Part shown: positions 1 through 64,000 of the stretch, piece by piece
Numbering within the stretch: the stretch's first letter is position 1
Layout of the letters: every line of letters begins with the position of its first letter
DNA from: Escherichia phage BAU.Micro_ELP-22
Sequence record: OR699282.2
Length of the DNA stretch: 64,000 nucleotides
Reading direction: 5' to 3' (one strand)
Notes under the pieces: model-generated
What the model was told of the DNA's origin: nothing
The model's input: only the letters and a program-made list of their open reading frames with translations
Database searches by the model: none
Program-made: the position numbers and the translations under genes

Positions 1-1
1 T

Positions 2-1792
2 GCAATTCTTACTGCTACACGTGAAATTATTGATAACAGCTTAGATGAATTTAAAAAAGCTGGAACCAAAGAACCTGTTTTGAAAGTTGATTTCAATGAA
101 GAAGAACTATCATTTGAAATTAGTGACAATGGACGTGGTATTCCAATTGATTATGTTCCAGAGTATCAGAAAAACTTGTGTACTATGGTAATGACTGAAA
201 CAAAAACAGGCCGTAACTTTGACGATTCAAAACGTGATGAAACGATTGGTCAGAATGGTTTAGGTGGTTCTGTTGCAATGATTGTCAGTTCTAAGGCAGA
301 GTTAGAAATTCATCGCCAAGGTCGTCCGTATAAAACACAAAGTAGTAATGATGGTTATGATGGGTTTTATAAGTTCAATCAGAAGTTTGAGGAAGGAACT
401 ATTATGTTCCCTGAGCTTCATGTACACGAACCTACTATTAGAAAGGTACAAACCGATAAAACTGGAACAACAATTCGTTTTACTTTGAGTAAAGAAGTTT
501 TTCCAAACAGAAAACTACCAACCGAATTACTTTATAGTATTCTTAAAGAAATGGCAGCAGCTAACCCAACTTATAAAATCTTTCTGAACGGGAAACGTAT
601 TGCTATTAAAGGAAACACTGAAAAAGCACTCTTCAATGCATCTAAATTAATGCAGTTGAATGTTAAAGATGATTCATTCAATTTTAACAGTACTTTTTAT
701 ATTGTTCCTAATGCAGTAGCTGGCATGAACACGAATTTCCATATGCATGGGTTGGTTAACAATGCTCCTGCATTTGATGGTGGTACACATCTTGATACAT
801 TCAAGAAATTCTTCTCACTCGGTGTAGGAACTGCACTAGAGAAAGAATCTAAGAAACGTAGGATGAAACCAAATCGTTCTGATATTGAAGAAGGTTTGTT
901 GATTTATAATGTCACAACTATGAAAGCACCTTCATTCAACTCACAGATTAAATCTAAACTAACTAATGAAAACGTAATCCGTCCAATTCAACAAGCTATG
1001 AGTACCGAATGGTTTGATGAATTAGTTAAGAAGAACAAAGAATGGGTTGATGAAATCTTCGAACGTTGTGCTGCCCGTACAAATAAGAAAGATGCAGAAG
1101 AAGATCGTCGCCTAGCAAAGAAACTTCTAAAAGGTAAAGTTGCAAAACTATTGGATAGTACTGGAACAGACCGTTCACAGTGTATTCTATTGATTGCAGA
1201 AGGTGACTCTGCAATTTCCAACATGGCTAGTGCTCGTATACCAAGTATTCATGGTATTCTACCATTGCGTGGGAAAATTATGAACGTCAGTGGTACTGAG
1301 AAAACCAAAGAATTAATGGATTCAATGGCTTTACATGATATAATGGCTAGTATCAACTTAGTTCCAGGTGTCAAAGCAGAACGTTCTGAACTAAACTATG
1401 GTAAGCTTTACATCTGTGCTGATGAAGATGAAGATGGGAAGAACATTGGTGCTCTAGTGTGTAACTTCTTATTTAAATTCTGGCCTGAATTGTTTCAAGA
1501 CCCAGAAAATCCATTTGTGTATGTATTCAAAACACCATTTATCATTCTTGAGAAAGGTAAAGAATCAAAATACTACTATGGTCATAATGTGCATGAATAT
1601 AACCCAGATGATTGGAAAGGCTGGAAAGCAACGCGTGCAAAAGGTTTAGGAACTTTAGAAAAAGCAAACTTCCGTGATGCATTCACTAATAGTGTTGCAG
1701 TAGCGATCACCGATGATGGCCGTCTTGGTGAAACTCTTGATTTGATTTTCAACAAGAAACGTGCAGATGATCGTAAGAACTGGATGGAATAA
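2..1792 (+). CDS. 39: DNA topoisomerase II large subunit, 5' partial (GyrB-like ATPase plus Toprim in one ORF)
   Basis: Frame open to window edge; GHKL N-box-like EIIDNSLDE at N-terminus, GQNGLGGS, Toprim ILLIAEGDSA and acidic ADEDEDG motif. Confidence 0.85.
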   Translation, partial: AILTATREIIDNSLDEFKKAGTKEPVLKVDFNEEELSFEISDNGRGIPIDYVPEYQKNLCTMVMTETKTGRNFDDSKRDETIGQNGLGGSVAMIVSSKAELEIHRQGRPYKTQSSNDGYDGFYKFNQKFEEGTIMFPELHVHEPTIRKVQTDKTGTTIRFTLSKEVFPNRKLPTELLYSILKEMAAANPTYKIFLNGKRIAIKGNTEKALFNASKLMQLNVKDDSFNFNSTFYIVPNAVAGMNTNFHMHGLVNNAPAFDGGTHLDTFKKFFSLGVGTALEKESKKRRMKPNRSDIEEGLLIYNVTTMKAPSFNSQIKSKLTNENVIRPIQQAMSTEWFDELVKKNKEWVDEIFERCAARTNKKDAEEDRRLAKKLLKGKVAKLLDSTGTDRSQCILLIAEGDSAISNMASARIPSIHGILPLRGKIMNVSGTEKTKELMDSMALHDIMASINLVPGVKAERSELNYGKLYICADEDEDGKNIGALVCNFLFKFWPELFQDPENPFVYVFKTPFIILEKGKESKYYYGHNVHEYNPDDWKGWKATRAKGLGTLEKANFRDAFTNSVAVAITDDGRLGETLDLIFNKKRADDRKNWME

Positions 1793-1842
1793 TATAGACT
1801 AATGGGGAACATGGTGTTCCCCTTTTACCAAGAGACAATGGA

Positions 1843-3255
1843 ATGGCTAAAAGTAAAAAAACAGAAAATCATAATATCGATAACCAAACACTAACTCTAC
1901 TAGATTATAACAGTTCTGATTATGTGAATACAACATCACTAGAATATTCGATGTATACACTAGACCGTGCTATTCCTGGAATTGATGGTCTAAAGAGTTC
2001 ACAACGTAAAGCAATCTTCACATTATCTAAAATTAGTGGGGAAATTAAAACAGTATCATGTGCTGGAAAAATGATTAGTGATGGTATCTATCTTCATGGG
2101 GACACGTCAGCATCAGGAACACTTCAAAATCTAGCATCTCCAGTAGCTAACAACTATCCTCTTATTGGAAAACGTGGTGGTTTTGGTACACAAGTAAACA
2201 GTACACCAGCATCTGCTCGTTACACTTATGTTAAAAAGAATAAGAGTACTGAGATGCTTGTTTTGCGTGATGCTGATATTATACCAATGAAAGAGAACTA
2301 TGACGGGACAACATATGAACCTGTTCATTTCTTGCCTATTATTCCATTATCATTGTTTGGTAATGATAGTATGTCAGTTGGTTATAAGAGTACAATTCTA
2401 CCACATAAAATTGAAGATATTATTGATAATTGTATTCGTGCTATTGATAAAAAACCACTAAAAGAAATGACCCCATATTATGTTTCATGTGGTGCAAGTG
2501 ATGTTGTGACTAAGCTTGATGAAAATAAGTATGAATTCTATGGTAAAGCTGAGGTTATTGATGCAAGCACTGTTAAAGTAACAGGCTTACCACCTAATTA
2601 CAGTATTGAGAAATTCATCGAAAAACTAATCAAAATGAGTGATGATGGTGAGATTCGTGATTATGACAATGATAGTACTGATGTAATTGATATTACCATT
2701 AAACTTCCACGTGGAACGTCAGCTAAATGGACAGAGATGGATGTTATTGAGTATTTTGGCATTAACAAAAAAATGACTCAACATTTAACTGTTCTAGGTG
2801 AAAATGGCAAAGTGAAAGTTTACGATACGACAATGGATTTGATTAAAGACTTCGTTGATTTCCGTTTCAAATATTACATCAAGCGTTATGAAAAGAAACT
2901 TGATGATTGTGCTGCTGAAGTTCGTTATAAAATTCTAATTAAAGAATGTTTCGATAATGATATGATTGCTAAGGTAAAAGGATTTGCAAACCGTGCTGAA
3001 ATGGTTGAATTCGTTAAATCGTTAAATACCGAAATTGAAGCAACGGAAGAGAATATTCAAAGCATTGTAAACTTCCCTTCATATCGCTGGACGCAAGATA
3101 ATTATCAATCAGTACTACAAGATATTCAAGATAATCTTGATTTGATGGATAAGTACAATGAACTGTTATCTAATCATGACTTAATTTGGGACATTTATAA
3201 ATCTGAACTAAAAGAACTAAGAAAGATTGACTTTACTCCTAAATCAGACAATTGA
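1843..3255 (+). CDS. 52: DNA topoisomerase II medium subunit (GyrA-like breakage-reunion domain)
   Basis: 470 aa; LDRAIPGIDGLKSSQRKAIF resembles GyrA/ParC N-terminal signature; immediately follows the large subunit. Confidence 0.8.
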   Translation: MAKSKKTENHNIDNQTLTLLDYNSSDYVNTTSLEYSMYTLDRAIPGIDGLKSSQRKAIFTLSKISGEIKTVSCAGKMISDGIYLHGDTSASGTLQNLASPVANNYPLIGKRGGFGTQVNSTPASARYTYVKKNKSTEMLVLRDADIIPMKENYDGTTYEPVHFLPIIPLSLFGNDSMSVGYKSTILPHKIEDIIDNCIRAIDKKPLKEMTPYYVSCGASDVVTKLDENKYEFYGKAEVIDASTVKVTGLPPNYSIEKFIEKLIKMSDDGEIRDYDNDSTDVIDITIKLPRGTSAKWTEMDVIEYFGINKKMTQHLTVLGENGKVKVYDTTMDLIKDFVDFRFKYYIKRYEKKLDDCAAEVRYKILIKECFDNDMIAKVKGFANRAEMVEFVKSLNTEIEATEENIQSIVNFPSYRWTQDNYQSVLQDIQDNLDLMDKYNELLSNHDLIWDIYKSELKELRKIDFTPKSDN

Positions 3256-3265
3256 TATATTTAAT

Positions 3266-3290
3266 GGAAGACCTTATGGGTCTTCCTTGT
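3266..3290 (+). terminator. Candidate hairpin terminator after topoisomerase genes
   Basis: ggaagacc-ttat-gggtcttcc stem-loop followed by T-rich tract. Confidence 0.45.
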
Positions 3291-3296
3291 CCTTTA

Positions 3297-3304
3297 TATA
3301 AATA
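3297..3304 (+). promoter_or_regulatory. T4-type late promoter box TATAAATA
   Basis: Exact TATAAATA about 40 nt upstream of the 3343 start. Confidence 0.5.
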
Positions 3305-3342
3305 ATCTATAGATAATGGCAGCTTGGCTATGGAGAATTATA

Positions 3343-5736
3343 ATGACAACTTTTACCCCACGATGGGATATAAAAGCCGATGCTCGATATATACAAGAAG
3401 GACAAGACATTCTTGTGCGTTTGAGTATCAATAAAGAAAGCACAACGGATGATAGCTATGTATTAAATGAAGATGAATACTTAGAAATGATTCTTAACAT
3501 ACAATGCTTGGATAGTTCAGGTGCTGTATTTGATCCAGAACCACATTATACTTTTTATGTTGGTAATGACGAAAATACTTTTGTTCCTATTTCAGATGGT
3601 ACAACTGGTAATAAATTAGTAAATGGTAAGCATAAGTGTAAAATCAGCAAAAATGAATTTAACTTATCTGCAAGTACTAATAGTGAAGATGTTTATTTTA
3701 TAAAAATTCATTGTAAAAATGATGGAACCTATAATAATACAGAAATTATAAATTTTTATTTACAAGCAGTAAATGTTATGTATTTTGGAAATATTTCACC
3801 AAGTGGTGTTCTAGGATTAACTGATACATCAATAACATATGATAGTCAAGAAGTTTGGGTTACACCCGGAGTTGAGATTGGTGATGACAAAAAGCTTTAT
3901 TGTATTGGTGATGTTGAGTATGGCTCCAACAGTACATTGTTCGTTCAAGGATTTGGAAGAAGACGACCTTTCATTTTGGGTACTGACATGACTACTGATA
4001 TTACACCTCGTGTCTTTTTTCCAGCATATCGTTTGATTGACATGGATATTTCTGAAGTTCCAGATAAACATATTACGAATGATTTCGCAGTATTCAAGCC
4101 AGCACAATCAACATGGCCTATTTCTGGTATAAACAAAGAAGTAAAAGTTAATATTCAAAATAGAAATGGTAATTTAATTGACACTGGAATGGTGTTCAAC
4201 CCAAATGGGCAATTATTGCAAACATTTTTATATGACTCAGATGCTTGTGATGCATATTTTAAAGTTGAGATTGTTGATATATTAAGTACATACACCGAAG
4301 AAAGTGAAAGGTTTGCTATCAATCAACGATATAAAGCATATCAAATGTGGGTTTGTCCTGAAGACATAGATACTATATATTCTATTTCAGAAAAACCACT
4401 ACCCAATCATTTATATCAATTAAAAGATAATGTTGTGTATCCATACGTAATTAGTGGTGAATACGATAATGGAACAATTAAGCCCGTTTATGATAGTAGT
4501 GATTGGATTGATTTAGGATATTATGACTCTACTCTTGGTGATAATATCATTGGTATGCAAAAAATGTTCAGGGTTTTGATAAACGCAGAAGAAGGTAATA
4601 ATATAAACTTTATTACTGATAGTGATTTAGGAACCATACATGTTGGTGAATATTTTGGAGACAGTATATATCCTAAAATTGAAACTGATAGCTCTAATCA
4701 AGTTTCGTATGTTTTAGATGGTGGTGATGACATTAGAAAGTATGGGATAGATTTGACACCAGATGGATATCTTGTAGGAACTGCATATGCCAAAAGTATT
4801 GATTTTAGTGAAAATGATGATATTAAATTATCGTTTTATGTTAAAGCATTTAGTACTGAAGGTGGTGAAGCAAGAAAAATATTTAACCTTAAGATTGTAA
4901 GAGGATTCGGACAGAATTATTTGAGTGCACATGTATTACCTTCGGTTGCATTTGAGAGAGAATGGTTTAAATGTATAAGTACTTCATCATTCACTAATCA
5001 ACTATTTTTCCGACAATCTGACAATAGATATGGTCTTCAGAAAATACCGAAGATGTTATTGAAAGAAAACTTCCTAAGTCAAACGTATCCATATACTAAC
5101 CTTTCTGATATCAAGAAAGTATTGAGAAATAGTATAATTAACCCAAATGGAACTACTATTCCAAATGGAAAATTTAAAATGGTAATGGGTAATTATAAAA
5201 TAATATCAGCACTTGACAATCAAGGTAACTTACAATATGATCTATTATATAGAGAGGTTTTACCTGAAGGTTCTTTAGTATCTGTATCCAAAAATCCACG
5301 TCAATATACTCAAATCGACAACGGTCAGCTTGGTGAATTATTTGGTTTACGACAAAATATTTTTCAGGCTATTGGTGAAGACACAACCAACTTAGTAAAA
5401 GACCCAACCGATTTACAAAATCGTGGTCTATACGTTGATGCGATACCAAGTATCAGTGATGAAATGCTTGATACGGTTCCAAGATTTATGAATCACCCAT
5501 ACATTGAAGATGGTATACAGAAAAAATTCATGCCTATCATTCCAGTTGCATATTGTCAACCAGGCAAAGGTGAAGCATTTTTCAACACTTTACTTCAGAA
5601 CAATGAACATGGTACAATGGTAGGTGTAGAGTTCGAAATCACATCGGTTGAATTCGGATACTTTTCGCATGAATCAGTGAATTATGTTTCAGATACATTT
5701 TTGATTACATTGCAAAACAATAACATAGGAGGTTAA
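3343..5736 (+). CDS. Large hypothetical protein (797 aa), possibly late/structural
   Basis: Long ORF; GGAG RBS before ATG 3343 (track start 3316 lacks RBS); late promoter box upstream; no motif recognised. Confidence 0.6.
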   Translation: MTTFTPRWDIKADARYIQEGQDILVRLSINKESTTDDSYVLNEDEYLEMILNIQCLDSSGAVFDPEPHYTFYVGNDENTFVPISDGTTGNKLVNGKHKCKISKNEFNLSASTNSEDVYFIKIHCKNDGTYNNTEIINFYLQAVNVMYFGNISPSGVLGLTDTSITYDSQEVWVTPGVEIGDDKKLYCIGDVEYGSNSTLFVQGFGRRRPFILGTDMTTDITPRVFFPAYRLIDMDISEVPDKHITNDFAVFKPAQSTWPISGINKEVKVNIQNRNGNLIDTGMVFNPNGQLLQTFLYDSDACDAYFKVEIVDILSTYTEESERFAINQRYKAYQMWVCPEDIDTIYSISEKPLPNHLYQLKDNVVYPYVISGEYDNGTIKPVYDSSDWIDLGYYDSTLGDNIIGMQKMFRVLINAEEGNNINFITDSDLGTIHVGEYFGDSIYPKIETDSSNQVSYVLDGGDDIRKYGIDLTPDGYLVGTAYAKSIDFSENDDIKLSFYVKAFSTEGGEARKIFNLKIVRGFGQNYLSAHVLPSVAFEREWFKCISTSSFTNQLFFRQSDNRYGLQKIPKMLLKENFLSQTYPYTNLSDIKKVLRNSIINPNGTTIPNGKFKMVMGNYKIISALDNQGNLQYDLLYREVLPEGSLVSVSKNPRQYTQIDNGQLGELFGLRQNIFQAIGEDTTNLVKDPTDLQNRGLYVDAIPSISDEMLDTVPRFMNHPYIEDGIQKKFMPIIPVAYCQPGKGEAFFNTLLQNNEHGTMVGVEFEITSVEFGYFSHESVNYVSDTFLITLQNNNIGG

Positions 5737-5737
5737 T

Positions 5738-6049
5738 ATGTTTAATCCGTTTTTTGACCCGTCTGGAATGACGGAAAAAGAACTACAGTTAAAAATTAAT
5801 GAACAGTCAATGCGTTTAACTTCTGCTCGTGCTGCTGGCCTAAGCGACATGATTATTGGTAATATGCAAACTGTCTTAAATCAATGTTATGCTGAACTAG
5901 AACTTCGCCAAGGACAAAAAGAAAAAACTGTTTATGACGAAGAAGACCCATGTATCTTCGATATGGATTCATATCTAACTGACAACGAAGAGGCCCAGAA
6001 GAAGAAAAATGAAAGTACAAGGAAACAGATTTATAAGTCCCAATGGTGA
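5738..6049 (+). CDS. Hypothetical protein
   Basis: 103 aa; GGAGG RBS directly upstream; start 1 nt after preceding stop. Confidence 0.6.
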   Translation: MFNPFFDPSGMTEKELQLKINEQSMRLTSARAAGLSDMIIGNMQTVLNQCYAELELRQGQKEKTVYDEEDPCIFDMDSYLTDNEEAQKKKNESTRKQIYKSQW

Positions 6050-6527
6050 TGTGAAATGTAATCTTAACGCAGTTGTTTATGCAATCAATTGCGGTGCAGA
6101 TATCCAGTACTTACAATTGCAGGAAATTGATGAACCTGAAAGGTTGAAATTCAATGATAACTGTAAAAAATTTGGCTTAGAACAACGTATGCTGGATTAT
6201 ACAATTGAGCATGATAAAAATCATGAACTGTGGCGATATGATCCAGTATACGACAATATAAATCTGCGTGACTTTTTCTTACAAAAATGCACATCCGATG
6301 AAGCACGAAAACGTGTTGAGTATGAACTTGATTTATATGAATATTATAATATGACAAAGCTACTAAGATGTATGATATGGCTTGTTGATTATATGGAAGA
6401 AAATGAGATCTTTTGGGGTCTAGGTCGTGGAAGCTCTGTTGCATCATACTGTTTGTTTTTGATTGGACTACATATGGTAGATTCATTGAAGTACGAACTT
6501 GATGTTAACGAATTTTTGAAATGGTAG
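6009..6527 (+). CDS. Hypothetical protein
   Basis: 172 aa ORF; overlaps previous gene by 41 nt; weak RBS. Confidence 0.45.
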   Translation: MKVQGNRFISPNGDVKCNLNAVVYAINCGADIQYLQLQEIDEPERLKFNDNCKKFGLEQRMLDYTIEHDKNHELWRYDPVYDNINLRDFFLQKCTSDEARKRVEYELDLYEYYNMTKLLRCMIWLVDYMEENEIFWGLGRGSSVASYCLFLIGLHMVDSLKYELDVNEFLKW

Positions 6528-6545
6528 AAAAACATGTGATATAAT
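6516..6545 (+). promoter_or_regulatory. Sigma70-type early promoter
   Basis: TTGAAA, 18 nt spacer, GATATAAT extended -10. Confidence 0.5.
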
Positions 6546-6590
6546 GTTTATTGTAGGCTTATATCACACATACAATAAAAGGATTTTGAT

Positions 6591-6935
6591 ATGTCTAAAC
6601 ATACAACTTATCGTGGTACAACAATTGACATGGATATGCTCAAGTACCAAAATCAACATCAGGTAGCATTAGGTAATGCTAATTTAAACGCACGTGGTGA
6701 TAAAATCGGTTCAGGTGGAACAATTATTAAAACTCGTGAAGAGTTGATTCAAGAAAAAGAACGAGAAATGCAAATTCCTGATTATATCCCTGAACATCAA
6801 CTTCATAGTACTGAACATGGTACGGATGAAGTATGGGATGATGAGAGTTTTGAAGTTAAGCCCGAAGAACAAGAAGCTGAGGTTTCTGAAGAGAAGAAAG
6901 CACCACGTCGAGCTAGAACCAAAGATCAGGAGTAA
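6591..6935 (+). CDS. Hypothetical acidic protein
   Basis: 114 aa; AAGGA RBS. Confidence 0.55.
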   Translation: MSKHTTYRGTTIDMDMLKYQNQHQVALGNANLNARGDKIGSGGTIIKTREELIQEKEREMQIPDYIPEHQLHSTEHGTDEVWDDESFEVKPEEQEAEVSEEKKAPRRARTKDQE

Positions 6936-6943
6936 TATATTAA

Positions 6944-7270
6944 ATGACTAATAAAGTAATGACTGCATGTAAAGGTAAAGTACTGGTAACTGAACTGGAA
7001 CATGGTGAACGCAAAACAGCAGGTGGTATCGTTTTAACAAACGATGACGGTAAAATTAGAGGTATTCGTTCTCGCTGGGCAAAAGTTTATTCTGTAGGCG
7101 AAGACATTACTGATATTAAAGAAGGTCAATGGATTTTAATTGATCATGGTCGATGGTCAAGAACTATTGAAGTTGATGGTATTGAATTAAACTTGGTTGA
7201 TTATCCAGCCGCAGTTAGTTTAGTTTCAGATGAAGATCCACGAACTAAAATGCTAACCTTTGGTCGTTAA
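6944..7270 (+). CDS. GroES-like cochaperonin (functional analogue of T4 gp31 / CocO-like)
   Basis: 108 aa; KTAGGIVLT matches GroES KSAGGIVLT; GGAG RBS. Confidence 0.55.
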   Translation: MTNKVMTACKGKVLVTELEHGERKTAGGIVLTNDDGKIRGIRSRWAKVYSVGEDITDIKEGQWILIDHGRWSRTIEVDGIELNLVDYPAAVSLVSDEDPRTKMLTFGR

Positions 7271-7323
7271 TAAAATATAATTAAAGCTCGGATGAATATC
7301 TGGGCTTTTTATTTGGACAGATT

Positions 7324-7596
7324 TTGATGATAACTGATGATGGAAAATTTAGTTTCAAGGATGTAACATTAGTATCTAAAAACGGAAGATTCATGTTTGA
7401 AGATAGAAAAAATACCAAATATGTATATGAAGTTTCACATGATATGTTTAAAGTTTTATTAGTTGCATCAGCCCAAGCTGAAAGTACTGGGATTAAAAAT
7501 AAGGCAAATTCTTTTAATTTTTTATTAAATCAATTGGAAATGACAGAAGAACTTTTCACGGCTTTATTATATAATTCAGCCGATTGGATTCTATAA
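7324..7596 (+). CDS. Hypothetical protein
   Basis: 90 aa ORF. Confidence 0.4.
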   Translation: MMITDDGKFSFKDVTLVSKNGRFMFEDRKNTKYVYEVSHDMFKVLLVASAQAESTGIKNKANSFNFLLNQLEMTEELFTALLYNSADWIL

Positions 7597-7619
7597 CACG
7601 TACACATAAGGAAATACAA

Positions 7620-8573
7620 ATGACCACACTATGGACTGAAAAATATCGCCCACAATCAATGGAAGATTATGTATCAAAAAACGATGCACTACGCCAGAAA
7701 ATGGAAGAATGGATTAAGACTGGTGACATTCCACATATTGGGTTTTTTGGCCCAGCAGGAACTGGTAAAACATCTGCGATCAAAGTACTAATTAATGGAC
7801 TAGTTCAAAATGGACACCTTGATCCAAGTGATGTGACCACGCTTAACATGTCCGATGAAGGCATTGATGCTGTTCGTGACAAAATCGATGCCGCAGCAAA
7901 GCTATCATGTTTTGGTAGATATCGTATTTTTGTTCTTGAAGAAATGGAGCAGATGAACCACAAAGCACAAGGTAGTTTGAAACGTGTAATGGAAGACTAT
8001 CATGAAAATGCTCGCTTTATTTTAACAAGTAACGAACCACATAAAATTCAAAAACCTATCATTTCTCGTGTTCAAGTTATTACAATCGAAAAGCATGATA
8101 TGGAACAATTCATGACTCGAATTTATAATATTCTTCTAGCAGAAGGTGTTGATTTGAGTAGTGATGATAGTGTTGAACAAGTTCAAAAGTACATCAATGC
8201 TTCCTATCCTGATTTCCGTAAAACACTAAACGTATTGCAAAGTTCAGTTGTTGATGGTAAGCTAGTAAAACTTGAAGATAGTATTGAAAATTCAGCAGGG
8301 TATCGTACTGCAATTGTTGAAGCATTAAAGGCAGGCAACATTCGCCAAATGCGTGAACAAATTGTACAAAATATCCCTGATGATGAGATGGATGCATTTT
8401 TCTCTTACTTGTACAGAAATGCTGAAATGTTCAGTACTGATGAAATCACACTGATGAAGATTAAAGTTAAAATTCGTGATGCAGTTGTTAAGCAAGCAAC
8501 CGTATCAGATCGTGAAATGAATCTTAGTGCTTTACTGTGTGAAATTGACCTAATTTGTTCGGGGAACATGTAA
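7620..8573 (+). CDS. 44: Clamp loader large subunit (RFC-like AAA+ ATPase)
   Basis: WTEKYRP motif, Walker A GPAGTGKTS, Walker B VLEEME; AGGA RBS at internal ATG 7620. Confidence 0.85.
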   Translation: MTTLWTEKYRPQSMEDYVSKNDALRQKMEEWIKTGDIPHIGFFGPAGTGKTSAIKVLINGLVQNGHLDPSDVTTLNMSDEGIDAVRDKIDAAAKLSCFGRYRIFVLEEMEQMNHKAQGSLKRVMEDYHENARFILTSNEPHKIQKPIISRVQVITIEKHDMEQFMTRIYNILLAEGVDLSSDDSVEQVQKYINASYPDFRKTLNVLQSSVVDGKLVKLEDSIENSAGYRTAIVEALKAGNIRQMREQIVQNIPDDEMDAFFSYLYRNAEMFSTDEITLMKIKVKIRDAVVKQATVSDREMNLSALLCEIDLICSGNM

Positions 8574-9199
8574 TGAAGCCACGTTGTATAGTTTTTGATT
8601 GTGATGAAGTTCTATTGGACCATATGGGTATGCTTTCTGAGTTTGTAAAACAAACTTATAATATCACACCATCAACACCATACCCATTAGAATATGATTT
8701 ATCAGACTGGTTGGGTGTTCCTCAACCTGAAGTTAAAAAGATTCTTGAACAGTTCAACCAACAATCATATTTGTTTGGGTTGTTAAAGCCAGTCGAACCA
8801 AATACAGTTGATATTGTACAAGAGCTACGTGATCGTTTTCATAAAGAAAAATTCGTAGTACTCACAAAATGTGGTAAAAAAGGCTATGGTGAAGTTTTAC
8901 GAAATGTAAATCTAATGCGTGAATTTGGTGAAAACTGCTTTGATGAGATTATTATCATAGAAATGAATGAATCAAAGAAAGAAGCATTAGAGGATTTACA
9001 AACACGATATGATGTAAAACTAATGATTGATGATTATATCAATAATATTGAAACTGCTATGGGTCTTGGTATTCCATCAGTTATGATGGGATGTTCTCAT
9101 AATACTATGTATAAGAATCATAGTGGTTTTGAATATATCGAAAACTGGACAGAACTTAGACTGAAAATTTATTCAGTACTAGGTAAATATTACAAATAA
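8573..9199 (+). CDS. Protein translationally coupled to clamp loader; HAD-like hydrolase motifs (or divergent clamp loader small subunit)
   Basis: TAATG overlap with gene 44; FDCDEVLLD resembles HAD motif I, KLMIDDY resembles motif IV. Confidence 0.5.
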   Translation: MKPRCIVFDCDEVLLDHMGMLSEFVKQTYNITPSTPYPLEYDLSDWLGVPQPEVKKILEQFNQQSYLFGLLKPVEPNTVDIVQELRDRFHKEKFVVLTKCGKKGYGEVLRNVNLMREFGENCFDEIIIIEMNESKKEALEDLQTRYDVKLMIDDYINNIETAMGLGIPSVMMGCSHNTMYKNHSGFEYIENWTELRLKIYSVLGKYYK

Positions 9200-9211
9200 A
9201 ACTTTTAAATT

Positions 9212-9238
9212 GGGGTTTGATTCAAACCCCTTTTGTTG
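9212..9238 (+). terminator. Rho-independent terminator
   Basis: ggggtttga/tcaaacccc hairpin followed by TTTT. Confidence 0.7.
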
Positions 9239-9295
9239 TATTTTAAAAGTAGTAAATAGTATTATATGTGCTAGTTTTTAAGGATAATATAAAAT

Positions 9296-9859
9296 ATGGA
9301 CGATTTAGATTATACAGATAATGCTATTCAGCAGTTGTATGATAACAGTGGTATGTTAGATATACTTCTTGCTGTAGAGAAATATTTCGATGATAATGAT
9401 TTATATGCGTATAAAGGAATTATTGAGGGTGAGTTGGTAGAGGGGCCAATTGTAAGTAAGTATTGGTGTACTGTTACATTTAAATACTATCGTGAAAATT
9501 TTCCCGATCCTACCGCATTCTCTATTTTAGAGAAACATGGAACTAAAGTATATGTTAAAGCTGATTATGAAATAACTCCTATTAAAGAACCAAATCGTCA
9601 AGCTGACATGAAAAGTGTAGCGACACAATCTGGCTCTGTACGTATACCAAAAAATGAAAGAATCCCAGTACTATTGGTTAGAGTGCAGATTCCACGAAAC
9701 TTGATTAATCCAGAAAGTTTTGATGAATATAAACTAATGGCAGCAGAATTCAATAGTAATCCAATGAATTCTCCTGAGAATATTGAAGAACCTGTAACTG
9801 GTGATGATGTGGATTTAGATGTAGAAGTAACGGATGAGACACAAGAAGGTGGAATGTAA
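9296..9859 (+). CDS. Hypothetical protein
   Basis: 187 aa ORF. Confidence 0.5.
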   Translation: MDDLDYTDNAIQQLYDNSGMLDILLAVEKYFDDNDLYAYKGIIEGELVEGPIVSKYWCTVTFKYYRENFPDPTAFSILEKHGTKVYVKADYEITPIKEPNRQADMKSVATQSGSVRIPKNERIPVLLVRVQIPRNLINPESFDEYKLMAAEFNSNPMNSPENIEEPVTGDDVDLDVEVTDETQEGGM

Positions 9860-10539
9860 TGAAAAAGAAATTAAATGAACAAGGCTTACGTCCGCAAGTT
9901 CTCAAAGATTTGATTCATCCTATCATTAGTGTTGATGAATATACTCCTAAAATTGAAGATAGTAATATTGTTATTATGTTTCAGGTACTTAACAATTTTG
10001 ATGCAGCATATGATTTATCTTCTTTTATTGAAAAATCACCTATTGATGTAGCTGATACAGAAGCAGCAGAAACACCAAATTTAGATGGTCGATATCAAGT
10101 TTATGTTGAAATGGAACGAAATGCTGAATTCCCTGAAAAACTTTTACGTTTAATTAAAACTATTGAAAATATTTGTCCAGACCCAGGTTGGAAAATACAA
10201 CTATATGGTGTTAATGACCCAATCGATGTTGATTTTGAAGAAATACAGCAGAGAATTGATTTGGGTATTCCTAGTTCAATTAGTGAGTTCCTTGATTATG
10301 CTGGTGTTTCAGTAATCAAAGAAGGAAACATGTTGACATTAAAAACAGCATATGGTAAATTACATTACAGTACTGGAAGCGGTTTTGTTTCAGAAACATA
10401 TGTGAAAAAGTTATTAAAGAATGATACACAATTAGACACTTCTCGTCTTAGTTCCATACTAGGGGAAAGCTATACAGTACTACGAAGTGGTGATCAATAT
10501 GTAATTGGAAGAAACGGGAAATATTTGGTGTTGCGATGA
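9859..10539 (+). CDS. Hypothetical protein
   Basis: 226 aa; TAATG start overlap. Confidence 0.55.
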   Translation: MKKKLNEQGLRPQVLKDLIHPIISVDEYTPKIEDSNIVIMFQVLNNFDAAYDLSSFIEKSPIDVADTEAAETPNLDGRYQVYVEMERNAEFPEKLLRLIKTIENICPDPGWKIQLYGVNDPIDVDFEEIQQRIDLGIPSSISEFLDYAGVSVIKEGNMLTLKTAYGKLHYSTGSGFVSETYVKKLLKNDTQLDTSRLSSILGESYTVLRSGDQYVIGRNGKYLVLR

Positions 10540-11354
10540 GAATTTTAAATATGCTTAAATCTCTTCACGAAACAACCAAATTACATCAGGATGAAAAGTA
10601 TCGTCGCAGCCTTACTAAAGATTTAGCATGTCGTATGTATATGCGTAGATTTGAAATTTCAAGAATTGGTAAAGGCTGGGATGATGTAAATCGTGAAGAC
10701 ATTGATCCAGATGCAATTTTTAAAGCATACATGGCTAGAAAAGTTTTCATAAATGAAAAAACTTTTTATATTGATAGTGATAGAGAATTAGAAAATAAAT
10801 TTACAAAAGGTTTATGGAAGATATGGTGTGTTGAAGTATTCGGTGAAGTATTACCTGAGCCACCTGTTCCAGAAACTTATAAAGATTTAAAAAGTATTTT
10901 TGATAATGAACATATACATTCAAATTTCTCATTATATGATACTGTGTCAGAAGCTGTATTTTATGGTGAGTTACATGGTCATAACAAATACTTTGATAGT
11001 ATGGTTAGTTTTGATTTGTTTTGTCACTTGCCTGGTGTATCAAGTTGGACATGTGATCAACACAGAGCAAGTAAGATTGATAAGCGAAAATTCTCGGCCC
11101 AAAGATTTATGCAAGTTGCTATGAGTATGTATAAACTTGATTATCTTGGTTGTCCAGAACCATATAAACATTTTTGGAAAGAAAGAGCACAAAAATGTTT
11201 AAACTATTGTATAATCCGTTTAATGGACACATACATTCTTAAGTTTAGAAATGCAACTGTATACGACATGCCTGAACCACCAAAGAATGAAAAATATCCA
11301 CCTGTCAAGACATTTGTATGGTACAAGGATAAAAGTAACAAAAGGATGCACTAA
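10536..11354 (+). CDS. Hypothetical protein
   Basis: 272 aa; ATGA overlap with upstream gene. Confidence 0.55.
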   Translation: MRILNMLKSLHETTKLHQDEKYRRSLTKDLACRMYMRRFEISRIGKGWDDVNREDIDPDAIFKAYMARKVFINEKTFYIDSDRELENKFTKGLWKIWCVEVFGEVLPEPPVPETYKDLKSIFDNEHIHSNFSLYDTVSEAVFYGELHGHNKYFDSMVSFDLFCHLPGVSSWTCDQHRASKIDKRKFSAQRFMQVAMSMYKLDYLGCPEPYKHFWKERAQKCLNYCIIRLMDTYILKFRNATVYDMPEPPKNEKYPPVKTFVWYKDKSNKRMH

Positions 11355-11370
11355 GGTGCGTCCTTTTTTC
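11343..11370 (+). terminator. Rho-independent terminator
   Basis: ggatgcac/gtgcgtcc hairpin plus TTTTTT, overlaps stop codon. Confidence 0.6.
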
Positions 11371-11379
11371 TTTTCAGGT

Positions 11380-11408
11380 GTTGACATGTGCAGTCGAAGT
11401 ATGTACAA
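11380..11408 (+). promoter_or_regulatory. Sigma70-type promoter
   Basis: TTGACA, 17 nt spacer, TACAAT. Confidence 0.55.
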
Positions 11409-11450
11409 TATCACCATCGCGTAAATTTTAATTGATTATGAGGTTTTATA

Positions 11451-12578
11451 ATGAAAGGTAAATATTTTTTCATTGAAAATGGCAAAGAAGTTGAGATTCA
11501 AGAATTTAACTATAATTATGTACTGAACTCTTTATTGAAACAATATGACCGTTCATCAAACAAAAAATACATTTATAATGTAATTGTTCGCCGCACCTAT
11601 GACTCATTGGGTAATCCGTTATTTGATGTAAAAACTCTGTCATTAGATGAAATCTATTTTGATAATAAACGTCTGAAAGTTCTTGATTTAATGAAGGATA
11701 AAATTCATTTTAGTAATATTAGAATTGATCCTAACATGCCAGTACCGCCATTAGAGTGTGAATATCGTGAATGGAAAGAAGGTCGTGCCAAACCACGTTT
11801 AGACTTGGTACAAACATCACCAGATGTACCTGCACCTATTGTTCTTAAGAAAAAACCTATCAACCCAGACGATAGCAGAATTGATGACATTGAAAGATGG
11901 GTTGAATTCCCTAGTACTATTGAAAAGAATTCAGTAAAAGTACTAGACTGGTTTGTAAACTTACCAGTTTGTGCACAAGAAATTGGAACTAAGATTCAAC
12001 AAATTTCAGAACGTCAATTGGATCTTAACTCAGCATTACAACAGCATAGTGATTATATTAGAATGCTTATGAATAACCTTACTGTTGCGTTGGAAACGTT
12101 GTTCCCATTGAAGCCGACCTTTACACAGAAATTGTTTGGTAAAACTGATATCAAAGTGCAACCATCAGATTTGCCAAAAGTGATGAAAGCACTAAATGAA
12201 GCAGTTAAGTATGACACTAATAAGTTTAGTGGTCTTAGTACGATGTTTTCAGAACTTAGAAACGAAGTTAATGAAATCAAAAATGAACTTGAATATGGTA
12301 AGTTGGGTTGTGAATACGCACTACGTTGTGTGGATGATGCGTTTGAATATGAATTAACATTAGAACGTATTATGAAAATGGGAATCACCACCTCCATGAC
12401 TGAAACGAGCATTATTGCAACAAGTAAGCAATATCAAGTTGATATGAATCGTATGGTAGATATTCAAACTATTACTATTCCTTTGATTATCAATCGTTTA
12501 CAATCACAGACAGGTAAAGCTGTGGATGAGAGTACTGTAGAAATTATTCGTAATCTGGCATATGGTAACAAAGAGTAA
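11451..12578 (+). CDS. Hypothetical protein
   Basis: 375 aa ORF. Confidence 0.55.
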   Translation: MKGKYFFIENGKEVEIQEFNYNYVLNSLLKQYDRSSNKKYIYNVIVRRTYDSLGNPLFDVKTLSLDEIYFDNKRLKVLDLMKDKIHFSNIRIDPNMPVPPLECEYREWKEGRAKPRLDLVQTSPDVPAPIVLKKKPINPDDSRIDDIERWVEFPSTIEKNSVKVLDWFVNLPVCAQEIGTKIQQISERQLDLNSALQQHSDYIRMLMNNLTVALETLFPLKPTFTQKLFGKTDIKVQPSDLPKVMKALNEAVKYDTNKFSGLSTMFSELRNEVNEIKNELEYGKLGCEYALRCVDDAFEYELTLERIMKMGITTSMTETSIIATSKQYQVDMNRMVDIQTITIPLIINRLQSQTGKAVDESTVEIIRNLAYGNKE

Positions 12579-12588
12579 AAAAAAATAC

Positions 12589-12617
12589 TTGACTATCATA
12601 CGTGCTGCCCGTATAAT
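12589..12617 (+). promoter_or_regulatory. Sigma70-type early promoter
   Basis: TTGACT, 17 nt spacer, TATAAT; inverted repeat gtgctgc/gcagcac flanks the -10. Confidence 0.65.
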
Positions 12618-12665
12618 GTTTATCACAGAGCAGCACATCATATTAAATTAAACGAGGAATACTAA

Positions 12666-13802
12666 ATGTCCGAGAAAGAAATCAATCCTAAAAAAGCATC
12701 CACCGCAGCTAAATCAGCAAAACGCACTACTAAAACTGCGTCTAAAGGTCATACAATTGATGCAAGTGATATTTTTAACCAAACTACAAAATCACTACCA
12801 GTACTGAAAGATGTTAAGGGAAATACTATGTCTCTAACAGTTCAAAACATCAATACTGTTGGTACAACTGCTGGTGCTGCTGTTGGGCGTTTGGCTGATG
12901 AAATTATGTCTAAAGTTAATGTAACGGATGACAATACCGAGTTTGGTAAATCAATCACCACAATTCTTACGTTGACTCGTGCAGTTGATATTGACAGTCT
13001 TCAAGAAGATAAATCAATTGTTGGTCGTATTAAGAAATTCTTTGTTAATGCTCAACAGAAAGTAGGTGATCAGTACAAAAACAGTAAAGAGCAAATTGAC
13101 GAAATTATGAAAACTCTTCAAACTGGTATTAATCGCCAGCACGGAGAATGTGAATGGCTTGATAAAGCATATAATGAAAACAAAGAATATTTGTTTGAAT
13201 TACGTGATACATTAGTTGGTTTAGAAGAAGTAACTAAAACACAAGATGCATTATTATTAGAAATGCAAGCAGACAAAAATGTAGACTCTTTTGCTATTCA
13301 AGAGCAAAAGATGATTTGTGAAGCACTTTCTAAACAAGAAGATAAGATTCGTCGTCTTATCATGATGTGCGAGCTAAGTGGTCCACGTTTGATGAGTATG
13401 AAAAAAGTAAACTTGAACACTGTTTCTAAGTTTGAAGATTTAAAATCTGTTGTTATTCCAGCATGGAAGTCTCAATTGGCTGAACAGTTAATTTCCGAGC
13501 GTCAACGTAAGGATAATGAACTAGGCAATCTAATTGATAATGAGACAAACCGTCTTTTGGAAACTAACTCTAAAATGGTTGCAGCAAATATGTTGGACGC
13601 AGCAAAGGCAAACAACCGTGGTATTGTGGATATTAAAACCTTGCGTAATGTACATAAAACGATGATTGACAGTATTGAAGCAGTTATTGAAGAAGAGAAA
13701 AAAGGTAAATTGGAACGTGAACGTGCTAAACAGGAAATTGCACAACTTTCCTATGAACTGGAAGACACTCTTCGTGAAATTGCCGAAAAAGCTAACAAGT
13801 AA
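12666..13802 (+). CDS. Hypothetical coiled-coil-rich protein (possibly TelA-like, unverified)
   Basis: 378 aa; lysine-rich N-terminus; family assignment is weak recall only. Confidence 0.55.
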   Translation: MSEKEINPKKASTAAKSAKRTTKTASKGHTIDASDIFNQTTKSLPVLKDVKGNTMSLTVQNINTVGTTAGAAVGRLADEIMSKVNVTDDNTEFGKSITTILTLTRAVDIDSLQEDKSIVGRIKKFFVNAQQKVGDQYKNSKEQIDEIMKTLQTGINRQHGECEWLDKAYNENKEYLFELRDTLVGLEEVTKTQDALLLEMQADKNVDSFAIQEQKMICEALSKQEDKIRRLIMMCELSGPRLMSMKKVNLNTVSKFEDLKSVVIPAWKSQLAEQLISERQRKDNELGNLIDNETNRLLETNSKMVAANMLDAAKANNRGIVDIKTLRNVHKTMIDSIEAVIEEEKKGKLERERAKQEIAQLSYELEDTLREIAEKANK

Positions 13803-13805
13803 TAG

Positions 13806-13834
13806 TTGACATATGAGTGCGTTTTTAATATAAT
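13806..13834 (+). promoter_or_regulatory. Sigma70-type early promoter
   Basis: TTGACA, 17 nt spacer, TATAAT. Confidence 0.6.
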
Positions 13835-13858
13835 CTTATTGAAAACGCACTCTTTTTA
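13815..13858 (+). terminator. Terminator hairpin whose loop contains the -10 of the next promoter
   Basis: gagtgcgtttt / aaaacgcactc 11-bp stem followed by TTTTT. Confidence 0.55.
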
Positions 13859-13881
13859 ATGTACAGATAAGGAACTAACTT

Positions 13882-14571
13882 ATGAAACGTCGTCATATTA
13901 GTGTTGATATTGAAGCTCTTGGAACACCTGAACTTTCCGGTTATGATATTATTATCCCAAATTACGCAGCAGTAGTAGTTCCAAGTAAACCTGAAAATGA
14001 CATTCGTCAGTTCTTATATATTAAATTACCATACCAGGATCAAGTTGCAACTGGTTTAAAATCAGACGCAGGTGCAATGGATTTTTGGATGAATACATGT
14101 CAGAAAGAATACCCTAATGCATATGCTGAAGTTGCCAGTACTATGAAACTCAAAGCACCTGAACTGTATGGACCTAATGGTCAATCACGACGTTTTTTTG
14201 CATACAGTAGTATTGTTGATTTCTGGAAAGAATTACGTTACAATGATTATGGTGAAGAAGTTCCTCATTCAGTCTGGGGCAACGGATGTAACTTCGATTG
14301 TAGTATTTTACAAGCAAACCATTTAAAACTAATGAACGCTGGTGAGTTGTGGAAGTATGATGCACCTGAAAATGCACGCACATTGAAACGTTTATTGAAT
14401 GAAGAAGCTCGTATTGAAATGGATGAAATCGTTTCGGTACAGTTGGATAAATTTATCAGATATGCAAATACGTGTGGGATTAATGGGTTGGAGTTACATC
14501 ACCCACTGTTTGATGCAGCACGTGAAGCAATCCAGATTTCATTCTGTCTAAACAAGCTTAAAATGGATTAA
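13882..14571 (+). CDS. dexA: DexA-like 3'-5' exonuclease (DEDDh family)
   Basis: 229 aa; Exo I motif SVDIEALG, Exo III-like HHPLFDAAREA; size and layout like T4 DexA. Confidence 0.65.
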   Translation: MKRRHISVDIEALGTPELSGYDIIIPNYAAVVVPSKPENDIRQFLYIKLPYQDQVATGLKSDAGAMDFWMNTCQKEYPNAYAEVASTMKLKAPELYGPNGQSRRFFAYSSIVDFWKELRYNDYGEEVPHSVWGNGCNFDCSILQANHLKLMNAGELWKYDAPENARTLKRLLNEEARIEMDEIVSVQLDKFIRYANTCGINGLELHHPLFDAAREAIQISFCLNKLKMD

Positions 14572-14574
14572 TAC

Positions 14575-15669
14575 ATGAATTTCATTATTCTGTTAATACC
14601 TGCTCTTATCGTTGTATTCGTTATGAAATACATGTACGATAAGCATATCAGTACTAAAGAACTATTGATTCATATTGGTTGTTGTCTGGTTGGTGCGGCT
14701 CTTGTTCTTGGTATTTCATACGCAATCAACTATAGCCAGCTTTATGATGTTGAGATTCTGAATGGTCAAGTAACTTCAAAATACAGCCACAAAGAATATT
14801 GCACACAATCTAGTTCATGTAAGCACTATACATGGCATGAGAAGTGCCATACGCGATATGATAGTAAAGGTAAATCACATCGTGAGTGTGAATCATATAA
14901 GGTTTTTGATTACTCATATGAAGTTGATTGGTATGTGAAAAGTACAGTAGGTGAGTTTGAGATTGAACGTGTGAACCGTCAAGGTACAATGACACCACCA
15001 CGTTGGCAGCAAGTTATGATTGGTGACTATGCCGCCGCAGAGAGTTCATATATCAACTATCTATTTGCTGATAAGAACTCATTGTTTAGTCCTGAAGAAC
15101 TACACAACATGTATGATGAAAAGTATCTTAGTACTATTCCAGAATACCCAAGTGTAGTTGATTATTACAAAATACATCACGTAATTAACACTACAAATTA
15201 CAACGTTGATGGTTACGATGAATACCTTCGTAATGAGCTAAAAACGATGGGTGCAAGAAAGCAGGTAAACATCCAAGTACTAGTTTATGATTACAAAGAT
15301 GTGGATTTTGTTGATGCTACCCTTGCATCGTGGCGTGGTGGTAAGAAGAATGATGTTATTATGTTCTTTGGTATTGACAATGATGGTAACGTTGTCAAAT
15401 TTTACAGTACATCATTTGCACAAGGAATGAAGAATGAAGAGTTACATGCAAAGATGCGTATTGATGCATTAAATGAAAAATTAACTCTTGACTTACTAGT
15501 TAAAGAAGTACATAATATTGACAAACATTTTGAGAGACTCTCTAATAAAGAGTTTGAGTACTTGTCAGTAAAAATGGAACCTAGAAAAGATGTTCTTATC
15601 GGTGCTTCCATTGTGTTGTTGATTCTGTCTATTTTCATTGGCCTTTATATGAGGGATAACGATTTATGA
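14575..15669 (+). CDS. Membrane protein, Cys/His-rich central region
   Basis: 364 aa; hydrophobic segments at both termini. Confidence 0.55.
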   Translation: MNFIILLIPALIVVFVMKYMYDKHISTKELLIHIGCCLVGAALVLGISYAINYSQLYDVEILNGQVTSKYSHKEYCTQSSSCKHYTWHEKCHTRYDSKGKSHRECESYKVFDYSYEVDWYVKSTVGEFEIERVNRQGTMTPPRWQQVMIGDYAAAESSYINYLFADKNSLFSPEELHNMYDEKYLSTIPEYPSVVDYYKIHHVINTTNYNVDGYDEYLRNELKTMGARKQVNIQVLVYDYKDVDFVDATLASWRGGKKNDVIMFFGIDNDGNVVKFYSTSFAQGMKNEELHAKMRIDALNEKLTLDLLVKEVHNIDKHFERLSNKEFEYLSVKMEPRKDVLIGASIVLLILSIFIGLYMRDNDL

Positions 15670-16220
15670 ATGGTAAACTCCTTGCGTTAATTGGTATTTT
15701 GGTAGTTATCGTACTAATGGTGTTTGGTTCTATTAGTATGTATGTTGGTGCACATGATCGTGCAGTTGAGTTTGAAGGAAACATTAAAAAGTACTATGAT
15801 GCATCAGAAAGTCAACTTAGCAATTATACTCTTACTATTCAAGATAAGGTTCAAGTAGCCGATAAGTATAAAGATGCGTTGAAAGAAACGATTGAATCAT
15901 ACTTTAAAGGGCGTGAAGGTGTTGACCAGAAGTTTGTAATGTCACAGATTCAACAACAGGTTCCAAATCTTGATCCTAAAATTTATCAGGAATTGATGGT
16001 GACAATTGAAACAGGACGTACAAAGTTCAACAATCTTCAGAAAATGAAAATTGACCAGTGTACTGATTATGCTAAGTTCCGCAAAGGCTTCTGGAATTCC
16101 AAAATTCTTGATTCGAATACGTTTCCAAGTGAAAATATTGAACACCTTTGTACAGTAGTATCTGATACGCGTACCAAGAAAGCAATGGATACTGGTATTC
16201 AAGAATCAATTAAACTATAA
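15666..16220 (+). CDS. Membrane-anchored hypothetical protein
   Basis: 184 aa; N-terminal TM helix; ATGA overlap. Confidence 0.55.
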   Translation: MNGKLLALIGILVVIVLMVFGSISMYVGAHDRAVEFEGNIKKYYDASESQLSNYTLTIQDKVQVADKYKDALKETIESYFKGREGVDQKFVMSQIQQQVPNLDPKIYQELMVTIETGRTKFNNLQKMKIDQCTDYAKFRKGFWNSKILDSNTFPSENIEHLCTVVSDTRTKKAMDTGIQESIKL

Positions 16221-16229
16221 TTAAATGTT

Positions 16230-16255
16230 GGGAGTACTTTGTACTCCCCTTTTCT
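16230..16255 (+). terminator. Rho-independent terminator
   Basis: gggagtac-ttt-gtactccc hairpin followed by CTTTTCT. Confidence 0.7.
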
Positions 16256-16267
16256 ATGGGGTGTACT

Positions 16268-16855
16268 ATGTTTTTAAAAAATACTTATGAATTAATTAAA
16301 ATGCTTCAAAATATGAATTCCGGTGGCTTGTTTCCCTATTACTCTGAGGATGAAACTCATCGTTTAGTCCTTAAATTGGATGAAACTGGACGTATTATAT
16401 CACTAAGAACAACAGTCCCCAGTGTAGAACCAGTAATTACCAAATCAACTCAAAATTCAGGAACTGCTGTTAAAACACCACAAACATACAACTCTAATTA
16501 CCAACAACCACAAATGTACACGATTAGCACTCCACCTATTAAACGAGTTGCTTGTATTGTGAATATAAAAGTATCTAAGGACTATCGCGACTTAATATCA
16601 GTTGAATGGTCAGAACTAACATCATCATTAGCAACAAATGGATTTGTAGTAACAAATACAGGTCTAGCACAAAATGTGAAAGAAGGACAACAGATCATGA
16701 GTGCATTGTATCTTAGTAATGGTTGTGTTATCATCAATGGTAAGTTGTATAGCGATGCCGACCCCACTGCATTCACTGAAGATTTGATTGGTGATAAAGA
16801 ATACAGCATTCTTGAAATTATGAATTTGAAAAAGGTATATGAAAACCATGACTAG
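16268..16855 (+). CDS. Hypothetical protein
   Basis: 195 aa from ATG 16268 with GGGGTG RBS. Confidence 0.5.
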   Translation: MFLKNTYELIKMLQNMNSGGLFPYYSEDETHRLVLKLDETGRIISLRTTVPSVEPVITKSTQNSGTAVKTPQTYNSNYQQPQMYTISTPPIKRVACIVNIKVSKDYRDLISVEWSELTSSLATNGFVVTNTGLAQNVKEGQQIMSALYLSNGCVIINGKLYSDADPTAFTEDLIGDKEYSILEIMNLKKVYENHD

Positions 16856-17420
16856 ATTTCATCAAGATGATTTGCCATTTATCCAAGAACTAGAAGAACT
16901 GGTGATAAGTATTATGGATGAAATTAGTACTTGGGATATAACAGTTTTTCGAAATGTATATGATAAAGTGGTGAATTTTAAAAATGTTAATATTGAAGTA
17001 AAACATAATAATTTTTACTTAACAAAACAATTCATTCTAACTCGACCAGGATCAAAGCCAGTTAAACGTAATTTATCATTCGGACACCTGATTGGTGCAG
17101 AAAATGTACATGATGAATGGGTTGATTCAATCTATTCGTATACAAAAGAACTTATTCCTGATATTGAGAAAAAATATTATCTTAGTATCACATTAGATGA
17201 AAACGGTAATCTTAATGCATATTCAATAAATTCTTCTTCAAATGTTCCATTACATTCACTGACGATTGGTGATAAAAAAATGCTAATAAATTCTGAAACA
17301 TGGTATAATAGAGAAAATTTCGCAGCAGAATCATTTCAGTACTCAGTATCTGAACCAAAGTCACCTTTTGATTTAGTGTTTGTTAATAATATTATTTTAC
17401 GTTTTGGTGTAGGAGTGTAA
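16839..17420 (+). CDS. Hypothetical protein
   Basis: 193 aa ORF. Confidence 0.5.
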   Translation: MKTMTRFHQDDLPFIQELEELVISIMDEISTWDITVFRNVYDKVVNFKNVNIEVKHNNFYLTKQFILTRPGSKPVKRNLSFGHLIGAENVHDEWVDSIYSYTKELIPDIEKKYYLSITLDENGNLNAYSINSSSNVPLHSLTIGDKKMLINSETWYNRENFAAESFQYSVSEPKSPFDLVFVNNIILRFGVGV

Positions 17421-17423
17421 TTT

Positions 17424-17777
17424 ATGCTAATTTATTTAAGTGTTATTGTAATTTCATTACTGGTATCATTCGCTGTTCTTAAAATTGTTGCTATTTGTAG
17501 AAGTAAGATTGATAGTTCTGAAACTAGTTCAGTACTTGACTTGATTATGGACCATCCTAAAATCTGTGGTATTATTGTATTATTCGTTGTACTGATTAAT
17601 ACATATATTGTCAGGGAACATTTATATAATATGTATGATTGTAGTGTTAGATCTATATCACAAGGTGTTGAAACAGACTATAGTTGGTACTATGAGAAAT
17701 GTCGATTTAAAAACCAGCATGGTATTTGGGTTGATTTTGATAAACTACGTGGAACACCTTCAGGAGAAGAAGAATAA
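17424..17777 (+). CDS. Small membrane protein
   Basis: 117 aa; two hydrophobic helices. Confidence 0.5.
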   Translation: MLIYLSVIVISLLVSFAVLKIVAICRSKIDSSETSSVLDLIMDHPKICGIIVLFVVLINTYIVREHLYNMYDCSVRSISQGVETDYSWYYEKCRFKNQHGIWVDFDKLRGTPSGEEE

Positions 17778-17779
17778 TT

Positions 17780-18271
17780 ATGTTTGAATTCCCAGAAGAG
17801 TCATTTAACTTCATTGACCCTACTGATGATGGATACCGACATATTAACATTTATAGTAAAGCCAGAACGAAGTTAGGTAGAGATCTATCTAACTTTTCTT
17901 CGCATAGCTTCACACTTGAACCATATGGTTGGTTCCCTTCAGTTGAAACATTTTACTTTTGGTTTTTAACTGGGCAAAAACATGATGACCTTAGAAAAGT
18001 ATCTGGTGCAGCAGCAAAAGCAGCCGCTAACAAATATATGCATGATCGAATTGAAATGACGGATGATTGTATTTCTATTATTCAAGATGCTATTTGTGCT
18101 AAGATAATTCAAAATCCAGAGTTAGCCGAAAGATTAAGAAAAAGCAAGTTGCCTTTTTACCATTACTATGTATATGGTGGTAAAGTTGTAGATGTATCCG
18201 ACGAACATGATTGGTTTGTTAAAACATTCGAATATATAAGAACGGTGTTAAAGGAAAACTATAATGGGTAA
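17780..18271 (+). CDS. YbiA/NADAR-like protein
   Basis: 163 aa; INIYS, LSNFS, FPSVETFYF and AKIIQNPELAERL segments parallel E. coli YbiA blocks as recalled. Confidence 0.5.
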   Translation: MFEFPEESFNFIDPTDDGYRHINIYSKARTKLGRDLSNFSSHSFTLEPYGWFPSVETFYFWFLTGQKHDDLRKVSGAAAKAAANKYMHDRIEMTDDCISIIQDAICAKIIQNPELAERLRKSKLPFYHYYVYGGKVVDVSDEHDWFVKTFEYIRTVLKENYNG

Positions 18272-18542
18272 ATGTTGGGTATGCTTCAAGGTGTTTGATG
18301 AAGAATATGAAATAATATTAGATGTATTGCCACAGCAGTACATGGTGTGTAATGAAAAATACAAATTGGACACCTACCCGACCCCCAAGTACATGGGAAT
18401 ATGTCCTTTGTGTGATGCAAATGGCGTGTCCAATAGTGAGATTTCATTCACTAACCAAGCCACAACTAACTGTGTATCTGGGTATATAAGAGAGAATCGA
18501 GAATATTTTATTAGGAGATTATATGAACGACAAAATCTTTGA
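18264..18542 (+). CDS. Zinc-ribbon protein
   Basis: 92 aa; CWVC and CPLC pairs. Confidence 0.45.
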   Translation: MGKCWVCFKVFDEEYEIILDVLPQQYMVCNEKYKLDTYPTPKYMGICPLCDANGVSNSEISFTNQATTNCVSGYIRENREYFIRRLYERQNL

Positions 18543-18753
18543 TACATATGACATCGATACTTTACTAACACCATCTGATAACAGTACTGTTAAAATGGAC
18601 ATGTACTGGATTGTCGTTGATAAAAAAGTATTTAGACATAAAATTACTAAAGTTTGGCAATGTAATAAAAACAAATCTATTGTTGAAGGATTGGCACAAT
18701 GCATTCCTAATGCAGAGGTTTTATTTTTACCATATGCATATACAAAGGAATAA
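18523..18753 (+). CDS. Hypothetical protein
   Basis: 76 aa ORF. Confidence 0.4.
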   Translation: MNDKIFDTYDIDTLLTPSDNSTVKMDMYWIVVDKKVFRHKITKVWQCNKNKSIVEGLAQCIPNAEVLFLPYAYTKE

Positions 18754-18754
18754 A

Positions 18755-18916
18755 ATGAAAAAAACTTGGAAAATATTCACAATACCTGCTATAATGTTGT
18801 TATTGGCACTTTTCACACCGCAGAGTCATGTATTGTCTCTTAATATTGTGGAAATAATTCTTCTTGTAATTCACTGTGTCGTGTGTTATAATTATGTAAA
18901 AGGTGATAAAGAATGA
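18755..18916 (+). CDS. Small membrane protein
   Basis: 53 aa from internal ATG with AAGGAA RBS; hydrophobic core. Confidence 0.4.
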   Translation: MKKTWKIFTIPAIMLLLALFTPQSHVLSLNIVEIILLVIHCVVCYNYVKGDKE

Positions 18917-19335
18917 AGTTCTTTAAAATTCGAATTGGTGTAAGTTCTGGTTTATCTCATTGGGTATTTTATGATTTACCTGATAGTTATACTATTGATG
19001 ATGTAATTGATTTATATACCGAAGATCAACAATGGGTGTTAGATACCGAAACACATAGAATTGATTGTCAAGAGATTAGTGAAGAAGATTACAAGCACGG
19101 AAAGCAAGCCATGAAGTATTTTGAAACAAATATCAAAATGCTGACTGAAAACGTATTTCCAGTAAAAGAATGGGCAATTTTACTTGCTAATCCTAAAAAA
19201 CCTGTTAGAATTGGTTATCCAAATTTTCATATGGTGTATCGTATGAATGATAAGCGAGAGCTTAACTATCAATACGATTACGATTCATCTAAGTTTGGAG
19301 TTCTTAAACAATTTTTAAAGGCTTATCCAGTATGA
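18913..19335 (+). CDS. Hypothetical protein
   Basis: 140 aa; ATGA overlap. Confidence 0.5.
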   Translation: MKFFKIRIGVSSGLSHWVFYDLPDSYTIDDVIDLYTEDQQWVLDTETHRIDCQEISEEDYKHGKQAMKYFETNIKMLTENVFPVKEWAILLANPKKPVRIGYPNFHMVYRMNDKRELNYQYDYDSSKFGVLKQFLKAYPV

Positions 19336-19667
19336 GTGAAGATAGTAAAGAGTATATTTTACGTTGTTCTTGTGGCGATAAAATGGAGCATTGCGTTCAC
19401 ATTGCACAATTTGACTTGACAGAGGAATATGGAGATGATAAACTTGGTCAATGTCTGATAAGTATGCGTTTAAATCCTTTTTTAAAATGGTATAACCGTG
19501 TATGGGTTGCAGTAAAGTATGTTTTTGGTGTAAACGACTATCAATATGTAGAAGCAACAATTGATGTTGACATTCTAAAAGAAGTTGTGTTACAATTAGA
19601 AGATACTAGAACTGATGAGGTTAAAAAAGAACAAAGAGAAAAACGTACTGATGTGAAGGTTTTATGA
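19332..19667 (+). CDS. Hypothetical protein
   Basis: 111 aa; ATGA overlap. Confidence 0.5.
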   Translation: MSEDSKEYILRCSCGDKMEHCVHIAQFDLTEEYGDDKLGQCLISMRLNPFLKWYNRVWVAVKYVFGVNDYQYVEATIDVDILKEVVLQLEDTRTDEVKKEQREKRTDVKVL

Positions 19668-19858
19668 GTACTGAACTTTATGAAAAAAAGTACTGTACAA
19701 ATTGCTCAACTGAGTATACAATACAAGGTATGTTGATTTGTACAATATGTCAGTCAAAGAAATCAGCAACTTTCATCGTTGATGATAGATTTGGTGATTT
19801 GAAACAGTTTAAAGCAAACCGCAATCTTCGTATTTTTAGCAATCTAAATAAGGAATAA
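19664..19858 (+). CDS. Zinc-ribbon protein
   Basis: 64 aa; CTNC and CTIC pairs. Confidence 0.45.
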   Translation: MSTELYEKKYCTNCSTEYTIQGMLICTICQSKKSATFIVDDRFGDLKQFKANRNLRIFSNLNKE

Positions 19859-19861
19859 TAT

Positions 19862-20290
19862 ATGAATATCGAACAAACTATCCGTGAACATTCTTTCTTC
19901 GCTCCAGAAACTGGTCGTGTTATTGAGAGCGTCAAAATTGAAGAACTAATGGTCAATGTTAAATACAAAGAACCAAATGATGAGATTAGCAGTACTTTTT
20001 GTGCTCTACGTGCACCATTCCGTAATGAAAAAGCTAAGAAACCAGCATATGTTCTTGCCATTGCACTGGGTTGTGTTGTAAAACTTGCAGTTGATGAAAA
20101 TCTTCTGAATATTAAAGTTGCACCAAGCAATGACGATGAAAACATTGATTTGAACTTTGATGGTTCTCTTGATGAAGATGTATTTTTCCAACAGTCACTT
20201 GTTTACGACTTCCGTACAGTGACACATTCTCACATCAAGTTCATTAATGAAATGGTTGGGATTGTTGCTGAATACGAAGAATCTCTCTAA
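19862..20290 (+). CDS. C-terminal FFQ-x-S motif family member
   Basis: 142 aa; C-terminal DEDVFFQQSLVYD. Confidence 0.55.
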   Translation: MNIEQTIREHSFFAPETGRVIESVKIEELMVNVKYKEPNDEISSTFCALRAPFRNEKAKKPAYVLAIALGCVVKLAVDENLLNIKVAPSNDDENIDLNFDGSLDEDVFFQQSLVYDFRTVTHSHIKFINEMVGIVAEYEESL

Positions 20291-20301
20291 GTAAATACAA
20301 A

Positions 20302-20324
20302 AGCCTCCATTATGGAGGCTTTTA
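20302..20324 (+). terminator. Rho-independent terminator
   Basis: agcctcca/tggaggct hairpin followed by TTTT. Confidence 0.7.
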
Positions 20325-20343
20325 TCACATAAGGAAATGAAAT

Positions 20344-20895
20344 ATGATAGACCAAATTAAAATCCTTACAAAGCAAATCACTGATTTTCTTTCTGATAAA
20401 GATGGATTTAATACAGAAGTAAAAATGCACGGTGTTAGTGTTGATGTAATTGCACCAAATGGTAATGTAACAAGTTACGACATGTATGAATTACTTCTTT
20501 ATACTCTAGCAGTACGTAAACTAGGTAGTGATATTGAACTCAATATCAATACTGATGAAAGTGGGAATAAAATTTTTGCAATCAACACCAGTGCTAAATT
20601 CGATATCAGTACTGAAATTAAAAAAATAAATGAAAGTTTTATTGGCTTTAAGCATGAATCAATTCAAAGTGTTTTTATTGGAAAGCAAACTTCTAATAGT
20701 GAATGCCCATATTGTGTAATGACTTTATATAAAGATGGAAACTGGATGCGTCAAGATTTAGTATTTGCTGAACTTCTGTATGCATTTACACATGAACTTA
20801 AAATCGAATTGGACGATAGTGTTTATTGCTTTAAGAAAATTCGAAATATAACTAAAGATATACAAACCCAACTTAAAGAATTAAATGATAAATAA
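20344..20895 (+). CDS. Hypothetical protein
   Basis: 183 aa; AGGAAA RBS. Confidence 0.55.
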   Translation: MIDQIKILTKQITDFLSDKDGFNTEVKMHGVSVDVIAPNGNVTSYDMYELLLYTLAVRKLGSDIELNINTDESGNKIFAINTSAKFDISTEIKKINESFIGFKHESIQSVFIGKQTSNSECPYCVMTLYKDGNWMRQDLVFAELLYAFTHELKIELDDSVYCFKKIRNITKDIQTQLKELNDK

Positions 20896-21010
20896 ATATA
20901 CCAGAAATGGTTAACATATCATGTTACTTTCCTCCCTTACATAATAATGATGCGTTATTATATTTTCATTTTGTTCTTATTCCCCTTTTGGTACAAAATC
21001 ATTTTAGTAC

Positions 21011-21036
21011 TGCCCCGATCTTCGGGGCATTTTTCT
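21011..21036 (+). terminator. Rho-independent terminator
   Basis: tgccccg-atctt-cggggca hairpin followed by TTTTT. Confidence 0.7.
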
Positions 21037-21055
21037 TATCTAAAATTGAGGATAT

Positions 21056-21451
21056 ATGAAGAACAATATTGGAACTTCAATAATTAAACCACTTTCTTAT
21101 TACCTTGAAAAATTTAGAAGCACAAATGGTAATAAATTTAATAATATATTTCAGTTCTCTCATAAAGAATATATTACAATTGATCATTTTTCAAAGAAAC
21201 TAATGTATGTAAATGATAATAGTCATATTATTAAATTATCATTCGATATTGAGTTAGATAAATTAACATTTACGGAATACATTAATCAAAAAACTTCTTT
21301 TTTATGTCAATACAATAGGAAAGTATATAGTAATATTTCTATGTATCTAAATGATGAATATCACTTTCAACAATCTACAATAGAAGAAGTATTGTTCAGT
21401 ACTGAAGAATTAAAAGAACTATATTACTGGTATAATTATTTCACATCTTGA
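21056..21451 (+). CDS. C-terminal FFQ-x-S motif family member
   Basis: 131 aa; NDEYHFQQSTIEE; GAGGA RBS. Confidence 0.55.
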   Translation: MKNNIGTSIIKPLSYYLEKFRSTNGNKFNNIFQFSHKEYITIDHFSKKLMYVNDNSHIIKLSFDIELDKLTFTEYINQKTSFLCQYNRKVYSNISMYLNDEYHFQQSTIEEVLFSTEELKELYYWYNYFTS

Positions 21452-21506
21452 CATTATTGTGGGTTTATCCTACAATACATGATGATGCTGCATTGAGGAT
21501 AAATTT

Positions 21507-21917
21507 ATGAGTTTAGATTTACACAATGAACTAAAATATTTTTTAGATTTGGACATATCAGAATTGAACCACCACGTCAATCATATGACTAGTACTGTAT
21601 GGTGGTCTAATGATCAAGACGACCCAATTATCCAACTAAGTGATGAATCGTCAATTATGCGATTTTATAAGATTAATTATAAAACGAACATCAAGATCAC
21701 ATATGTACCATACAAAAACATACTACTAGTCGAAACACTTAATCCAAGTTCTTTATTAAAAATCACCGATTTAGATACATTACAAACAAGTGAATCTTTA
21801 TTCCAACGTTCATTAGTTGATGATCTTGGTGGTATTACTTTTGAAGATATATTACAATTGAAGAATATGTATAGTGAATTGTTGGAGATTAAAAACACTT
21901 TAGTAATGGGGAATTGA
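21507..21917 (+). CDS. C-terminal FFQ-x-S motif family member
   Basis: 136 aa; TSESLFQRSLVDD. Confidence 0.55.
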   Translation: MSLDLHNELKYFLDLDISELNHHVNHMTSTVWWSNDQDDPIIQLSDESSIMRFYKINYKTNIKITYVPYKNILLVETLNPSSLLKITDLDTLQTSESLFQRSLVDDLGGITFEDILQLKNMYSELLEIKNTLVMGN

Positions 21918-21918
21918 T

Positions 21919-22323
21919 ATGGTAAGTTTACTAGATATTGATAATACCAGTTTAGTGCTGGTGAAAAAAGGTTTAATTCCAAATTCTAAAAAAATTGATT
22001 ATGCTGTTATTGAAACAAATATTGGAAATATCTGGTACGACTCTGAAAGGGATATTGTGTTTAGCTGTGTAGACAGTGATCGTTCTGAATGTTGTAGAGT
22101 CGGTCATGACGGACAATTTGTTTTTGAATTTCGTTATTGGAAGGACGCAAAATTTCACCAAGAACTGGTTGCTTTGTCAAATGAACTATATACAGAAGAA
22201 TCGTTCTTCATGGCTAGTACTATTAATGATTTTGGTTCAGTTACATTTGAGTACTATAAAAAAATATACGCACTATCCAGAGAAGTTATGAAAATTATCA
22301 GAACTGCTGAAGGTAAAGAATAA
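21919..22323 (+). CDS. C-terminal FFQ-x-S motif family member
   Basis: 134 aa; TEESFFMASTIND. Confidence 0.55.
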   Translation: MVSLLDIDNTSLVLVKKGLIPNSKKIDYAVIETNIGNIWYDSERDIVFSCVDSDRSECCRVGHDGQFVFEFRYWKDAKFHQELVALSNELYTEESFFMASTINDFGSVTFEYYKKIYALSREVMKIIRTAEGKE

Positions 22324-22324
22324 C

Positions 22325-22702
22325 ATGACTACTATATATGATATTTTGGGTGTTCTGAGTAGAAATATAGATGATGATTTTGTTATTGTTCAAGATACTA
22401 GAAATACATTTCAACTACCAATAGGTTCACCAGATAGGTTAATTTTTAATAGATACTCAAATGAACTAACTTACATCCATGATGGGATTGCAATTGTATC
22501 AGTTTCTATAAACGACTATACAATACGATATGTATATGACTTCAACGATTATTGTACAAGAATCCACAGTATTGATATTTCCGAAGAGGAACTATTCCAA
22601 TTGTCATTGATTGAGAAAAATGTAATAGGAATTACAGAAATTGGTATTATTAAAAAAGCATTAAACTATACAAATATAAGAATTAATGGTGGGTGCGGAT
22701 GA
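22325..22702 (+). CDS. C-terminal FFQ-x-S motif family member
   Basis: 125 aa; SEEELFQLSLIEK. Confidence 0.55.
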   Translation: MTTIYDILGVLSRNIDDDFVIVQDTRNTFQLPIGSPDRLIFNRYSNELTYIHDGIAIVSVSINDYTIRYVYDFNDYCTRIHSIDISEEELFQLSLIEKNVIGITEIGIIKKALNYTNIRINGGCG

Positions 22703-23154
22703 ATGTTGACGAAATAAAAAATCATTTTGAAATTGCAATGTCATGTGAATTTGACACACAACGTGTTCATGACCCGAAAGAACATATACGAATTTGTTGT
22801 GAATTGTCAGATGATTGTAATATTTTTATTGGAAAAACCTATGACATGATCGATCTTTCATGTATAGATCCATTGGAAAGAAAAACAAAATATTTATATC
22901 TGTACAACACAACATCAGATACGATTGCAATACAACTAATATCAACCACAACATCCCAAAGTTATTATAACATAACTGAGGTTAGTAGTTTAACGTTAAC
23001 CGAAGAAGGATTCTTTCAACAATCGCTTATTCGTGAAATTGGTGTTAGTTATGATGAGTTAAATGTATTAGTAGATTGTTTCGAAAAATTAAGTACTTTT
23101 GTATTATCCCTTTTTAATATACAGTCGCAAAATCCAATGGTGGTGAAATGCTAA
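22693..23154 (+). CDS. C-terminal FFQ-x-S motif family member
   Basis: 153 aa; TEEGFFQQSLIRE. Confidence 0.55.
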   Translation: MRMNVDEIKNHFEIAMSCEFDTQRVHDPKEHIRICCELSDDCNIFIGKTYDMIDLSCIDPLERKTKYLYLYNTTSDTIAIQLISTTTSQSYYNITEVSSLTLTEEGFFQQSLIREIGVSYDELNVLVDCFEKLSTFVLSLFNIQSQNPMVVKC

Positions 23155-23588
23155 ATCCAAGTAAATTTCTCCACTTACTTTCGATAACATCAATACCGGA
23201 TCTTACCAGTGAAACTAATGAATATCGTGAAGCTGGGGTGGTGTCTATGGAACTCGATACATTTGACCACAAATGCTATGTGACATATGACCCACCGCGT
23301 TATGGTAAAGAACATTCTTCTTTTATTTTTGTATTCGTATACACTGTATATGATAATACAACACTTGATGATGTTTGTATTGACACTTACGAAATTTGTG
23401 ATAATATCATAACTGATGACAACAATAACTCATTTGATATGTCACTATATAACACAGAAGAATCGTTGTTTCAACTTAGTACTGTTATTGATGCACCATC
23501 ATTAGAAGATATAAAACAATTTCAAGAACATCTTGACGCAGTTCGTGAGATGTTCTATAATCATTATCCAGAAGTAGAGTTCAATTAA
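23148..23588 (+). CDS. C-terminal FFQ-x-S motif family member
   Basis: 146 aa; TEESLFQLSTVID. Confidence 0.55.
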   Translation: MLNPSKFLHLLSITSIPDLTSETNEYREAGVVSMELDTFDHKCYVTYDPPRYGKEHSSFIFVFVYTVYDNTTLDDVCIDTYEICDNIITDDNNNSFDMSLYNTEESLFQLSTVIDAPSLEDIKQFQEHLDAVREMFYNHYPEVEFN

Positions 23589-23602
23589 CTAAAGGTAATA
23601 AG

Positions 23603-23863
23603 ATGACTAAAGTAGTTCGTAAACGCCACATGATGAACATGGATGAATTTCGCACATTTGACAAATATCGTACTATGTTTCGTATGCTTTCACAGGGCCG
23701 TCCAATCGTCATTGTAACAGAGAATTACATGTCACCTGAGATTATGTTTGGTAATTATGAAAAGGTCTTCATGTTGTACGTGAAGCGTGGATTACTTACA
23801 ATCAAGACATTAGCTGAAGCAACTGATGAAGATATGGATGGTGATAATACCTTTACCATGTGA
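23603..23863 (+). CDS. Hypothetical protein
   Basis: 86 aa; AAGG RBS. Confidence 0.5.
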   Translation: MTKVVRKRHMMNMDEFRTFDKYRTMFRMLSQGRPIVIVTENYMSPEIMFGNYEKVFMLYVKRGLLTIKTLAEATDEDMDGDNTFTM

Positions 23864-23938
23864 GGAAATATATGTCTGAAAAGCCAAAAGAACCATTAGA
23901 TCGTGATGATGATTTTTATGACGAACGATATGGAGATG

Positions 23939-24193
23939 ATGATGAGTGAACATAGTGCTGTGCTTAAAAAGATTTTAAAGGAACTTGATGGTGAATTTAA
24001 TGTCACAGAAGAAGAATATCAGCATTGGAAGAAAGGTTTTGAACAACTAACCGAGTATGATAAAGTGTTCAATATGATTGGCGTAATTAGCCAGTATTTA
24101 CTCGGTGGAGGACGTGCAAGTGCTTCAATTCTGGCATCTGCAATCATCTGTACATCACGATGGTGTGATGAAAAAAGTTTGGAAGATTTCTAA
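23939..24193 (+). CDS. Hypothetical protein
   Basis: about 84 aa; start ambiguous among a run of ATGs 23930-23942 after GGAG. Confidence 0.45.
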   Translation: MMSEHSAVLKKILKELDGEFNVTEEEYQHWKKGFEQLTEYDKVFNMIGVISQYLLGGGRASASILASAIICTSRWCDEKSLEDF

Positions 24194-24245
24194 ATAAGAT
24201 GCTATAATATATTATAGTACCTTAACAATATAAAAAGGATTTTAT

Positions 24246-25106
24246 ATGAAACCTATCCGAATACTTTCTCTTTTTAATGGAATGAGTGTGGGATATATGG
24301 CATTGCAAGATGCGGGTATCCCAGTTGAAAAATATTATTCATCCGAAATTGATAAGTACGCAATAGCTGAATCTCAATCTAACTTTCCTGATATTATCCA
24401 ATTGGGTGATATAACTAAGTGGAGAGAATGGGATATTGAGTGGGACAAAATAGATTTATTAATGGGTGGTTTCCCATGCCAAGCCTGGTCAGTTGCAGGT
24501 AAACAGGGTGGTTTAAATGATATACGTGGGCAGTTATTTTTAGTAATGGTTGAAATTTTTGATCATATCAAAAGTCTCAATCCTAACTTGAAATTTCTGT
24601 TTGAAAATGTTAAAATGAAGGAAGATTTCAAAGAATACATTAATAGTATTTTAGGAATCACGCCAGTACTGATAAACTCCCAGCATTATACGCCTCACTT
24701 CAGGCAGAGATATTACTGGTACAGTACTGATAAGCTTTTTATACCACCTGCATTATCCAATGCACCTAAACTTCAAGATATTATTGAAGATGGTTGGTAC
24801 ACTGACAGAACCGCTTCGTACTGTATAGATGCTAACTATTTTAAAGGTGGTGATTGTAACCAGTACTTTAATAAATCCAGACGACAATTGGTGTTTCGTG
24901 ACCCAGTGATCAGTCGTCAATATCTATTAGAGAATGGCAAAAGAAATATTGACTATAGACACTTAAGTGTAGTAGAATGTTGTAAATTACAGGGTGTTCC
25001 TGAAGATTTCTTTAAAGTGTCTAGTAAGACACAAGCATACAAAATGCTTGGGAATGGATGGACTATGCCAGTTATATCACATTTACTAAGAGAGATATTC
25101 TTTTGA
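24246..25106 (+). CDS. DNA cytosine-5 methyltransferase
   Basis: 286 aa; motif I LSLFNGMSVG, motif IV GFPCQAWS, motif VI LFENV, C-terminal LGNGWTMPV. Confidence 0.8.
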   Translation: MKPIRILSLFNGMSVGYMALQDAGIPVEKYYSSEIDKYAIAESQSNFPDIIQLGDITKWREWDIEWDKIDLLMGGFPCQAWSVAGKQGGLNDIRGQLFLVMVEIFDHIKSLNPNLKFLFENVKMKEDFKEYINSILGITPVLINSQHYTPHFRQRYYWYSTDKLFIPPALSNAPKLQDIIEDGWYTDRTASYCIDANYFKGGDCNQYFNKSRRQLVFRDPVISRQYLLENGKRNIDYRHLSVVECCKLQGVPEDFFKVSSKTQAYKMLGNGWTMPVISHLLREIFF

Positions 25107-25588
25107 ACATAAACAAATACCAAACTTATATAAAACGTACAGAAAGTTTCAAACGGCTGGCTGTAAAATCTGAATTAGAATTTAATTTGTATTATCCTAA
25201 TATTGGTGATGAGGTATTTTATTGCTCTCATTCAAAGAATGGAACTTTACTTAAATCGGGTAAAGGAACTATTGTTGATATGACCGCAAATTTCAGAGGT
25301 AAACTTAATGTAATGTACAAAGTACAAGATTCAAGTACTGAGTGTATTCATGAAGTGATGCATAACATACCTGCATATCCAAAAGATTTTGTTCAGCTAA
25401 TATCTCGAAGGGAGAAACCTATGTTTTATTGTGGTTACGACAAATTAACCAAACAAATTATTCCTAATACTATGGGAAAATTTAAAAGTGATGTGAAATC
25501 TGAACTTGAAAAGAAATTTGGCACGTCATGGGAAACTGAAAACGAGTTTATCGAAATTCGTTTAATTGAAATTACTATACTTGAATAA
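25058..25588 (+). CDS. Hypothetical protein
   Basis: 176 aa; overlaps MTase 3' end by 49 nt, start uncertain. Confidence 0.45.
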   Translation: MDYASYITFTKRDILLNINKYQTYIKRTESFKRLAVKSELEFNLYYPNIGDEVFYCSHSKNGTLLKSGKGTIVDMTANFRGKLNVMYKVQDSSTECIHEVMHNIPAYPKDFVQLISRREKPMFYCGYDKLTKQIIPNTMGKFKSDVKSELEKKFGTSWETENEFIEIRLIEITILE

Positions 25589-25593
25589 TTACA

Positions 25594-25618
25594 AATCCAC
25601 GCATTGCGTGGATTTTTC
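25594..25618 (+). terminator. Rho-independent terminator
   Basis: atccacgc/gcgtggat hairpin followed by TTTT. Confidence 0.65.
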
Positions 25619-25630
25619 ATAGGTGCATAT

Positions 25631-26146
25631 ATGCCAATTCCTTATGTTAAAATTATTAATAATATTCTCGATTCATGGGAAGATGTTATTACTGGTAAAA
25701 AGCAACCATCACCAGTACATGCTTTATCTGGGAAACTTCAATTCAGAATGTCAAACCAAACTGAAACATTTAATAATCATGATATTTGCATTACATTAAA
25801 AACACCTATTAGTATTGTAATTAAAAAAAATAAAGATGATGAATTGACATTATCTATTGGTCGTGATAAAATCATTTTAAGTAATTTGTCTGAAGAAGAA
25901 TTCTTTCAAAGAAGTACTATTATCGATATGAAAGATTTCACATATGAATCATTGGTTGAACTCAATACACGTTTTAACGATATTCAGGAACGATTGCGAC
26001 CAATTCTTCGTATCGAAGAAGAAGCCTGGATTGAAAGTATTAGGAAGATGCAAGAAATGTTGAAAGAAAATATTAACAATCTGGGTAAAGCTACAATGGA
26101 ATTTGGTAAAACTTTTAAACTGAACTTTTCAAAGGATCGTAAATGA
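25631..26146 (+). CDS. C-terminal FFQ-x-S motif family member
   Basis: 171 aa from ATG 25631 (track start 25604 lies in the terminator); SEEEFFQRSTIID. Confidence 0.55.
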   Translation: MPIPYVKIINNILDSWEDVITGKKQPSPVHALSGKLQFRMSNQTETFNNHDICITLKTPISIVIKKNKDDELTLSIGRDKIILSNLSEEEFFQRSTIIDMKDFTYESLVELNTRFNDIQERLRPILRIEEEAWIESIRKMQEMLKENINNLGKATMEFGKTFKLNFSKDRK

Positions 26147-26598
26147 AAATTGATAATTTGATTCATGTTTTAGGATCTTTACATAAAATATTATCACATC
26201 TACATGAGATAAAGAAACTGGGATTTAACATCTCAAATTCAATTGAAACTACATTTAAATATCAATCAATTACTGGTGATGGTTATTACATAATCGAATA
26301 TACTTATGAAACCGATCCAGACTTCTATCCTCTTACGTTGAGAATTTATCCAACAAATCCGAGAGGAATTCACGACATATCATCAATTTCACTTGATCCA
26401 GATGGTGAAACGAGTATTGAATACAATAATGATTCAAAACCAGAATTTTACATTGATGATATTAAAATGATGTTCAACGATGAATATGTGTTCCAGCAAA
26501 GTACAGTGCATGATGTTGGAAGTACTAATGGACAATTTTGGAATACATGTTATTATCATATGATTGAAATTTGTAAATTACTAAAAGGTGATGATTAA
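26143..26598 (+). CDS. C-terminal FFQ-x-S motif family member
   Basis: 151 aa; NDEYVFQQSTVHD; ATGA overlap. Confidence 0.55.
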   Translation: MKIDNLIHVLGSLHKILSHLHEIKKLGFNISNSIETTFKYQSITGDGYYIIEYTYETDPDFYPLTLRIYPTNPRGIHDISSISLDPDGETSIEYNNDSKPEFYIDDIKMMFNDEYVFQQSTVHDVGSTNGQFWNTCYYHMIEICKLLKGDD

Positions 26599-26981
26599 TG
26601 AAATACAGCATTGAAGTACATTACACTACAGGGGACACTGAAACTGAAGATTCAGTTACCAATACATTGGATGTTCAATGGGAATCAAAGGATGAGGCAG
26701 TTGTAGCATTACAGTCTTTGAAAGAGCATTGGGTATTCTTTAAGAAACTCGATGATGCATATAGTAACGAACGTGCGACAATAATCGATGAAGCCAAACA
26801 TAAAGAATGGTTTGATCCAATGTCATGTGAATTCTCTTTCTTTGTAAAAATTGGAGATAAAAAAATTCCAGTACGAACACCGTGGAACGGCTACTTTGAA
26901 ACTCTTCATAATGCACGAGTTGTCGCTGTTGATAATCCTGAGCAAATCGATTTCGATTCATTGGACTGGAAAAAACTATGA
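26598..26981 (+). CDS. Hypothetical protein
   Basis: 127 aa; TAATG overlap. Confidence 0.5.
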   Translation: MKYSIEVHYTTGDTETEDSVTNTLDVQWESKDEAVVALQSLKEHWVFFKKLDDAYSNERATIIDEAKHKEWFDPMSCEFSFFVKIGDKKIPVRTPWNGYFETLHNARVVAVDNPEQIDFDSLDWKKL

Positions 26982-27421
26982 CAGTACTGCACCAATTGAA
27001 GAAGGTTAAGCATCCAGTTGTATACGAGGATTGGAAACGACAGAAGTTGATGGGTGATTTTTATTTCCCAAAATCTAAAGTTCTTGCGAATTCAAGATGT
27101 ACATATTTCAAACATAATGATAAAGATACAGTATTTGTTGAAATGGGTTTCAATCCATCAAATACAATGTTCAGTACTAACCAAACATTTTACAAATTTC
27201 ATATCCAAAAAGATTCATTTTCTATCATGATTTTAAAACTTTTCGTTGAAGATCTGCTATACCGTGGTGAAAGTGTTCCTTTATCATTAGTGGATATTCC
27301 TTATAATAATTTAGAGGAAATGTACTTCCAACAGTTGACAGTGCAAGAAAACTTCGGTATGATAGGACTTCAAGAGTTAGAGATGATTAAACAAATTCGT
27401 GATATCTACTTTAAGGAGTAA
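26978..27421 (+). CDS. C-terminal FFQ-x-S motif family member
   Basis: 147 aa; NLEEMYFQQLTVQE. Confidence 0.55.
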   Translation: MTVLHQLKKVKHPVVYEDWKRQKLMGDFYFPKSKVLANSRCTYFKHNDKDTVFVEMGFNPSNTMFSTNQTFYKFHIQKDSFSIMILKLFVEDLLYRGESVPLSLVDIPYNNLEEMYFQQLTVQENFGMIGLQELEMIKQIRDIYFKE

Positions 27422-27423
27422 CT

Positions 27424-27567
27424 ATGCCAGTACGTAACAGTACTTCACGCTTTACGCTTCAACAGAAAGCAGATCTTTTGAATATGGCAAACAAAGATTC
27501 TAATTTTCACTATCTAGTGCTCGGTGGGTCAGTAGAAAAGATTGACCTACGTGAGTGTATGAAATAA
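27424..27567 (+). CDS. Small hypothetical protein
   Basis: 47 aa; GGAG RBS; below ORF-track threshold. Confidence 0.35.
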   Translation: MPVRNSTSRFTLQQKADLLNMANKDSNFHYLVLGGSVEKIDLRECMK

Positions 27568-27581
27568 CAAAAGGGGCTAAA

Positions 27582-27752
27582 ATGAGTTTACGTGAATCAT
27601 GGGAACAATTTAAAGAAGAGATTGGTTATCGTGGTGTTAAGATTGAACCAATCAATCGTACTGAAAGCATCAAAGCTAGTACTAATGGTACTACCTATGA
27701 TCGTTATGATGAAAAGTATGGTTTACATTCTAAACCAAAGGATACTGAGTAA
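27582..27752 (+). CDS. Small hypothetical protein
   Basis: 56 aa from ATG with AAGGGG RBS (track start 27555 is GTG). Confidence 0.4.
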   Translation: MSLRESWEQFKEEIGYRGVKIEPINRTESIKASTNGTTYDRYDEKYGLHSKPKDTE

Positions 27753-27895
27753 TGGTGTATACTAATATTTTTACTGGTATTATGCGTAAATTTATTAATG
27801 GTACTGGATACGTATCTAATGACAACGGTAGTACATGGGTAAAAAATAATACGTCTGAATCTTTAGTAAAAAGTCTTCCGTATTATAAAGCTTGA
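27752..27895 (+). CDS. Small hypothetical protein
   Basis: 47 aa; TAATG coupling; below ORF-track threshold. Confidence 0.3.
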   Translation: MVYTNIFTGIMRKFINGTGYVSNDNGSTWVKNNTSESLVKSLPYYKA

Positions 27896-27920
27896 CACAT
27901 GAAAATGGAGTATGTATAAT
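27892..27920 (+). promoter_or_regulatory. Sigma70-type early promoter
   Basis: TTGACA, 17 nt spacer, TATAAT. Confidence 0.65.
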
Positions 27921-27952
27921 ACTCCTATATTAATTAAACGAGGATATACGAA

Positions 27953-28525
27953 ATGGCTGGTGTTGATAAAATTTGTGAATTCAGTTCAGATTATGAAGGT
28001 TACGAAATGTACAAGTCCAAGCGTAATCACATCCAAGTACTGTCAAAGTACCGTAAAGAATTCAGAGGCCACAAAGCAACATTGTATGTTTTTGAGAATG
28101 GATATTCTGAAGTTTTCACAAGTGGTGGGTACAGTACAGCTAACATGGCACATATCAACCCAAACCCAACTGAAGATGATTGGAATAGTGGTAACGCTTT
28201 TCGTATTTCAATTTTGAATAAAATGAATCGTTACGACCGTTATTGTACATTCTTTGAAAATATTTCAGAATACAAGCAAGCATTAAAGAAATATAATCAA
28301 CGCTTACTAATGAATTATGATTACATTCTTCATGTGCCAACTGTTCCAGGTCAGGTTAATGGTCTGTATACGAATAGTACACATGATTTAACTGCGGTGA
28401 AGCGTCGCCTCAAACGTATGTTGGGTTGTCGTAATTTAACAATCAAGGTTGTGCGTAATGAATCAATGTATAACTTTTTAGATGTACTACACTACACATT
28501 GAAGGATAATAATGGAAACGATTAA
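27953..28525 (+). CDS. Hypothetical protein
   Basis: 190 aa; GAGGA RBS. Confidence 0.55.
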   Translation: MAGVDKICEFSSDYEGYEMYKSKRNHIQVLSKYRKEFRGHKATLYVFENGYSEVFTSGGYSTANMAHINPNPTEDDWNSGNAFRISILNKMNRYDRYCTFFENISEYKQALKKYNQRLLMNYDYILHVPTVPGQVNGLYTNSTHDLTAVKRRLKRMLGCRNLTIKVVRNESMYNFLDVLHYTLKDNNGND

Positions 28526-28709
28526 GTTTATGTTTGAGGTGTTTGTTGCATTCATCTTATGTGCTGTGTCTATTACTATTGCTTTAATCCCAGTAATCGT
28601 TTACCAAGTTAATGGTGGGACAGATCCAACAATTGATATTTTACTTCGTTGTTTCGGGTTTTTTATATGGTTGGCGATGTTTATGTACTACATGCATCTT
28701 GAGGATTGA
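28512..28709 (+). CDS. Small membrane protein
   Basis: 65 aa; two hydrophobic helices. Confidence 0.45.
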   Translation: METIKFMFEVFVAFILCAVSITIALIPVIVYQVNGGTDPTIDILLRCFGFFIWLAMFMYYMHLED

Positions 28710-29542
28710 TTATGTCATTAGAAAAAATAATCATTTCTGAATTCCGAAAGTATATCATGGATTGTGATAGAGATGTACAGCGTAAGTTCAATGAGTACCT
28801 TGACAAATATCCGTATTTGATGTTTAATCCGTTTGAAACTGATGATGATTTATATCTTGGTTTTTACATAGGATTTACTCAACGAATTCTTCATAAAGAT
28901 GAAATGAAACAATCTGAGATTTGGGTAGAAACTGACTCATCAGAGTCTAATGTTTTTTATCTTTATACATATTATGCCGAAATTGTTAGAGATACGACAC
29001 CTGATGGTTGTCTATTTGTACAATCTTCTGATATTGAAAGAATATATATCGAACCTGTATCTTTGGATATGGTGGCACAGCTTCCAACTATCCAAGAACT
29101 AGGTGCAGACGAATTAACTTATTCTGTATTTGAATATCTAAATAGAGATGATTTGACTCAAGAAATTGATAAAATGGTTTCTAGATATACTTCATCACTT
29201 ATTTCGAATGGTAAACTTAAATTAGAATTAATTTTTGAAGATACTAGTATTAATCCAGTAAGAGGGGTTACAATTGGAAAAGTTACCATACGTGTTGTTT
29301 ACGATAATGAAGTACTAGGATATATTTCAAAACGTGGACATGATTTATGTATAATTAGTACATTCGTTATTTCTCGTAAAAAATGGAATGATTTAATGCA
29401 AAAAATCGTGGACGGCAGTAAAATTCGTGATATAATATGTAATGACATGGTAATTATGAATCCTGATGTTGACTGTGATGTATATTTTCCAGTTCCTGGA
29501 TTTACACGAGAAAACTTTAGTAAATTGAAGGATACGAAATGA
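28706..29542 (+). CDS. Hypothetical protein
   Basis: 278 aa; ATGA overlap. Confidence 0.55.
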   Translation: MIMSLEKIIISEFRKYIMDCDRDVQRKFNEYLDKYPYLMFNPFETDDDLYLGFYIGFTQRILHKDEMKQSEIWVETDSSESNVFYLYTYYAEIVRDTTPDGCLFVQSSDIERIYIEPVSLDMVAQLPTIQELGADELTYSVFEYLNRDDLTQEIDKMVSRYTSSLISNGKLKLELIFEDTSINPVRGVTIGKVTIRVVYDNEVLGYISKRGHDLCIISTFVISRKKWNDLMQKIVDGSKIRDIICNDMVIMNPDVDCDVYFPVPGFTRENFSKLKDTK

Positions 29543-29829
29543 AAATTTTAGAAGTCTTGCTAGAAAAAGATGCATCTGGTACTCTTTATGTTGGTAATGA
29601 GTTTAGTCCAGATCCAATTGATATGTTACAGAGAATTCAAACACTGACTCAAAACATCTCGGTTAAAAAACCGTTTCAGAAAGAATTGGAAATCTTTTGT
29701 GATAAAGATATTGAACAGCATGATAATGTGATTTCAGATATTAAAAGTCTATTGACAAAAAATGGTTATGTAGAGTATAATCCTCCTATCGTAATCGTTA
29801 TTCCAGACTTCATGAAAGGAACAATCTAA
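29539..29829 (+). CDS. Hypothetical protein
   Basis: 96 aa; ATGA overlap. Confidence 0.5.
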   Translation: MKILEVLLEKDASGTLYVGNEFSPDPIDMLQRIQTLTQNISVKKPFQKELEIFCDKDIEQHDNVISDIKSLLTKNGYVEYNPPIVIVIPDFMKGTI

Positions 29830-30098
29830 TGACTAAAGACGAAATGAAATCTCGCTTAAGCGAACTGAAGAAAGAACGTAAACTAGTACGTTTAGACTGG
29901 GATATCCTTAACAGGAAAGATGAGCAATCATATGCTAACTGGAGTTCTGATAAAGTACGAAATGACCGTTCTAAAGAAGATGCAAAGCAATTCATGGCAT
30001 TATCGAAGCGACTATCATCTTTGAACAGTGAAATTACTGGCCTTCAGAAAGAGATCATTTCCATTCTTAAAGCGGAGATTGAATCACTCTATGAATAA
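29829..30098 (+). CDS. Hypothetical protein
   Basis: 89 aa; TAATG overlap. Confidence 0.5.
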   Translation: MTKDEMKSRLSELKKERKLVRLDWDILNRKDEQSYANWSSDKVRNDRSKEDAKQFMALSKRLSSLNSEITGLQKEIISILKAEIESLYE

Positions 30099-30387
30099 AC
30101 ATGAAGTAATTCATTTTGATGATAAGATCTATATTCCAAATATTGATAGTACTGAAACATATTACCTAATCAATAAGATTATGGCTGAAACAAATACGTG
30201 TTGTCGTCAACAGCCAGGAAAATATGAGTTCAGTCAGACTATTGGTTATTACCGATATGATATGTTAGAATCATTTACAATTGATAAGTCTAAAGTTATT
30301 GACATTCTTGTACAGAATGGATATAATGAACAACGTGTAAATGATACAGATTTACCAGTTTCAAAAATTGTTCTTTCTAATAATTAA
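30091..30387 (+). CDS. Hypothetical protein
   Basis: 98 aa from ATG 30091 (track start 30028 overlaps upstream gene by 70 nt). Confidence 0.45.
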   Translation: MNKHEVIHFDDKIYIPNIDSTETYYLINKIMAETNTCCRQQPGKYEFSQTIGYYRYDMLESFTIDKSKVIDILVQNGYNEQRVNDTDLPVSKIVLSNN

Positions 30388-30390
30388 AAA

Positions 30391-30419
30391 TTGGACAAGA
30401 ACAGATATTGTGATATAAT
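30391..30419 (+). promoter_or_regulatory. Sigma70-type early promoter
   Basis: TTGGAC, 17 nt spacer, GATATAAT. Confidence 0.55.
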
Positions 30420-30502
30420 GTTTGTTATCGGCAGATATTAAAATGCAAACCATTCCTCAATGATGAGGGTTTTTCATAAAAAAGAAATAAAAGGGTATTA
30501 AA

Positions 30503-30712
30503 ATGGCTAAAGAAACTAACGCACAAGTACTAGATATCACCGACTTCGACCGCACTGTGAACTACATTCAATTCCAGATTCATCAAGCAGAAGAAGCTCT
30601 AGCAGTATTCCACGGTACTGGTGCAAGGCCAATCCGTTTTGCTCACTTGATTGCATGGAAGAAAAGTCTTCAAGAAGAACTATCTGAACTGCGTAAAGCA
30701 AATCGTAAGTAA
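30503..30712 (+). CDS. Hypothetical protein
   Basis: 69 aa; AAGGG RBS. Confidence 0.5.
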   Translation: MAKETNAQVLDITDFDRTVNYIQFQIHQAEEALAVFHGTGARPIRFAHLIAWKKSLQEELSELRKANRK

Positions 30713-30723
30713 TTTATCTTACC

Positions 30724-30751
30724 GCCTCATCATTTTTGATGGGGCATTTTA
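30724..30751 (+). terminator. Rho-independent terminator
   Basis: gcctcatca/tgatggggc hairpin with one G-U pair, followed by TTTT. Confidence 0.55.
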
Positions 30752-30777
30752 ATCATATAAAGTAAGAGGATTTATAA

Positions 30778-31284
30778 ATGAGTGTTGAATATTGGTTTTT
30801 GTTTGTGTGTATTGGTACACTTGCATTAATCACCATTGGATTGATTTTCAATACCATGATTAGTGGAAGTAAGTACTTTAAGACATTCCAACTTTTAATG
30901 TCTGCTATGCCATATAGTGCTGATGCCGAAAAAACAATTTCTCTAATTTTAGATAAGTTCGATGCAAATCTTTTGGTGGCTAAAATTTCAGCATGTGATA
31001 CAAATATTTCATTCTACTCGGTTGACACGGATCTAGATGGAATTGATACACAATACTCAAATCCAGTAGTTGCTGAAATTTTCATTGGTTCAAAATATTA
31101 TGCCTATGGATATGTAAGAAAATATTATTCAGAAGCAAAAGCTGAGTTGACGAAGAAGCGACCATCAATAAAAACTTTAAAACGCATCATTGCGTTGGAA
31201 AAATCACTTCGTGGTCAAACAAGCGTTAATGAGCCACCATCAGTGATTAAATCCAAAAAAAGTAATGTTGTGGAGTTGGAGTAA
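30778..31284 (+). CDS. Membrane-anchored protein
   Basis: 168 aa; N-terminal TM helix; AGAGGA RBS. Confidence 0.55.
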   Translation: MSVEYWFLFVCIGTLALITIGLIFNTMISGSKYFKTFQLLMSAMPYSADAEKTISLILDKFDANLLVAKISACDTNISFYSVDTDLDGIDTQYSNPVVAEIFIGSKYYAYGYVRKYYSEAKAELTKKRPSIKTLKRIIALEKSLRGQTSVNEPPSVIKSKKSNVVELE

Positions 31285-31574
31285 TGGAACCAGAAAAATC
31301 AAGAAAAATTCTTATTGATGTCCAAACTAAATTACTAGATATTATGGAAATCATCAATGAGTTACCACAGGGTTATCAGTACAAAGTTCGTGAAATGTTA
31401 TCTTGTGCCGAAACCGTTGTTTCTATGTACGATGATATTCAACATGGTATTATCCCTGATATTCTCAAAGATGACGTAAATATTAACACTGAGGTAAAAG
31501 AAACTAAATTAGAATCAGAAACAGTATCTAATAAAAAAGTTCTAGACCTTAGTGGTATAAAAATTAATATCTAA
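31284..31574 (+). CDS. Hypothetical protein
   Basis: 96 aa; TAATG overlap. Confidence 0.5.
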   Translation: MEPEKSRKILIDVQTKLLDIMEIINELPQGYQYKVREMLSCAETVVSMYDDIQHGIIPDILKDDVNINTEVKETKLESETVSNKKVLDLSGIKINI

Positions 31575-31596
31575 AAAACATCCAATAGGAGAAGTA

Positions 31597-31746
31597 ATGA
31601 GTAATCAAAAAATCGACTTAGTAGTAAAACTTCAAGAGATTCAAGCACTAGCTAAAGACCTTGATAACACACGTGCATCAGTAGTTGATTCACTATGTGC
31701 AACAATCCTGACTGTTTTTACAGATTACGAAAAGAAATCTGATTAA
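31597..31746 (+). CDS. Small hypothetical protein
   Basis: 49 aa; strong AGGAGAAG RBS; below ORF-track threshold. Confidence 0.45.
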   Translation: MSNQKIDLVVKLQEIQALAKDLDNTRASVVDSLCATILTVFTDYEKKSD

Positions 31747-31761
31747 ACGTTACTTTGTAAA

Positions 31762-31789
31762 TACCCAGTACTTGACTGGGTATTTTTTT
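31762..31789 (+). terminator. Rho-independent terminator
   Basis: taccca/tgggta stem, 9-nt loop containing TTGAC, followed by TTTTTTT. Confidence 0.65.
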
Positions 31790-31800
31790 AAGGAAATAAA

Positions 31801-32193
31801 ATGACTGAATCAGAACTACACGAAATGATAGATTTCATTTATGAAATGGTACAAGATAAAAATAACATCAATACAATTGCATCAGGCCCAAGACAAATTG
31901 GTAACCAAATAACATATTCTTTGTCCTTATGGTTACACCCGTGCATTAAGGTTGATTGTTTGTATTTCCGTCCTGATATTGATGCTTATTATTTTGTCAA
32001 TCATGATGCATTAATGAAACCACATAATCGTCCATTTGATGATACCTTTGTGACACACCCATTTTACCTGGCTGATTCCGAAGAAGATGAGTTTCAAAAG
32101 AACACAACGTTAAGCCCAGGTGAAATTTGCATCCCTTACGTACTTAAAGATAAAATGAATCACATCACAGAAGTTATGAAAACATGCTGGTAG
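31801..32193 (+). CDS. Hypothetical protein, divergent FFQ-family-like C-terminus
   Basis: 130 aa; SEEDEFQKNTTL. Confidence 0.5.
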   Translation: MTESELHEMIDFIYEMVQDKNNINTIASGPRQIGNQITYSLSLWLHPCIKVDCLYFRPDIDAYYFVNHDALMKPHNRPFDDTFVTHPFYLADSEEDEFQKNTTLSPGEICIPYVLKDKMNHITEVMKTCW

Positions 32194-32241
32194 ATGCAAT
32201 GAAACTTTGATATAATACAAATAATGATAATAGGAGGATAT

Positions 32242-32460
32242 ATGAAATTTATTGATTTTGATATTTCTAAGGCCAAAGAATTATTTGTAAGAAATGAAGT
32301 TTATGATATCATGTTACATAACGGCACTGTACAAGAAGATGTTGTGTTGTTTTCGTTTGATGGTGAAAATCTCGAAACTATATATAAATTCAGCAACTTA
32401 GATGGTGACTTTTGGGAAACCAGTGCTGTTAAAATGTATAGAATTAAAAAGGAGCATTAA
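32242..32460 (+). CDS. Hypothetical protein
   Basis: 72 aa from ATG with AGGAGG RBS. Confidence 0.5.
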   Translation: MKFIDFDISKAKELFVRNEVYDIMLHNGTVQEDVVLFSFDGENLETIYKFSNLDGDFWETSAVKMYRIKKEH

Positions 32461-32461
32461 C

Positions 32462-32950
32462 ATGCCAATTCGTGGTGTACCAGAACCATTAATGGAAGTT
32501 ATTAAGCATGTTCGCATTGGAGATCGAGAAGTTAATCTTCGCCGTAATAACATTTATTACTTTAAAACTTCAGAAATGAGTTCTGTACAGATTGTCATTG
32601 GTACATCTATTAAGATCACTCGCGTACTTGATGGTAGTACTGACTTCGTTGAATATAATGTACTTACTAATAAAGTAACGCATATATATAAATGGAGTGG
32701 GTATAAAACTATTAAGTATGAATTTGACTTAGCTAGAACTGAAGAAGAACGATTTATGCTGAGTACTATCAATCCAGCAAACTATCCCGATCTTGATGCA
32801 TTTTTGCTAATTTTAAAATTGTATAATGAAGCAAATCAGAAAGCTAAAGAGTATGATAGAATCATGTATGAACGCCGAAAAGAACGTGCACAAAAAAGTT
32901 ATGATCTGTATGATAGCCCATACGTAAAATATAGTAAGGGATCGAAATGA
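32462..32950 (+). CDS. C-terminal FFQ-x-S motif family member (variant FM-x-S)
   Basis: 162 aa from ATG 32462 with AGGAG RBS; TEEERFMLSTINP. Confidence 0.5.
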   Translation: MPIRGVPEPLMEVIKHVRIGDREVNLRRNNIYYFKTSEMSSVQIVIGTSIKITRVLDGSTDFVEYNVLTNKVTHIYKWSGYKTIKYEFDLARTEEERFMLSTINPANYPDLDAFLLILKLYNEANQKAKEYDRIMYERRKERAQKSYDLYDSPYVKYSKGSK

Positions 32951-33351
32951 ATAAAGAAGTTCAAATTATCATAACTCCACCTATACAAAGTCTGGATGTA
33001 TCCATTAGTGATTTTTTGGAAAAATACTATGAATGGTTTAATGAAGATTCAGTAATTTATAACCATTCATTGCCTGATGGTTTCGTTGAGCTTATTGAAT
33101 TAAATGCCAAATCACTATACTTCTGTGTTGAATACAATGATTATATGACAGATGAAGCATATCGTTTTCGTTGTACATTGTATCCTAACCATTTTTCCAT
33201 TGGTTATAAAGATTACCAGTACTGTACCACTAACTATAGTGTTGAGGAAGAATTTCAGTACAATTTACTTTATCCTGATTTAGATTATACGATTGCAGTA
33301 CTGTTGACTAAAATCATGGATTTTTATAAAGATAAATATAATGCAGCCTAA
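32947..33351 (+). CDS. Hypothetical protein, divergent family-like C-terminus
   Basis: 134 aa; VEEEFQYNLLYPD. Confidence 0.45.
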   Translation: MNKEVQIIITPPIQSLDVSISDFLEKYYEWFNEDSVIYNHSLPDGFVELIELNAKSLYFCVEYNDYMTDEAYRFRCTLYPNHFSIGYKDYQYCTTNYSVEEEFQYNLLYPDLDYTIAVLLTKIMDFYKDKYNAA

Positions 33352-33526
33352 GACATTTGATGAGTGGTTTAATCTACACTATAATATAAATGCAGCAGAT
33401 ATATACTATTTTAAGCTTGAATTGTATATATCATTGCGTAACCCAATTGAGTACTATAACAACATTATCAATTGTGATGATTTTGGTACATATTTTAGTA
33501 TAGCCGTTATGGATATTAAGAGATGA
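33341..33526 (+). CDS. Hypothetical protein
   Basis: 61 aa ORF. Confidence 0.35.
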   Translation: MQPKTFDEWFNLHYNINAADIYYFKLELYISLRNPIEYYNNIINCDDFGTYFSIAVMDIKR

Positions 33527-33702
33527 CACATGAAGAATGGATGACAATGATGAAAAAACGTTATGACCAGTTTGGAAATGGATTTATTGATGGTCATTTC
33601 GATATTTTACGAGACAAATATAAGTTCGAATCATATGTACTAGATGAGAATGGAAATCGTTGGTTCATCTATGAGCTTGCGGTTAGAGACAAAAAAATAT
33701 AA
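33523..33702 (+). CDS. MTHEEW mini-protein family member 1
   Basis: 59 aa; MTHEEWM N-terminus, WFIYELAVRDKK C-terminus; ATGA overlap. Confidence 0.5.
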   Translation: MTHEEWMTMMKKRYDQFGNGFIDGHFDILRDKYKFESYVLDENGNRWFIYELAVRDKKI

Positions 33703-33755
33703 TAATCTTTTCCATTGTCCATTGCAATGCTTTCTTTACAGAAGAATAAATGAAA

Positions 33756-33800
33756 CACTTAATTGAACTGGATACATAAAATGACACATGAAGAATGGAT
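33756..33800 (+). repeat. 45-bp direct repeat, copy 1 (junction preceding an MTHEEW gene)
   Basis: cacttaattgaactggatacataaaatgacacatgaagaatggat; copy 2 at 34276-34319 with 2 mismatches; partial third copy near 35418. Confidence 0.7.
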
Positions 33801-33957
33801 AGAGTCACTAAAATATAAACATGATCATTTTGGATTTGGTATACGCCAAGGCCATTATGATGTTTTGAACGATAAAAAAACGTTCGAATCATTGGTTTTG
33901 AACGAAGATTCCAACCACTGGTTCATCTACGAGCTTGCTATTAGAGATAAAAAATAG
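33781..33957 (+). CDS. MTHEEW mini-protein family member 2
   Basis: 58 aa; MTHEEWI...WFIYELAIRDKK. Confidence 0.5.
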   Translation: MTHEEWIESLKYKHDHFGFGIRQGHYDVLNDKKTFESLVLNEDSNHWFIYELAIRDKK

Positions 33958-33962
33958 TAAGA

Positions 33963-34298
<336 letters not shown>

Positions 34299-34299
34299 A

Positions 34300-34482
34300 A
34301 TGACACACGAAGAATGGATGTCCAAACAGCATAAAGAACATGACTGCTTTGGGAATGGCATTCGTCAGGTACATTATGATATATTAAGAGATGAAAATCT
34401 TTTCAGGTCATATGTTTTGGATACCAGAAAACCCTGGTTTATATGCGAACTGGCATTTAGAAAGTCAAATAATCAAAACTAA
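34300..34482 (+). CDS. MTHEEW mini-protein family member 3
   Basis: 60 aa; MTHEEWM...WFICELAFRK. Confidence 0.5.
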   Translation: MTHEEWMSKQHKEHDCFGNGIRQVHYDILRDENLFRSYVLDTRKPWFICELAFRKSNNQN

Positions 34483-34498
34483 ACAAGGAATACAAAAA

Positions 34499-34717
34499 AT
34501 GGAAACAACTTTATTAGAAGTTATTCAATCATTAAAACCTGAAGATGAGGTTCAAGTACTACTACATGGTTATCGTGTAAAAGGTACTGTGGTTTTAGTC
34601 AATGATACAACATTGGTTATTACAGAAACAAACCCATATGATAGTAATCAACTTGCCAATATCCATATCGATATCACTGGAATTATTGGTGTCGGTGTAT
34701 CTAAAACACTTGCATAA
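34499..34717 (+). CDS. Hypothetical protein
   Basis: 72 aa from ATG with AGGAA RBS. Confidence 0.45.
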   Translation: METTLLEVIQSLKPEDEVQVLLHGYRVKGTVVLVNDTTLVITETNPYDSNQLANIHIDITGIIGVGVSKTLA

Positions 34718-34770
34718 ATCATTAATTCATTATATAATGATTATCACTGGTTCTAGATGAGGATAATATT

Positions 34771-35043
34771 ATGCATTTTGAAAAATTCAACGTAAATCGT
34801 AACACACGCATTGAAGTTCTTTATGAAACTCAAGACACCATTAGTATTCGTACAAGTAGTGGGGATGTATATCATGACTGTACGATTGGCTGGGAACAGG
34901 GAAGAACGCGTAGTGCAGTATTTGATAATTATCGCTTTTATCAAGGAGACACTACGATTTGGCCTGAATACGTAGAAGATATTGCGTTTGAAGATGAACA
35001 TAAAGATGAATTTATCAAATTTAATCCTCAAACTGAATCATAA
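34771..35043 (+). CDS. Hypothetical protein
   Basis: 90 aa; GAGGA RBS. Confidence 0.5.
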   Translation: MHFEKFNVNRNTRIEVLYETQDTISIRTSSGDVYHDCTIGWEQGRTRSAVFDNYRFYQGDTTIWPEYVEDIAFEDEHKDEFIKFNPQTES

Positions 35044-35048
35044 ATAAT

Positions 35049-35176
<128 letters not shown>

Positions 35177-35180
35177 AAAT

Positions 35181-35282
<102 letters not shown>

Positions 35283-35287
35283 AAACC

Positions 35288-35448
35288 ATGACGCATGAAG
35301 AATGGATGAATGACATTAATTTTAGATATTCGGGTATCGGTAAATGGCTAAAGTATCATTGGGAATTCATTTCAGAGCCACATATGTATGATAAACTTAT
35401 CAACGATCCAGCATATGAAATGTACTTAATTGAACTACTGGTACGAAT

Positions 35449-35452
<4 letters not shown>
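35288..35452 (+). CDS. MTHEEW mini-protein family member 4
   Basis: 54 aa; MTHEEWMNDINF...; below ORF-track threshold. Confidence 0.4.
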
Positions 35453-35614
<162 letters not shown>

Positions 35615-35624
35615 AAAAAAAAGA

Positions 35625-36033
<409 letters not shown>

Positions 36034-36037
<4 letters not shown>

Positions 36038-36061
36038 CTAAATAATTCAGTACTGTATAAT
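36034..36061 (+). promoter_or_regulatory. Early promoter, conserved-spacer family
   Basis: TTGACT-aaataattcagtactg-TATAAT; drives tRNA-Gly. Confidence 0.7.
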
Positions 36062-36063
36062 GC

Positions 36064-36147
<84 letters not shown>

Positions 36148-36167
36148 TTAATAATTCAAAGGTGAAT

Positions 36168-36344
36168 ATGATGCTATCACACAAAACAGCAACTGTTGAA
36201 AATATTGAATCATTATCTGCACAAGAATTGGTTGACAAAATTAAAGAAGTATGTGATAATAATGGCATTGATATGAATGATACATTTATTAGTGTAGGTT
36301 ATGGTGATTTAGAAATTCAATCTAAAACACTATATTATACTTGA
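36168..36344 (+). CDS. Small hypothetical protein
   Basis: 58 aa from ATG with AAGGTGA RBS. Confidence 0.45.
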   Translation: MMLSHKTATVENIESLSAQELVDKIKEVCDNNGIDMNDTFISVGYGDLEIQSKTLYYT

Positions 36345-36362
36345 CTAAATAGTTCAGTACCG
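36341..36362 (+). repeat. Degenerate copy of conserved-spacer promoter (has -35 and spacer, lacks -10)
   Basis: TTGACTaaatagttcagtacc followed by GAAGGAG rather than TATAAT. Confidence 0.5.
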
Positions 36363-36400
36363 AAGGAGATTAATATGTTTAAAGATGAACGTCCAGATTT

Positions 36401-36441
<41 letters not shown>

Positions 36442-36448
36442 GAATTCC

Positions 36449-36788
36449 ACAATCAGACGTATATGGTGTAAGTTACGTCGATGCAATCCAGAACAAGATC
36501 TCTGGTACTCTAGGAAGTGGTGAATGTTAACCTAGACGGGTTTGATAATTGGACGATAGGCAATTATTACTTGACTAGCAGGTTGAAACTAGAGGTGACA
36601 GTCCTTCACCAAACTGGAAAACCGGATGGACTTTTATTTAAAAGGGTAAGGCGTGGAAATATGTTTACAGAAGTTGCTTTTAGTAGCCTGTACGCCCCAC
36701 GTCAAGGTAGCCGAAAGGCAAGTTAAAACGGATGGTTATAAAGCTGAATTAACAGCGGCGTTTAAAAGCGTCACCATCCATTTTTTTT
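36449..36788 (+). ncRNA. Candidate structured non-coding RNA (about 340 nt) within the tRNA island
   Basis: Starts at predicted TSS of promoter 36413; GC-enriched versus flanks; ends in ggatggt...caccatcc stem plus T8; only internal ORF has GTG start. Confidence 0.35.
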
Positions 36789-36804
36789 AATTAAAGTTGG
36801 TGAT

Positions 36805-37194
<390 letters not shown>

Positions 37195-37210
37195 TATTAA
37201 GTATTGATAT

Positions 37211-37456
<246 letters not shown>

Positions 37457-37461
37457 CTAAA

Positions 37462-37626
<165 letters not shown>

Positions 37627-37650
37627 ACGAAATTACAATAGGAAATTAAA

Positions 37651-37836
37651 ATGCAACTTTTAATTCTTTCAATATTGTATATTATTATAATGGTTCCGAT
37701 ATCAATACGTTTAATTACAGTTGAACGATTTTTATCGAAACATGGAAATAGATCTATGATCTTTGTACCAATCGGGTTGATATTGTTTGGTATATTTTCA
37801 TTTATAATGGGAATTAACGCTACATTCATTTCATAG
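37651..37836 (+). CDS. Small membrane protein
   Basis: 61 aa; two hydrophobic helices; AGGAAA RBS. Confidence 0.45.
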   Translation: MQLLILSILYIIIMVPISIRLITVERFLSKHGNRSMIFVPIGLILFGIFSFIMGINATFIS

Positions 37837-37845
37837 GAAACAAAT

Positions 37846-38103
<258 letters not shown>

Positions 38104-38111
38104 GAATTTAA

Positions 38112-38513
38112 ATGAAAAAGAATGACTTGATCAAAATGCTTCAAGAGATTGACGGCAATCCAGAGATTGTTATTTGGAATGGATATGTCGATGATTATAT
38201 GAACATCGAAAAAGGCTTGACTAAAATCACTCTAGTCAAAGAAACTGAACAGTTCCTTCTGGAAGCATTAGTGCACGAATGGTGCAAACGTAACAATACA
38301 TTCGACATTCCAGAAGATCAACGAACTAAGATTGCAGAACGTGCTAAAGAACTGCATAAGAAACGCGAATACGATTTCCAGAACCCACATGTTACTGAAG
38401 ACGAATTCAATCACTGGTACGGTAAAAAGAAATTGACAAAGTATGTCCTTTCACCTAAACTACGTGGTAAGACTTCACTTGGTGTATTCAACGCCGCAGA
38501 CTTAAACTACTAG
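38112..38513 (+). CDS. Hypothetical protein (paralogue of next gene)
   Basis: 133 aa; N-terminus MKKNDLIKMLQEIDGNPEIV parallels next ORF. Confidence 0.55.
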   Translation: MKKNDLIKMLQEIDGNPEIVIWNGYVDDYMNIEKGLTKITLVKETEQFLLEALVHEWCKRNNTFDIPEDQRTKIAERAKELHKKREYDFQNPHVTEDEFNHWYGKKKLTKYVLSPKLRGKTSLGVFNAADLNY

Positions 38514-38522
38514 CGGGTATTA

Positions 38523-39071
<549 letters not shown>

Positions 39072-39073
39072 TA

Positions 39074-39130
<57 letters not shown>

Positions 39131-39143
39131 AGTAAGAGTAAAA

Positions 39144-39316
<173 letters not shown>

Positions 39317-39328
39317 TATCTTACTTCT

Positions 39329-39407
<79 letters not shown>

Positions 39408-39424
39408 CAAAATAAAGGTACACT

Positions 39425-39850
39425 ATGAAATACAACATTGTTAAAATGGTGAACTATGTATTAAAAAACAACGCATGGTCACTGCATGATGTACATATAG
39501 AAGATATTGGTGAAGTTAGAGTATTTTGCTATGATCCAGATTTGAATCAAACCACAGATTTGAGTAAATGTTTTAATATTTTTCTTGGTTATGAATTCAA
39601 TAATCATTTTTATTCATTTGATGTGTATTTTGAAAAAGTTATATTCAGAAGTTATGAATGTGATAATGAAGATTATGATTATGATGATGAATCAATTGAA
39701 TTGAATGTTAACGATATTGATACTGAAGAAAAATTCTTCCAGTACTGCCTCGTTAACAACACATTAGGATTAACATTTGATGACATTAGTGCTATCCTTA
39801 AAGTTCAAAAATTGATTCCAGAAGAGGTATTAAATCCGTTAAATGACTAG
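39425..39850 (+). CDS. C-terminal FFQ-x-S motif family member
   Basis: 141 aa; TEEKFFQYCLVNN. Confidence 0.55.
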   Translation: MKYNIVKMVNYVLKNNAWSLHDVHIEDIGEVRVFCYDPDLNQTTDLSKCFNIFLGYEFNNHFYSFDVYFEKVIFRSYECDNEDYDYDDESIELNVNDIDTEEKFFQYCLVNNTLGLTFDDISAILKVQKLIPEEVLNPLND

Positions 39851-40058
39851 AACAGTTTACAAGCACAATGGTGTGGTGTATCTAGCAGATAATACTGGAA
39901 CTTGGATTGTTAATCAAGGTAATCCACCAAATCCATATTCAGTTGGAAGTGAGTTTTCACTTAAAAGAACATGGCTATCAACTGATAATATGTGTAAGTA
40001 TGGGGATTTTGATACATATGAAGATGCTATGAATCGTGTTCGTTCTATAATTGATTAA
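39843..40058 (+). CDS. Hypothetical protein
   Basis: 71 aa ORF. Confidence 0.45.
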   Translation: MTRTVYKHNGVVYLADNTGTWIVNQGNPPNPYSVGSEFSLKRTWLSTDNMCKYGDFDTYEDAMNRVRSIID

Positions 40059-40428
40059 AAGGTACTTGATGGATAGTCTAATAGTACGTATAATGCAAGA
40101 TGTTCGTAAGAATCTTTATACTGGTAATTTTGATGATCATAACATAAAAATATTATGTTATGATGGTTTCACACTGACACATCCATCAGAATCTAATAAT
40201 ATATACATAGCATATACTTCTCCTAATATTTTGTATCAATTTGATTTATATAGTACAATGGCTAAGATAACCTTAGATGTTTCTAATGAGCCGATTTTTA
40301 TAGCAGTACGTGATGTTGAGTACACAGAAGAGTCATTATTCCAGTACTCAATGATAAATGACATTGGTGACTTGACATTAGAAGAAATAAATGTTATAGT
40401 TGGTATGTGTCGTTTGATTAATCCATAA
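40051..40428 (+). CDS. C-terminal FFQ-x-S motif family member
   Basis: 125 aa; TEESLFQYSMIND. Confidence 0.55.
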   Translation: MIKRYLMDSLIVRIMQDVRKNLYTGNFDDHNIKILCYDGFTLTHPSESNNIYIAYTSPNILYQFDLYSTMAKITLDVSNEPIFIAVRDVEYTEESLFQYSMINDIGDLTLEEINVIVGMCRLINP

Positions 40429-40441
40429 CTCGGAGCTTAAT

Positions 40442-40633
40442 ATGTTTTGGAATTTGTTATGCTTATTTGGTCGTACATTGGTTCTTGCTATTATTCATAC
40501 ACCTGGTATTCGTAATTATGTTTCTTATGAATTTAAGAAAAATTATCATAACAATACTGAAGTTCGTACAACTAAGATGTGCAAAGACTTCAAGGTAGAT
40601 GTTCCACCATTCAAGAAGTACGAGGATGAATAA
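40442..40633 (+). CDS. Small membrane protein
   Basis: 63 aa; hydrophobic N-terminus. Confidence 0.45.
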   Translation: MFWNLLCLFGRTLVLAIIHTPGIRNYVSYEFKKNYHNNTEVRTTKMCKDFKVDVPPFKKYEDE

Positions 40634-40917
40634 TGGAATTCATTGTTGCACCTGATGAACTTAAAACATTTACGTTCAGAGATAATAACAATTATCCTTA
40701 TACAAATCATTCATTGAATTCATTGCATGTTATTTCAATCATTGCATCTGAATACAGAGATAATCCATGTATTGATTTTAAAACCACTGATGGTGAATAT
40801 ACATGGGTGTTCCCAAAAGATAAATATAGTTATCAAGGGGCAGTAGAAATTCGTGACTCGATTCTAAAACAAATCGAAGATGGAAATACTCATCCTAAAC
40901 TAAACACTCAGTACTGA
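40633..40917 (+). CDS. Hypothetical protein
   Basis: 94 aa; TAATG overlap. Confidence 0.5.
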   Translation: MEFIVAPDELKTFTFRDNNNYPYTNHSLNSLHVISIIASEYRDNPCIDFKTTDGEYTWVFPKDKYSYQGAVEIRDSILKQIEDGNTHPKLNTQY

Positions 40918-40931
40918 AATCGTTTAACCCG

Positions 40932-41135
40932 ATAGCTTCTAGTCAGTACTGATTCCTCCTTATGTATAGAAGCTATCACTTTTTTACGTATAATGATATT
41001 ACCCTCAAATTCATTATATTCGTTACCCTCTAACAGTATCTTTTTATTCCTCTTGGATGCTGTAATTTAGAAGTTGACTTTTTAACTTCTACTGTGTTAT
41101 ACTTAAGGCTGATTCGATGAATCGGCCTTTTTTCT
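40932..41135 (+). terminator. Cluster of three hairpins, the last a probable terminator
   Basis: gatagcttcta...tagaagctatc (11-bp stem) plus T6; tagaagtt/aacttcta; ggctgattc/gaatcggcc plus T6. Confidence 0.5.
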
Positions 41136-41151
41136 TATATAGGTGAATGCA

Positions 41152-41571
41152 ATGAGTTATTTGTTTACTTTAATTGATAAGTATGTTGACATTGTATACC
41201 GTCAAGTTTGTAGTGATACGTTTGAAACAAAAAACCCAATTAGAGATGGCATTTTTGATGTTGTCGTTGGATCATTTTTGAATGGATACACCGAGACATT
41301 ATACAACAGTAATAATATTTTTATTTCAGTTCAATCCAGACATACATCAGACTATGCTGTTAGCATTGATATTTGGGAAAATAATATAGAAATAGATATA
41401 ACGGAACATACTAACATTCATGTTGATGATACATTTAATCAATTAACTGAAGAAATGTACTTGCAGTTGAATTTTGTACATGATCTTACAAATATCAGTT
41501 ATGATACATTAAGGAAAATATGTTTTCTTAGTGGGGTGATCCGTAGTAATATGAGTAAGGATGGGAAGTGA
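41152..41571 (+). CDS. C-terminal FFQ-x-S motif family member (variant)
   Basis: 139 aa from ATG with GGTGA RBS; TEEMYLQLNFVHD. Confidence 0.5.
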   Translation: MSYLFTLIDKYVDIVYRQVCSDTFETKNPIRDGIFDVVVGSFLNGYTETLYNSNNIFISVQSRHTSDYAVSIDIWENNIEIDITEHTNIHVDDTFNQLTEEMYLQLNFVHDLTNISYDTLRKICFLSGVIRSNMSKDGK

Positions 41572-41572
41572 A

Positions 41573-41989
41573 ATGTTAAAAATTCCACCTAAGTCGTTAA
41601 CACATCTTATTGAATGTGGTGTAATATTTTCCGAAGGTGATACCTCATCATACACATCGGTCGATGAACCTTATAATTTTTCATACCAATCTTATAAAAA
41701 TAATTCTAAAATTTCTTGTAGATATGCTGAAAACATATTAATAGATGTTTCGTTACATAATGTTCCGAAATTTTACATTGATATCTTTGGTGATTCTTTG
41801 ACAATTCGAACATATGATTATTTTATTAATAACGACCTCTTGAGTCTTCCAATTGAACATGATACTATAGATTCAGAGATGTTCTTTCAACTATCAACAG
41901 TTTACGATTTACAGGGTTTAACTGTTGAGCAGTTGAATGGAATATTTGAGATTTCACGAAACATACGAAGCAGGAATAAAAATGTCTAA
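41573..41989 (+). CDS. C-terminal FFQ-x-S motif family member
   Basis: 138 aa; DSEMFFQLSTVYD. Confidence 0.55.
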   Translation: MLKIPPKSLTHLIECGVIFSEGDTSSYTSVDEPYNFSYQSYKNNSKISCRYAENILIDVSLHNVPKFYIDIFGDSLTIRTYDYFINNDLLSLPIEHDTIDSEMFFQLSTVYDLQGLTVEQLNGIFEISRNIRSRNKNV

Positions 41990-42392
41990 TATTTTAAATG
42001 AAAAAACAGTTGATGTTGTTATTGGTGTTCTTAACACCGCAACTTCATTTCAGAAGAAACACAGTGTTGTATACTTCGGTGAAGATTGTTGGCTGAACTA
42101 TACTAATAATTCGTTTATAATTCGTGTAGAGGCTGATGATATTGGATTAACCGTTCAGGTAGGATGTGCCAAAACTGACAAACAAATCACTGTCATTGTT
42201 GATAAACTTACGTCTTCTTTTTATGATAGTATAGATGATTGTGAACACTATAGTTCAACATTTTATGATACAGAAGAAGAACATTTTATGGAAAGTACTG
42301 TTCAAGAGTTAGCTATTCCATATAAGCTAATGAAAGCAGTGAGTGATTTAATTTTAAAATATAAAAAAATAGGAGTTACTAATGCAATTTAA
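41982..42392 (+). CDS. C-terminal FFQ-x-S motif family member (variant FM-x-S)
   Basis: 136 aa from ATG with AGGAA RBS; TEEEHFMESTVQE. Confidence 0.5.
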   Translation: MSNILNEKTVDVVIGVLNTATSFQKKHSVVYFGEDCWLNYTNNSFIIRVEADDIGLTVQVGCAKTDKQITVIVDKLTSSFYDSIDDCEHYSSTFYDTEEEHFMESTVQELAIPYKLMKAVSDLILKYKKIGVTNAI

Positions 42393-42828
42393 TGGTAAAG
42401 TTTCCAAAGTAGGTTTGGTTTTTGAAAACTGTGAATTTGTTGATATTGATGTAAAGAATGTTTTATGGATGCATATTGCTGATGAGAAGACTCTTTGTAG
42501 CCGTTTTTCAAACGGACTGACAATTAGTACTGTTATCGGTGAGTTCGGTATTGCATTACGCAGCAATACACCATCGGATTTCATGGACAACTCTACACTG
42601 TTAGACCGTTTAAAAATGCGTGACGTTACACACGTTTATCTATATGATACTAACGGTGTTGAACAGCGTTATGTAGTTGAATGGGCTAATTATAACCTTA
42701 GTGATCAATATTCAGTAAACCAGCGTGTTCAAATCACCCCTGGTGGTAATATTGTGTTTGTTAGTTCAACTGGTAAATTAATCAGTGTAGATGATAAAAA
42801 CATTGACCTATTCACAGCATATAACTAA
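42382..42828 (+). CDS. Hypothetical protein
   Basis: 148 aa ORF. Confidence 0.5.
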   Translation: MQFNGKVSKVGLVFENCEFVDIDVKNVLWMHIADEKTLCSRFSNGLTISTVIGEFGIALRSNTPSDFMDNSTLLDRLKMRDVTHVYLYDTNGVEQRYVVEWANYNLSDQYSVNQRVQITPGGNIVFVSSTGKLISVDDKNIDLFTAYN

Positions 42829-42839
42829 TACGAGCTTCC

Positions 42840-43259
42840 ATGAAAACAATCAAAATTCATTTCAAAGACACTTGGACAGAAGTAAGTACTGGTAATATTC
42901 AGGATATTTTATATAGTACTGAAACTATTCATGTTTATGATGAAGAGACTGCTTCCGAGCAGTTAAAAGTTTTGCATCGTAGTGTTGGTGTGCACACTGA
43001 ATATGGCATTAAACATACTCGTGAATTACTTAATACTAATCACATTGAAACCCGTAAAGCAAACTTATCAAAAGAAGAAATGTTCGATTTCATCCTGAAC
43101 CATAAAGTTCATATTGAGCCTGATGGGTCTATATGGGAGAACACTGCTGGACAAAAAGTGCTGAAAAAATATCATGTTTCAATTGATAATGTAAAAATGT
43201 CAGGGTATGATTTGGAAGATGCAATTAATGAATATGTATCTAGGCAGAGGGCAAATTGA
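42840..43259 (+). CDS. Hypothetical protein
   Basis: 139 aa ORF. Confidence 0.5.
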   Translation: MKTIKIHFKDTWTEVSTGNIQDILYSTETIHVYDEETASEQLKVLHRSVGVHTEYGIKHTRELLNTNHIETRKANLSKEEMFDFILNHKVHIEPDGSIWENTAGQKVLKKYHVSIDNVKMSGYDLEDAINEYVSRQRAN

Positions 43260-43630
43260 TGAGCTTGATAACATTTACAATTATTTGTTGCATTACTATT
43301 GTACTTTGTCGCCTGATTCATGTATACTCATATCATAAAGCGTTGCGAATCGAACAAGAGATTTACAACGAAAACCGAGAACCAGAACCAGTCAAGAAGC
43401 CACCATCACCTTATGGGTTGAAACGTGAGATGCATTCTCAAAGTAAAAAGTGGGGTTATGCAATTACTAAAAATGGCTACATCTATACTGCAAGTAATGG
43501 TTATTTTCAAATTCACCACGAATTAGAAGTGGCAGTTCAAATTTTGTGGGAGATGGAGGACATTGGTGGTTATGAGCGTACTAAGTTTGAATTCATATCA
43601 AATGATCCAGGAACTTCACGAGAAACATGA
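43256..43630 (+). CDS. Membrane-anchored protein
   Basis: 124 aa; N-terminal TM; ATGA overlap. Confidence 0.5.
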   Translation: MMSLITFTIICCITIVLCRLIHVYSYHKALRIEQEIYNENREPEPVKKPPSPYGLKREMHSQSKKWGYAITKNGYIYTASNGYFQIHHELEVAVQILWEMEDIGGYERTKFEFISNDPGTSRET

Positions 43631-43775
43631 TATAATTGTTGATGTGGAGAAGAAGGAAGTCGTTATGAAAAAGCAAGCATATAGAATTTTAGAAGACTTC
43701 CATCTAAAAGCATTTATAATGAAGTTCTGTACAGATGAACATCTTACCGGACGAGTAATACGTAAGGAGTTGTAA
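43602..43775 (+). CDS. Small hypothetical protein
   Basis: 57 aa; start uncertain (alternatives 43563 or 43665). Confidence 0.3.
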   Translation: MIQELHEKHDIIVDVEKKEVVMKKQAYRILEDFHLKAFIMKFCTDEHLTGRVIRKEL

Positions 43776-44117
43776 ATGAACTTAAGTTCAACAATTCAGT
43801 ACTTGAGCAGTAACTTCGAGAAAATTATTTCTCGCGGTGGGATGATTGTACACCCAGAAACAGAGGAAATGTACATCATTGGATTTGATAAAAATTCTTA
43901 TGATCAAGTACTTGTAATTTCCAAGTTAGAAAGTTATAATGAAGTTGTTCAGTTTTGCTGTACCGAATTTGGTATCTATATTAAAGACGCTGAAACTAAT
44001 ACAATTTCGCATTATTTTTACCACACACTGATGGGTACTAAAGACTTCGGCTTGAAGTTCGATGATTTAGTACAATGTCACTATATGTTTAAAACCTTCC
44101 CAGCTAGTGGGCATTAA
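43776..44117 (+). CDS. Hypothetical protein
   Basis: 113 aa ORF. Confidence 0.5.
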   Translation: MNLSSTIQYLSSNFEKIISRGGMIVHPETEEMYIIGFDKNSYDQVLVISKLESYNEVVQFCCTEFGIYIKDAETNTISHYFYHTLMGTKDFGLKFDDLVQCHYMFKTFPASGH

Positions 44118-44130
44118 GGAGTATATCAAT

Positions 44131-44919
44131 ATGAGCAACATTTTCTTCAAAACTATTTCTTTCAAAAAAGCATCTTACTCCTACGCCTACGTTGATGGTA
44201 AAGTGCTTAATATTGTACTGGATGGTGTTGACGTACCAGTTGAATTTAAAACACATGAAGAAGCAGTTGAAGGTGCTAAAGAATTGAATTCAATTCTTAA
44301 TGGTGAAGTAAGTCAAAAACAACATGTAAAATCTGATTTAGATGTACTTTTGGAAAAAATCAAAACTGGTGAAGTATTAGAAATTTTAGACAACTGTAAT
44401 GAAAAACTTCGTAATGTAGTTAATAATGTTCGTGACCAGATTCAAGAAAAAGCACTAGAGCAAGCATTCAAACATGTATCCAAGAATGCTGAATCTCGTA
44501 TTGACGGTATGGTTAAAAATCTTGATGATGTACTATCCCATCTCTTTACTAAAGAATACGAACAAGAAGTTGAAGAAGAACCAGTAAAAGAAACTAAAAA
44601 AGAAAAACGTAGCTTTGGCTCAGGTGATGATGTGTTTGGTTTTACGAATGTCAGAACAAGTGCAGATGAACCAAAAGAAATTAGTGAGATGCTCATTGGT
44701 GACATGACAACTAAGCAGCTTCGTAATGAAATTGACAAGTTTGTAACTAGTTGTATCAAATCAGAACGTGCACAAAGTATGTTTAAAAGCATTAGTGAGA
44801 ACTTTGGTCCAGAAGCAACTGAGCAGGCACTAACTGCATTTAAAGAATTGATTTATAATGTAGCCATTAGCAATCCAGATAAAACACTTGAAGAAGTTCT
44901 ACGTGACAATTTCAAATAA
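44131..44919 (+). CDS. Hypothetical acidic protein
   Basis: 262 aa from ATG with GGAG RBS. Confidence 0.55.
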   Translation: MSNIFFKTISFKKASYSYAYVDGKVLNIVLDGVDVPVEFKTHEEAVEGAKELNSILNGEVSQKQHVKSDLDVLLEKIKTGEVLEILDNCNEKLRNVVNNVRDQIQEKALEQAFKHVSKNAESRIDGMVKNLDDVLSHLFTKEYEQEVEEEPVKETKKEKRSFGSGDDVFGFTNVRTSADEPKEISEMLIGDMTTKQLRNEIDKFVTSCIKSERAQSMFKSISENFGPEATEQALTAFKELIYNVAISNPDKTLEEVLRDNFK

Positions 44920-44931
44920 TTAGATAAAATT

Positions 44932-44961
44932 AAAGCCACTACAATGTAGTGGCTTTTTTTA
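44932..44961. terminator. Bidirectional terminator between convergent genes
   Basis: agccactac/gtagtggct hairpin flanked by A-run upstream and T7 downstream. Confidence 0.7.
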
Positions 44962-46116
44962 TTATGCGTTGTAACCAACTATTACGACTGAGCAGTCAAG
45001 CGGTTCTACTACTTTAAGAATTACATTATCATCTTCATCCACTTGTATTTCACTATGAACTACATGATTGTCTGAAGAATATAATTGAACTTGTGGTAGT
45101 GCTTTACCATGTTCAGTTACTGGAACTGAGATAGAGTACATAGAGTCTTCACCGAGAACCCACTCACTTAAAGTATATTCTTTATGGAAAGGAGTAGTAT
45201 GCAGTGTTTTTCCGATTATACTCAAAGAAACAGGTAAATTATCAGTTTGATACACAGTAATATTACCTTCTGCGTCTACAGAAAGATCTACACCAACTTG
45301 ATATAAGTCACCACTGTATGCTTGAAGTGCTAAGTACTGTCCACGATCATGAACATCAAATGGAACAACCGCAGAAAATACACCTTCCGAAACAGGTTCA
45401 AATTGGGATAGAAGAACTGATGTAACAAAATCAATATCCTCACCACTTTCAAGAACATCAAATTCCACCACTTTAGTGTTATAATATGGAGAAGTGAGTG
45501 TAGCAGTACCTTTCCCTGATTGTGTGATAACATCAACTGGAATTGTAAATGCATCATTAACAAATTGGGTAGTAAAGTATTCTGTCCCGTCTGGTAATAC
45601 GATTGTTATTACCATACCGTTAGTATCAATTTCTGAACCAGTGTTGAATAATTTACCACTAATTGAGTCATTACCAACAAATACTGGTGAAATGAGAATA
45701 TTATCTATATCACGATCTATAATACCACATTCAGGTGTATACATATGATACAAGGTTTGTGAACTACCTAAAATTGTTTTATGTAGCATGAATTTATATA
45801 CAAATCCAGTATCAGTTTCTTGTGGCTCTTCAGAATATCCACGAACAAAGAAACAATTTTTATTAATTTCACTTAATAGTTGGTCATTAGTTTTATTGTA
45901 ATTTAATAGATAACCTTTATTATCTTTAGTTGTTATTTGTACTTTACGATATATTATATTAGTTCTTGGATCAACTAAATCATATAATCTATGGCTTCTT
46001 TGGCGATAGATTCTAATATTTTTTAGTCTAGTTCCATCATTGAGGATTGCACCATCAACAACATAACCACATTCACCAAACTTATAGCGTCCAGCCGCAG
46101 CAATTGACCTTGACAT
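44962..46116 (-). CDS. Hypothetical protein (only minus-strand gene in window)
   Basis: 384 aa; GGAGGG RBS on minus strand upstream of start; no motif recognised. Confidence 0.6.
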   Translation of the reverse strand: MSRSIAAAGRYKFGECGYVVDGAILNDGTRLKNIRIYRQRSHRLYDLVDPRTNIIYRKVQITTKDNKGYLLNYNKTNDQLLSEINKNCFFVRGYSEEPQETDTGFVYKFMLHKTILGSSQTLYHMYTPECGIIDRDIDNILISPVFVGNDSISGKLFNTGSEIDTNGMVITIVLPDGTEYFTTQFVNDAFTIPVDVITQSGKGTATLTSPYYNTKVVEFDVLESGEDIDFVTSVLLSQFEPVSEGVFSAVVPFDVHDRGQYLALQAYSGDLYQVGVDLSVDAEGNITVYQTDNLPVSLSIIGKTLHTTPFHKEYTLSEWVLGEDSMYSISVPVTEHGKALPQVQLYSSDNHVVHSEIQVDEDDNVILKVVEPLDCSVVIVGYNA

Positions 46117-46232
46117 TTATCCCTCCATTGGTATAATTATTATAACGTATTTATTATGCATATCCAAAAAATGAGCTTGACTGGTGTATGATTTGGTGTT
46201 ATCATGTAGTGAATGAATAATGAGGTGTTTTT

Positions 46233-46817
46233 ATGAATGTTATTGATAATAGATTAGTACTGAAAAATGGAAAAATGACTGTTAAGTTATATAAAGATGA
46301 AGCTGATTCCTTTATGGCAAAAGCGATTGAAAAATCAGAAAGATATAAACTTTTGGCTCCAGCAAGTAAATCGCCATATGGTTTTAATCATGCACATAGT
46401 CATTTTGTTGGTATGGTGTGTGAGCACGCATCTTTAGTACTTTTTAATGAAATTGAAAACAATACTGGTATTAAACTTAATATCGATCCAGCATTCCAAA
46501 ATGAAGCACGTGACGGTGAATGTGATATTAAGGTAAACAACCTTCGTATTGAAGTAAAAGGTATCAAGTATAAATCATGGACTGACTTTGGACCATGTGT
46601 TAGTACTCGACAGTTAAAAAATATCCAGAAAAAAGCTGACGTAATACTATGGGTATTGTATAATGAGAAAAAACAAGAGTTCACGTTTGAGGGATTCAAC
46701 TATGTAAAAGATATTAGTTCTATCCCAGTTGTCCTCACTGGTGTACCAGGGCGACCAATGATTGAAAATCACCCAGTACTCGGTATTATGAAACCACTAC
46801 AGGAGTTACCATTGTGA
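46233..46817 (+). CDS. Hypothetical protein; weak PD-(D/E)xK-like D...EVK motif
   Basis: 194 aa; GAGG RBS; RDGECDIKVNNLRIEVKG segment. Confidence 0.5.
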   Translation: MNVIDNRLVLKNGKMTVKLYKDEADSFMAKAIEKSERYKLLAPASKSPYGFNHAHSHFVGMVCEHASLVLFNEIENNTGIKLNIDPAFQNEARDGECDIKVNNLRIEVKGIKYKSWTDFGPCVSTRQLKNIQKKADVILWVLYNEKKQEFTFEGFNYVKDISSIPVVLTGVPGRPMIENHPVLGIMKPLQELPL

Positions 46818-47041
46818 TTACTGCAACTGTATATCAAGATATCAATGAAGAATTTCATTCTAAAATTGCGTTCTTATCATTTCCTGTACTCCCAGTAGTT
46901 GGGTCAACGTTGAATCTTACCATTTGTGGGTTTGAGAAATATTATAAAGTTCTAGATATTGAGTACTGTGCTGATGTGTATTCATGTAATAGTGAAATTG
47001 CAATTCCAGTATCAATCGATATTATTGTAAAAGAGGTTTGA
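46814..47041 (+). CDS. Hypothetical protein
   Basis: 75 aa; overlap coupling. Confidence 0.45.
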   Translation: MITATVYQDINEEFHSKIAFLSFPVLPVVGSTLNLTICGFEKYYKVLDIEYCADVYSCNSEIAIPVSIDIIVKEV

Positions 47042-47499
47042 TTATGTTTAAGAATTTTATGGTTATCGTAGCAGTACTGTTTGGCACATCATGTTTTATT
47101 TCCCCAGTACACGCAGAAGAACAACGTCAAACTATTAAAACTATTGGGACTGGTAAAACTCCCCCTAAACGTACTGCTGACGAATACATGCCTGAAATGC
47201 GTGAACGTTATCGTCAGACATACAGGGAAAAACATGCTAATGATAAACCCATCAAGAAGCATAAATGGGAAGTTGTTAAATCTCCTTCATTTTGTGCTGG
47301 ATATGCTAAAGTAAAGATTGAGCAGCACAAAAACCAGTACTATAAAGATATGTATTCCTTCTATGACTCCAGAATTTCTGACACAGATATGATGGCAGGG
47401 AAGGTTGATAAAGAAGAATTTCTACAAGGCTATGATATGATGGACGATGACAAAATCATGGAATGCGTTGAAGTGTATGAAAAATACAGAGGCTTCTGA
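47038..47499 (+). CDS. Secreted protein
   Basis: 153 aa; N-terminal signal peptide ending VHA-EE. Confidence 0.55.
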   Translation: MIMFKNFMVIVAVLFGTSCFISPVHAEEQRQTIKTIGTGKTPPKRTADEYMPEMRERYRQTYREKHANDKPIKKHKWEVVKSPSFCAGYAKVKIEQHKNQYYKDMYSFYDSRISDTDMMAGKVDKEEFLQGYDMMDDDKIMECVEVYEKYRGF

Positions 47500-47975
47500 T
47501 GTTAACAATAGTGTTGTTGGTAAGTCCATTTGTGTATTTTGTGCTGTATAATATTTTTAGTAATGCTAATCATTTTAAATATGCACAAACAATTGCAAAA
47601 CATGAAGGATTTTGGAATTTTTTCCCAGCGTTACTATGCTCATATCTATACCATGAACGCTATTTCATTTTTCCTGAATATAAAAATTATGGTTATGATT
47701 CTAAAGTAAATGGTATAATTGAGTACTGTATAAGAAATTATCTTAATAATAATGATAACGTCCAAGTAAGAATAGGAAATGGTAATATATCAAGAATAGT
47801 TTTCATACCTGATATACAAGACCCAATATACTTATATCCATATGATTATAGTATTAGTGTAGGTTGTTCGATACATGGTAGTAAATCTATGTACGATTAC
47901 TTTATCTTACCACCAACACAAATTAAATTAATAGAAAAATATTTGAGGGAAAAGTTTGACAACAAAGATTCTTAG
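47499..47975 (+). CDS. Membrane-anchored protein
   Basis: 158 aa; N-terminal TM. Confidence 0.5.
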   Translation: MLTIVLLVSPFVYFVLYNIFSNANHFKYAQTIAKHEGFWNFFPALLCSYLYHERYFIFPEYKNYGYDSKVNGIIEYCIRNYLNNNDNVQVRIGNGNISRIVFIPDIQDPIYLYPYDYSISVGCSIHGSKSMYDYFILPPTQIKLIEKYLREKFDNKDS

Positions 47976-48016
47976 TATTATAATTAACACACCAAGTAAC
48001 CCAAGGGGGATGGAAA

Positions 48017-48475
48017 ATGGATGTATTAGCTACAAATTTCAAACGTAATGTTGAAGAGCGTGAAGGTTATTTTAGTATTAGTGAAGTTGTCGATGACAAT
48101 TTTAAACAATACATTTTTAATAGTGCAATTAAATTAAAATGCACAAAAGATTCACCTGATCGTAGCTTTACTAAATGGATTGCGTATTGGGAAGATTCAC
48201 CAGTTGCAATTGAAATGACTGTGATTACAACAGTACTTGAAACTGGTTACATCAAAGCCATTATAGTTGATAAGAAAGTCCGTACTCTTGATGAAATTAA
48301 TCCATATCCAGCCCGAAATTCTAAAGTTTTTGGTGTGTTGGTTGATGGTAAATTTATGATAGAAAAAGATGCAAAGGAATATGTAATTAATAAACTTCAA
48401 ACTACATCAGAAAAAAAGGAAGTAGTGGACCAAAACTCTGTTGATGCAATCAAAAAAGCATGGGGACTAAAGTAA
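48017..48475 (+). CDS. Hypothetical protein
   Basis: 152 aa; AAGGGGGA RBS. Confidence 0.55.
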   Translation: MDVLATNFKRNVEEREGYFSISEVVDDNFKQYIFNSAIKLKCTKDSPDRSFTKWIAYWEDSPVAIEMTVITTVLETGYIKAIIVDKKVRTLDEINPYPARNSKVFGVLVDGKFMIEKDAKEYVINKLQTTSEKKEVVDQNSVDAIKKAWGLK

Positions 48476-48476
48476 T

Positions 48477-48899
48477 ATGTTCACACTAAGTAATGCAAAA
48501 TATCTTTTTCTTATTAGTATTATTGGTTGGGTTATGGCTCCAGTGCTAAATGCACTGGGGTTTTCCGATGAACATAAACTTTTAAATGTTTCAGGTTTAA
48601 TTCAGGGTATTTCATGGTATACATTAATTACATTTTCAGTGTGCATCAATACATTTGCCCGTGATTATCGACGTTTGTTATATCTGAAAGTATTTGGAAC
48701 TACACGATATAGTTTTGTTTACACTTTCATTTTAGTACCGTGTATGTTATATGCATTTGTATTTGATTACTATACATATCTATGGGTATGTGGAACTATG
48801 TTTGTTATGTTGGAATACATCAGAACTGTTCAAAACTCATATGCCGATGAGTTTCATGATCTAGAAGTTAAACGAAAATTAACGGAGCTAAACAAATGA
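48477..48899 (+). CDS. Polytopic membrane protein
   Basis: 140 aa; about 4 hydrophobic helices. Confidence 0.5.
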   Translation: MFTLSNAKYLFLISIIGWVMAPVLNALGFSDEHKLLNVSGLIQGISWYTLITFSVCINTFARDYRRLLYLKVFGTTRYSFVYTFILVPCMLYAFVFDYYTYLWVCGTMFVMLEYIRTVQNSYADEFHDLEVKRKLTELNK

Positions 48900-49321
48900 G
48901 AGGCTATAATAAGATTTGTATTTTTGTATTTTTAGTTTGTGCATTCAATTCGTTTGGTTACTACTGTACAGAAAATAATATTTCATATGGTTTAAATCCT
49001 TTGTGGTTTACAATTTCCAATGTAGCACAAATTGGTATTGCTCTTATGTCTGCACTTATGTTCTGTCCAATTGTCACTATGGATACTGATCATGAAAGGC
49101 TTGGATTTCTCCGTGATACTGGAGACGAACCTTACAGTAGATTGATTGTGTTGTATCCATTTATTGTTATTTTAGGTACTAACATCCAACTTGGGTCATT
49201 ATCTAATAGTGTTACATCAGCAGCTATTGCTATATTTGCATTCACATTTTTTATGGTACACAAATCAGTACTTAATTGGTATATCACAAAAATGGCAGAA
49301 GAAGGTACTAAAAATACTTGA
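48896..49321 (+). CDS. Polytopic membrane protein
   Basis: 141 aa; several hydrophobic helices; ATGA overlap. Confidence 0.5.
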   Translation: MRGYNKICIFVFLVCAFNSFGYYCTENNISYGLNPLWFTISNVAQIGIALMSALMFCPIVTMDTDHERLGFLRDTGDEPYSRLIVLYPFIVILGTNIQLGSLSNSVTSAAIAIFAFTFFMVHKSVLNWYITKMAEEGTKNT

Positions 49322-49346
49322 CATAATTTAGTATGTTATATATAAT
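49318..49346 (+). promoter_or_regulatory. Sigma70-type early promoter
   Basis: TTGACA, 17 nt spacer, TATAAT. Confidence 0.6.
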
Positions 49347-49380
49347 TATTTTGTTAAAAACAAATTAGAGTAAGGAACTT

Positions 49381-49632
49381 ATGAACATCGATAAGGTCAA
49401 AGAACTTAGTGCTGCACTAATTAAGAATGAAGAAGTTTGTGAAGAACTTCGCAGTACTATCAAAGTTGAGTACGCACGACTCCAAGGTATGCTTCAAGAA
49501 TCAGAATGGGTAGTAACTAAATCTATCGAAGCAATCTATAAGGATATCGAATCCCTTTTCAACAAGAAAAGTAAGATTGAATCTGATTCATATAACAAAC
49601 GTAAAGAGTTATCTACTGCACTTGGTATCTAA
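49381..49632 (+). CDS. Hypothetical protein
   Basis: 83 aa; AAGGAA RBS. Confidence 0.5.
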   Translation: MNIDKVKELSAALIKNEEVCEELRSTIKVEYARLQGMLQESEWVVTKSIEAIYKDIESLFNKKSKIESDSYNKRKELSTALGI

Positions 49633-49706
49633 AAGTATTTGAGATAACAAATAATATGGAGTACAATGTGCTCCTAATTTAATTATCAGCTAAAAAGGAA
49701 AACATT

Positions 49707-49967
49707 ATGAAATCTATTCTCGTTGCAGTTAACCTGGTTGCTTCCCCATCTTTCAACTTCAAACAAGTTGTTGCTGATAATCTGAAGAAGATCTGTCCAA
49801 ACGCTGAATTAACTTTCTGTGTGTTTGATTCAGAAAAAGTAACTAAAGTTGATCTAAACTATCTTTTGAACGAAGTAAAAAGCGTTTCTGGTGAAAGTAA
49901 CTTAAAAGTTCTTCATGATATTGCAGAAGATTATGATGACACTCTAGTAATTTCGGAGAAATTCTAA
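49707..49967 (+). CDS. Hypothetical protein
   Basis: 86 aa; AAGGAAA RBS. Confidence 0.5.
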   Translation: MKSILVAVNLVASPSFNFKQVVADNLKKICPNAELTFCVFDSEKVTKVDLNYLLNEVKSVSGESNLKVLHDIAEDYDDTLVISEKF

Positions 49968-49972
49968 ATCAA

Positions 49973-50392
49973 ATGATTACATTCATTCAGTACTTAATCA
50001 TTAAATTTTTTGGCTATCATACGATTGAAGGCAAAGCTACACTCGCACATAAAATCTTTGTAGCATTATGTACGGGTGATTATGACGTATTGAATAAGTA
50101 CTGTAAATCTAAAGCATGTATTGATATAATGGCACTTCGTATCTATGAGTGCCGTTCCAATAGATACAATTTTTACCAATACAGATTTGATGAAAAAGAA
50201 TTTGATAGCATCAAAATGCTTAAGAATTTATGTAACAATAAAAAGAATATGCATATATCAGAATTTGTTGCTTTGTATTTTTATTTAAAAAGTTCATTGT
50301 ATATGAACACAATGCAAAGATTCGATACTAGAATTAATGTATTCACCGATAAAGAATTTTATATATACGATAAATTCTTAGATAAGGTTTAA
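49973..50392 (+). CDS. Hypothetical protein
   Basis: 139 aa ORF. Confidence 0.5.
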   Translation: MITFIQYLIIKFFGYHTIEGKATLAHKIFVALCTGDYDVLNKYCKSKACIDIMALRIYECRSNRYNFYQYRFDEKEFDSIKMLKNLCNNKKNMHISEFVALYFYLKSSLYMNTMQRFDTRINVFTDKEFYIYDKFLDKV

Positions 50393-50393
50393 T

Positions 50394-50891
50394 ATGACAA
50401 CTGTTTATATTGATAAACGATTAAATTTATTGATTACCGATTCTAGAGTTACGTCAACTATACCACGAAACTTATTTGGTTTTTTCCCACTAAGACCAAA
50501 ATATCAATATGGAGTTGTTAATCAAAAAACTTTATATGTACATGACCGTTTATTCAGTGCTAGTGGGGTAGTAAGTGAAATTGATAAAGTACTGGATTGG
50601 TTAATTAATAAAGTACCAGTTATACCTGACAGAAAGTTAAGTTGCCATTGTGTGCTTCTTTCTAAAGATTATGTTATTCATATGATTTTAACTAAAGGAA
50701 AGTTTATTAAAAAACTTGAATATCTACATGAAGACTACACTTTCTTTATGGGAAGTGGTGGAGAATACATGCTAGATGCTGCTATTCATGAAGAACATAC
50801 AACTTTATATGATAAAGTGTTTAGTACTTTCATGGATGTGCACAACCATGATTGTTTCACAGATGATAATATTAATGTATATCGATTTTGA
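50394..50891 (+). CDS. HslV-like N-terminal-nucleophile peptidase (proteasome beta-type)
   Basis: 165 aa; starts MTT (Thr nucleophile position as in HslV MTTIVSV); FMGSGGEYMLDAA parallels HslV IGSGGPYAQAA. Confidence 0.55.
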   Translation: MTTVYIDKRLNLLITDSRVTSTIPRNLFGFFPLRPKYQYGVVNQKTLYVHDRLFSASGVVSEIDKVLDWLINKVPVIPDRKLSCHCVLLSKDYVIHMILTKGKFIKKLEYLHEDYTFFMGSGGEYMLDAAIHEEHTTLYDKVFSTFMDVHNHDCFTDDNINVYRF

Positions 50892-50912
50892 TTTCGTCAT
50901 TAGGAGATGTAA

Positions 50913-51878
50913 GTGAAAAAGCTTGATTTAAATACAATTGCCGAAGAAGTTCTGGATGAATGTTTTGCTAATGAAGAAGTCAACACACTAGAAGCCTTAG
51001 ATTTCGTTGAAGATAAAGATGAAAATGAAGGTAAAGTACAAAGCAGTTTCAAATATAATATTACACTTAAGCGACCACCAAATGTTTCCAATGAAGATCT
51101 AATTCGTGATATTCAAGCTGGTATCAATGTAAAGAAAAACACTGAACTGTTAGTTCGTTACAATTATGGACTGATTATTGATGTAGCAAGTAAATGTACT
51201 TGTTATATCCCATTTGAAGATAAGATTTCATATGGTGTTGAGGGGTTCATGAGAGCACTAAAAACCTTTGATCTTAATAAGAATGTTAAGTTCATTACCT
51301 ATGCTTCTTCTAGTATTTACATGACAGTCTATAACGAAAGTTCTGACGCTAACTATATGGTACACTTCCCACGTTATATGAGTGTTCATAAGATCAAAGT
51401 AAAAAGATTCTGTCAGGAATATATGCGTAAACATGGTGTTCGCCCAACTCCTGAAATAATCTCAGAGGGTACTGGGATTGAGATTCAGCATGTTAATAAT
51501 TGTTTGTTATTTCAAAGCGAATACACTTCGCTGGATGCACCATTAGACGGTGTTACAGATGGTACATTAGGTGACATTATTCATTCACCTGCTTCTGATT
51601 TTAACCTCAATGTTGATAGTATCCGTGCACCTTTACGTTATGCTATCAATGAACTGACTAACGAATTGAGTACTAAAGAACGTGAGATTATCCAGCGTGT
51701 TCATGGTCTAGGTGAATATGAACCTGAAACGCTTCGTGAGATTGCTGATAATGGTTTTGTTGATGATAATGGAAAATATGTTAAATCCCGTTCATCAATA
51801 CACCGAAAGTACAGTGAAGCTATGCAAAAGCTTAAGAAGTTAGTACTTGCAAAAGGGTACGAATACGAAGATTTCTAA
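50913..51878 (+). CDS. Sigma-70 family RNA polymerase sigma factor
   Basis: 321 aa, GTG start after AGGAG; region 2-like GVEGFMRALKTFDLNKNVKFITYASSSI and HFPRYM; region 4-like TLREIAD... Confidence 0.65.
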   Translation: MKKLDLNTIAEEVLDECFANEEVNTLEALDFVEDKDENEGKVQSSFKYNITLKRPPNVSNEDLIRDIQAGINVKKNTELLVRYNYGLIIDVASKCTCYIPFEDKISYGVEGFMRALKTFDLNKNVKFITYASSSIYMTVYNESSDANYMVHFPRYMSVHKIKVKRFCQEYMRKHGVRPTPEIISEGTGIEIQHVNNCLLFQSEYTSLDAPLDGVTDGTLGDIIHSPASDFNLNVDSIRAPLRYAINELTNELSTKEREIIQRVHGLGEYEPETLREIADNGFVDDNGKYVKSRSSIHRKYSEAMQKLKKLVLAKGYEYEDF

Positions 51879-51885
51879 AGAACAA

Positions 51886-51911
51886 GGGTTGGCTTATGCC
51901 AACCTTTTTTT
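51886..51911 (+). terminator. Rho-independent terminator
   Basis: ggttggc-ttat-gccaacc hairpin followed by T7. Confidence 0.75.
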
Positions 51912-51914
51912 ATG

Positions 51915-51941
51915 GGATGAAGTAAAAGTTTGTGATATAAT
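51915..51941 (+). promoter_or_regulatory. Probable early promoter (strong extended -10, weak -35)
   Basis: TGTGATATAAT. Confidence 0.4.
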
Positions 51942-51944
51942 TAT

Positions 51945-52430
51945 CTTGTACAATTCTGTTGGCATGATATTCATGTACCTGATCCACTCGAAAACGTAGA
52001 GGGCAGTTGAGCAGTCCGACAGTGCGAACAGCAAAAGAAACCCGTTAGATGTGGGCATAGTTTGAACCCCTCACGGCAATGCGGCTGTATAAAGAACCAC
52101 GTTAGGATAGCTGGTGGTTCCTTGATAGACATATAAGGATAACACCTTACGAATTATCTAAGGGAGAGTTATCGAATTTTGTACAGGAAAGTTGCGTCCA
52201 AAATTTGAGTACTCACATTAAGTATTTGATTGCATAGATACTTAATGAAGATACACTATGTTTAAAAGTGTAGACCGTCATATGAAACTGAAGTAGAGAG
52301 AAACAGGATGACCCGCTTTCGCACTCGTTATGAGTAATCTTCAATGCAATAGCTCTGATACCATCAGCGTCAAATTTCCCTCCTTGTGGGGGGAAGAAAA
52401 ATCCCTTCCTCAAATCCCGTCAATATTAAA
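51945..52430 (+). ncRNA. ORF-free, partly GC-enriched block; candidate structured RNA
   Basis: No + strand ORF of 60 aa or more; first ~150 nt markedly more GC-rich than genome; ends with 8-bp hairpin ttccctcc/ggggggaa. Confidence 0.3.
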
Positions 52431-52435
52431 AGTCC

Positions 52436-52464
52436 TTGACAGTTATTAATCATTCGCGTAGAAT
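52436..52464 (+). promoter_or_regulatory. Sigma70-type promoter
   Basis: TTGACA, 17 nt spacer, TAGAAT. Confidence 0.55.
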
Positions 52465-52528
52465 ACGTAGTATTAGAAGCGAACAGACATCTCGAAGAGA
52501 TGGATGATTAACCATTAAGGAATATCCA

Positions 52529-52738
52529 ATGAATTCAGTAATCTTTTTAGTAGTCGCTTTTTCTGTTAATTCCGGTGTACAAATAACCCCAATGAATTCC
52601 ATGAATCAATGTATAGCAGTACGTGATAGTACATACGAACAAGTAAACAAAGATATTTGGATTACAGTTAATAAAGAACAAATGTGGTGTTACAATAGTA
52701 ATACTAACACAAAGCTTATTGTAGGACAAACTCAATGA
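52529..52738 (+). CDS. Small secreted protein
   Basis: 69 aa; hydrophobic N-terminus; AAGGAA RBS. Confidence 0.5.
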   Translation: MNSVIFLVVAFSVNSGVQITPMNSMNQCIAVRDSTYEQVNKDIWITVNKEQMWCYNSNTNTKLIVGQTQ

Positions 52739-52965
52739 GTTATGGTGTTCGTTTTGAGATTCGTTCTATTGTCATCGATGCAGAGAAACAAGTATCGTTA
52801 GATGGTGATATACGTGAAATTTATCTATCATGTATACGTGCGAAATCTGAAGCAGATGCCTTAGTACAAATGTATAGTTTTAACTTTTCAAATGGATTCT
52901 ATTTGGTACGAGTTATTGAAGTGAAAAAAGTACTTATTGGTTGTAGCATAGAAGGATTAATGTAA
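52735..52965 (+). CDS. Hypothetical protein
   Basis: 76 aa; ATGA overlap. Confidence 0.45.
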   Translation: MSYGVRFEIRSIVIDAEKQVSLDGDIREIYLSCIRAKSEADALVQMYSFNFSNGFYLVRVIEVKKVLIGCSIEGLM

Positions 52966-52966
52966 A

Positions 52967-53755
52967 ATGAGCACTATAGATGAACTGATTCGACGGAATT
53001 CAAAATATTACCAACCATCAGAAATTGTAGGTAACATTACCAAATCAGAGTTTGGTCCAAATACTCGAAAACTCATTCATGTAATGTCACGTGATGGCTT
53101 TAAATGTGATTGTTGTGGTGAATCAAATGTAGTATTCACTTTACACAAGCACAGTACTAAAGAACGTTATAAATTCAGACCTTATGTACTTAAAGGGAAA
53201 CGCCTTGTACGCATGACGTTAGACCATAATGTACTGGACTGTCTTCAGGGCGGTAATGATAAAGAGAACATGACTGCACTGTGTGAAGATTGTAACGCAT
53301 TACGCCAGCATAAGTTTGCTGAATACAGTGAGTTTAAACACTGGTATCATAACGCGGATCGTTCAATCGAGCCTGACGTTAACTACTGCTTCATTGAGTA
53401 CATTAAGAATGCCAAAGATACATACATTCTTAAATCAATGTCACCTATTACCGTGTTTCCTGAGAACCTATTCACTACATTAAAGAATAGTTTTATTGTA
53501 GGTGATATTGATGCATTCAAGTATTTTGACAAAGGTGCAAAACATTTTGAAATTCAATGTCTTAGTACTGCACTATGTGAACTCATTAAAATTTACATAA
53601 AAGAGTATTTGGGTATTGACAATGTACGTGTACCAGAGTATACTTTTTCTATTGAATTCGATTGTGAATCAATCAAAGAGTTTGGAATTCTTTTCAATAA
53701 ACAAATAGAACTTGCAATTCAAAACGAAATCAAGTACTATACTACTAACATTTAA
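52967..53755 (+). CDS. HNH endonuclease (probable free-standing homing endonuclease)
   Basis: 262 aa; Cys cluster FKCDCCGE; HNH core TLDHNVLDCLQGGNDKENMTALCEDCNALRQH. Confidence 0.7.
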   Translation: MSTIDELIRRNSKYYQPSEIVGNITKSEFGPNTRKLIHVMSRDGFKCDCCGESNVVFTLHKHSTKERYKFRPYVLKGKRLVRMTLDHNVLDCLQGGNDKENMTALCEDCNALRQHKFAEYSEFKHWYHNADRSIEPDVNYCFIEYIKNAKDTYILKSMSPITVFPENLFTTLKNSFIVGDIDAFKYFDKGAKHFEIQCLSTALCELIKIYIKEYLGIDNVRVPEYTFSIEFDCESIKEFGILFNKQIELAIQNEIKYYTTNI

Positions 53756-53770
53756 TCAGAGGAAATTATC

Positions 53771-53953
53771 ATGCAAATTATCATTCTTATCGTTGGCATC
53801 ATGCTGGGTGTTTACGGTCACTCCTGGATGAACGAGAAGTTTCCTAATACGCGTCCTGAGTATTGCAGTACTAATGTATTCCAGAATGGTGAGAAACCAA
53901 AGGAAAGCATTGGTAAAAAGCTGGATAAAGTACTTGATGTGATCAATGAATAA
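53771..53953 (+). CDS. Small membrane protein
   Basis: 60 aa; hydrophobic N-terminus; GAGGAAA RBS. Confidence 0.45.
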   Translation: MQIIILIVGIMLGVYGHSWMNEKFPNTRPEYCSTNVFQNGEKPKESIGKKLDKVLDVINE

Positions 53954-53963
53954 GGGCCATAAA

Positions 53964-54164
53964 ATGTTTAAACCGAATTCCAATGTTGGTAAGAAAGTTC
54001 AATTACTTGAAGATGTATCCACCATGAGTGGAATTTTCCCAAGAGGTCACATCATGACTATTATTGCCGAAACATCCCGTGGGTGGGATTTGGAAGATGC
54101 TGATGGTAATCGCATCCTTGAGGCTGGATTCTATGGTCATCGTGAATATAAAATCATTGATTAA
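53964..54164 (+). CDS. Hypothetical protein
   Basis: 66 aa from ATG with AAGGG RBS. Confidence 0.45.
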   Translation: MFKPNSNVGKKVQLLEDVSTMSGIFPRGHIMTIIAETSRGWDLEDADGNRILEAGFYGHREYKIID

Positions 54165-54173
54165 GGATACAAC

Positions 54174-54257
54174 ATGACTTTAGAGATTGTCTTTGGTATT
54201 GTTAGCTTAGTCGTCTGTGTGGGTTGGTTTGGGTATCTGATGATTTTTGGTGATTAA
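54174..54257 (+). CDS. Possible hydrophobic micro-protein
   Basis: 27 aa; AAGGA RBS; almost entirely hydrophobic. Confidence 0.25.
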   Translation: MTLEIVFGIVSLVVCVGWFGYLMIFGD

Positions 54258-54260
54258 TAC

Positions 54261-54288
54261 TTGACATAAGATATCAGTACTGTATAAT
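54261..54288 (+). promoter_or_regulatory. Early promoter, conserved-spacer family
   Basis: TTGACA-taagatatcagtactg-TATAAT. Confidence 0.7.
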
Positions 54289-54301
54289 GTTTATATCAAA
54301 G

Positions 54302-54351
54302 GGAATGCAGTGAAAGGAAAGACAGCATAATCGTACTCGTCACTGCGTTCC
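54302..54351 (+). promoter_or_regulatory. 5' leader hairpin, possible regulatory structure
   Basis: gggaatgcagtga ... tcactgcgttccc 13-bp stem (one G-U), 24-nt loop, 30 nt upstream of the 54382 start. Confidence 0.45.
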
Positions 54352-54381
54352 CGCCCTTTTAAATTAAATGAGGAATTAACT

Positions 54382-54690
54382 ATGTTTCAAACTAACACTC
54401 AAGGTTTTGTAATCATCGATTTGAATCAAAACAGCGGTTATTGGATGAAACCTACTGACGCATGTATGCAGTTTGATTTTTTAGGTTACAGGATTAGTGT
54501 AAGTACTGGTGCTTCTGTACTGCGTGGTGGTTGTATCGTTGAACATCTGGTAACTGATCCAGAAGGTCGTGAGTATGAAATCGCAGGTTCGGTACAAGAT
54601 GCCATTATGTTTGTATGTCAGCGTGAAATGAATAGTTCGAATTCAAATGCACTGACTCATGCTCTTTCTCAAGAAGTGGAGGTTCGTTAA
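54382..54690 (+). CDS. Hypothetical protein
   Basis: 102 aa; GAGGAA RBS. Confidence 0.55.
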   Translation: MFQTNTQGFVIIDLNQNSGYWMKPTDACMQFDFLGYRISVSTGASVLRGGCIVEHLVTDPEGREYEIAGSVQDAIMFVCQREMNSSNSNALTHALSQEVEVR

Positions 54691-54941
54691 TGAAATATAT
54701 CGTAGCAGTACTCGTTGCATTTTTACTCACTGCATGTGACGCTTCAACAAAAGAACGCACAAGTGATTTTATTCTCCCTATTGAATTACAAGAAGCAGGA
54801 TGTAAGATTTATCGTATGCAAAAGGACGGTGCTGGCGTAACCTTGTATACAGTTTATTGCCCTAATGCAAATACCAGTACTGGATACAGCAGCGGTAAAA
54901 CACGAATCAATACTTCAGTGATTAATGGAGTACAACAATGA
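54690..54941 (+). CDS. Small lipoprotein
   Basis: 83 aa; signal peptide with lipobox LTAC. Confidence 0.55.
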   Translation: MKYIVAVLVAFLLTACDASTKERTSDFILPIELQEAGCKIYRMQKDGAGVTLYTVYCPNANTSTGYSSGKTRINTSVINGVQQ

Positions 54942-55306
54942 GCCTTGATACAACCCGTGCAACAGATTTATTAACTCGTATGAATAATGAAGAATTTCTT
55001 GCTGAAATAAAGTACAAGCTTGAAAAACTGGCACGAAGTGCTGAAGTAATTGAAGTTGAAGGTCACTTACCAATGGACCAATTCAATACGTTCAACGAAG
55101 ATATGGTTTATTATCCAAATGAAATTTGGATTGAGTGGGAGTCATGGACTAACAAAACTCTACGCATTGAAGGTTATTGTGTGAATTATGAATCTGAACC
55201 TGGTGATGTTACAAAAACTCTCTCCATTTGGTGTACAAAAACACATGAACTCGTTGAGGTGAATTTGAATTATATGAAAGGTTTCCGTTGGGGTGATGTT
55301 CAATGA
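54938..55306 (+). CDS. Hypothetical protein
   Basis: 122 aa; ATGA overlap. Confidence 0.5.
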   Translation: MSLDTTRATDLLTRMNNEEFLAEIKYKLEKLARSAEVIEVEGHLPMDQFNTFNEDMVYYPNEIWIEWESWTNKTLRIEGYCVNYESEPGDVTKTLSIWCTKTHELVEVNLNYMKGFRWGDVQ

Positions 55307-55578
55307 TTAAAAAACTATTGACAGTTGTCTTTGTATTCTGTACAATGTTTCTTACAGCATGTAATGATGACGGCAGGTTTAGTGCAAAAGACTTAGTTCG
55401 TCAGGATTGTACATTCACAGGTAAGTCTTTTATTAACGAGTATGAGGTATGTACACAATCAGGCCGTATCTGTGGTGGTTGGGAAAAACGACAGGAGCGA
55501 TTGTATGTATATGAATGCCCTGGACATCACAACAAAGTACTAAGCACACACAAACTTGTTTATGATAAGGTTGAATAA
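55303..55578 (+). CDS. Small lipoprotein
   Basis: 91 aa; signal peptide with lipobox LTAC; 4 further Cys. Confidence 0.55.
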   Translation: MIKKLLTVVFVFCTMFLTACNDDGRFSAKDLVRQDCTFTGKSFINEYEVCTQSGRICGGWEKRQERLYVYECPGHHNKVLSTHKLVYDKVE

Positions 55579-55793
55579 TGACTACCAATGAAATGATGCA
55601 GGTTATTTGGGATAAAGGTTGTGATATTAAAATCACTAGTACTGATGTTCGTGTATTCAAAACTGAATATATGGAGTACTTGGACCTTGATACTTATAAT
55701 AATATTGTATCAATTGAACACAAAGGTGCAGTACTGGAAACCATTGACGTAGTACTCAAGAAAGCTACCGACCTATTAGGAGTGGCAGTGTGA
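55578..55793 (+). CDS. Hypothetical protein
   Basis: 71 aa; TAATG overlap. Confidence 0.5.
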   Translation: MTTNEMMQVIWDKGCDIKITSTDVRVFKTEYMEYLDLDTYNNIVSIEHKGAVLETIDVVLKKATDLLGVAV

Positions 55794-55936
55794 ATAACAA
55801 AGAGTGGGAAGATTACCGCAAGAAGTGCAGGGAGTTTGATAAAGAACTTACTGGTACAGTGAATGCAGTAATGTGGGTATCTGTAATTATTGCAGTTCTT
55901 GCGTTGGGTGCTATTATTATTAATAAATTATTCTAA
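55790..55936 (+). CDS. Small C-terminally anchored membrane protein
   Basis: 48 aa, GTG start overlapping upstream stop, AGGAG RBS. Confidence 0.35.
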   Translation: MNNKEWEDYRKKCREFDKELTGTVNAVMWVSVIIAVLALGAIIINKLF

Positions 55937-55944
55937 GGACTAAT

Positions 55945-56145
55945 ATGTTTACTTTATATCTTGCAGTAGTACTAACTAATGGTGAAATCACTCGCACCGT
56001 TGGTGAAGGTGTATATAAAACACCTGATCAGTGTTACTCTGCAACTCATTGGCCTCGTGATGCTGGTGATGAATCTCGCACTGAATACAAATGTATGAAG
56101 GTTAAAGGTGACTTTGTAAATCTAAAGGTTATTGAGACTAAGTAA
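55945..56145 (+). CDS. Small secreted or membrane protein
   Basis: 66 aa; hydrophobic N-terminus. Confidence 0.45.
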   Translation: MFTLYLAVVLTNGEITRTVGEGVYKTPDQCYSATHWPRDAGDESRTEYKCMKVKGDFVNLKVIETK

Positions 56146-56663
56146 TGGATATTAATGAGTTGTTGAAATTAGTGTTTAATCGTGAACGCCGCGATACAAG
56201 ACCAATTGAATATCAAGATGTGATACGCATTGAAACTGATTTCTGTTATGGTAAAACAACTCATGACCTTTTGAATCTCTCTGGAAAACGCTATGCTGAT
56301 GTTTGTTTTTCAGAGAGAAGTGATGGTTCAGAAATAACGAGTACTGATATTGTTTGTTACGCACGCAGTGCTGATAAATCTTATGAAATAGAACTTATAT
56401 ATTCCCCTAGTTCTAAAACAAATCATCACCGCCATATTTTATATGATGTTTACACACCACCTGGTATTGCTGAATATTTTGTTATTGATTATAGTACTGA
56501 AGAAAATGTGTTTCAACAAAGTTTGATTCATAACTTTGAGGTTAATGATCCATTAGTGCCAAAGTTATTCAAACTACTTGACACCATCGATGTTGATTTT
56601 GAATTTGTTATGTGTATTAGAACTTCTTTATTCAATGAATTCATGGAACTTTTTAATATATGA
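56145..56663 (+). CDS. C-terminal FFQ-x-S motif family member
   Basis: 172 aa; TEENVFQQSLIHN. Confidence 0.55.
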   Translation: MDINELLKLVFNRERRDTRPIEYQDVIRIETDFCYGKTTHDLLNLSGKRYADVCFSERSDGSEITSTDIVCYARSADKSYEIELIYSPSSKTNHHRHILYDVYTPPGIAEYFVIDYSTEENVFQQSLIHNFEVNDPLVPKLFKLLDTIDVDFEFVMCIRTSLFNEFMELFNI

Positions 56664-56881
56664 ATAGATACTATGTTGTGTATGAACACGTCTCTGAATT
56701 TAATAACATACGAGGTTATTCCAGAGTTGTCACAAAGATGGATGTATTCATTCGTGCTCTTAGTGAAGTGGATGCACTGTTTAAATTGTTTGATGAAATT
56801 ACAAAGTATAACACACCCAAAACACACCGCTATGTGGAAACTGTACATAGCATTATACTAACTGAAAGTGATGAGGAATGA
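56660..56881 (+). CDS. Hypothetical protein
   Basis: 73 aa; ATGA overlap. Confidence 0.45.
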   Translation: MNRYYVVYEHVSEFNNIRGYSRVVTKMDVFIRALSEVDALFKLFDEITKYNTPKTHRYVETVHSIILTESDEE

Positions 56882-56884
56882 TAA

Positions 56885-57103
56885 ATGAATTTATATCTAG
56901 TTGAAGGTTTAGTACAAGTCTATAAACCAGAAGGTGAAGGTCAACGTTTTTCACACGTAGAAGAATTTAAGTACGTTGTACAGGCTGATGGTCAGTACGA
57001 TGCGGAAATTCAAGTAGATGAATCATTCCGTAAGAAAAATGAAATTGGTAAATTTCAATACCAGAACTTACAATATAAAGTATGGCCTAGTATAAATGAC
57101 TAA
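56885..57103 (+). CDS. Hypothetical protein
   Basis: 72 aa ORF. Confidence 0.45.
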   Translation: MNLYLVEGLVQVYKPEGEGQRFSHVEEFKYVVQADGQYDAEIQVDESFRKKNEIGKFQYQNLQYKVWPSIND

Positions 57104-57311
57104 GATGTGGTGGTGTCATGGTGTATATAACGTGTATGTAAATGGTAGATATAAAATGTCTAGTACCTATGCAAGACGTGTTAATGCGAACAACCAAGTT
57201 GATGCTGCTTGTGAGATCATTGAGTGGTATGCTGAGTTCAATGCACCTGACTATATGTACGAAATAGTTACAATAAATGTTGTACAAATCGATACATCTT
57301 TGATACAATAA
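57096..57311 (+). CDS. Hypothetical protein
   Basis: 71 aa ORF. Confidence 0.45.
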   Translation: MTKMWWCHGVYNVYVNGRYKMSSTYARRVNANNQVDAACEIIEWYAEFNAPDYMYEIVTINVVQIDTSLIQ

Positions 57312-57343
57312 CCACATCAAAAAAATTGCATCTGAGGATACTT

Positions 57344-58006
57344 ATGTTAGTTAATCTTAATTTCATCACTTCACCTGACTGGGCATTACGTGGAGTTTCT
57401 TTAAACTTCAAGGAAACTATGTTTGACTACATTGGTGAGTGTACATTGGTAAATGCAACTTTTGATCCAAATCATCCGTTTTGGGCTGAAATTCATGATC
57501 CAAATGTAAACAACAATACATCTGTTATGACTATTGTCCAGACTAAACATGCAGGTATCCTTGCAGGTTATCGACCTGCACATGCAATTGAACACTTCAC
57601 TGATTACGATGTCGTGGATGAATACCCAATGATCCATGAAGATGGAAGTCTATACACATCTGAAGACTTCCGTGCTATCTTTAATAGTACTGATGATATT
57701 CTACCAAGTGGACGTCCACGTCCTGAGTCTTATCTTATGCATCCATCTTATGGTGTAGCAGATACGCTTGAACAGATTATGAATAAGTACAAGAACCTAA
57801 TTGAAGGTCCAGAAGAAATTGTCCTGTGCTATCACCCAGTACTGAAGTCTGAACAACCAAAGGATGGTGGATGGCGTTGGCATAAGAATGGTGAGTATAT
57901 CGGTACTAAACGAAGTAAAGAACGTTTTGAGTACTTGTATGATGAGCCAGATGTTGATGTGGTTTTGTGTTATAATTTTATTAAGGTGAAAAAGAAATGT
58001 ATCTAG
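57344..58006 (+). CDS. Hypothetical protein
   Basis: 220 aa from ATG with GAGGA RBS (track start 57326 is TTG). Confidence 0.55.
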   Translation: MLVNLNFITSPDWALRGVSLNFKETMFDYIGECTLVNATFDPNHPFWAEIHDPNVNNNTSVMTIVQTKHAGILAGYRPAHAIEHFTDYDVVDEYPMIHEDGSLYTSEDFRAIFNSTDDILPSGRPRPESYLMHPSYGVADTLEQIMNKYKNLIEGPEEIVLCYHPVLKSEQPKDGGWRWHKNGEYIGTKRSKERFEYLYDEPDVDVVLCYNFIKVKKKCI

Positions 58007-58239
58007 TACTAAGTTTTGTTGTTGCACTATTGTTTATGTTCTATCCTACACTAGTGGCATTAGCCACTAGGCGAACGATGGTAGATCTCACTACTGTATT
58101 CTTGCTAAACGTGGCATTAGTACTGGTGTCTATTATCATTCCAGTGAGCTTTACAGTTATTGATATTATTTCGGTATTACTCTTCGTGTTAAGTTATCTT
58201 ATGCTTATTGAAGAAACAAATGTTGACAAACGTTCGTAG
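57997..58239 (+). CDS. Small membrane protein
   Basis: 80 aa; two or three hydrophobic helices. Confidence 0.5.
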   Translation: MYLVLSFVVALLFMFYPTLVALATRRTMVDLTTVFLLNVALVLVSIIIPVSFTVIDIISVLLFVLSYLMLIEETNVDKRS

Positions 58240-58250
58240 TACTGTATAAT
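58223..58250 (+). promoter_or_regulatory. Early promoter, conserved-spacer family
   Basis: TTGACA-aacgttcgtagtactg-TATAAT, overlaps 3' end of previous gene. Confidence 0.65.
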
Positions 58251-58297
58251 GGTTCCTGTAGTCTGAAACTTAACACTTAAACTTGAGGTAAAAAAAT

Positions 58298-58624
58298 ATG
58301 CTATCAGTACTAATTTCAATTCCGTCTTTAATTCTGATTTGGCTTCTGGTTTACGAATGCTTTATTACTGATGATAATGATAAAAAAGAGTTCTCTGAGT
58401 TGTTTATGCTTGATTCACCGATTGTGCGTATTTTCTATACAGTCGTTGTGGTTTCAGTAATTGTATGGATTTTGAGTTTTATCTTCCCACTCGGTGCAGT
58501 AGTTAAAACTTTGGATTTAGTTGAGAACTTTGTTGCAATTATGTGGCTAATCAAAGCACTATTTGCAGGAAATGTTAAAATTTGGATTGATATTATCAAA
58601 TTCAAGTTCACGAATAAGATGTAA
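58298..58624 (+). CDS. Polytopic membrane protein
   Basis: 108 aa; three hydrophobic helices. Confidence 0.5.
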   Translation: MLSVLISIPSLILIWLLVYECFITDDNDKKEFSELFMLDSPIVRIFYTVVVVSVIVWILSFIFPLGAVVKTLDLVENFVAIMWLIKALFAGNVKIWIDIIKFKFTNKM

Positions 58625-58650
58625 CAGTGAAAATATCTCTATAGTATTAA

Positions 58651-58683
58651 ATACTTCTGTACATATATATAGTACAGAAGTAT
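58651..58683 (+). terminator. Long perfect hairpin, probable terminator
   Basis: atacttctgtac - atatatata - gtacagaagtat (12-bp stem) followed by TTCT. Confidence 0.5.
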
Positions 58684-58702
58684 TTCTCGTTAGAGGTTTG
58701 TT

Positions 58703-59062
58703 ATGAAGAGTTATATAAAATTAATAGCACTTGTGTGTGCATTATTTTCATGTTTTAGTTATGGTGCAGCAGCAGAAACATATTGTCGTAGTACTAAGGG
58801 AACGTGGCATGTATTGACTAACGACCCTAGAAATGGTAAAAATATAGTTGTTGATGGTGTGATTTATCGTTTTAAAGTAGAAAGTATTATCGGTAATAAA
58901 AAAATCTCGACTTATAGAGATGATTCTGGTACATTAGCAAACGTAATATTAATTGTAGACCCAAGAACTGGTAATGGTGATATCTATATAGTAATTTACT
59001 TGGACTCATCGGTACGCCGTGACCTAGATATAGATAAATTGAACTTACACTGTGAAATATAG
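58703..59062 (+). CDS. Secreted protein (paralogue of 59453 gene)
   Basis: 119 aa; signal peptide; shares C..G..H, IVVDGVIYRF pattern with 59453 ORF. Confidence 0.55.
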   Translation: MKSYIKLIALVCALFSCFSYGAAAETYCRSTKGTWHVLTNDPRNGKNIVVDGVIYRFKVESIIGNKKISTYRDDSGTLANVILIVDPRTGNGDIYIVIYLDSSVRRDLDIDKLNLHCEI

Positions 59063-59072
59063 GACTTAAAAA

Positions 59073-59450
59073 ATGGTAAACACTATTTTACTTTTGTTGT
59101 TGAATATTCCAATTATTCTGTCTTTTTTAATTTCTATTTTTATGGCAGGATATTGTTTAGTTGCAGTAATTCATTTCATTTTAACAAACAAATATGTCCT
59201 AATTTCTAAGCTTGATTCTATTTTTGCTTGCGATTCGATTGCTTATAACTTGTGGTTAATTTGTTCTTGCATTATGGGAGTAACTTTCCTTCTGTATGTA
59301 TTTGATGTCCTTGACCAAAAGTTCGTATACATCAGTACTGGATTGGCTCTTTATCCTGCTACGTGGTACTTGATTTACGTTGGTGATATATGGTATAGTA
59401 CTTATAAAGAATATCAGTACAAGAAATCACTTAACGTTGGAGGAAAATAA
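59073..59450 (+). CDS. Polytopic membrane protein
   Basis: 125 aa; about 4 hydrophobic helices. Confidence 0.5.
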   Translation: MVNTILLLLLNIPIILSFLISIFMAGYCLVAVIHFILTNKYVLISKLDSIFACDSIAYNLWLICSCIMGVTFLLYVFDVLDQKFVYISTGLALYPATWYLIYVGDIWYSTYKEYQYKKSLNVGGK

Positions 59451-59452
59451 TC

Positions 59453-59803
59453 ATGAAAATTATTTTATTTTTTGTATGTATGTTAATGTGTGGATTGTCA
59501 TATGCTGAACCATTGGAAGGTTTAGTTTGTACAGATGGTAATATTAAACATATCTATCAAGGTGATAGTGACAATCGAGATATTGTATATATTGATGGAC
59601 AATCATATACGTTTGTTAAAGAGCATACAGTAGGCGACATTAGCTTCACTGAGTTTTCTAACGACACAGACCCTAACTTCTTAGCGTTTATTGAAGTAGA
59701 TGTATATGAAGATAGTAATGGCACACAATATGCTAAATTAGTTATGATGCGTCGTGGTGCTAAAGAAACTAGTTTTGGTGGCTTGTGTAAATATAAGGAT
59801 TGA
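59453..59803 (+). CDS. Secreted protein (paralogue of 58703 gene)
   Basis: 116 aa; signal peptide SYA-EP; IVYIDGQSYTF. Confidence 0.55.
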   Translation: MKIILFFVCMLMCGLSYAEPLEGLVCTDGNIKHIYQGDSDNRDIVYIDGQSYTFVKEHTVGDISFTEFSNDTDPNFLAFIEVDVYEDSNGTQYAKLVMMRRGAKETSFGGLCKYKD

Positions 59804-59807
59804 TATT

Positions 59808-59999
59808 ATGTTGATTTATCAAAGTGATAATATTCGTGTTATGCAGCATCCCTACTTACAAATCTTTGATGTGCAGCAGTATATGGAAGGTGATGACCCA
59901 AGAACCTATGGTCGTAAGTATGATTACTTCACTGTAAAGCAGTGTAAAAATATTAACGAAGTACGACAATTAGTTCAAGAACTTCAAAACAAAGGTTGA
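59808..59999 (+). CDS. Hypothetical protein
   Basis: 63 aa from ATG with AAGGA RBS. Confidence 0.45.
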   Translation: MLIYQSDNIRVMQHPYLQIFDVQQYMEGDDPRTYGRKYDYFTVKQCKNINEVRQLVQELQNKG

Positions 60000-60025
60000 C
60001 TTCGGTCAGCCTTTTTTGTTATAAT
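59994..60025 (+). terminator. Composite terminator-promoter element, copy 1
   Basis: ggttgac-ttcg-gtcagcc hairpin plus T6; the hairpin contains TTGACT and is followed 18 nt later by TATAAT. Confidence 0.65.
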
Positions 60026-60053
60026 TCTCTTAATAAATTAGAGGATTTTAATT

Positions 60054-60494
60054 ATGTATGTATATCGTTTTGAACTTAAATTTAGTTACATTGAACCTAA
60101 CTTAGATCCTGCACGAACTGTAGGTCCGTTTGCACGGTATTCAACTAGATACAGTACTAAAAATGGATTTGACCGTTTGTGCATGACCACACCTTCGCAA
60201 TTCCAACCAGAACCAACTGAAGATGGAATCTATTCAATCAAACGTGGCTGGGTATTTGGCTGTCAAAGTTTGAAAGATTTGTTCAGATTCTTCACTATGG
60301 ACTTGGGTAAATTGCATCGTGCTGGGTTTGCTATATCTGTATATGAAGTTCCAGACCACCATGTAGACATTGGTCGTAATCAGGTTCAGTACTATTGCGG
60401 TAGTGCTAAATTAGTTCGTATCATGTCAGTTAAGGAAGCAAAGGATGAGTTCCGACAAAGTAAAAGAGAAACACATGAGGTAATATATGGATAA
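60054..60494 (+). CDS. Hypothetical protein
   Basis: 146 aa; GAGGA RBS. Confidence 0.55.
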   Translation: MYVYRFELKFSYIEPNLDPARTVGPFARYSTRYSTKNGFDRLCMTTPSQFQPEPTEDGIYSIKRGWVFGCQSLKDLFRFFTMDLGKLHRAGFAISVYEVPDHHVDIGRNQVQYYCGSAKLVRIMSVKEAKDEFRQSKRETHEVIYG

Positions 60495-60831
60495 AACTCA
60501 AATAGAATTAAAGAAATTTGTTTCATTCTATTTTCCTGATGACCCACGTAATTCACAAAAAGATATTGAATATTATAATATCCTATCTAAACAGTTAATG
60601 AGAAAGTTTCAACAGTGTTTAACTATATTCAATACAGATGGAAGACGTAGATACCGAATCGTTTCAATGAATGATGAAAACGCAAATTTCTTTGATTACG
60701 ATGTAGTTTTTAGAGCATATAATGATGATCGTATAAAATTAAATTATGATCAAATTATACTTGACCTGAATGTTATATGTGTTATAATCACTCACGTAGC
60801 CGAACTTAATGGTTTTAAAGAATGGTATTGA
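60487..60831 (+). CDS. Hypothetical protein
   Basis: 114 aa; overlap coupling. Confidence 0.5.
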   Translation: MDKTQIELKKFVSFYFPDDPRNSQKDIEYYNILSKQLMRKFQQCLTIFNTDGRRRYRIVSMNDENANFFDYDVVFRAYNDDRIKLNYDQIILDLNVICVIITHVAELNGFKEWY

Positions 60832-60845
60832 ATAGAGGATAACAT

Positions 60846-61112
60846 ATGAAGCTTAAATTACAATATAATGGATTTACTTTACGTAATGATACTGAATTTA
60901 TTAATCGTTCTCCTGGTGCTGAACTGTTTTTACGAGAGATGAACATTCCTTTCATCATTACTACAGTGGGCGACCGTGAAGTTCTACAATATGCAGAGCA
61001 TCCGATTATTGATGTTCCTTGGTACTCTGAGCATATGTACATGGATATGGCACGTCGCTACAACTGTAAGTTCGTAGTTGAAGGTGATAAAATTACAGTC
61101 GAATTTAAATAA
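60846..61112 (+). CDS. Hypothetical protein
   Basis: 88 aa; GAGGA RBS. Confidence 0.5.
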   Translation: MKLKLQYNGFTLRNDTEFINRSPGAELFLREMNIPFIITTVGDREVLQYAEHPIIDVPWYSEHMYMDMARRYNCKFVVEGDKITVEFK

Positions 61113-61124
61113 GGTAAATTAAAA

Positions 61125-61418
61125 ATGATCAGTACTTCAGTTAATGAAAGCATCGTCGCTGACGTAGAAATGGTTAAAGAATGTGCAGATGAAACTCTTC
61201 GTGATATGTACATTAATGATTTAATTACTGAATACGGTAGTCGTGGTGTACACGAATTTATTCGTTTAAGTGGAGAGTTGATGAAAAATCGAATTCGTAT
61301 GAAGCTTAACGTACATCCAAAAGCATGGGCATTTACATTAAAATACGCAGAAGATATTGTGAATTTGCGTCGAACTGAAGTATATGAACGTTTGCACAAT
61401 GGTATGTTAGATAAATGA
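61125..61418 (+). CDS. Hypothetical protein
   Basis: 97 aa ORF. Confidence 0.5.
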   Translation: MISTSVNESIVADVEMVKECADETLRDMYINDLITEYGSRGVHEFIRLSGELMKNRIRMKLNVHPKAWAFTLKYAEDIVNLRRTEVYERLHNGMLDK

Positions 61419-61427
61419 TTGTAAAAA

Positions 61428-61457
61428 AGGAATTCTTAAATGAATTCCTTTTTGTTT
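61428..61457 (+). terminator. Rho-independent terminator
   Basis: aggaattc/gaattcct hairpin followed by TTTTT. Confidence 0.7.
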
Positions 61458-61470
61458 ATAAGGTATAGTA

Positions 61471-61692
61471 ATGAAATATATAGTACTTGTACTGATATTA
61501 TTCAGTACTGTTGTAAGTGCTAAACAAAAAGAATATGTTAAATGTATAAATTATGAAGAGAAATATGTTGAAACATATAAAAAAAGTATAATTAAAAACG
61601 TTTCGATTACTAACAGAGCAACAATCATTGTACTTAAAAATGGGTTAATTATGCTATATAAACCACACGTTAAATGTGAAATTATTAATTGA
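61471..61692 (+). CDS. Small secreted protein
   Basis: 73 aa; signal peptide ending VVSA-KQ. Confidence 0.5.
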   Translation: MKYIVLVLILFSTVVSAKQKEYVKCINYEEKYVETYKKSIIKNVSITNRATIIVLKNGLIMLYKPHVKCEIIN

Positions 61693-61699
61693 GGAAATT

Positions 61700-62272
61700 A
61701 TGAATCGTAAAGGTCGTTTTAAAGTATCAAAAAAGAACAAAAGTTCTAGGTTTAAACCTATTGTTTTAACAGTTAAATCTAACAAAGATTTAACTGCACT
61801 TAGTAAAAAGATAATTTCATCTAAGATTGAAGTATCATACGTAAATTCATTAAAATATATGAATGTCAAACCACTGGACCAACTCATTTCACTTATATTT
61901 GAACGTAATGATTTTGAGATATCAGTAGATGATTATAGAGCCTATAATGCTGGTTTCATTAATGTTACTTGTAATAAAAAACTAACTGAGTTGGAAAATT
62001 TGTCATGTATAATAAATCTAGATAAAGGTGTTGTGAAGTACCATTTTGTACATTTCACTAATATCAATAATGGAATGGGTGTACAATCCAGACCTATAGT
62101 GCCTACGTGTGATGTTACTAAATTAGCAAAGCTCAATGATGAAGAATATTTTCAAGAAAGCATTGTAACTGAGCATTTAGATGATATAATAGCTACTTAC
62201 AAAGAATGCATATGGGTGTTGAATGCTATAAAACCTAAATTGTGTTTAATGAATATTGTTCGTGATTTATGA
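61700..62272 (+). CDS. C-terminal FFQ-x-S motif family member (variant)
   Basis: 190 aa from ATG with GAGGAAA RBS; DEEYFQESIVTEH. Confidence 0.5.
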   Translation: MNRKGRFKVSKKNKSSRFKPIVLTVKSNKDLTALSKKIISSKIEVSYVNSLKYMNVKPLDQLISLIFERNDFEISVDDYRAYNAGFINVTCNKKLTELENLSCIINLDKGVVKYHFVHFTNINNGMGVQSRPIVPTCDVTKLAKLNDEEYFQESIVTEHLDDIIATYKECIWVLNAIKPKLCLMNIVRDL

Positions 62273-62285
62273 ATGGGGAATCGTA

Positions 62286-62729
62286 ATGAGTTGGGTAAAT
62301 GTTAATAGTATTGAACTTAACGAACAAGATATTTTTGCATTTGTAAATTTAACTAATAACACAGTACTAAAAGGGCGTTTGTTCAGTGCTAGTGATGGGT
62401 ACAAATGGATCTCTTTGATGGATGATAGTGGTGTGATTTATAATGTAATGCAATTACCCCAATGGGTATATAGTAACACTGCTGACGATGTTCTTACCGC
62501 AGTTATGCGTGAGTTTGAAAAACTCCCAGGTGGTGATATCAAAAACAAAGTTTTTAATGCAGAACGTAAAAATTATACAGCACAGCAATTGGAATCCCTT
62601 GCCATTGCTGCTTATCAAGCTGCTATTAAGAAGCCAGAGTGCGTTATTCTTAAGTATGTACCAGACTTAAAACTTACGTTGGAAGACATGGATGCATTCA
62701 TTTTTACATCTGAACTTGATCAGTACTAA
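62286..62729 (+). CDS. Hypothetical protein
   Basis: 147 aa from ATG with GGGGAA RBS. Confidence 0.5.
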   Translation: MSWVNVNSIELNEQDIFAFVNLTNNTVLKGRLFSASDGYKWISLMDDSGVIYNVMQLPQWVYSNTADDVLTAVMREFEKLPGGDIKNKVFNAERKNYTAQQLESLAIAAYQAAIKKPECVILKYVPDLKLTLEDMDAFIFTSELDQY

Positions 62730-62738
62730 TTTAACTTT

Positions 62739-62766
62739 GGGACAACCATTCTTATTATGATATAAT
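62739..62766 (+). promoter_or_regulatory. Early-type promoter
   Basis: GGGACA -35-like, 16 nt spacer, GATATAAT. Confidence 0.5.
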
Positions 62767-62800
62767 GTTTTATGTCATTCGATATAAATGACAACGGAAC

Positions 62801-62808
62801 TATAAATA
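62801..62808 (+). promoter_or_regulatory. T4-type late promoter box TATAAATA
   Basis: Exact TATAAATA 37 nt upstream of the 62845 start. Confidence 0.5.
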
Positions 62809-62844
62809 TTATAGTAAAATTTATCTCTTATAGGAGTTATAAAA

Positions 62845-63228
62845 ATGGTTGATAAATGGAATAAGAAAGATCCATCACATGATGTTGATATTTCTGGTCT
62901 AGACAATGCACATAAGCACAAGTATCTAGATTCACTAGGTCTTCTAAAACCAGACCAAAGTCTTGCACATGATCGTCCATCCCGTGAAAAAGCATTTAGC
63001 CTAGAATCACTAGGTCATGAGCTTAATCGTGTGTTTGAGGATCACCCAATCTATGTACGTGATATTATCGAGAAACTTAAAGTAACTCCTAAAGAGCACT
63101 TTAAAGCAACTGTACACTCTGCATTCCGTGCATTACATGAATCTCTAAAGAAAACTCACAATCTTCGTAAAATTCATGATGAAATCGTGAATGCTATCGA
63201 AAGTGAAAAACATAAGTTCAAGAAGTAA
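62845..63228 (+). CDS. Hypothetical protein, probably late-expressed
   Basis: 127 aa; TAGGAG RBS; contains KYLDSLGLLKPDQ motif shared with the 63475 ORF. Confidence 0.55.
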   Translation: MVDKWNKKDPSHDVDISGLDNAHKHKYLDSLGLLKPDQSLAHDRPSREKAFSLESLGHELNRVFEDHPIYVRDIIEKLKVTPKEHFKATVHSAFRALHESLKKTHNLRKIHDEIVNAIESEKHKFKK

Positions 63229-63234
63229 TAAAAA

Positions 63235-63260
63235 GGGTTGACTAAGGTCAGCCCTTTGTT
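63235..63260 (+). terminator. Composite terminator-promoter element, copy 2
   Basis: gggttgac-taag-gtcagccc hairpin plus T-rich tail; contains TTGACT. Confidence 0.6.
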
Positions 63261-63296
63261 GTATCATAACTTCTCAATATAACTGAGGTATCATAT

Positions 63297-63410
63297 ATGC
63301 AAGGTTTAAAATTTGTAGTTGCTGCACTCATCGCCGCAGTACTGGTTGGTGGTGTATTCTATGTAGTGGATCAAAAAGTAAATCCACCTGCACAAGAACA
63401 ATCTACGTAA
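63297..63410 (+). CDS. Small membrane peptide
   Basis: 37 aa; GAGG RBS; hydrophobic core VVAALIAAVLVGGVFYVV. Confidence 0.4.
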   Translation: MQGLKFVVAALIAAVLVGGVFYVVDQKVNPPAQEQST

Positions 63411-63418
63411 CAAAATAA

Positions 63419-63440
63419 GGTTGACTTCGGTCAGCCTTTT
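63419..63440 (+). terminator. Composite terminator-promoter element, copy 3
   Basis: ggttgac-ttcg-gtcagcc hairpin plus TTTT; near-identical to copy 1. Confidence 0.65.
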
Positions 63441-63448
63441 CTTTATAC

Positions 63449-63456
63449 TATAAATA
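63449..63456 (+). promoter_or_regulatory. T4-type late promoter box TATAAATA
   Basis: Exact TATAAATA 19 nt upstream of the 63475 start. Confidence 0.5.
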
Positions 63457-63474
63457 TAGACATAGAGAAAAAAA

Positions 63475-64000
63475 ATGAAATCTATGGAGAGAAATCAAAT
63501 GCCAAGTAATTTTACTGATAAAAATGGTGGTAACATGGCTGGTCACTCTGATAAATGGAGTGAACGCAACCGCCGTCCAAATAGTTATCAAGCAGGTCAA
63601 GGTTCACGTGGGTCACGTAATCAAGGAACTGGTCTAGCTGGTAAAGCAAACGCAGAAGCAGGTGAAGTTAAGAGTACTGAGAACATGACTGAGCTAGAAA
63701 AGCTACGTTATGTTAATTCATTGGGACTTCTTAATGCTACACAAAAACAACGTCTAGCTGATATGGAACGTGAAGAAAAAGAAAAATCTGCTCCTGCTAA
63801 AGAAGAACCAAAACAAGAAGCACCAAAGGCGGTTAACCCTGTCAAAGAACTGTCGGATAAGTTAGGTAAGATTTTTGCTAATAAACCACAACTTATCCAA
63901 GGTATTGTGAAAGAATTGCAATCTGTACCTAAAGAAGAATTAAAAGTCAAAGCACAAGCTGTACTTGATGCAATGAGTGGAAATACCAGTACTGAACCAA
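63475..64000 (+). CDS. Hypothetical protein, 3' partial, probably late-expressed
   Basis: Open frame from ATG 63475 to window end (175+ codons, no stop); absent from ORF track because no stop in window; RYVNSLGLLNATQ motif. Confidence 0.55.
   Translation, partial: MKSMERNQMPSNFTDKNGGNMAGHSDKWSERNRRPNSYQAGQGSRGSRNQGTGLAGKANAEAGEVKSTENMTELEKLRYVNSLGLLNATQKQRLADMEREEKEKSAPAKEEPKQEAPKAVNPVKELSDKLGKIFANKPQLIQGIVKELQSVPKEELKVKAQAVLDAMSGNTSTEP

What the first reader, a model, noticed from the sequence alone, without database searches (positions are those of the whole stretch)
13806..13858. Terminator hairpin with the promoter -10 element in its loop
An 11-bp stem (gagtgcgtttt / aaaacgcactc) plus T-run follows the 12666 gene, while TTGACA-17-TATAAT overlaps it so that the -10 sits in the loop and the predicted start site falls inside the 3' arm. 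Read-through transcripts would form the terminator; promoter-initiated transcripts would lack the 5' arm.
Basis: seen in the sequence. Interest (0 to 1): 0.45.

Follow-up and report, generated by a model that had tools for sequence, protein, structure and literature searches.

The report
Overlapping terminator and early promoter in phage
In a giant E. coli phage, 52 bases between two genes encode both a stop signal for incoming transcription and a perfect start signal for the next gene; the overlap is real and conserved, but it is a layout already described in T4-type phages, so it is a new example and not a new mechanism.

Summary
TTGACA (13806-13811), a 17-nt spacer and TATAAT (13829-13834) overlap a hairpin at 13815-13852. 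The hairpin has an 11-bp core that extends to 16 bp, and a T5 run follows it.

The window comes from an Asteriusvirus jumbo coliphage (121Q/PBECO4/G17 group). The element lies between a TelA-like gene and a 3'-5' exoribonuclease-like gene.

Both signals look selected:
- Perfect sigma70 sites are about 45-fold enriched and all lie on the coding strand.
- Both hexamers are invariant in eight distinct orthologous sequences.
- The stem shows two compensatory changes and two G.U-compatible changes.
- Phage A4 has an unrelated hairpin in the same promoter frame.

RNA started at the predicted start site (about 13841) lacks the 5' arm and does not fold before the U-run.

It is not new in kind. Composite "promoter-early stem-loop" (PeSL) cassettes of T4-type phages have stem-loops between or overlapping the -35/-10 boxes. 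Their terminator activity and their promoter activity were each shown separately with lacZ reporters. Salmonella ribosomal operons also have terminator-promoter overlaps.

Verdict: a new member of a known kind, of low to moderate interest.

The parts
12589..12617 (+). Upstream sigma70-type promoter (TTGACT-17-TATAAT, 11/12) in front of the TelA-like gene. It is the likely source of the transcripts that reach the hairpin.
12666..13802 (+). TelA-like gene (378 aa) whose transcript the hairpin would end. Stop codon TAA at 13800-13802.
   Evidence: Pfam TelA PF05816, E = 2.2e-37; ORF list
13806..13811 (+). -35 hexamer TTGACA, 4 nt after the stop codon. Invariant in all Asteriusvirus orthologues examined.
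13815..13830 (+). 5' arm of the hairpin (GAGTGCGTTTTTAATA). It occupies the promoter spacer and the first two bases of the -10.
13829..13834 (+). -10 hexamer TATAAT, at the top of the stem and in the loop. Invariant in all orthologues.
13831..13836 (+). Apical loop TAATCT of the 16-bp form of the hairpin.
13837..13852 (+). 3' arm of the hairpin (TATTGAAAACGCACTC). It contains the predicted transcription start.
13841..13842 (+). Predicted transcription start (G13841 or A13842), 7-8 nt after the -10. This is inferred, not measured.
   Evidence: Position rule for sigma70 promoters (established knowledge). RNA from 13841 has no hairpin before the U-run.
13853..13857 (+). T5 run directly after the stem (terminator U-tract).
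13870..13873 (+). Shine-Dalgarno AGGA, 8 nt before the ATG of the downstream gene.
   Evidence: sequence
13882..14571 (+). Downstream gene (229 aa, Rv2179c-like 3'-5' exoribonuclease domain). It is the first gene of the unit driven by the embedded promoter.
   Evidence: Pfam PF16473, E = 1.5e-8; ORF list
16230..16248 (+). Next canonical terminator hairpin (GGGAGTAC-TTT-GTACTCCC plus T-run). It is the probable end of the unit that starts at 13841.
   Evidence: annotated as a terminator in G17

Best explanation
This is a composite terminator/early-promoter element of an Asteriusvirus jumbo coliphage.

Host sigma70 RNA polymerase that started upstream (P12589, P11381) transcribes the TelA-like gene. 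It then transcribes the full inverted repeat at 13815-13852. The nascent RNA forms a 16-bp hairpin with a GC-rich base, followed directly by U5, and most of this transcription ends at about 13853-13857.

The same DNA is a consensus sigma70 promoter. The -35 lies 4 nt after the stop codon, the 5' arm fills the spacer, and the -10 sits at the apex. Polymerase binding there starts at about G13841, inside the 3' arm. That RNA carries only half of the repeat, cannot form the hairpin, passes the T-run and expresses the exoribonuclease-like gene and the two genes after it, as far as the terminator at 16230.

The net effect is insulation of two adjacent early transcription units within a 79-nt intergenic gap.

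Shown here: the sequence elements, their statistical excess, the folding difference between the two RNAs, and conservation with covariation. Inferred: actual termination, actual initiation, the exact start site, and any cross-talk between the two processes.
For: 1. Coordinates and a 12/12 promoter match.
2. The hairpin folds at -20.9 to -23.2 kcal/mol, z = -5.4. It is annotated as an ARNOLD terminator in phage G17.
3. Sigma70 consensus sites are strongly enriched and strand-biased. There are 70 sites at >=10/12 on the + strand against 15 on the - strand. Ten sites are perfect, all on the + strand. Exact N17 sites number 5 against 0.11 expected.
4. The promoter sits 48 nt before the ATG, as other strong promoters in the window do.
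5. Orthologues UE-S1, ph0011, Turkey3, BF17, vB_Ec-M-J, CMSTMSU and Turkey5/JNE01 keep invariant TTGACA and TATAAT. Spacing is 17-18 nt, except 15 nt in the unverified CMSTMSU record. All keep a -11.8 to -19.2 kcal/mol hairpin and a T-run.
6. Turkey5 changes two adjacent stem pairs on both sides (A-U to G-C, and G-C to A-U). ph0011 and UE-S1 each have a one-sided change to G.U, which pairs only in + strand RNA. The T-run and A-run lengths inside the arms co-vary (5/4, 4/3, 3/3).
7. Phage A4 has an unrelated hairpin (ATGTGCCCATT/AATGGGCACAT, -16.8 kcal/mol, then TTTT) in the identical TTGACA-17-TATAAT frame.
8. RaK2, Muenster, Serratia BF and Erwinia pEa_SNUABM_12 have a plain canonical terminator at the same telA-downstream position.
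9. RNA from the predicted start has no structure before the U-run.
10. In some comparisons the 150-nt bin containing the intergenic region is more conserved than the flanking coding bins, for example 93% against about 80% in Turkey3.
11. Experimental precedent exists for the same layout. For RB49/phi1 PeSLs, terminator and promoter activities were each shown with lacZ fusions (PMC2839356).
Against: - There are no transcript-end data for this phage. No Asteriusvirus TSS or Term-seq study was found in the library.
- The hairpin is unusually long, with an A-U-rich upper half, compared with the 7-9 bp terminators elsewhere in the window. Its efficiency is therefore unknown.
- The U-tract has only 5 U.
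- The promoter lacks the TGn extended -10 that several other promoters in the window have.
- A U5 tract at about +13 to +17 of the promoter-initiated RNA could affect promoter escape.
- The covariation rests on only about five distinct stem variants.
Confidence: 0.75

Rival explanations
1. Terminator only. The TTGACA-17-TATAAT match is a fortuitous by-product of an AT-rich hairpin apex, and the downstream gene is expressed by read-through. This appears to be the case in RaK2 and Serratia BF, where no promoter lies between the terminator and the gene.
For: RaK2 and Serratia BF orthologous loci have a terminator and no consensus promoter before the exonuclease/peptidase-like gene. The G17 annotators marked only a terminator.
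Against: - A 12/12 match at optimal spacing has 0.11 expected occurrences per window.
- Both hexamers are invariant while spacer and loop sequences change by substitutions and 3-nt indels.
- A4 replaced the hairpin yet kept the promoter frame exactly.
- The position relative to the ATG is typical of the window's other strong promoters.
Confidence: 0.07
2. Promoter only. The inverted repeat acts at the DNA level, either as an operator for a dimeric phage or host regulator or as a supercoil-driven cruciform that hides the -10. It is not an RNA terminator.
For: The repeat straddles the -10, where repressors often bind. As single-stranded DNA it also folds well (-13.2 kcal/mol, z = -7.5), and the AT-rich centre would favour extrusion.
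Against: - A T-run follows the 3' arm in every lineage, including the unrelated A4 hairpin.
- Two lineages carry G.U-type substitutions that keep pairing only in + strand RNA and break DNA symmetry.
- The half-site is not repeated elsewhere in the 64-kb window.
- The half-site centres are about 27 bp apart, which is unusually far for an operator.
- Relatives have a plain terminator at this position.
- A complete swap of the repeat sequence in A4 would require a co-changed regulator.
Confidence: 0.05
3. In addition to the regulatory role, the element is a PeSL-type recombination cassette. Its conserved promoter frame would serve as a short homology patch for modular shuffling of neighbouring genes, and the A4 variant would be a product of such an exchange.
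For: - PeSLs in T4-type phages mediate indels and mini-circles (PMC2839356, PMC4122927).
- A4 is identical through TAATAGTTGACATAT and then diverges abruptly.
- Repeated regulatory cassettes exist in the window: identical hairpins at 59994 and 63419, and a near-identical promoter family at 35625, 36034, 36413, 54261 and 58223.
Against: - The telA-exonuclease gene order is conserved in all Asteriusvirus genomes examined.
- The identity profiles show no sharp junction at the element.
- This hairpin sequence is unique in the window.
Confidence: 0.1

Closest known systems
PeSL (promoter-early stem-loop) composite promoter-terminator cassettes of T4-type myoviruses RB49/phi1, T4/PST and KVP40/nt-1 (Arbiol et al. 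2010, PMC2839356; Comeau et al. 2014, PMC4122927)
   Same: - The element runs from the upstream stop codon, through an A/T-rich stretch and a near-perfect TTGACA-N17-TATAAT, to the SD and ATG.
- A stable stem-loop is placed between or over the promoter boxes. The authors state that the commonest positions are between -35 and -10 or overlapping the -10.
- The proposed role is the same: stop upstream early transcription and restart it.
- The host polymerase and the temporal class are the same.
- The window also holds the '-35 in the stem' subclass, at 59994 and 63419.
   Different: - There is no sequence relation to the published stems (Gn-loop-Cn, A3-4G3-loop-C3T3-4, AGNA-loop-TCNT).
- The hairpin is much longer (16 bp, 38 nt) and spans the whole -10, so the start site falls in the 3' arm.
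- This element is single-copy in the window and flanks conserved genes with recognisable domains, not ORFans.
- No link to indels was seen.
- The host phage is a roughly 350-kb Asteriusvirus, a group for which I found no PeSL report in the library.
[quoted passage not shown]
   Same: The terminator of the upstream unit physically overlaps the sigma70 promoter of the next unit, and the overlap is conserved in evolution. The authors found that a higher polymerase load on the tufB terminator lowers secE-nusG expression, and they proposed promoter exclusion as the cause. The same cross-talk could apply here.
   Different: Those are cellular operons, and the coupling there is tied to Rho/NusG autoregulation. 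The exact geometry was not readable here because it is given in a figure. No expression coupling has been tested for the phage element.
Genome-wide promoter-terminator coupling in bacteria (bioRxiv 10.64898/2026.08.19.745784, 'Widespread coupling of promoters and terminators of transcription in bacteria')
   Same: [quoted passage not shown] The text contains 'overlapping the terminator' once and 'loop' 13 times.
   Different: The paper could not be opened, so the geometry and mechanism cannot be compared. The term count shows no mention of 'bacteriophage'.
[quoted passage not shown]
   Same: These are very strong sigma70-dependent phage early promoters that out-compete host promoters. Downstream genes are reached either from their own promoters or by extension of upstream early transcripts.
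   Different: T4 early promoters are described as UP/-35/TGn/-10 promoters. P13806 has no TGn, and its spacer is taken up by the hairpin arm.

Membership tests
PeSL composite promoter-terminator cassette | Intergenic element that begins at the stop codon of the upstream gene and ends with the SD and ATG of the downstream gene | tested here: met
   Stop at 13800-13802, -35 at 13806, AGGA at 13870-13873, ATG at 13882. The intergenic gap is 79 nt.
PeSL composite promoter-terminator cassette | Near-consensus sigma70 early promoter (TTGACA-N17-TATAAT) | tested here: met
   12/12 match with a 17-nt spacer. This pattern has 0.11 expected per window.
PeSL composite promoter-terminator cassette | [quoted passage not shown] | tested here: met
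   The 20 nt upstream are aaaaagctaacaagtaatag, 15/20 A or T (my count from the sequence). This stretch is also the 3' end of the telA coding sequence.
PeSL composite promoter-terminator cassette | Stable stem-loop placed between or overlapping the -35/-10 boxes | tested here: met
   The 5' arm lies in the spacer, the -10 lies in the apex, and the 3' arm follows the -10.
PeSL composite promoter-terminator cassette | Many sequence-related copies per genome, concentrated in hyperplastic regions next to ORFans | tested here: not met
   The arm sequence occurs only here in the 64-kb window. Inverted repeats around the -10 are not a general feature of the window's 32 strong promoters. The flanking genes are conserved and have Pfam domains. 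Other composite elements do exist, at 59994 and 63419.
PeSL composite promoter-terminator cassette | Association with indels, replacements or mini-circle recombination | tested here: inconclusive
   Gene order is conserved. A4 has a replaced hairpin, but no sharp identity junction is seen. Mini-circles cannot be tested here.
Intrinsic (Rho-independent) terminator | GC-rich stem base followed immediately by a U-tract, downstream of a stop codon, on the transcribed strand | tested here: met
   GAGUGCG/CGCACUC base followed by U5, starting 12 nt after the stop codon. The reverse strand has no T-run (sequence). ARNOLD prediction in G17.
Intrinsic (Rho-independent) terminator | Structure, not sequence, conserved among relatives | tested here: met
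   Two double-sided compensatory pairs, two G.U one-sided changes and no disruptive change in the stem base. An unrelated hairpin plus T-run in A4. A plain terminator at the same site in RaK2 and Serratia BF.
Intrinsic (Rho-independent) terminator | Releases transcripts in vitro or in vivo | not testable with these tools
   Needs in vitro transcription or Term-seq.
Sigma70 -35/-10 promoter | Hexamers, spacing, and position upstream of a gene with an SD | tested here: met
   The hexamers are invariant across eight distinct orthologous sequences.
Sigma70 -35/-10 promoter | Directs initiation by E. coli holoenzyme | not testable with these tools
   Needs 5'-RACE, Cappable-seq or run-off transcription.
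Bacterial inter-operon terminator-promoter overlap (Brandis et al. 2019) | Upstream transcription load modulates initiation at the overlapped promoter (promoter exclusion) | not testable with these tools
   Only the physical overlap can be shown here.

The most novel reading that the evidence does not exclude
The overlap may be more than space-saving insulation. It could couple the two units kinetically in one of two ways. First, polymerase that releases its RNA at 13853-13857 is already sitting on the promoter's initial transcribed region. It could rebind sigma70 and restart at 13841 without leaving the DNA (termination-reinitiation hand-over). Second, terminating polymerases and promoter-bound polymerases could exclude each other, so that output of the exoribonuclease unit is set by traffic through telA. 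Placing the start site inside the 3' arm would then be a selected design for origin-dependent termination with built-in recycling. The evidence here neither supports nor excludes this.
Probability: 0.12. Interest if true: 0.55.

Novelty: new member of a known kind. Interest (0 to 1): 0.22.

Why it matters
The finding extends the composite promoter/terminator (PeSL-type) layout from roughly 170-250 kb T4-type phages to the roughly 350 kb Asteriusvirus jumbo phages. It also gives an unusually clean natural example in which one 38-nt repeat acts as a terminator only for RNA that started upstream.

The comparative series makes a good substrate for testing how terminator-promoter overlaps evolve and whether they couple neighbouring units. 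The series runs from a plain terminator in RaK2 and Serratia BF, through overlapped elements with covarying stems in most Asteriusviruses, to a swapped hairpin in A4.

There is also a practical point. Existing annotations such as G17 mark only the terminator, so the transcription-unit maps of these phages miss an early promoter here.

Tried and rejected
- Rfam scan of 13600-14000: only a chance microRNA-precursor match (E = 0.98, 17.5 bits against a gathering score of 86). No known RNA family.
- IMG/VR pattern scan with the stop codon plus -35 context: it returned the 121Q genome and five contigs of an unrelated phage. In those contigs the 20-mer follows a 66-aa ORF, the promoter is TTGACA-17-TAGATT and there is no terminator. 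I treated this as a chance or very local match and did not use it.
- Test of whether an inverted repeat around the -10 is a general property of this phage's early promoters: it is not. Only P13806 stands out (score 36). P21448 scores 24 and P12589 scores 19. The remaining 29 strong promoters score 9-19, within the 99th percentile of the random control (21).
- Operator or repeated-site idea: the arm sequence has no further copy in the window. A BLAST of the 47-mer finds only the orthologous loci plus chance hits in Acinetobacter phages. Most Asteriusvirus records show '2 places'. This is most simply the palindrome matching both strands, which I did not verify.
- Recombination junction at the element: sliding identity profiles against five relatives show no sharp break.
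- Transcriptome or TSS data for Asteriusvirus or RaK2-like phages: none found. Only predicted RpoD-like promoters were found, in phage CBB.
- The 2026 bioRxiv preprint on promoter-terminator coupling could not be opened under three identifier attempts. Only the start of its abstract and some term counts were used.
- Formal count of structure pairs was not run. MAFFT misplaced the gaps at the 3' end of the stem, so pairs were counted by anchoring on the invariant GTGCG/CGCAC core.

Full report
**What the window is.** Bases 12600-15700 are 99.0-99.7% identical to Asteriusvirus jumbo coliphages of about 350 kb, including slurp01, PBECO4, G17 and 121Q. The window is AT-rich, with 29-37% G+C. Its genes and its sigma70-like sites are almost all on the + strand.

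**Check of the observation.** The sequence reads TAA(stop 13800-02)-TAG-TTGACA(13806-11)-TATGAGTGCGTTTTTAA-TATAAT(13829-34)-CTTATTGAAAACGCACTC-TTTTT(13853-57).
- The consensus scan scores the promoter 12/12 with a 17-nt spacer. It reports the hairpin at 13815-13852 as 16 pairs with a 6-nt loop and a T-rich tail.
Five more pairs (one G.U and four A-U) can close the 16-nt 'loop' down to TAATCT. TA of the -10 then lies in the stem top and TAAT lies in the loop.
- As RNA, the 76-nt region around the hairpin (13795-13870) folds at -23.2 kcal/mol, z = -5.4, and 0 of 200 shuffles fold as well.
- As single-stranded DNA it folds at -13.2 kcal/mol, z = -7.5.
- The G17 GenBank record already marks the hairpin as an ARNOLD terminator, but marks no promoter.

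**Context.**
- The upstream gene (12666-13802) is TelA-like (Pfam E = 2e-37).
- The downstream gene (13882-14571) has an Rv2179c-like 3'-5' exoribonuclease domain (E = 1.5e-8). Several records label it a metallopeptidase.
- P12589 (TTGACT-17-TATAAT) and P11381 lie upstream and would feed transcription into the element.
- The next canonical terminator after the element is at 16230.

**Are the promoter matches meaningful in this genome?**
- The + strand has 70 sites at >=10/12 and the - strand has 15. Ten sites are perfect 12/12 (spacer 16-18 nt), all on the + strand.
- Exact TTGACA-N17-TATAAT occurs 5 times against 0.11 expected.
- Strong sites typically lie 30-100 nt before start codons. P13806 lies 48 nt before its ATG.
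- RpoD-like early promoters have been predicted in related RaK2-like phages (PMC5259590).

**Comparative evidence.** I fetched the telA-to-downstream-gene intergenic region from relatives at 95% to below 70% identity.
- UE-S1, ph0011, Turkey3, BF17, vB_Ec-M-J, CMSTMSU and Turkey5/JNE01 all keep TTGACA and TATAAT unchanged.
- Spacers are 17 nt, except 18 nt in ph0011 and 15 nt in the 'UNVERIFIED' CMSTMSU record.
- All keep a hairpin of -11.8 to -19.2 kcal/mol with the -10 in its apical part, a predicted start in the 3' arm, and a T-run.
- Anchoring on the invariant GTGCG/CGCAC core, Turkey5 changes the two basal pairs on both sides (A-U to G-C, and G-C to A-U).
- ph0011 and UE-S1 each have one change to G.U.
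- The T-run and A-run inside the arms shorten together (5/4, 4/3, 3/3).
- No change disrupts the stem base. G.U-compatible changes pair only in + strand RNA, which argues for an RNA structure and against a symmetric DNA site.
- Phage A4 carries a wholly different hairpin (ATGTGCCCATT-GTAT-AATGGGCACAT, then ATTTTATT) inside the same TTGACA-17-TATAAT frame. There the -10 spans the loop and the 3' arm. Two different hairpins in the same promoter frame suggest that both functions are maintained.
- Outside the genus, RaK2, Muenster, Serratia BF and Erwinia pEa_SNUABM_12 have a short canonical terminator at the same position and no consensus promoter before the next gene. RaK2 and Serratia BF, the two scanned, do have a perfect promoter in front of telA.
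- The 150-nt bin containing the element is as conserved as, or more conserved than, the flanking coding bins in ph0011, Turkey3 and Turkey5.

**Mechanism.** RNA that begins at the predicted start (G13841) folds at only -4.0 kcal/mol, z = +0.6, with nothing paired before the U-run. It should therefore not terminate. RNA arriving from upstream contains both arms. Termination, initiation and the exact start site remain inferred.

**How general is the layout in the window?** Among about 18 canonical terminators, three overlap a promoter:
- This element, with the -10 at the hairpin apex.
- Two identical hairpins, GGTTGACTTCGGTCAGCC at 59994 and 63419. Their 5' arm is the -35 (TTGACT) of a promoter, and their T-run forms the spacer.

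Two more terminators (11344 and 38966) are followed within 10-18 nt by strong promoters. An inverted repeat straddling the -10 is not a general feature of the promoters. P13806 scores 36, against a random mean of 13.1 (sd 2.6), and most other promoters score near that background.

**Comparison with what is known.**
- The arrangement matches the PeSL (promoter-early stem-loop) cassettes of T4-type phages. [quoted passage not shown]
- One PeSL stem-loop reduced lacZ expression about as much as rrnB T1. A different, wild-type PeSL drove about 13,000 Miller units (PMC2839356).
- PeSLs were later found in T4/PST and KVP40/nt-1 (PMC4122927).
[quoted passage not shown] A raised polymerase load on the tufB terminator lowered secE-nusG expression there, and the authors proposed promoter exclusion (PMC6735719).
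- A 2026 preprint reports genome-wide promoter-terminator coupling in bacteria. Only the start of its abstract was visible.
- The present element meets the architectural PeSL criteria. It does not meet the 'repeated, ORFan-associated, recombination-linked' criteria: it is single-copy in the window, lies between conserved genes and shows no junction. It therefore works like a PeSL, but membership in a sequence-related PeSL family is not shown.

**Verdict.** The kind is known. The instance, in Asteriusvirus with the whole -10 inside a long hairpin and the start site in the 3' arm, appears not to have been annotated before. Interest is low to moderate.

Noticed in passing
window 59991-60025 and 63417-63449: Two identical terminator hairpins (GGTTGACTTCGGTCAGCC, UUCG loop, then a T-run). 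The 5' arm of each contains the -35 TTGACT of a downstream promoter (TGTTATAAT at 60017-60025; TATACT at 63444-63449). At 59997-59999 the TGA inside TTGAC is also the stop codon of ORF 59754-59999. Stop codon, -35 and terminator stem therefore share the same bases.
   Followed up: partly
window 21448-21510: Promoter TTGACA-17-TACAAT whose spacer segment GUGGGUUUAUCCU pairs with the SD and AUG (AGGAUAAAUUUAUG) of the gene starting at 21507. The fold is -18.8 kcal/mol, z = -2.2. Read-through RNA would have its ribosome-binding site sequestered, while promoter-initiated RNA would not. This is a translational analogue of the finding.
   Followed up: partly
window 35625, 36034, 36413, 54261, 58223: A family of near-identical strong promoters sharing the spacer 'aaata(g/a)ttcagtactg' and TATAATg, which includes a TGn extended -10. 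These are repeated regulatory cassettes that could serve as recombination patches.
   Followed up: no
window 63446-63453: TATAAATA, the T4-type late-promoter motif, lies directly after and partly overlaps the -10 of the early promoter at 63421-63449.
   Followed up: no
window 12602-12636: The telA promoter P12589 also has a 7-bp inverted repeat (GTGCTGC/GCAGCAC) straddling its -10, but with a 21-nt loop and no T-run. Its score lies only at the 95th-99th percentile of random positions.
   Followed up: partly
window 41074-41127 and 44903-44953: Two weak (10/12) promoter-like sites end 4 nt before canonical terminator hairpins, so a start from them would fall inside the 5' arm. This may be chance.
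   Followed up: no
L010/L011 (Serratia BF, Erwinia pEa_SNUABM_12) 2959-3285: In Eneladusvirus an extra 327-nt gene sits between the telA terminator and the exonuclease/peptidase-like gene. The junction after this terminator has therefore accepted an insertion in another genus.
   Followed up: no
window 13882-14571 and its orthologues: The downstream gene is annotated inconsistently across records: metallopeptidase, peptidase, DUF5051, DNA polymerase III epsilon, and 3'-5' exoribonuclease. Pfam here supports only the Rv2179c-like exoribonuclease domain.
   Followed up: partly

What the first reader, a model, noticed from the sequence alone, without database searches (positions are those of the whole stretch)
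17780..18271. YbiA/NADAR-like protein, a candidate reverser of DNA ADP-ribosylation
Blocks INIYS, LSNFS, FPSVETFYF and AKIIQNPELAERL parallel E. coli YbiA. NADAR domains have been reported to remove ADP-ribose from guanine in DNA (DarT-type modification), so a phage copy is a plausible counter-defence gene; that role here is inference.
Basis: partly seen in the sequence, partly recalled or inferred. Interest (0 to 1): 0.6.

Follow-up and report, generated by a model that had tools for sequence, protein, structure and literature searches.

The report
Divergent NADAR enzyme in jumbo coliphage
This 163-residue gene of a 121Q/phAPEC6-type jumbo coliphage, annotated "hypothetical" in every record I examined, really is a NADAR-fold protein of the kind some phages use to strip ADP-ribose off DNA and escape the DarTG1 defence, but its whole lineage lacks one of the two active-site residues conserved across the superfamily, so its exact substrate still has to be tested.

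Summary

The protein belongs to a large, uncharacterised, phage-borne lineage: PHROG 652, 505 phage genomes, at least 2,089 clusters. Members are often fused to DUF4326, SLOG, Macro or DUF488 domains.

The catalytic Glu (E56) and the phage-type His (H128) are essentially invariant. The diphosphate-binding Lys at Glu+7 is Leu here and is Lys in only 14 of 151 relatives. This phage clade also lacks the Arg79 and Trp89 equivalents.

Most likely it is an ADP-ribosyl glycohydrolase used for counter-defence, with DarT1-type guanine-ADPr the leading candidate target. That role is inferred, not shown. I rate it a new member of a known kind, of moderate interest.

The parts
17780..18271 (+). CDS, 163 aa: stand-alone NADAR-fold protein (PHROG 652 lineage); ortholog of phAPEC6 gp139c
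17762..17774 (+). Purine-rich Shine-Dalgarno-like stretch (AGGAG at 17762-17766, then AAGAAGAA) ahead of the ATG; lies inside the end of the upstream gene
   Evidence: Read directly from the sequence; not tested further
17843..17857 (+). Codons I22-S26 'INIYS' (first beta-strand; N23, Y25 and S26 invariant or nearly so in the lineage), pairing with YbiA I17-S21 'INFYS'
   Evidence: Alignments; column counts N23 151/151, Y25 142/151, S26 147/151; strand 21-23 in the model
17885..17896 (+). Codons L36-F39 'LSNF', the NADAR signature motif (YbiA F29-F32 'FSNF', T4 AdfN L17-F20)
   Evidence: S37 134/151, N38 148/151, F39 142/151
17945..17947 (+). Codon GAA = E56, equivalent to the distal-ribose-positioning Glu (PnNADAR E43, E. 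coli C7 E88, YbiA E48, T4 AdfN E36)
   Evidence: Aligned; 151/151 conserved; role taken from PMC11543638 and PMC11825919
17966..17968 (+). Codon TTA = L63, at the position of the diphosphate-binding Lys (PnNADAR K50, C7 K95, YbiA K55, T4 K43): the Lys is missing
   Evidence: Ungapped Glu+7 register; no K/R in 27/27; K in only 14/151
18161..18169 (+). Codons H128-Y129-Y130, the lineage's invariant 'HYY' at the start of the C-terminal beta-hairpin; H128 aligns with T4 AdfN H123, the 'histidine of phage NADARs'
   Evidence: hhalign column confidence 8/9; H 149/151, Y 146/151, Y 146/151; strand 129-132 in the model; literature PMC11125620, PMC11543638. The mapping onto YbiA E125 is ambiguous by about 3 residues

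Best explanation
The gene encodes a stand-alone NADAR-fold ADP-ribosyl N-glycohydrolase. It belongs to a large phage-borne lineage that shares the histidine-type active site of T4 gp30.3/AdfN. It is made inside the infected cell from a block of small accessory genes. It most likely protects the phage from host defences that work through ADP-ribose. The best-precedented target is ADP-ribose attached to guanine in phage DNA by DarT1-type toxins; removing it would let replication continue.

Shown here: the ORF, the fold, the homology, conservation of the Glu and the His, and domain fusions that tie the lineage to ADP-ribose biochemistry.

Inferred: that the protein is catalytically active, that guanine-ADPr DNA is its substrate, and that it acts as counter-defence. 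The lineage lacks the usual diphosphate-binding Lys, so it must bind ADPr somewhat differently. Lineage-specific conserved basic residues K27, R34, K80 and K135 are candidates for that role (hypothesis).

For: Homology: the profile hits only NADAR chains in PDB. hhalign gives 96.9%, E 1.3e-10 over 140 columns to the validated AdfN family, and 94.2%, E 1.1e-7 to the YbiA family. For scale, AdfN against YbiA gives 97.6%.

Active site: E56 151/151, H128 149/151, K80 149/151, R72 149/151 R or K.

Context: among 84 multidomain relatives, the fusion partners are DUF4326 (25), YAcAr-SLOG (18), DprA-like SLOG (10), Macro (6), DUF488-N3a (6) and a canonical NADAR (1). These are the NAD/ADPr-processing partners described for phage NADARs (PMC9503650, PMC7824862). 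One relative sits next to an ART gene, one near a 2H phosphoesterase and one near a DUF4326 gene.

Precedent: every NADAR subtype tested so far removes G-ADPr in vitro, and three unrelated phage NADARs defeat DarTG1 (PMC11825919, PMC11125620, PMC11543638).

Selection: the gene is present at 60% identity or more in 45 phage records, and the lineage occurs in 505 phage genomes and at least 2,089 50%-identity clusters.
Against: The Lys at Glu+7 is Leu here and is absent from 137 of 151 relatives. In E. coli C7 NADAR that Lys is reported as essential for efficient G-ADPr hydrolysis and for antitoxin function (PMC11543638). It is one of only two catalytic residues described as conserved across the superfamily.

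In this phage clade the Arg79 equivalent is Asn (R or K in 111/151 relatives) and the Trp89 equivalent is Ile.

Pfam NADAR and Phage_30_3 models do not detect the protein. The window's 69 larger ORFs include no DarT, ART, Macro, Nudix or SLOG gene, and the immediate neighbours are all of unknown function.

T4 AdfN needs an unknown phage factor for full activity and does not rescue uninfected cells (PMC11825919), so activity may depend on context.

Iyer et al. argue from comparative genomics that phage NADARs mostly target soluble ADPr derivatives (PMC9503650). No experiment exists for any member of this lineage as far as I could find.
Confidence: 0.5

Rival explanations
1. It is an active NADAR hydrolase whose substrate is a soluble ADP-ribose-derived molecule rather than DNA. 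Examples are a TIR/Thoeris-type cyclic ADPr signal, ADPr-1''-phosphate, or another N-glycosidic ADPr derivative. It would blunt signalling or toxic-metabolite immunity rather than repair modified DNA.
For: The lineage is recurrently fused to SLOG (YAcAr, DprA-like), Macro, DUF4326 and DUF488 domains. Iyer et al. read that architecture as a division of labour in degrading diffusible ADPr derivatives (PMC9503650, PMC7824862). A changed diphosphate-binding site (no Lys at Glu+7; N84 and I91 in this clade) fits a different ligand geometry. No DarT-like partner is present.
Against: No NADAR has yet been shown to hydrolyse such signals in the papers I read. All tested NADARs act on base-linked ADPr (PMC11125620, PMC12945103). 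The same fusions would also fit stepwise clean-up after removal of ADPr from nucleic acid.
Confidence: 0.2
2. It reverses ADP-ribosylation of a different nucleic-acid target: RNA (for example mRNA adenine-N6-ADPr made by CmdT-type defences, or G-ADPr in RNA) or cytidine-ADPr, rather than DarT1 guanine-ADPr in DNA.
For: NADARs also remove RNA G-ADPr, and some remove C-ADPr (PMC12945103, PMC11833690). Johannesman et al. expect some phage NADARs to counter RNA-targeting ARTs (PMC11825919). One relative lies about 1 kb from a 2H phosphoesterase and a metallophosphatase, a typical RNA-repair context. One is fused to an Rv2179c-like 3'-5' exoribonuclease, and a gene of that type lies 3.2 kb upstream in the window (13882-14571).
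Against: His-type phage NADARs are listed as hydrolases of G-ADPr and not of C-ADPr (PMC12945103). The RNA-repair contexts are sporadic, each seen once among the 7 neighbourhoods sampled.
Confidence: 0.12
3. It is a non-catalytic ADP-ribose binder. It would keep the NADAR fold but work as a sponge or stoichiometric inhibitor of an ADPr-modified host defence component. The cited precedent is the phage NADAR protein that inhibits Retron-Eco1.
For: The Lys at Glu+7 is lost, and in this clade so are the Arg79 and Trp89 equivalents. PMC11825919 cites a phage NADAR (ref 37, Carabias et al. 2024) as not requiring enzymatic activity.
Against: E56, H128, Y129 and Y130 are 97-100% conserved across at least 151 diverse relatives, which points to a maintained catalytic centre. 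Fusion to other enzymes (Macro, DUF4326) suggests a pathway role. I could not read the retron paper, and I could not show that its protein is related to this lineage.
Confidence: 0.1
4. It is a YbiA-like housekeeping N-glycosidase acting on riboflavin-pathway intermediates, carried by the phage as an auxiliary metabolic gene.
Against: The YbiA-family invariants K55, R79, W89, E125, D130 and W133 are not matched. The lineage is phage-borne and linked to ADPr domains, not to rib genes. Canonical YbiA-like phage NADARs form a separate set of 641 records.
Confidence: 0.03

Closest known systems
T4 gp30.3 / AdfN (anti-DarT factor NADAR; Pfam PF08010 Phage_30_3), the histidine-type phage NADARs
   Same: Stand-alone protein of about 150-160 aa in large lytic myoviruses. 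Full-length profile-profile match (96.9%, E 1.3e-10, 140 columns). Shared LSNF motif, Glu (E56 = E36), G-x-x-A-K-x-x-G-[RK] motif, and His on the C-terminal strand (H128 = H123). No DarT partner and no N-terminal extension.
   Different: No direct sequence hit (BLASTP none; PF08010 below threshold). AdfN keeps the Lys (K43), which is Leu63 here. This lineage has its own invariant N-terminal D-G-x-x-H-x-N-x-Y-S-K motif, an HYY motif, an extra beta-hairpin (129-138) and W145. AdfN is experimentally validated; this lineage is not.
DarG1, the DarT1-associated NADAR antitoxin (BC4488 family; E. coli C7 and G. lovleyi 8BAT)
   Different: DarG1 has Asp on the last strand, the essential Lys (K95), an N-terminal extension and an adjacent darT1 gene. 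None of these is present here.
E. coli YbiA (PDB 2B3W; Pfam PF08719 NADAR), N-glycosidase of riboflavin intermediates
   Different: 17% identity. YbiA-family invariants K55, R79, W89, E125, D130 and W133 are replaced or cannot be aligned. Different biology: a cellular gene in a LexA-controlled operon.
AdfN-Bas32 and AdfN-Bas60, independently acquired phage NADARs that defeat DarTG1 (PMC11825919)
   Same: Stand-alone NADARs of lytic coliphages outside the T-even group. They show that diverse NADAR lineages can serve as anti-DarTG1 factors without other phage proteins.
   Different: They were found by DELTA-BLAST against the conserved NADAR domain, so they are canonical enough to match it. This protein does not match the Pfam model. 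I could not obtain their sequences: rV5 and T5 (first 45 kb) contain no NADAR, so the relationship is untested.

Membership tests
NADAR superfamily (YbiA fold) | [quoted passage not shown] | tested here: met
NADAR superfamily (YbiA fold) | Detectable sequence homology to NADAR proteins | tested here: met
   Profile against PDB: only NADAR chains hit, E 1.1e-4 and 4.8e-4. hhalign to the YbiA family 94.2%, E 1.1e-7.
NADAR superfamily (YbiA fold) | Match to Pfam PF08719 at its gathering score | tested here: not met
   No hit for this protein even at E 10. Only 5 of 27 relatives give weak sub-threshold hits, best E 0.024.
NADAR superfamily (YbiA fold) | Conserved Glu that positions the distal ribose (PnNADAR E43 / C7 E88) | tested here: met
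   E56 aligns; 151/151 in the lineage.
NADAR superfamily (YbiA fold) | Conserved Lys at Glu+7 that binds the ADPr diphosphate (PnNADAR K50 / C7 K95); described as 'largely conserved' across the superfamily and essential in tested members | tested here: not met
   L63 in this protein. No K/R in 27/27; K in 14/151. Ungapped register.
NADAR superfamily (YbiA fold) | Arg of the 'GR' motif and the following Trp that contact the pyrophosphate (PnNADAR R79, W89) | tested here: not met
   N84 and I91 here. The wider lineage has R/K at 84 in 111/151 and W at 91 in 38/151.
NADAR superfamily (YbiA fold) | ADP-ribosyl N-glycohydrolase activity | not testable with these tools
   Needs biochemistry.
gp30.3/AdfN histidine-type phage NADARs (PF08010) | His in place of the Glu/Asp on the last strand | tested here: met
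   H128 aligns with T4 H123, hhalign column confidence 8/9; 149/151 conserved. The mapping onto YbiA E125 itself is low-confidence.
gp30.3/AdfN histidine-type phage NADARs (PF08010) | Match to PF08010 at its gathering score, or direct sequence similarity to T4 gp30.3 | tested here: not met
   No Pfam hit. 6 of 27 relatives give weak hits, best E 0.0042 against a 36-bit cutoff. BLASTP finds no alignment. Only profile-profile comparison detects the relationship.
gp30.3/AdfN histidine-type phage NADARs (PF08010) | Catalytic pair E36 + K43 | tested here: not met
   The Glu is present and the Lys is replaced by Leu.
gp30.3/AdfN histidine-type phage NADARs (PF08010) | Neutralises DarTG1 during infection | not testable with these tools
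   Needs plaque and toxicity assays.
DarG1 (DarT1-linked NADAR antitoxin) | Encoded next to a DarT1 ADP-ribosyltransferase | tested here: not met
   No ART family among 69 window ORFs of 110 aa or more. The ten nearest genes have no known family.
DarG1 (DarT1-linked NADAR antitoxin) | Asp on the last strand, and an N-terminal extension | tested here: not met
   His instead of Asp. The NADAR domain spans about residues 10-160 of 163.
YbiA subfamily (riboflavin-intermediate N-glycosidase) | Invariant E125, D130 and W133 (E-x4-D-x2-W-G) and K55 | tested here: not met
   YbiA invariants. They have no counterparts here. Position 127 is variable and position 142 is not conserved.

The most novel reading that the evidence does not exclude
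The 'HYY' NADAR lineage (E + H but no Lys at Glu+7, with its own invariant D-G-x-x-H-x-N-x-Y-S-K N-terminal motif) may be a functionally distinct branch. It might not reverse DarT1 guanine-ADPr. It might instead hydrolyse or sequester a different ADP-ribose conjugate, such as a soluble immune signal or toxin, or RNA-linked ADPr. That would be a third widespread phage anti-ADPr strategy, carried by about 500 sequenced large phages including Kuttervirus-like, Erwinia/Serratia jumbo and 121Q-type phages.
Probability: 0.3. Interest if true: 0.6.

Novelty: new member of a known kind. Interest (0 to 1): 0.35.

Why it matters
It gives a specific, testable function to a gene annotated "hypothetical protein" in every 121Q/PBECO4/phAPEC6-type record I examined. 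No paper on that phage group mentions NADAR. These jumbo phages are being promoted for therapy against pathogenic E. coli.

It also identifies a third large phage NADAR lineage (505 genomes), next to the YbiA-like set (641) and the AdfN-like set (1,511). Standard domain models miss this lineage, and the experimental DarTG1 counter-defence papers did not sample it as far as I could tell.

The lineage has dispensed with the Lys considered essential for ADPr-guanine hydrolysis. Testing one member would show either that NADAR catalysis tolerates a rebuilt phosphate site, or that this branch has a different substrate. Either result would refine how phage host range against ADP-ribosylating defences is predicted.

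Tried and rejected
- Single-sequence searches (Pfam, NCBIfam, PDB phmmer) found nothing. PHROGs returned only 'unknown function' families.
- PADLOC gave no hit, but the T4 AdfN positive control also gave none, so the result is uninformative.
- I tried to link the lineage to the tested AdfN-Bas60, AdfN-Bas32 and the retron-inhibiting NADAR by scanning rV5 (whole genome) and T5 (first 45 kb) with HMMs of the three NADAR families. Neither contains a NADAR. The supplement with accession numbers is not held.
- I considered that E142-x-x-W145 corresponds to the NADAR D130-x-x-W133 motif, and rejected it. Position 142 is not conserved in 151 relatives, and hhalign instead pairs HYY with A131-Y132-W133 at low confidence. 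The C-terminal mapping onto YbiA stays unresolved without coordinates.
- The promoter scan was not enriched over shuffles (75 found, 69.6 expected), so I make no claim about expression timing.
- I looked for a paralog or a second NADAR type in the window and found none.
- I looked for a conserved operon partner across 7 relatives' neighbourhoods and found none.
- The AFDB50 fold library was unavailable.
- Virion packaging: the phAPEC6 ortholog gp139c is not in the visible part of the virion mass-spectrometry table, so there is no support for a packaged enzyme.

Full report
**1. What is there**

The window is a piece of a 121Q/PBECO4/phAPEC6-type jumbo coliphage (Asteriusvirus). It is 99.5% identical over 2.5 kb to phAPEC6, SP27 and JP4. 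ORF 17780-18271 (+) is the first ATG after the upstream gene's stop and encodes 163 aa. It sits in a long co-directional run of small genes. The upstream gene (17424-17777, a 117-aa protein with hydrophobic segments) ends 2 nt before the ATG. The next gene (18264-18542) starts 8 nt before the stop. Every annotated relative I examined calls the gene 'hypothetical protein'. In phAPEC6 it is gp139c.

**2. Checking the observation**

They pair with YbiA exactly as proposed in HMMER and hhalign alignments. Taken as a single sequence, the similarity is not significant:
- Pfam, NCBIfam and PDB sequence searches return nothing.
- BLASTP against YbiA gives 23% identity over 111 residues at E 0.011 for that one comparison.

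It becomes significant once relatives are used:
- A 27-sequence alignment (A1) searched against all PDB sequences hits only two entries, both NADAR proteins: 8BAU at E 1.1e-4 and YbiA 2B3W at E 4.8e-4.
- Profile-profile comparison with a 32-sequence YbiA-family alignment gives 94.2% probability, E 1.1e-7, over 134 columns.
- Comparison with a 35-sequence alignment of the T4 gp30.3/AdfN family gives 96.9%, E 1.3e-10, over 140 columns.
- For scale, the experimentally validated AdfN family scores 97.6% against YbiA.

**3. Structure**

An AlphaFold2 model built on A1 is confident: mean pLDDT 90.5, pTM 0.83.
- Foldseek against PDB returns the same three with probability 1.00 and nothing else above 0.04.
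- In the viral structure library, the model first finds members of its own lineage, then a long list of giant-virus and phage proteins named 'NADAR domain'.

The fold assignment is secure.

**4. The lineage**

The protein belongs to PHROG 652, 'unknown function'.
- tblastn finds it in 505 phage records. Judging by organism names, genome sizes and one Ackermannviridae-type note in the phAPEC6 annotation, these include the 121Q group, Kuttervirus/Vi1-like Salmonella, Klebsiella and Escherichia phages, Erwinia, Serratia and Dickeya jumbo phages, and Vibrio phages. That taxonomic reading is my inference from names, not a tool result.
- An exhaustive profile search of 1.84 billion cluster representatives finds 2,089 clusters at E 1e-3 or better and 646 at 1e-30 or better.
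- Many members are multidomain. Among 84 long members, the Pfam partners are DUF4326 (25), YAcAr-type SLOG (18), DprA-like SLOG (10), Macro (6), DUF488-N3a (6), a canonical NADAR (1), a metallophosphatase (1) and an Rv2179c-like exoribonuclease (1).
- These are the architectures Iyer, Burroughs, Anantharaman and Aravind describe for phage NADARs. [quoted passage not shown] Specialists using sensitive profiles have therefore very probably already counted this lineage as NADAR, although I found no explicit statement about it or about this phage group.

Sampled neighbourhoods of seven relatives are arrays of small phage genes with no fixed partner. One relative is adjacent to an ADP-ribosyltransferase gene, one is near a 2H phosphoesterase and a metallophosphatase, and one is near a DUF4326 gene.

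In the window itself there is no second NADAR. None of the 69 larger ORFs is an ART, Macro, Nudix or SLOG gene. The ten nearest genes have no known family.

**5. Active site**

Published structures and mutagenesis define these residues:
- a Glu that positions the distal ribose (PnNADAR E43, E. coli C7 E88);
- a Lys seven residues later that binds the diphosphate (K50/K95; reported as essential for efficient hydrolysis and for antitoxin function);
- further phosphate contacts (R79, W89, R93, W133);
- a residue on the last strand that is Glu in YbiA-type, Asp in DarT1-linked and His in phage gp30.3-type NADARs (PMC11543638, PMC11125620, PMC12945103).

T4 AdfN uses E36 and K43 (PMC11825919).

In this protein and lineage:
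- **Glu present.** E56 is invariant, 151 of 151.
- **His present.** H128 is conserved in 149 of 151 and aligns with T4 H123 at high column confidence. It opens an invariant H-Y-Y motif at the start of the C-terminal beta-hairpin.
- **Lys absent.** The Lys position is Leu63. None of my 27 sequences has K or R there, and only 14 of 151 do. The register from the Glu is ungapped in all four independent alignments.
- **Arg and Trp absent in this clade.** The Arg79 equivalent is Asn84, whereas 111 of 151 relatives have R or K. The Trp89 equivalent is Ile91.

The mapping of the C-terminal strand onto YbiA E125/D130/W133 is low-confidence. I could not resolve it because model coordinates cannot be superposed with these tools.

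The lineage has its own strongly conserved basic residues: K27 (K/R in 128/151), R34 (R/K in 131/151), K80 (149/151) and K135 (K/R in 118/151). It also has a distinctive N-terminal D17-G-x-x-H21-x-N23-x-Y25-S26 motif. Whether some of these residues rebuild the phosphate site is a hypothesis.

The lineage shares the motif G-x-x-A-K-x-x-G-[RK] with the AdfN family consensus, in addition to the His. Both point to the gp30.3 type as the nearest characterised relative.

**6. Most likely function**

The fold, the invariant Glu and His, and the ADPr-centred fusion partners all point to an ADP-ribosyl N-glycohydrolase that handles an ADP-ribose conjugate during infection.

The strongest precedent is counter-defence against DarTG1. 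T4 AdfN and two independently acquired phage NADARs remove ADP-ribose from guanine in DNA and restore phage growth (PMC11825919). Every NADAR subtype tested so far hydrolyses G-ADPr in vitro (PMC11125620, PMC12945103). I therefore rank guanine-ADPr reversal first, at about 0.5.

The rebuilt phosphate site keeps three alternatives alive, and so does the comparative-genomic argument that phage NADARs mainly target diffusible ADPr derivatives (PMC9503650):
- hydrolysis of soluble ADPr-derived signals or toxins (0.2);
- reversal of RNA or other base ADP-ribosylation (0.12);
- a non-catalytic ADPr-binding inhibitor, for which PMC11825919 cites a precedent against Retron-Eco1 (0.1).

A YbiA-like metabolic role is unlikely (0.03).

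The phAPEC6 ortholog is not in the part of the virion proteome table I could read. Nothing therefore suggests it is injected with the DNA.

**7. Comparison and novelty**

It works like, and is homologous to, the phage NADARs. By fold and profile it is a member of the NADAR superfamily. It is not a member of the Pfam-defined PF08719 or PF08010 families at their thresholds. It fails the DarG1 criteria (no DarT neighbour, no Asp, no N-terminal extension) and the YbiA-subfamily criteria.

It is best described as a member of a third, uncharacterised phage NADAR lineage with a Glu + His, Lys-less active site. In the phage collection, the three lineages occupy 641 (YbiA-like), 1,511 (AdfN-like) and 505 (this one) records.

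Fewer than nine Escherichia phage records carry a YbiA-like copy, so most of the roughly 34 121Q-type records evidently lack one. That is inferred from the organism counts.

The kind of system is known and recently validated, so I rate this a new member of a known kind. The missing Lys is a variant feature worth an experiment. Interest is moderate, 0.35: a specialist would not be surprised by a NADAR in a jumbo phage, but the lineage is large, untested and mis-annotated, and its altered active site poses a clear question.

Noticed in passing
window 18264-18542 (+): A 92-aa Cys-rich ORF (phrog_35738, unknown function; several Cys pairs such as C-W-V-C and C-P-L-C) starts 8 nt before the NADAR stop codon, which suggests translational coupling. 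It is not present next to the 50%-identical homolog in L011, so it is probably not an obligate partner.
   Followed up: partly
window 13806-13852 (+): A perfect 12/12 sigma-70 consensus (TTGACA-17-TATAAT, 13806-13834) overlaps a 16-bp terminator-like hairpin (13815-13852). It lies in the gap between the TelA-like gene (12666-13802) and the Rv2179c-like exonuclease gene (13882-14571).
   Followed up: no
window 16230-16248 and 21011-21029 (+): Two GC-rich terminator-like hairpins bracket a block of about 4.8 kb of small + strand ORFs that includes the NADAR gene. This could be one transcription unit. The promoter scan as a whole was not above the shuffled expectation.
   Followed up: no
L008 6500-7678 (-), next to P0023 at 6001-6435 (+): In a 117-kb phage-like metagenomic scaffold, a member of the same NADAR lineage lies convergent and adjacent (65 nt apart) to a 392-aa ADP-ribosyltransferase (ADPrib_exo_Tox/ART). 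This recalls the proximity of T4 gene 30.3 to alt (about 2.8 kb apart in L001).
   Followed up: partly
Relatives P0149-P0292 (alignment A3): The lineage is frequently fused to DUF4326 (25 of 84), YAcAr/DprA-like SLOG (28), Macro (6), DUF488-N3a (6) and, once, a canonical NADAR domain. Proteins reach 1,415 aa. Some are annotated 'DprA-like' in phage records because of the SLOG half.
   Followed up: partly
window 80-5736 and other ORFs of 110 aa or more (positions of the others not determined): The window also encodes topoisomerase II subunits (GyrB-like at 80-1792), a DNA Pol III alpha fragment, a clamp-loader subunit, a C5 cytosine DNA methylase, a sigma-70-family factor, an NT5C nucleotidase and a HAD hydrolase. 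This is a replication and host-takeover region with no other recognisable NAD/ADPr gene.
   Followed up: no
L003 6469-6951 (E. coli K-12 ybiA) versus PADLOC: E. coli YbiA itself matches a PADLOC candidate defence-system model (PDC-M42C, E 9e-16), while T4 AdfN and this protein match nothing in that library.
   Followed up: no

Follow-up and report, generated by a model that had tools for sequence, protein, structure and literature searches.

The window, a stretch of 64,000 nucleotides, encoded 22 copies of an undescribed protein family that occurs in dozens of copies per genome and is traceable solely by one conserved helix near the C-terminal end of each copy. The source, a "jumbo" virus that infects E. 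coli and has a genome of 350 kb, was a Rak2-like coliphage of Asteriusvirus with a low G+C content (~32%), and the window was 98-99.9% identical to PBECO4, 121Q, and phAPEC6. Our best explanation, which we hold tentatively at a little under an even chance, is a clade-specific, anciently expanded family of small, mostly acidic, non-virion, compact alpha/beta proteins that would form an early-expressed repertoire of binders.

A C-terminal signature unites the members

All 22 ORFs reported in the initial annotation were present at their starts on the + strand, and they shared the motif [TS]-E-E-x-[FYL]-F-[QM]-x-S-[TL]-[VI]-x-[DE], followed by a second helix. The public annotation of 121Q agreed with 21 of the 22 starts, the exception being o41152. 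The members are listed with their scores against the leave-one-out and external profiles.

o19862: 19862..20290 (+), family member, 142 aa, DEDVFFQQSLVYD; leave-one-out 17.3, external 36.5 bits; module at 20159-20287; orthologue of 121Q gene 80
o21056: 21056..21451 (+), family member, 131 aa, NDEYHFQQSTIEE; leave-one-out 26.1, external 16.7 bits
o21507: 21507..21917 (+), family member, 136 aa, TSESLFQRSLVDD; leave-one-out 26.1, external 38.7 bits; sigma-70-like promoter 21448-21476 (11/12 matches) ending 31 nt 5' of the start
o21919: 21919..22323 (+), family member, 134 aa, TEESFFMASTIND; leave-one-out 39.5, external 44.0 bits; AlphaFold target 1
o22325: 22325..22702 (+), family member, 125 aa, SEEELFQLSLIEK; leave-one-out 19.2, external 28.8 bits
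o22693: 22693..23154 (+), family member, 153 aa, GTG start, TEEGFFQQSLIRE; leave-one-out 31.5, external 41.1 bits
o23148: 23148..23588 (+), family member, 146 aa, TEESLFQLSTVID; leave-one-out 25.0, external 34.8 bits; lowest pI of all window members (4.1)
o25631: 25631..26146 (+), family member, 171 aa, SEEEFFQRSTIID; leave-one-out 27.3, external 37.1 bits; ~40 additional residues at the C-terminus
o26143: 26143..26598 (+), family member, 151 aa, NDEYVFQQSTVHD; leave-one-out 19.4, external 23.5 bits
o26978: 26978..27421 (+), family member, 147 aa, LEEMYFQQLTVQE; leave-one-out 12.1, external 21.8 bits
o31801: 31801..32193 (+), probable divergent member, marginal, 130 aa, SEEDEFQKNTTLS; leave-one-out 8.3 (rank 23), external 6.2 bits; S of the signature replaced by N; 23 bits reached only when the profile includes o31801 itself
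o32462: 32462..32950 (+), family member, 162 aa, TEEERFMLSTINP; leave-one-out 15.4, external 31.5 bits; basic (pI 9.2); just 85% identical to 121Q, with indels
o32947: 32947..33351 (+), probable divergent member, marginal, 134 aa, SVEEEFQYNLLYP; leave-one-out 5.7 (rank 23), external 7.2 bits
o35684: 35684..36037 (+), family member, 117 aa, TEEEYFQMSTVQE; leave-one-out 28.5, external 39.5 bits; sigma-70-like promoter 35625-35652 (11/12 matches) ending 32 nt 5' of the start; full-length relatives in Salmonella phage Munch and external cluster P0019
o36805: 36805..37194 (+), family member, 129 aa, DEADEFQKRTVYE; leave-one-out 15.7, external 15.5 bits; 82% identical to 121Q, with indels
o39425: 39425..39850 (+), family member, 141 aa, TEEKFFQYCLVNN; leave-one-out 19.5, external 34.9 bits
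o40051: 40051..40428 (+), family member, 125 aa, TTG start, TEESLFQYSMIND; leave-one-out 38.2, external 40.1 bits; AlphaFold target 2
o41152: 41152..41571 (+), family member, 139 aa, TEEMYLQLNFVHD; leave-one-out 11.8, external 31.7 bits; 142 aa from the GTG at 41143, used in 121Q instead of the ATG at 41152
o41573: 41573..41989 (+), family member, 138 aa, DSEMFFQLSTVYD; leave-one-out 33.1, external 37.9 bits
o41982: 41982..42392 (+), family member, 136 aa, TEEEHFMESTVQE; leave-one-out 23.0, external 34.4 bits
o56145: 56145..56663 (+), family member, 172 aa, TEENVFQQSLIHN; leave-one-out 19.5, external 25.6 bits; ~40 residues C-terminal to the module
o61700: 61700..62272 (+), family member, 190 aa, NDEEYFQESIVTE; leave-one-out 10.7, external 17.1 bits; long basic N-terminal part (pI 9.2), resembling two long basic 121Q members at 116 kb and 133 kb

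Most of these proteins were acidic (pI 4.1-5.0 in 18 of the 22). Anchoring of the alignment on F-[QM] lined up identical residues in every member, which showed that the similarity was positional and not compositional. A 43-column profile gave 35-54 bits for the 22 members, and none of the remaining 571 ORFs, read from stop to stop in all six frames, exceeded 8.6 bits; this test was circular. When each member was left out in turn, 20 of the 22 ranked above all non-family ORFs (10.7-39.5 vs 6.5-9.8 bits), the failures being o31801 (8.3 bits) and o32947 (5.7 bits). The same 20 had E <= 5e-4 with an external profile made exclusively from 92 non-orthologous members from elsewhere, and o31801 and o32947 reached only 6-7 bits. 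On these scores, 20 window members were robust, and the two marginal ones were probably divergent members. Column counts over 133 members were 122 and 125 for the two Glu, 131 for Phe, 116 Gln plus 17 Met at the next position, and 115 for Ser; the polar E, E, Q, S, and D of the signature were 86-94% conserved. Alternation of Gln and Met at one position is typical of a buried site.

Sequence searches of Pfam, NCBIfam, PADLOC, and PDB with the module returned no match, and all PHROGs that it matched were without known function, in agreement with the earlier view that this was not a described family. It was also not singled out in the RaK2, CBB, phAPEC6, and Sharanji genome papers or in a jumbo-phage survey, to the extent that these were searched.

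Copy number and distribution

The complete 121Q genome contained 56 profile matches at E < 1e-3 among 2,999 scanned ORFs, 56 on the + strand and 0 on the - strand, amounting to ~9% of its genes. The figure of at least 22 members in the initial annotation thus held for the window but was a large underestimate for the genome, and its estimate of one fifth of the genes agreed with 22 family genes per ~111 CDS in the equivalent 121Q stretch. About 10 further weak 121Q ORFs also carried the motif, and a second array was located at 160-189 kb, beyond the equivalent of the window. The module was found in 70 phage records, all Rak2-like, with a genus breakdown close to that of the 72 records matched by the topoisomerase genes of the source phage; Rak2-like phages and their uncultured relatives were its only carriers. 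Salmonella phage Munch had 13-14 members within a 50-kb stretch. Among 1.84 billion protein representatives, 113 clusters contained the module, of which 111 were 62-222 aa long with the module at the C-terminus. No large protein carried it in these clusters, and the short module-only entries were gene fragments.

N-terminal parts and predicted fold

The N-terminal regions had been described as unrelated, and comparison of their sequences bore this out: o39425 and o40051 formed the sole detectably similar pair (phmmer E = 4e-6), 131 family N-terminal regions fell into 95 unlinked clusters, and iterative searches never linked more than 7. Their length was narrow (median 94 aa, IQR 84-102). No recognisable extra domain was found by Pfam in the 22 window members, and no N-terminal part resembled an enzyme or effector domain.

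AlphaFold predicted eight strands followed by helices 93-102 and 110-130 for o21919 (pLDDT 71.6, pTM 0.63), and helix 10-21, five strands (32-85), and helices 93-102 and 110-120 for o40051 (pLDDT 86.8, pTM 0.80). Although their N-terminal sequences are unrelated, both members were modelled as one compact domain with helices at residues 93-102 and from 110, the signature opening the first of them, and the signature block 91-100 had the top pLDDT of the protein (90-95). Both also shared one mixed alignment with barely homologous N-terminal columns, which may have biased them to a common beta-meander. BFVD structures of other Rak2-like phage proteins, which are independent predictions at 12-17% identity, gave TM up to 0.60, and the N-terminal parts showed a weak excess of beta propensity (0.64 vs 0.57, p = 6e-7).

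Because the two models shared a plan and the N-terminal lengths were uniform, the members are read as probable paralogues of one domain each, built on a conserved helical keel, rather than as unrelated heads that carry a docking tag. In the predicted fold, the N-terminus would often be helical; ~95 residues of antiparallel beta-meander with 5-8 strands would follow, and a helix-loop-helix would close the chain. The extended signature [LI]-[TS]-E-E-x-[FYL]-F-[QM]-x-S-[TL]-[VI]-x-D would start the first C-terminal helix, with a putative Ser/Thr N-cap, an acidic first turn, and a hydrophobic staple. Contacts with the sheet and with helix 2 would come from the invariant Phe, Gln/Met, the small Ser, and beta-branched residues, a packing read from the pTM and the order of secondary structure only; the signature would thus serve as the structural keel of the fold, and the beta-sheet part would have diverged past sequence recognition. 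Against the keel reading, E-E, Q, S, and D were near-invariant although the family was otherwise ~26% identical. This exceeds the usual need of a fold core, and a shared ligand or partner site would also fit.

Selection, age, and genomic setting

Against a dN/dS ratio of 0.054 in other window genes, the family had 0.14 in the module and 0.34 in the N-terminal part. The family thus consisted of real, constrained genes under purifying but relaxed selection, and with values below 1 each copy is maintained individually. The modules were ~26% identical across all pairs regardless of gene distance, and several paralogues had full-length relatives (33-45% identity) in external clusters, which indicated that the duplications were old. 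The suggestion of a diversifying system therefore calls for qualification, as the duplications were old and the copies were kept individually. The divergence of the N-terminal parts and their higher ratio (0.34 vs 0.14) were in line with the initial annotation.

Hypothetical genes made up the neighbourhood, and the sigma-70-like promoters predicted there, by a consensus scan alone, were biased to one strand. Matches at >=11/12 positions numbered 32 (+) vs 2 (-) in the window and 105 vs 13 in 121Q, where they were densest at 50-100 kb and fewer in the second array. The genes form operon-like runs behind these predicted promoters and would be transcribed by host RNA polymerase early in infection. 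Orthologues in phAPEC6 accounted for 0 of the 62 virion proteins identified by mass spectrometry (PMC7247149 Table 1), and the 121Q record marked no family member as structural. The family may have an early role in host interaction. In the cytoplasm, its proteins would serve as a set of binders or inhibitors directed at components of the host or the phage, with specificity in the variable sheet; a host-takeover or anti-defence role may be conjectured.

Alternative explanations

The initial annotation had proposed a shared docking module with variable effector heads. In this modular adaptor, an autonomous helix-loop-helix would dock one common partner, and unrelated N-terminal parts would supply targets or activities. 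Candidate partners would be phage ClpA/ClpP/ClpS/HslV-type proteolytic machinery, RNA polymerase, or the sliding clamp, and the 121Q annotation has ClpS, two ClpP-like proteins, one HslV-like, and one ClpA-like protein. The N-terminal parts could not be linked even iteratively, whereas the module united every member, and the conservation of the polar signature residues and the lower dN/dS of the module also agreed with an adaptor. However, the uniform N-terminal length, the compact single domain in each AlphaFold model, the confinement of the module to small proteins or gene fragments in the 113 clusters, and the lack of enzyme, effector, or other extra domains made it a poor fit, and we consider it unlikely, though a serious candidate. 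Intracellular assembly is more doubtful still. Here the hairpins of different paralogues would bundle into homo- or hetero-oligomers instead of binding host targets one by one, as the pair of conserved, amphipathic C-terminal helices and the dozens of old, individually kept paralogues might suggest; but the monomer pTM of o40051 suggests that the helices are satisfied intramolecularly, and the structural resemblances were below the level that indicates homology.

A processing or targeting signal is very improbable. The signature would be a protease site or degron or, in a T4-like variant, would mark packaged and cleaved internal proteins. Its residues at P6 (E), P3 (aromatic), P2 (F), and P1 (Q) resemble those of TEV and 3C protease sites (E-x-x-Y/F-F-Q, then S/G after the cut), and the L/I located two residues ahead of the first Glu in ~40% of members creates an [LI]-x-E similar to T4 prohead-protease (gp21) sites. 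Yet the signature was predicted as helix at the highest pLDDT and not as an exposed loop, P1' was unconstrained, conservation ran ~30 residues past the putative site, the 121Q annotation had no 3C- or TEV-like protease, and the virion data above argued against packaging. That the motif arose by chance from the composition of an AT-rich genome, or that the ORFs were not genes, might be suggested by the low G+C and the two marginal members. This artefact was refuted by the 26-bit gap between members and every other ORF, the 0 of 56 genome matches on the non-coding strand, the dN/dS well under 1, and the same-signature relatives in phages of other host genera.

Comparison with known systems

The poxvirus ankyrin/PRANC (F-box-like) proteins and similar viral adaptor families are large groups of paralogues in which the N-terminal part varies and a short helical element at the C-terminus is conserved. 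The likeness is a purely logical analogy: the phage family has no ankyrin repeats and no F-box or PRANC match in Pfam, its bacterial host lacks an SCF ligase, and its helices appear in the models to be part of the N-terminal part's own domain. The T4 internal proteins (IPI-III, Alt) are diverse in sequence and share one short capsid-targeting element, which is N-terminal and ~10 aa long. The prohead protease cuts it, and these T4 proteins end up inside the capsid. Unlike this element, that of the present family is C-terminal, ~35 aa, and helical, and the proteins were not in virions. Compared by fold plan, Polo-box domains and the p32/MAM33-family also have an antiparallel beta-meander under C-terminal helices. 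A general remark that ~10% of proteins are paralogues has been made for RaK2 (Simoliunas et al. 2013, PMC3622015). Among lineage-specific expansions of small proteins in jumbo phages, Bacillus phage G has a zinc-ribbon family of ~35 copies (Iyer et al. 2021, PMC7824862). Such expansions and the present family each comprise one small domain in dozens of copies per genome, in same-strand arrays and without an assigned function, whereas the present family has another fold and motif, no zinc ribbon, and more copies (at least 56 in 121Q).

Members of the family and tests of the signature

All 22 small ORFs that the initial annotation had grouped by a common C-terminal module were present in the window, and the starts assigned to them matched the annotation of the related jumbo coliphage 121Q (NC_025447.1) with one exception at 41152, where 121Q uses 41143. 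Their share of about a fifth of the genes was borne out (22 of ~111 CDS, counted in the equivalent 121Q stretch). The signature was positional and not compositional, since anchoring on F-[QM] lined up the same residues in each member. A 43-column profile gave the 22 members 35-54 bits, versus 8.6 bits for the highest-scoring of 571 other six-frame ORFs. Because this test was circular, two further tests were run. In the leave-one-out test, 20 of the 22 left-out members ranked above every non-family ORF, and the two failures were o31801 (8.3 bits) and o32947 (5.7 bits), named here by their start positions. An external profile built solely from 92 non-orthologous members found elsewhere recovered the same 20 members at E <= 5e-4 and scored o31801 and o32947 at 6-7 bits. 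Judged by these profiles, 20 members are solid and the other two are probable divergent members. The ORFs at 16839-17420 and 43776-44117, which looked alike by eye, fell below every profile threshold. The earlier observation was confirmed and extended.

Size and distribution of the family

The window was 98-99.9% identical to PBECO4, 121Q, phAPEC6, G17, and SP27, which are ~350-kb Asteriusvirus coliphages of the Rak2-like jumbo myoviruses. For a genome of this kind, the proposed minimum of 22 members proved far too low. The whole 121Q genome, joined from seven pieces, was scanned at a threshold of E < 1e-3, and 56 of its 2,999 ORFs matched the profile (~9% of the 618 annotated features), every one of them + strand, with no - strand match; about ten further weak ORFs carried the motif. 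Orthologues of window genes accounted for 22 of the matches, and 28 formed a second, larger array outside the window at 160,735-189,183, with about 10 weak ones besides. Two members, long and basic, were located at 116.4 kb and 132.8 kb, and the remaining four matches at 200, 240, 255, and 256 kb. A five-copy tandem subgroup at 170.9-173.3 kb had the signature W-[DGN]-S-E-[ED]-Y-Y-F-Q-[QN]-S.

Scanned exhaustively with HMMER, 1.84 billion representative proteins yielded 113 clusters at E <= 1e-3; in 111 of them the proteins were 62-222 aa long and carried the module C-terminally. The clusters gave a sharper consensus, TEE-E-[FY]-F-Q-x-S-[TL]-[VI]-x-D-[FL]-x-x-[LI]-T-[FY]-E-[ED]. When the consensus module was searched with tblastn against 50,697 phage records, 70 were matched, all of them Rak2-like, with hosts in Escherichia, Klebsiella, Salmonella, Erwinia, Yersinia, Pectobacterium, Serratia, Cronobacter, and Xanthomonas; their genus breakdown was about that of the topoisomerase matches. 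Salmonella phage Munch had 13-14 members within a 50-kb stretch, and ten other external members that were looked up were unnamed metagenome proteins. Against an index of 5.8 billion proteins, the full-length 22-sequence profile found only 25 close orthologues, because its N-terminal columns were noise, and the module profile found 5 fragments in the same word index, the query being too short for the word filter. On the sequence evidence, the family is real, very large, and clade-specific.

The statement that this was not a described family held. Pfam-A gave scattered single-member matches (best E = 6e-4), none common to the members, NCBIfam gave 0 matches, PADLOC gave one stray match, and the best hit of a PDB profile search (E 0.023) was to designed helical repeats. 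In PHROGs, the 22 members were spread over ~20 groups, all of "unknown function" and none with an assigned function, and the cross-matches ran through the C-terminal module only; residues 84-139 of member 1 matched phrog_17453, a group matched by six members, and its residues 86-134 matched phrog_27549. Full-text literature searches retrieved no description of the family and no transcript data on this phage group. The searched passages of the RaK2 paper report that ~10% of RaK2 proteins are paralogues (PMC3622015) and contain nothing on the family beyond this remark, and those of the CBB paper report 22 ORFs with internal similarity. The 2021 jumbo-phage survey applied the word "unprecedented" to a ~35-copy family in phage G, and its searched passages yielded no mention of the present family (PMC7824862); none was found in the genome section on phAPEC6 or in the searched parts of the Sharanji paper. 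The family is undescribed so far.

Expression context and evolution

The phAPEC6 virion contains 62 proteins identified by mass spectrometry (PMC7247149). None of the phAPEC6 orthologues of the members (gp039c, 054c, 083c, 084c, 087c, 088c, 092c, 093c, 102c, 103c, 105c, 120c, 121c, 127c-132c, and 134c) was among them, and no member was flagged as structural in the 121Q record. Eighteen of the 22 members were acidic, with pI 4.1-5.0. A scan for sigma-70-like promoters (TTGACA, 16-18 nt spacer, TATAAT; at least 11 of 12 consensus positions) found 32 on the + strand of the window versus 2 on the - strand, and in 121Q 105 on the coding strand versus 13 on the other, densest at 50-100 kb. Two promoter-like sites ended 31-32 nt upstream of the start codons of the members at 21507 and 35684. 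Examples of perfect or near-perfect consensus sites were as follows.

13806-13834, sigma-70 consensus promoter
27892-27920, sigma-70 consensus promoter
29752-29781, sigma-70 consensus promoter
30299-30327, sigma-70 consensus promoter
39015-39042, sigma-70 consensus promoter
46110-46137, sigma-70 consensus promoter

The promoter scan suggests that many transcription units of the window may be read by the host RNA polymerase.

Comparison of the window with 121Q gave a dN/dS of 0.34 in the N-terminal parts and 0.14 in the modules, versus 0.054 in the other window genes. The family genes are therefore real and under constraint, which is weaker than in neighbouring genes and weakest in the variable part. 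The members at 32462, 36805, 39425, and 40051 were 80-85% identical to 121Q with indels, their neighbours being 99-100% identical, and the segment at 26598-26981 had diverged likewise (80-85% with indels; flanks 99-100%). These genes (32462-32950, 36805-37194, 39425-39850, 40051-40428, and 26598-26981) look like hot spots of local recombinational replacement. The ORFs at 34391-34717 and 34771-35043 had no counterpart in 121Q.

Identity between modules was ~26% over all pairs, independent of gene distance, and the nearest module relative lay within three genes in 14% of cases versus 10% expected. Recent local duplication therefore does not account for the arrays, with the exception of the five-copy subgroup of 121Q. 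Several paralogues had full-length relatives in external clusters at 33-45% identity. Since module identity stayed at ~26% at any distance and such full-length relatives exist, the duplications are old and the copies have been retained individually. Old, individually conserved, and absent from virions, the copies probably encode many distinct intracellular activities.

Predicted structure and readings of the signature

The N-terminal regions had been described as unrelated, and at the sequence level they were. In all-against-all BLAST and phmmer comparisons, the members at 39425 and 40051 were the sole N-terminal pair that matched, and single-linkage clustering of 131 N-terminal regions left 95 unlinked clusters. 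When 56 seeds were used for iterative profile searches of family and background ORFs, the groups recruited reached 7 at most and included no background ORFs. The length of the N-terminal part was uniform (median 94 aa, IQR 84-102), and a crude propensity count indicated a beta bias. AlphaFold2 modelled o40051 (pLDDT 86.8, pTM 0.80) with a helix at residues 10-21, five strands between 32 and 85, and helices at 93-102 and 110-120, and o21919, the member at 21919 (pLDDT 71.6, pTM 0.63), with eight strands followed by helices at 93-102 and 110-130. The signature formed the first C-terminal helix and was the most confident segment in both models (residues 93-102, pLDDT ~90-95). A BFVD fold search matched independently built models from these phages at 12-17% identity and TM up to 0.60, and all matches were uncharacterised proteins of the same phage group.

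Among 133 members, the signature columns held T/S in 108, E in 122, E in 125, F in 131, Q in 116 and M in 17, and S in 115, followed by [TL][VI]-x-[DEN]. From these columns, we infer that the signature may comprise an N-cap with an acidic first turn, then a hydrophobic staple, and after it residues packing in the core. Gln/Met alternation and a small Ser are typical of buried contacts. The signature also resembles several processing and binding motifs. T4-type packaged internal proteins have a capsid-targeting sequence at the N-terminus, with cleavage at (L/I)-x-E, but the conserved element of the family is not N-terminal, beginning at about residue 85-120 of 117-190 aa. Despite the [LI]-x-E resemblance, a prohead-protease site or capsid-targeting signal was rejected on the helical context and on the failure to find the proteins in virions, and a TEV/3C-like site was rejected since the resembling residues lie in the predicted helix (93-102) and not in an exposed extended segment. 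The 121Q annotation lists ClpP-like, HslV-like, ClpA-like, and gp21-like proteases and no 3C- or TEV-like one. Cleavage and packaging were thus rejected on three grounds: a helical segment, no member in virions, and no cognate protease in the annotation. Clamp-binding peptides (PIP-box or QL[SD]LF) follow Q-x-x-[LIM]-x-x-[FY]-[FY] or QL[SD]LF in a flexible terminal tail. The family sequence Q-x-S-[TL]-[VI]-x-D-[FL] has Thr at position 4 in 83 of 133 members and Asp at position 7, and its segment is predicted to be helical and internal; a sliding-clamp-binding peptide was rejected, the pattern being a poor fit.

Of the readings considered, the best supported is that the members are single-domain proteins combining a conserved helical keel with a free-running beta-sheet; the proteins would be made early, remain cytoplasmic, and act as a repertoire of binders. 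Of the interpretation in the initial annotation, the part that stood was the existence of one real, undescribed family, and the part that was weakened was the modular model of a docking module joined to variable effector heads. The near-invariant E-E, Q, S, and D exceed the usual needs of a fold core, which keeps docking a less likely alternative, but the N-terminal parts are uniform in length, both AlphaFold2 predictions are compact, and the module was never found on a long protein among the 113 clusters or with an extra domain recognisable by Pfam search in the window members. It is improbable that the helix pair docks one common machine while each of the ~60 divergent beta-sheet parts binds its own host protein. 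This would amount to a phage substrate-adaptor repertoire, a bacterial-virus counterpart of F-box/PRANC logic, through which many host targets would reach one common effector, for example the ClpA/ClpP/ClpS/HslV-type proteolytic system of the phage. Such an arrangement is imaginable because 121Q genes 48, 464, 473, 475, and 581, outside the window, are annotated as a ClpS-like adaptor, two ClpP-like proteases, an HslV-like peptidase, and a ClpA-like ATPase; by annotation, the phage would thus possess a nearly complete proteolytic system.

About one gene in 11 of a 350-kb phage belongs to one undescribed family that is named in no database and resembles no known structure, at a copy number unusual among phages. 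With a compact profile, ~60 "hypothetical proteins" can be labelled together in each Rak2-like genome. In phages considered for therapy, the members are candidate proteins for new functions in host takeover or anti-defence, and the role of the conserved helix, once worked out, would account for a large share of the dark matter of these genomes.

Other features of the region

The window had a G+C content of ~32%, with nearly all genes on the + strand, and ran from the genes for topoisomerase II and the clamp loader into an extended series of genes "hypothetical" in all public records. Other features were as follows.

24246-25106, C5-cytosine DNA methyltransferase, flanked by two family clusters
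33985-39408, seven tRNA genes (Gly-tcc x2, Ser-tga, Ser-gct, Met-cat, Asn-gtt, Thr-tgt)
44107-44919, second virion protein (gp078c), adjoining the gene at 44962-46116
44962-46116, - strand, lone, 384-aa virion protein (phAPEC6 gp077), annotated in 121Q as an Ig-domain structural protein
50913-51878, RpoD-like sigma factor gene (321 aa), mid-region
58298-58624, multi-TM-looking ORF with an ILSF...I...A...C pattern
58703-59062, signal-peptide protein, Cys-containing and beta-rich
59073-59450, multi-TM-looking ORF with the same pattern
59453-59803, signal-peptide protein similar to that at 58703-59062

The tRNA genes were located among family members and small ORFs, and the equivalent stretch of the 121Q record had a slightly different set that included tRNA-Leu. 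The gp077 and gp078c genes sat inside an otherwise + strand non-structural region. Outside the window, 121Q contained further paralogue arrays at 117-131 kb, 131.3-135.2 kb, and 156-160.5 kb; one consisted of ~15 RCC1-like "DNA condensation" genes on the - strand, and there were also long series of ORFs that encode ~60-75 aa and hardly differ in length. At 57997-59803 of the window, genes for small membrane and secreted proteins alternated in a repeated arrangement, which looks like a duplicated two-gene cassette.
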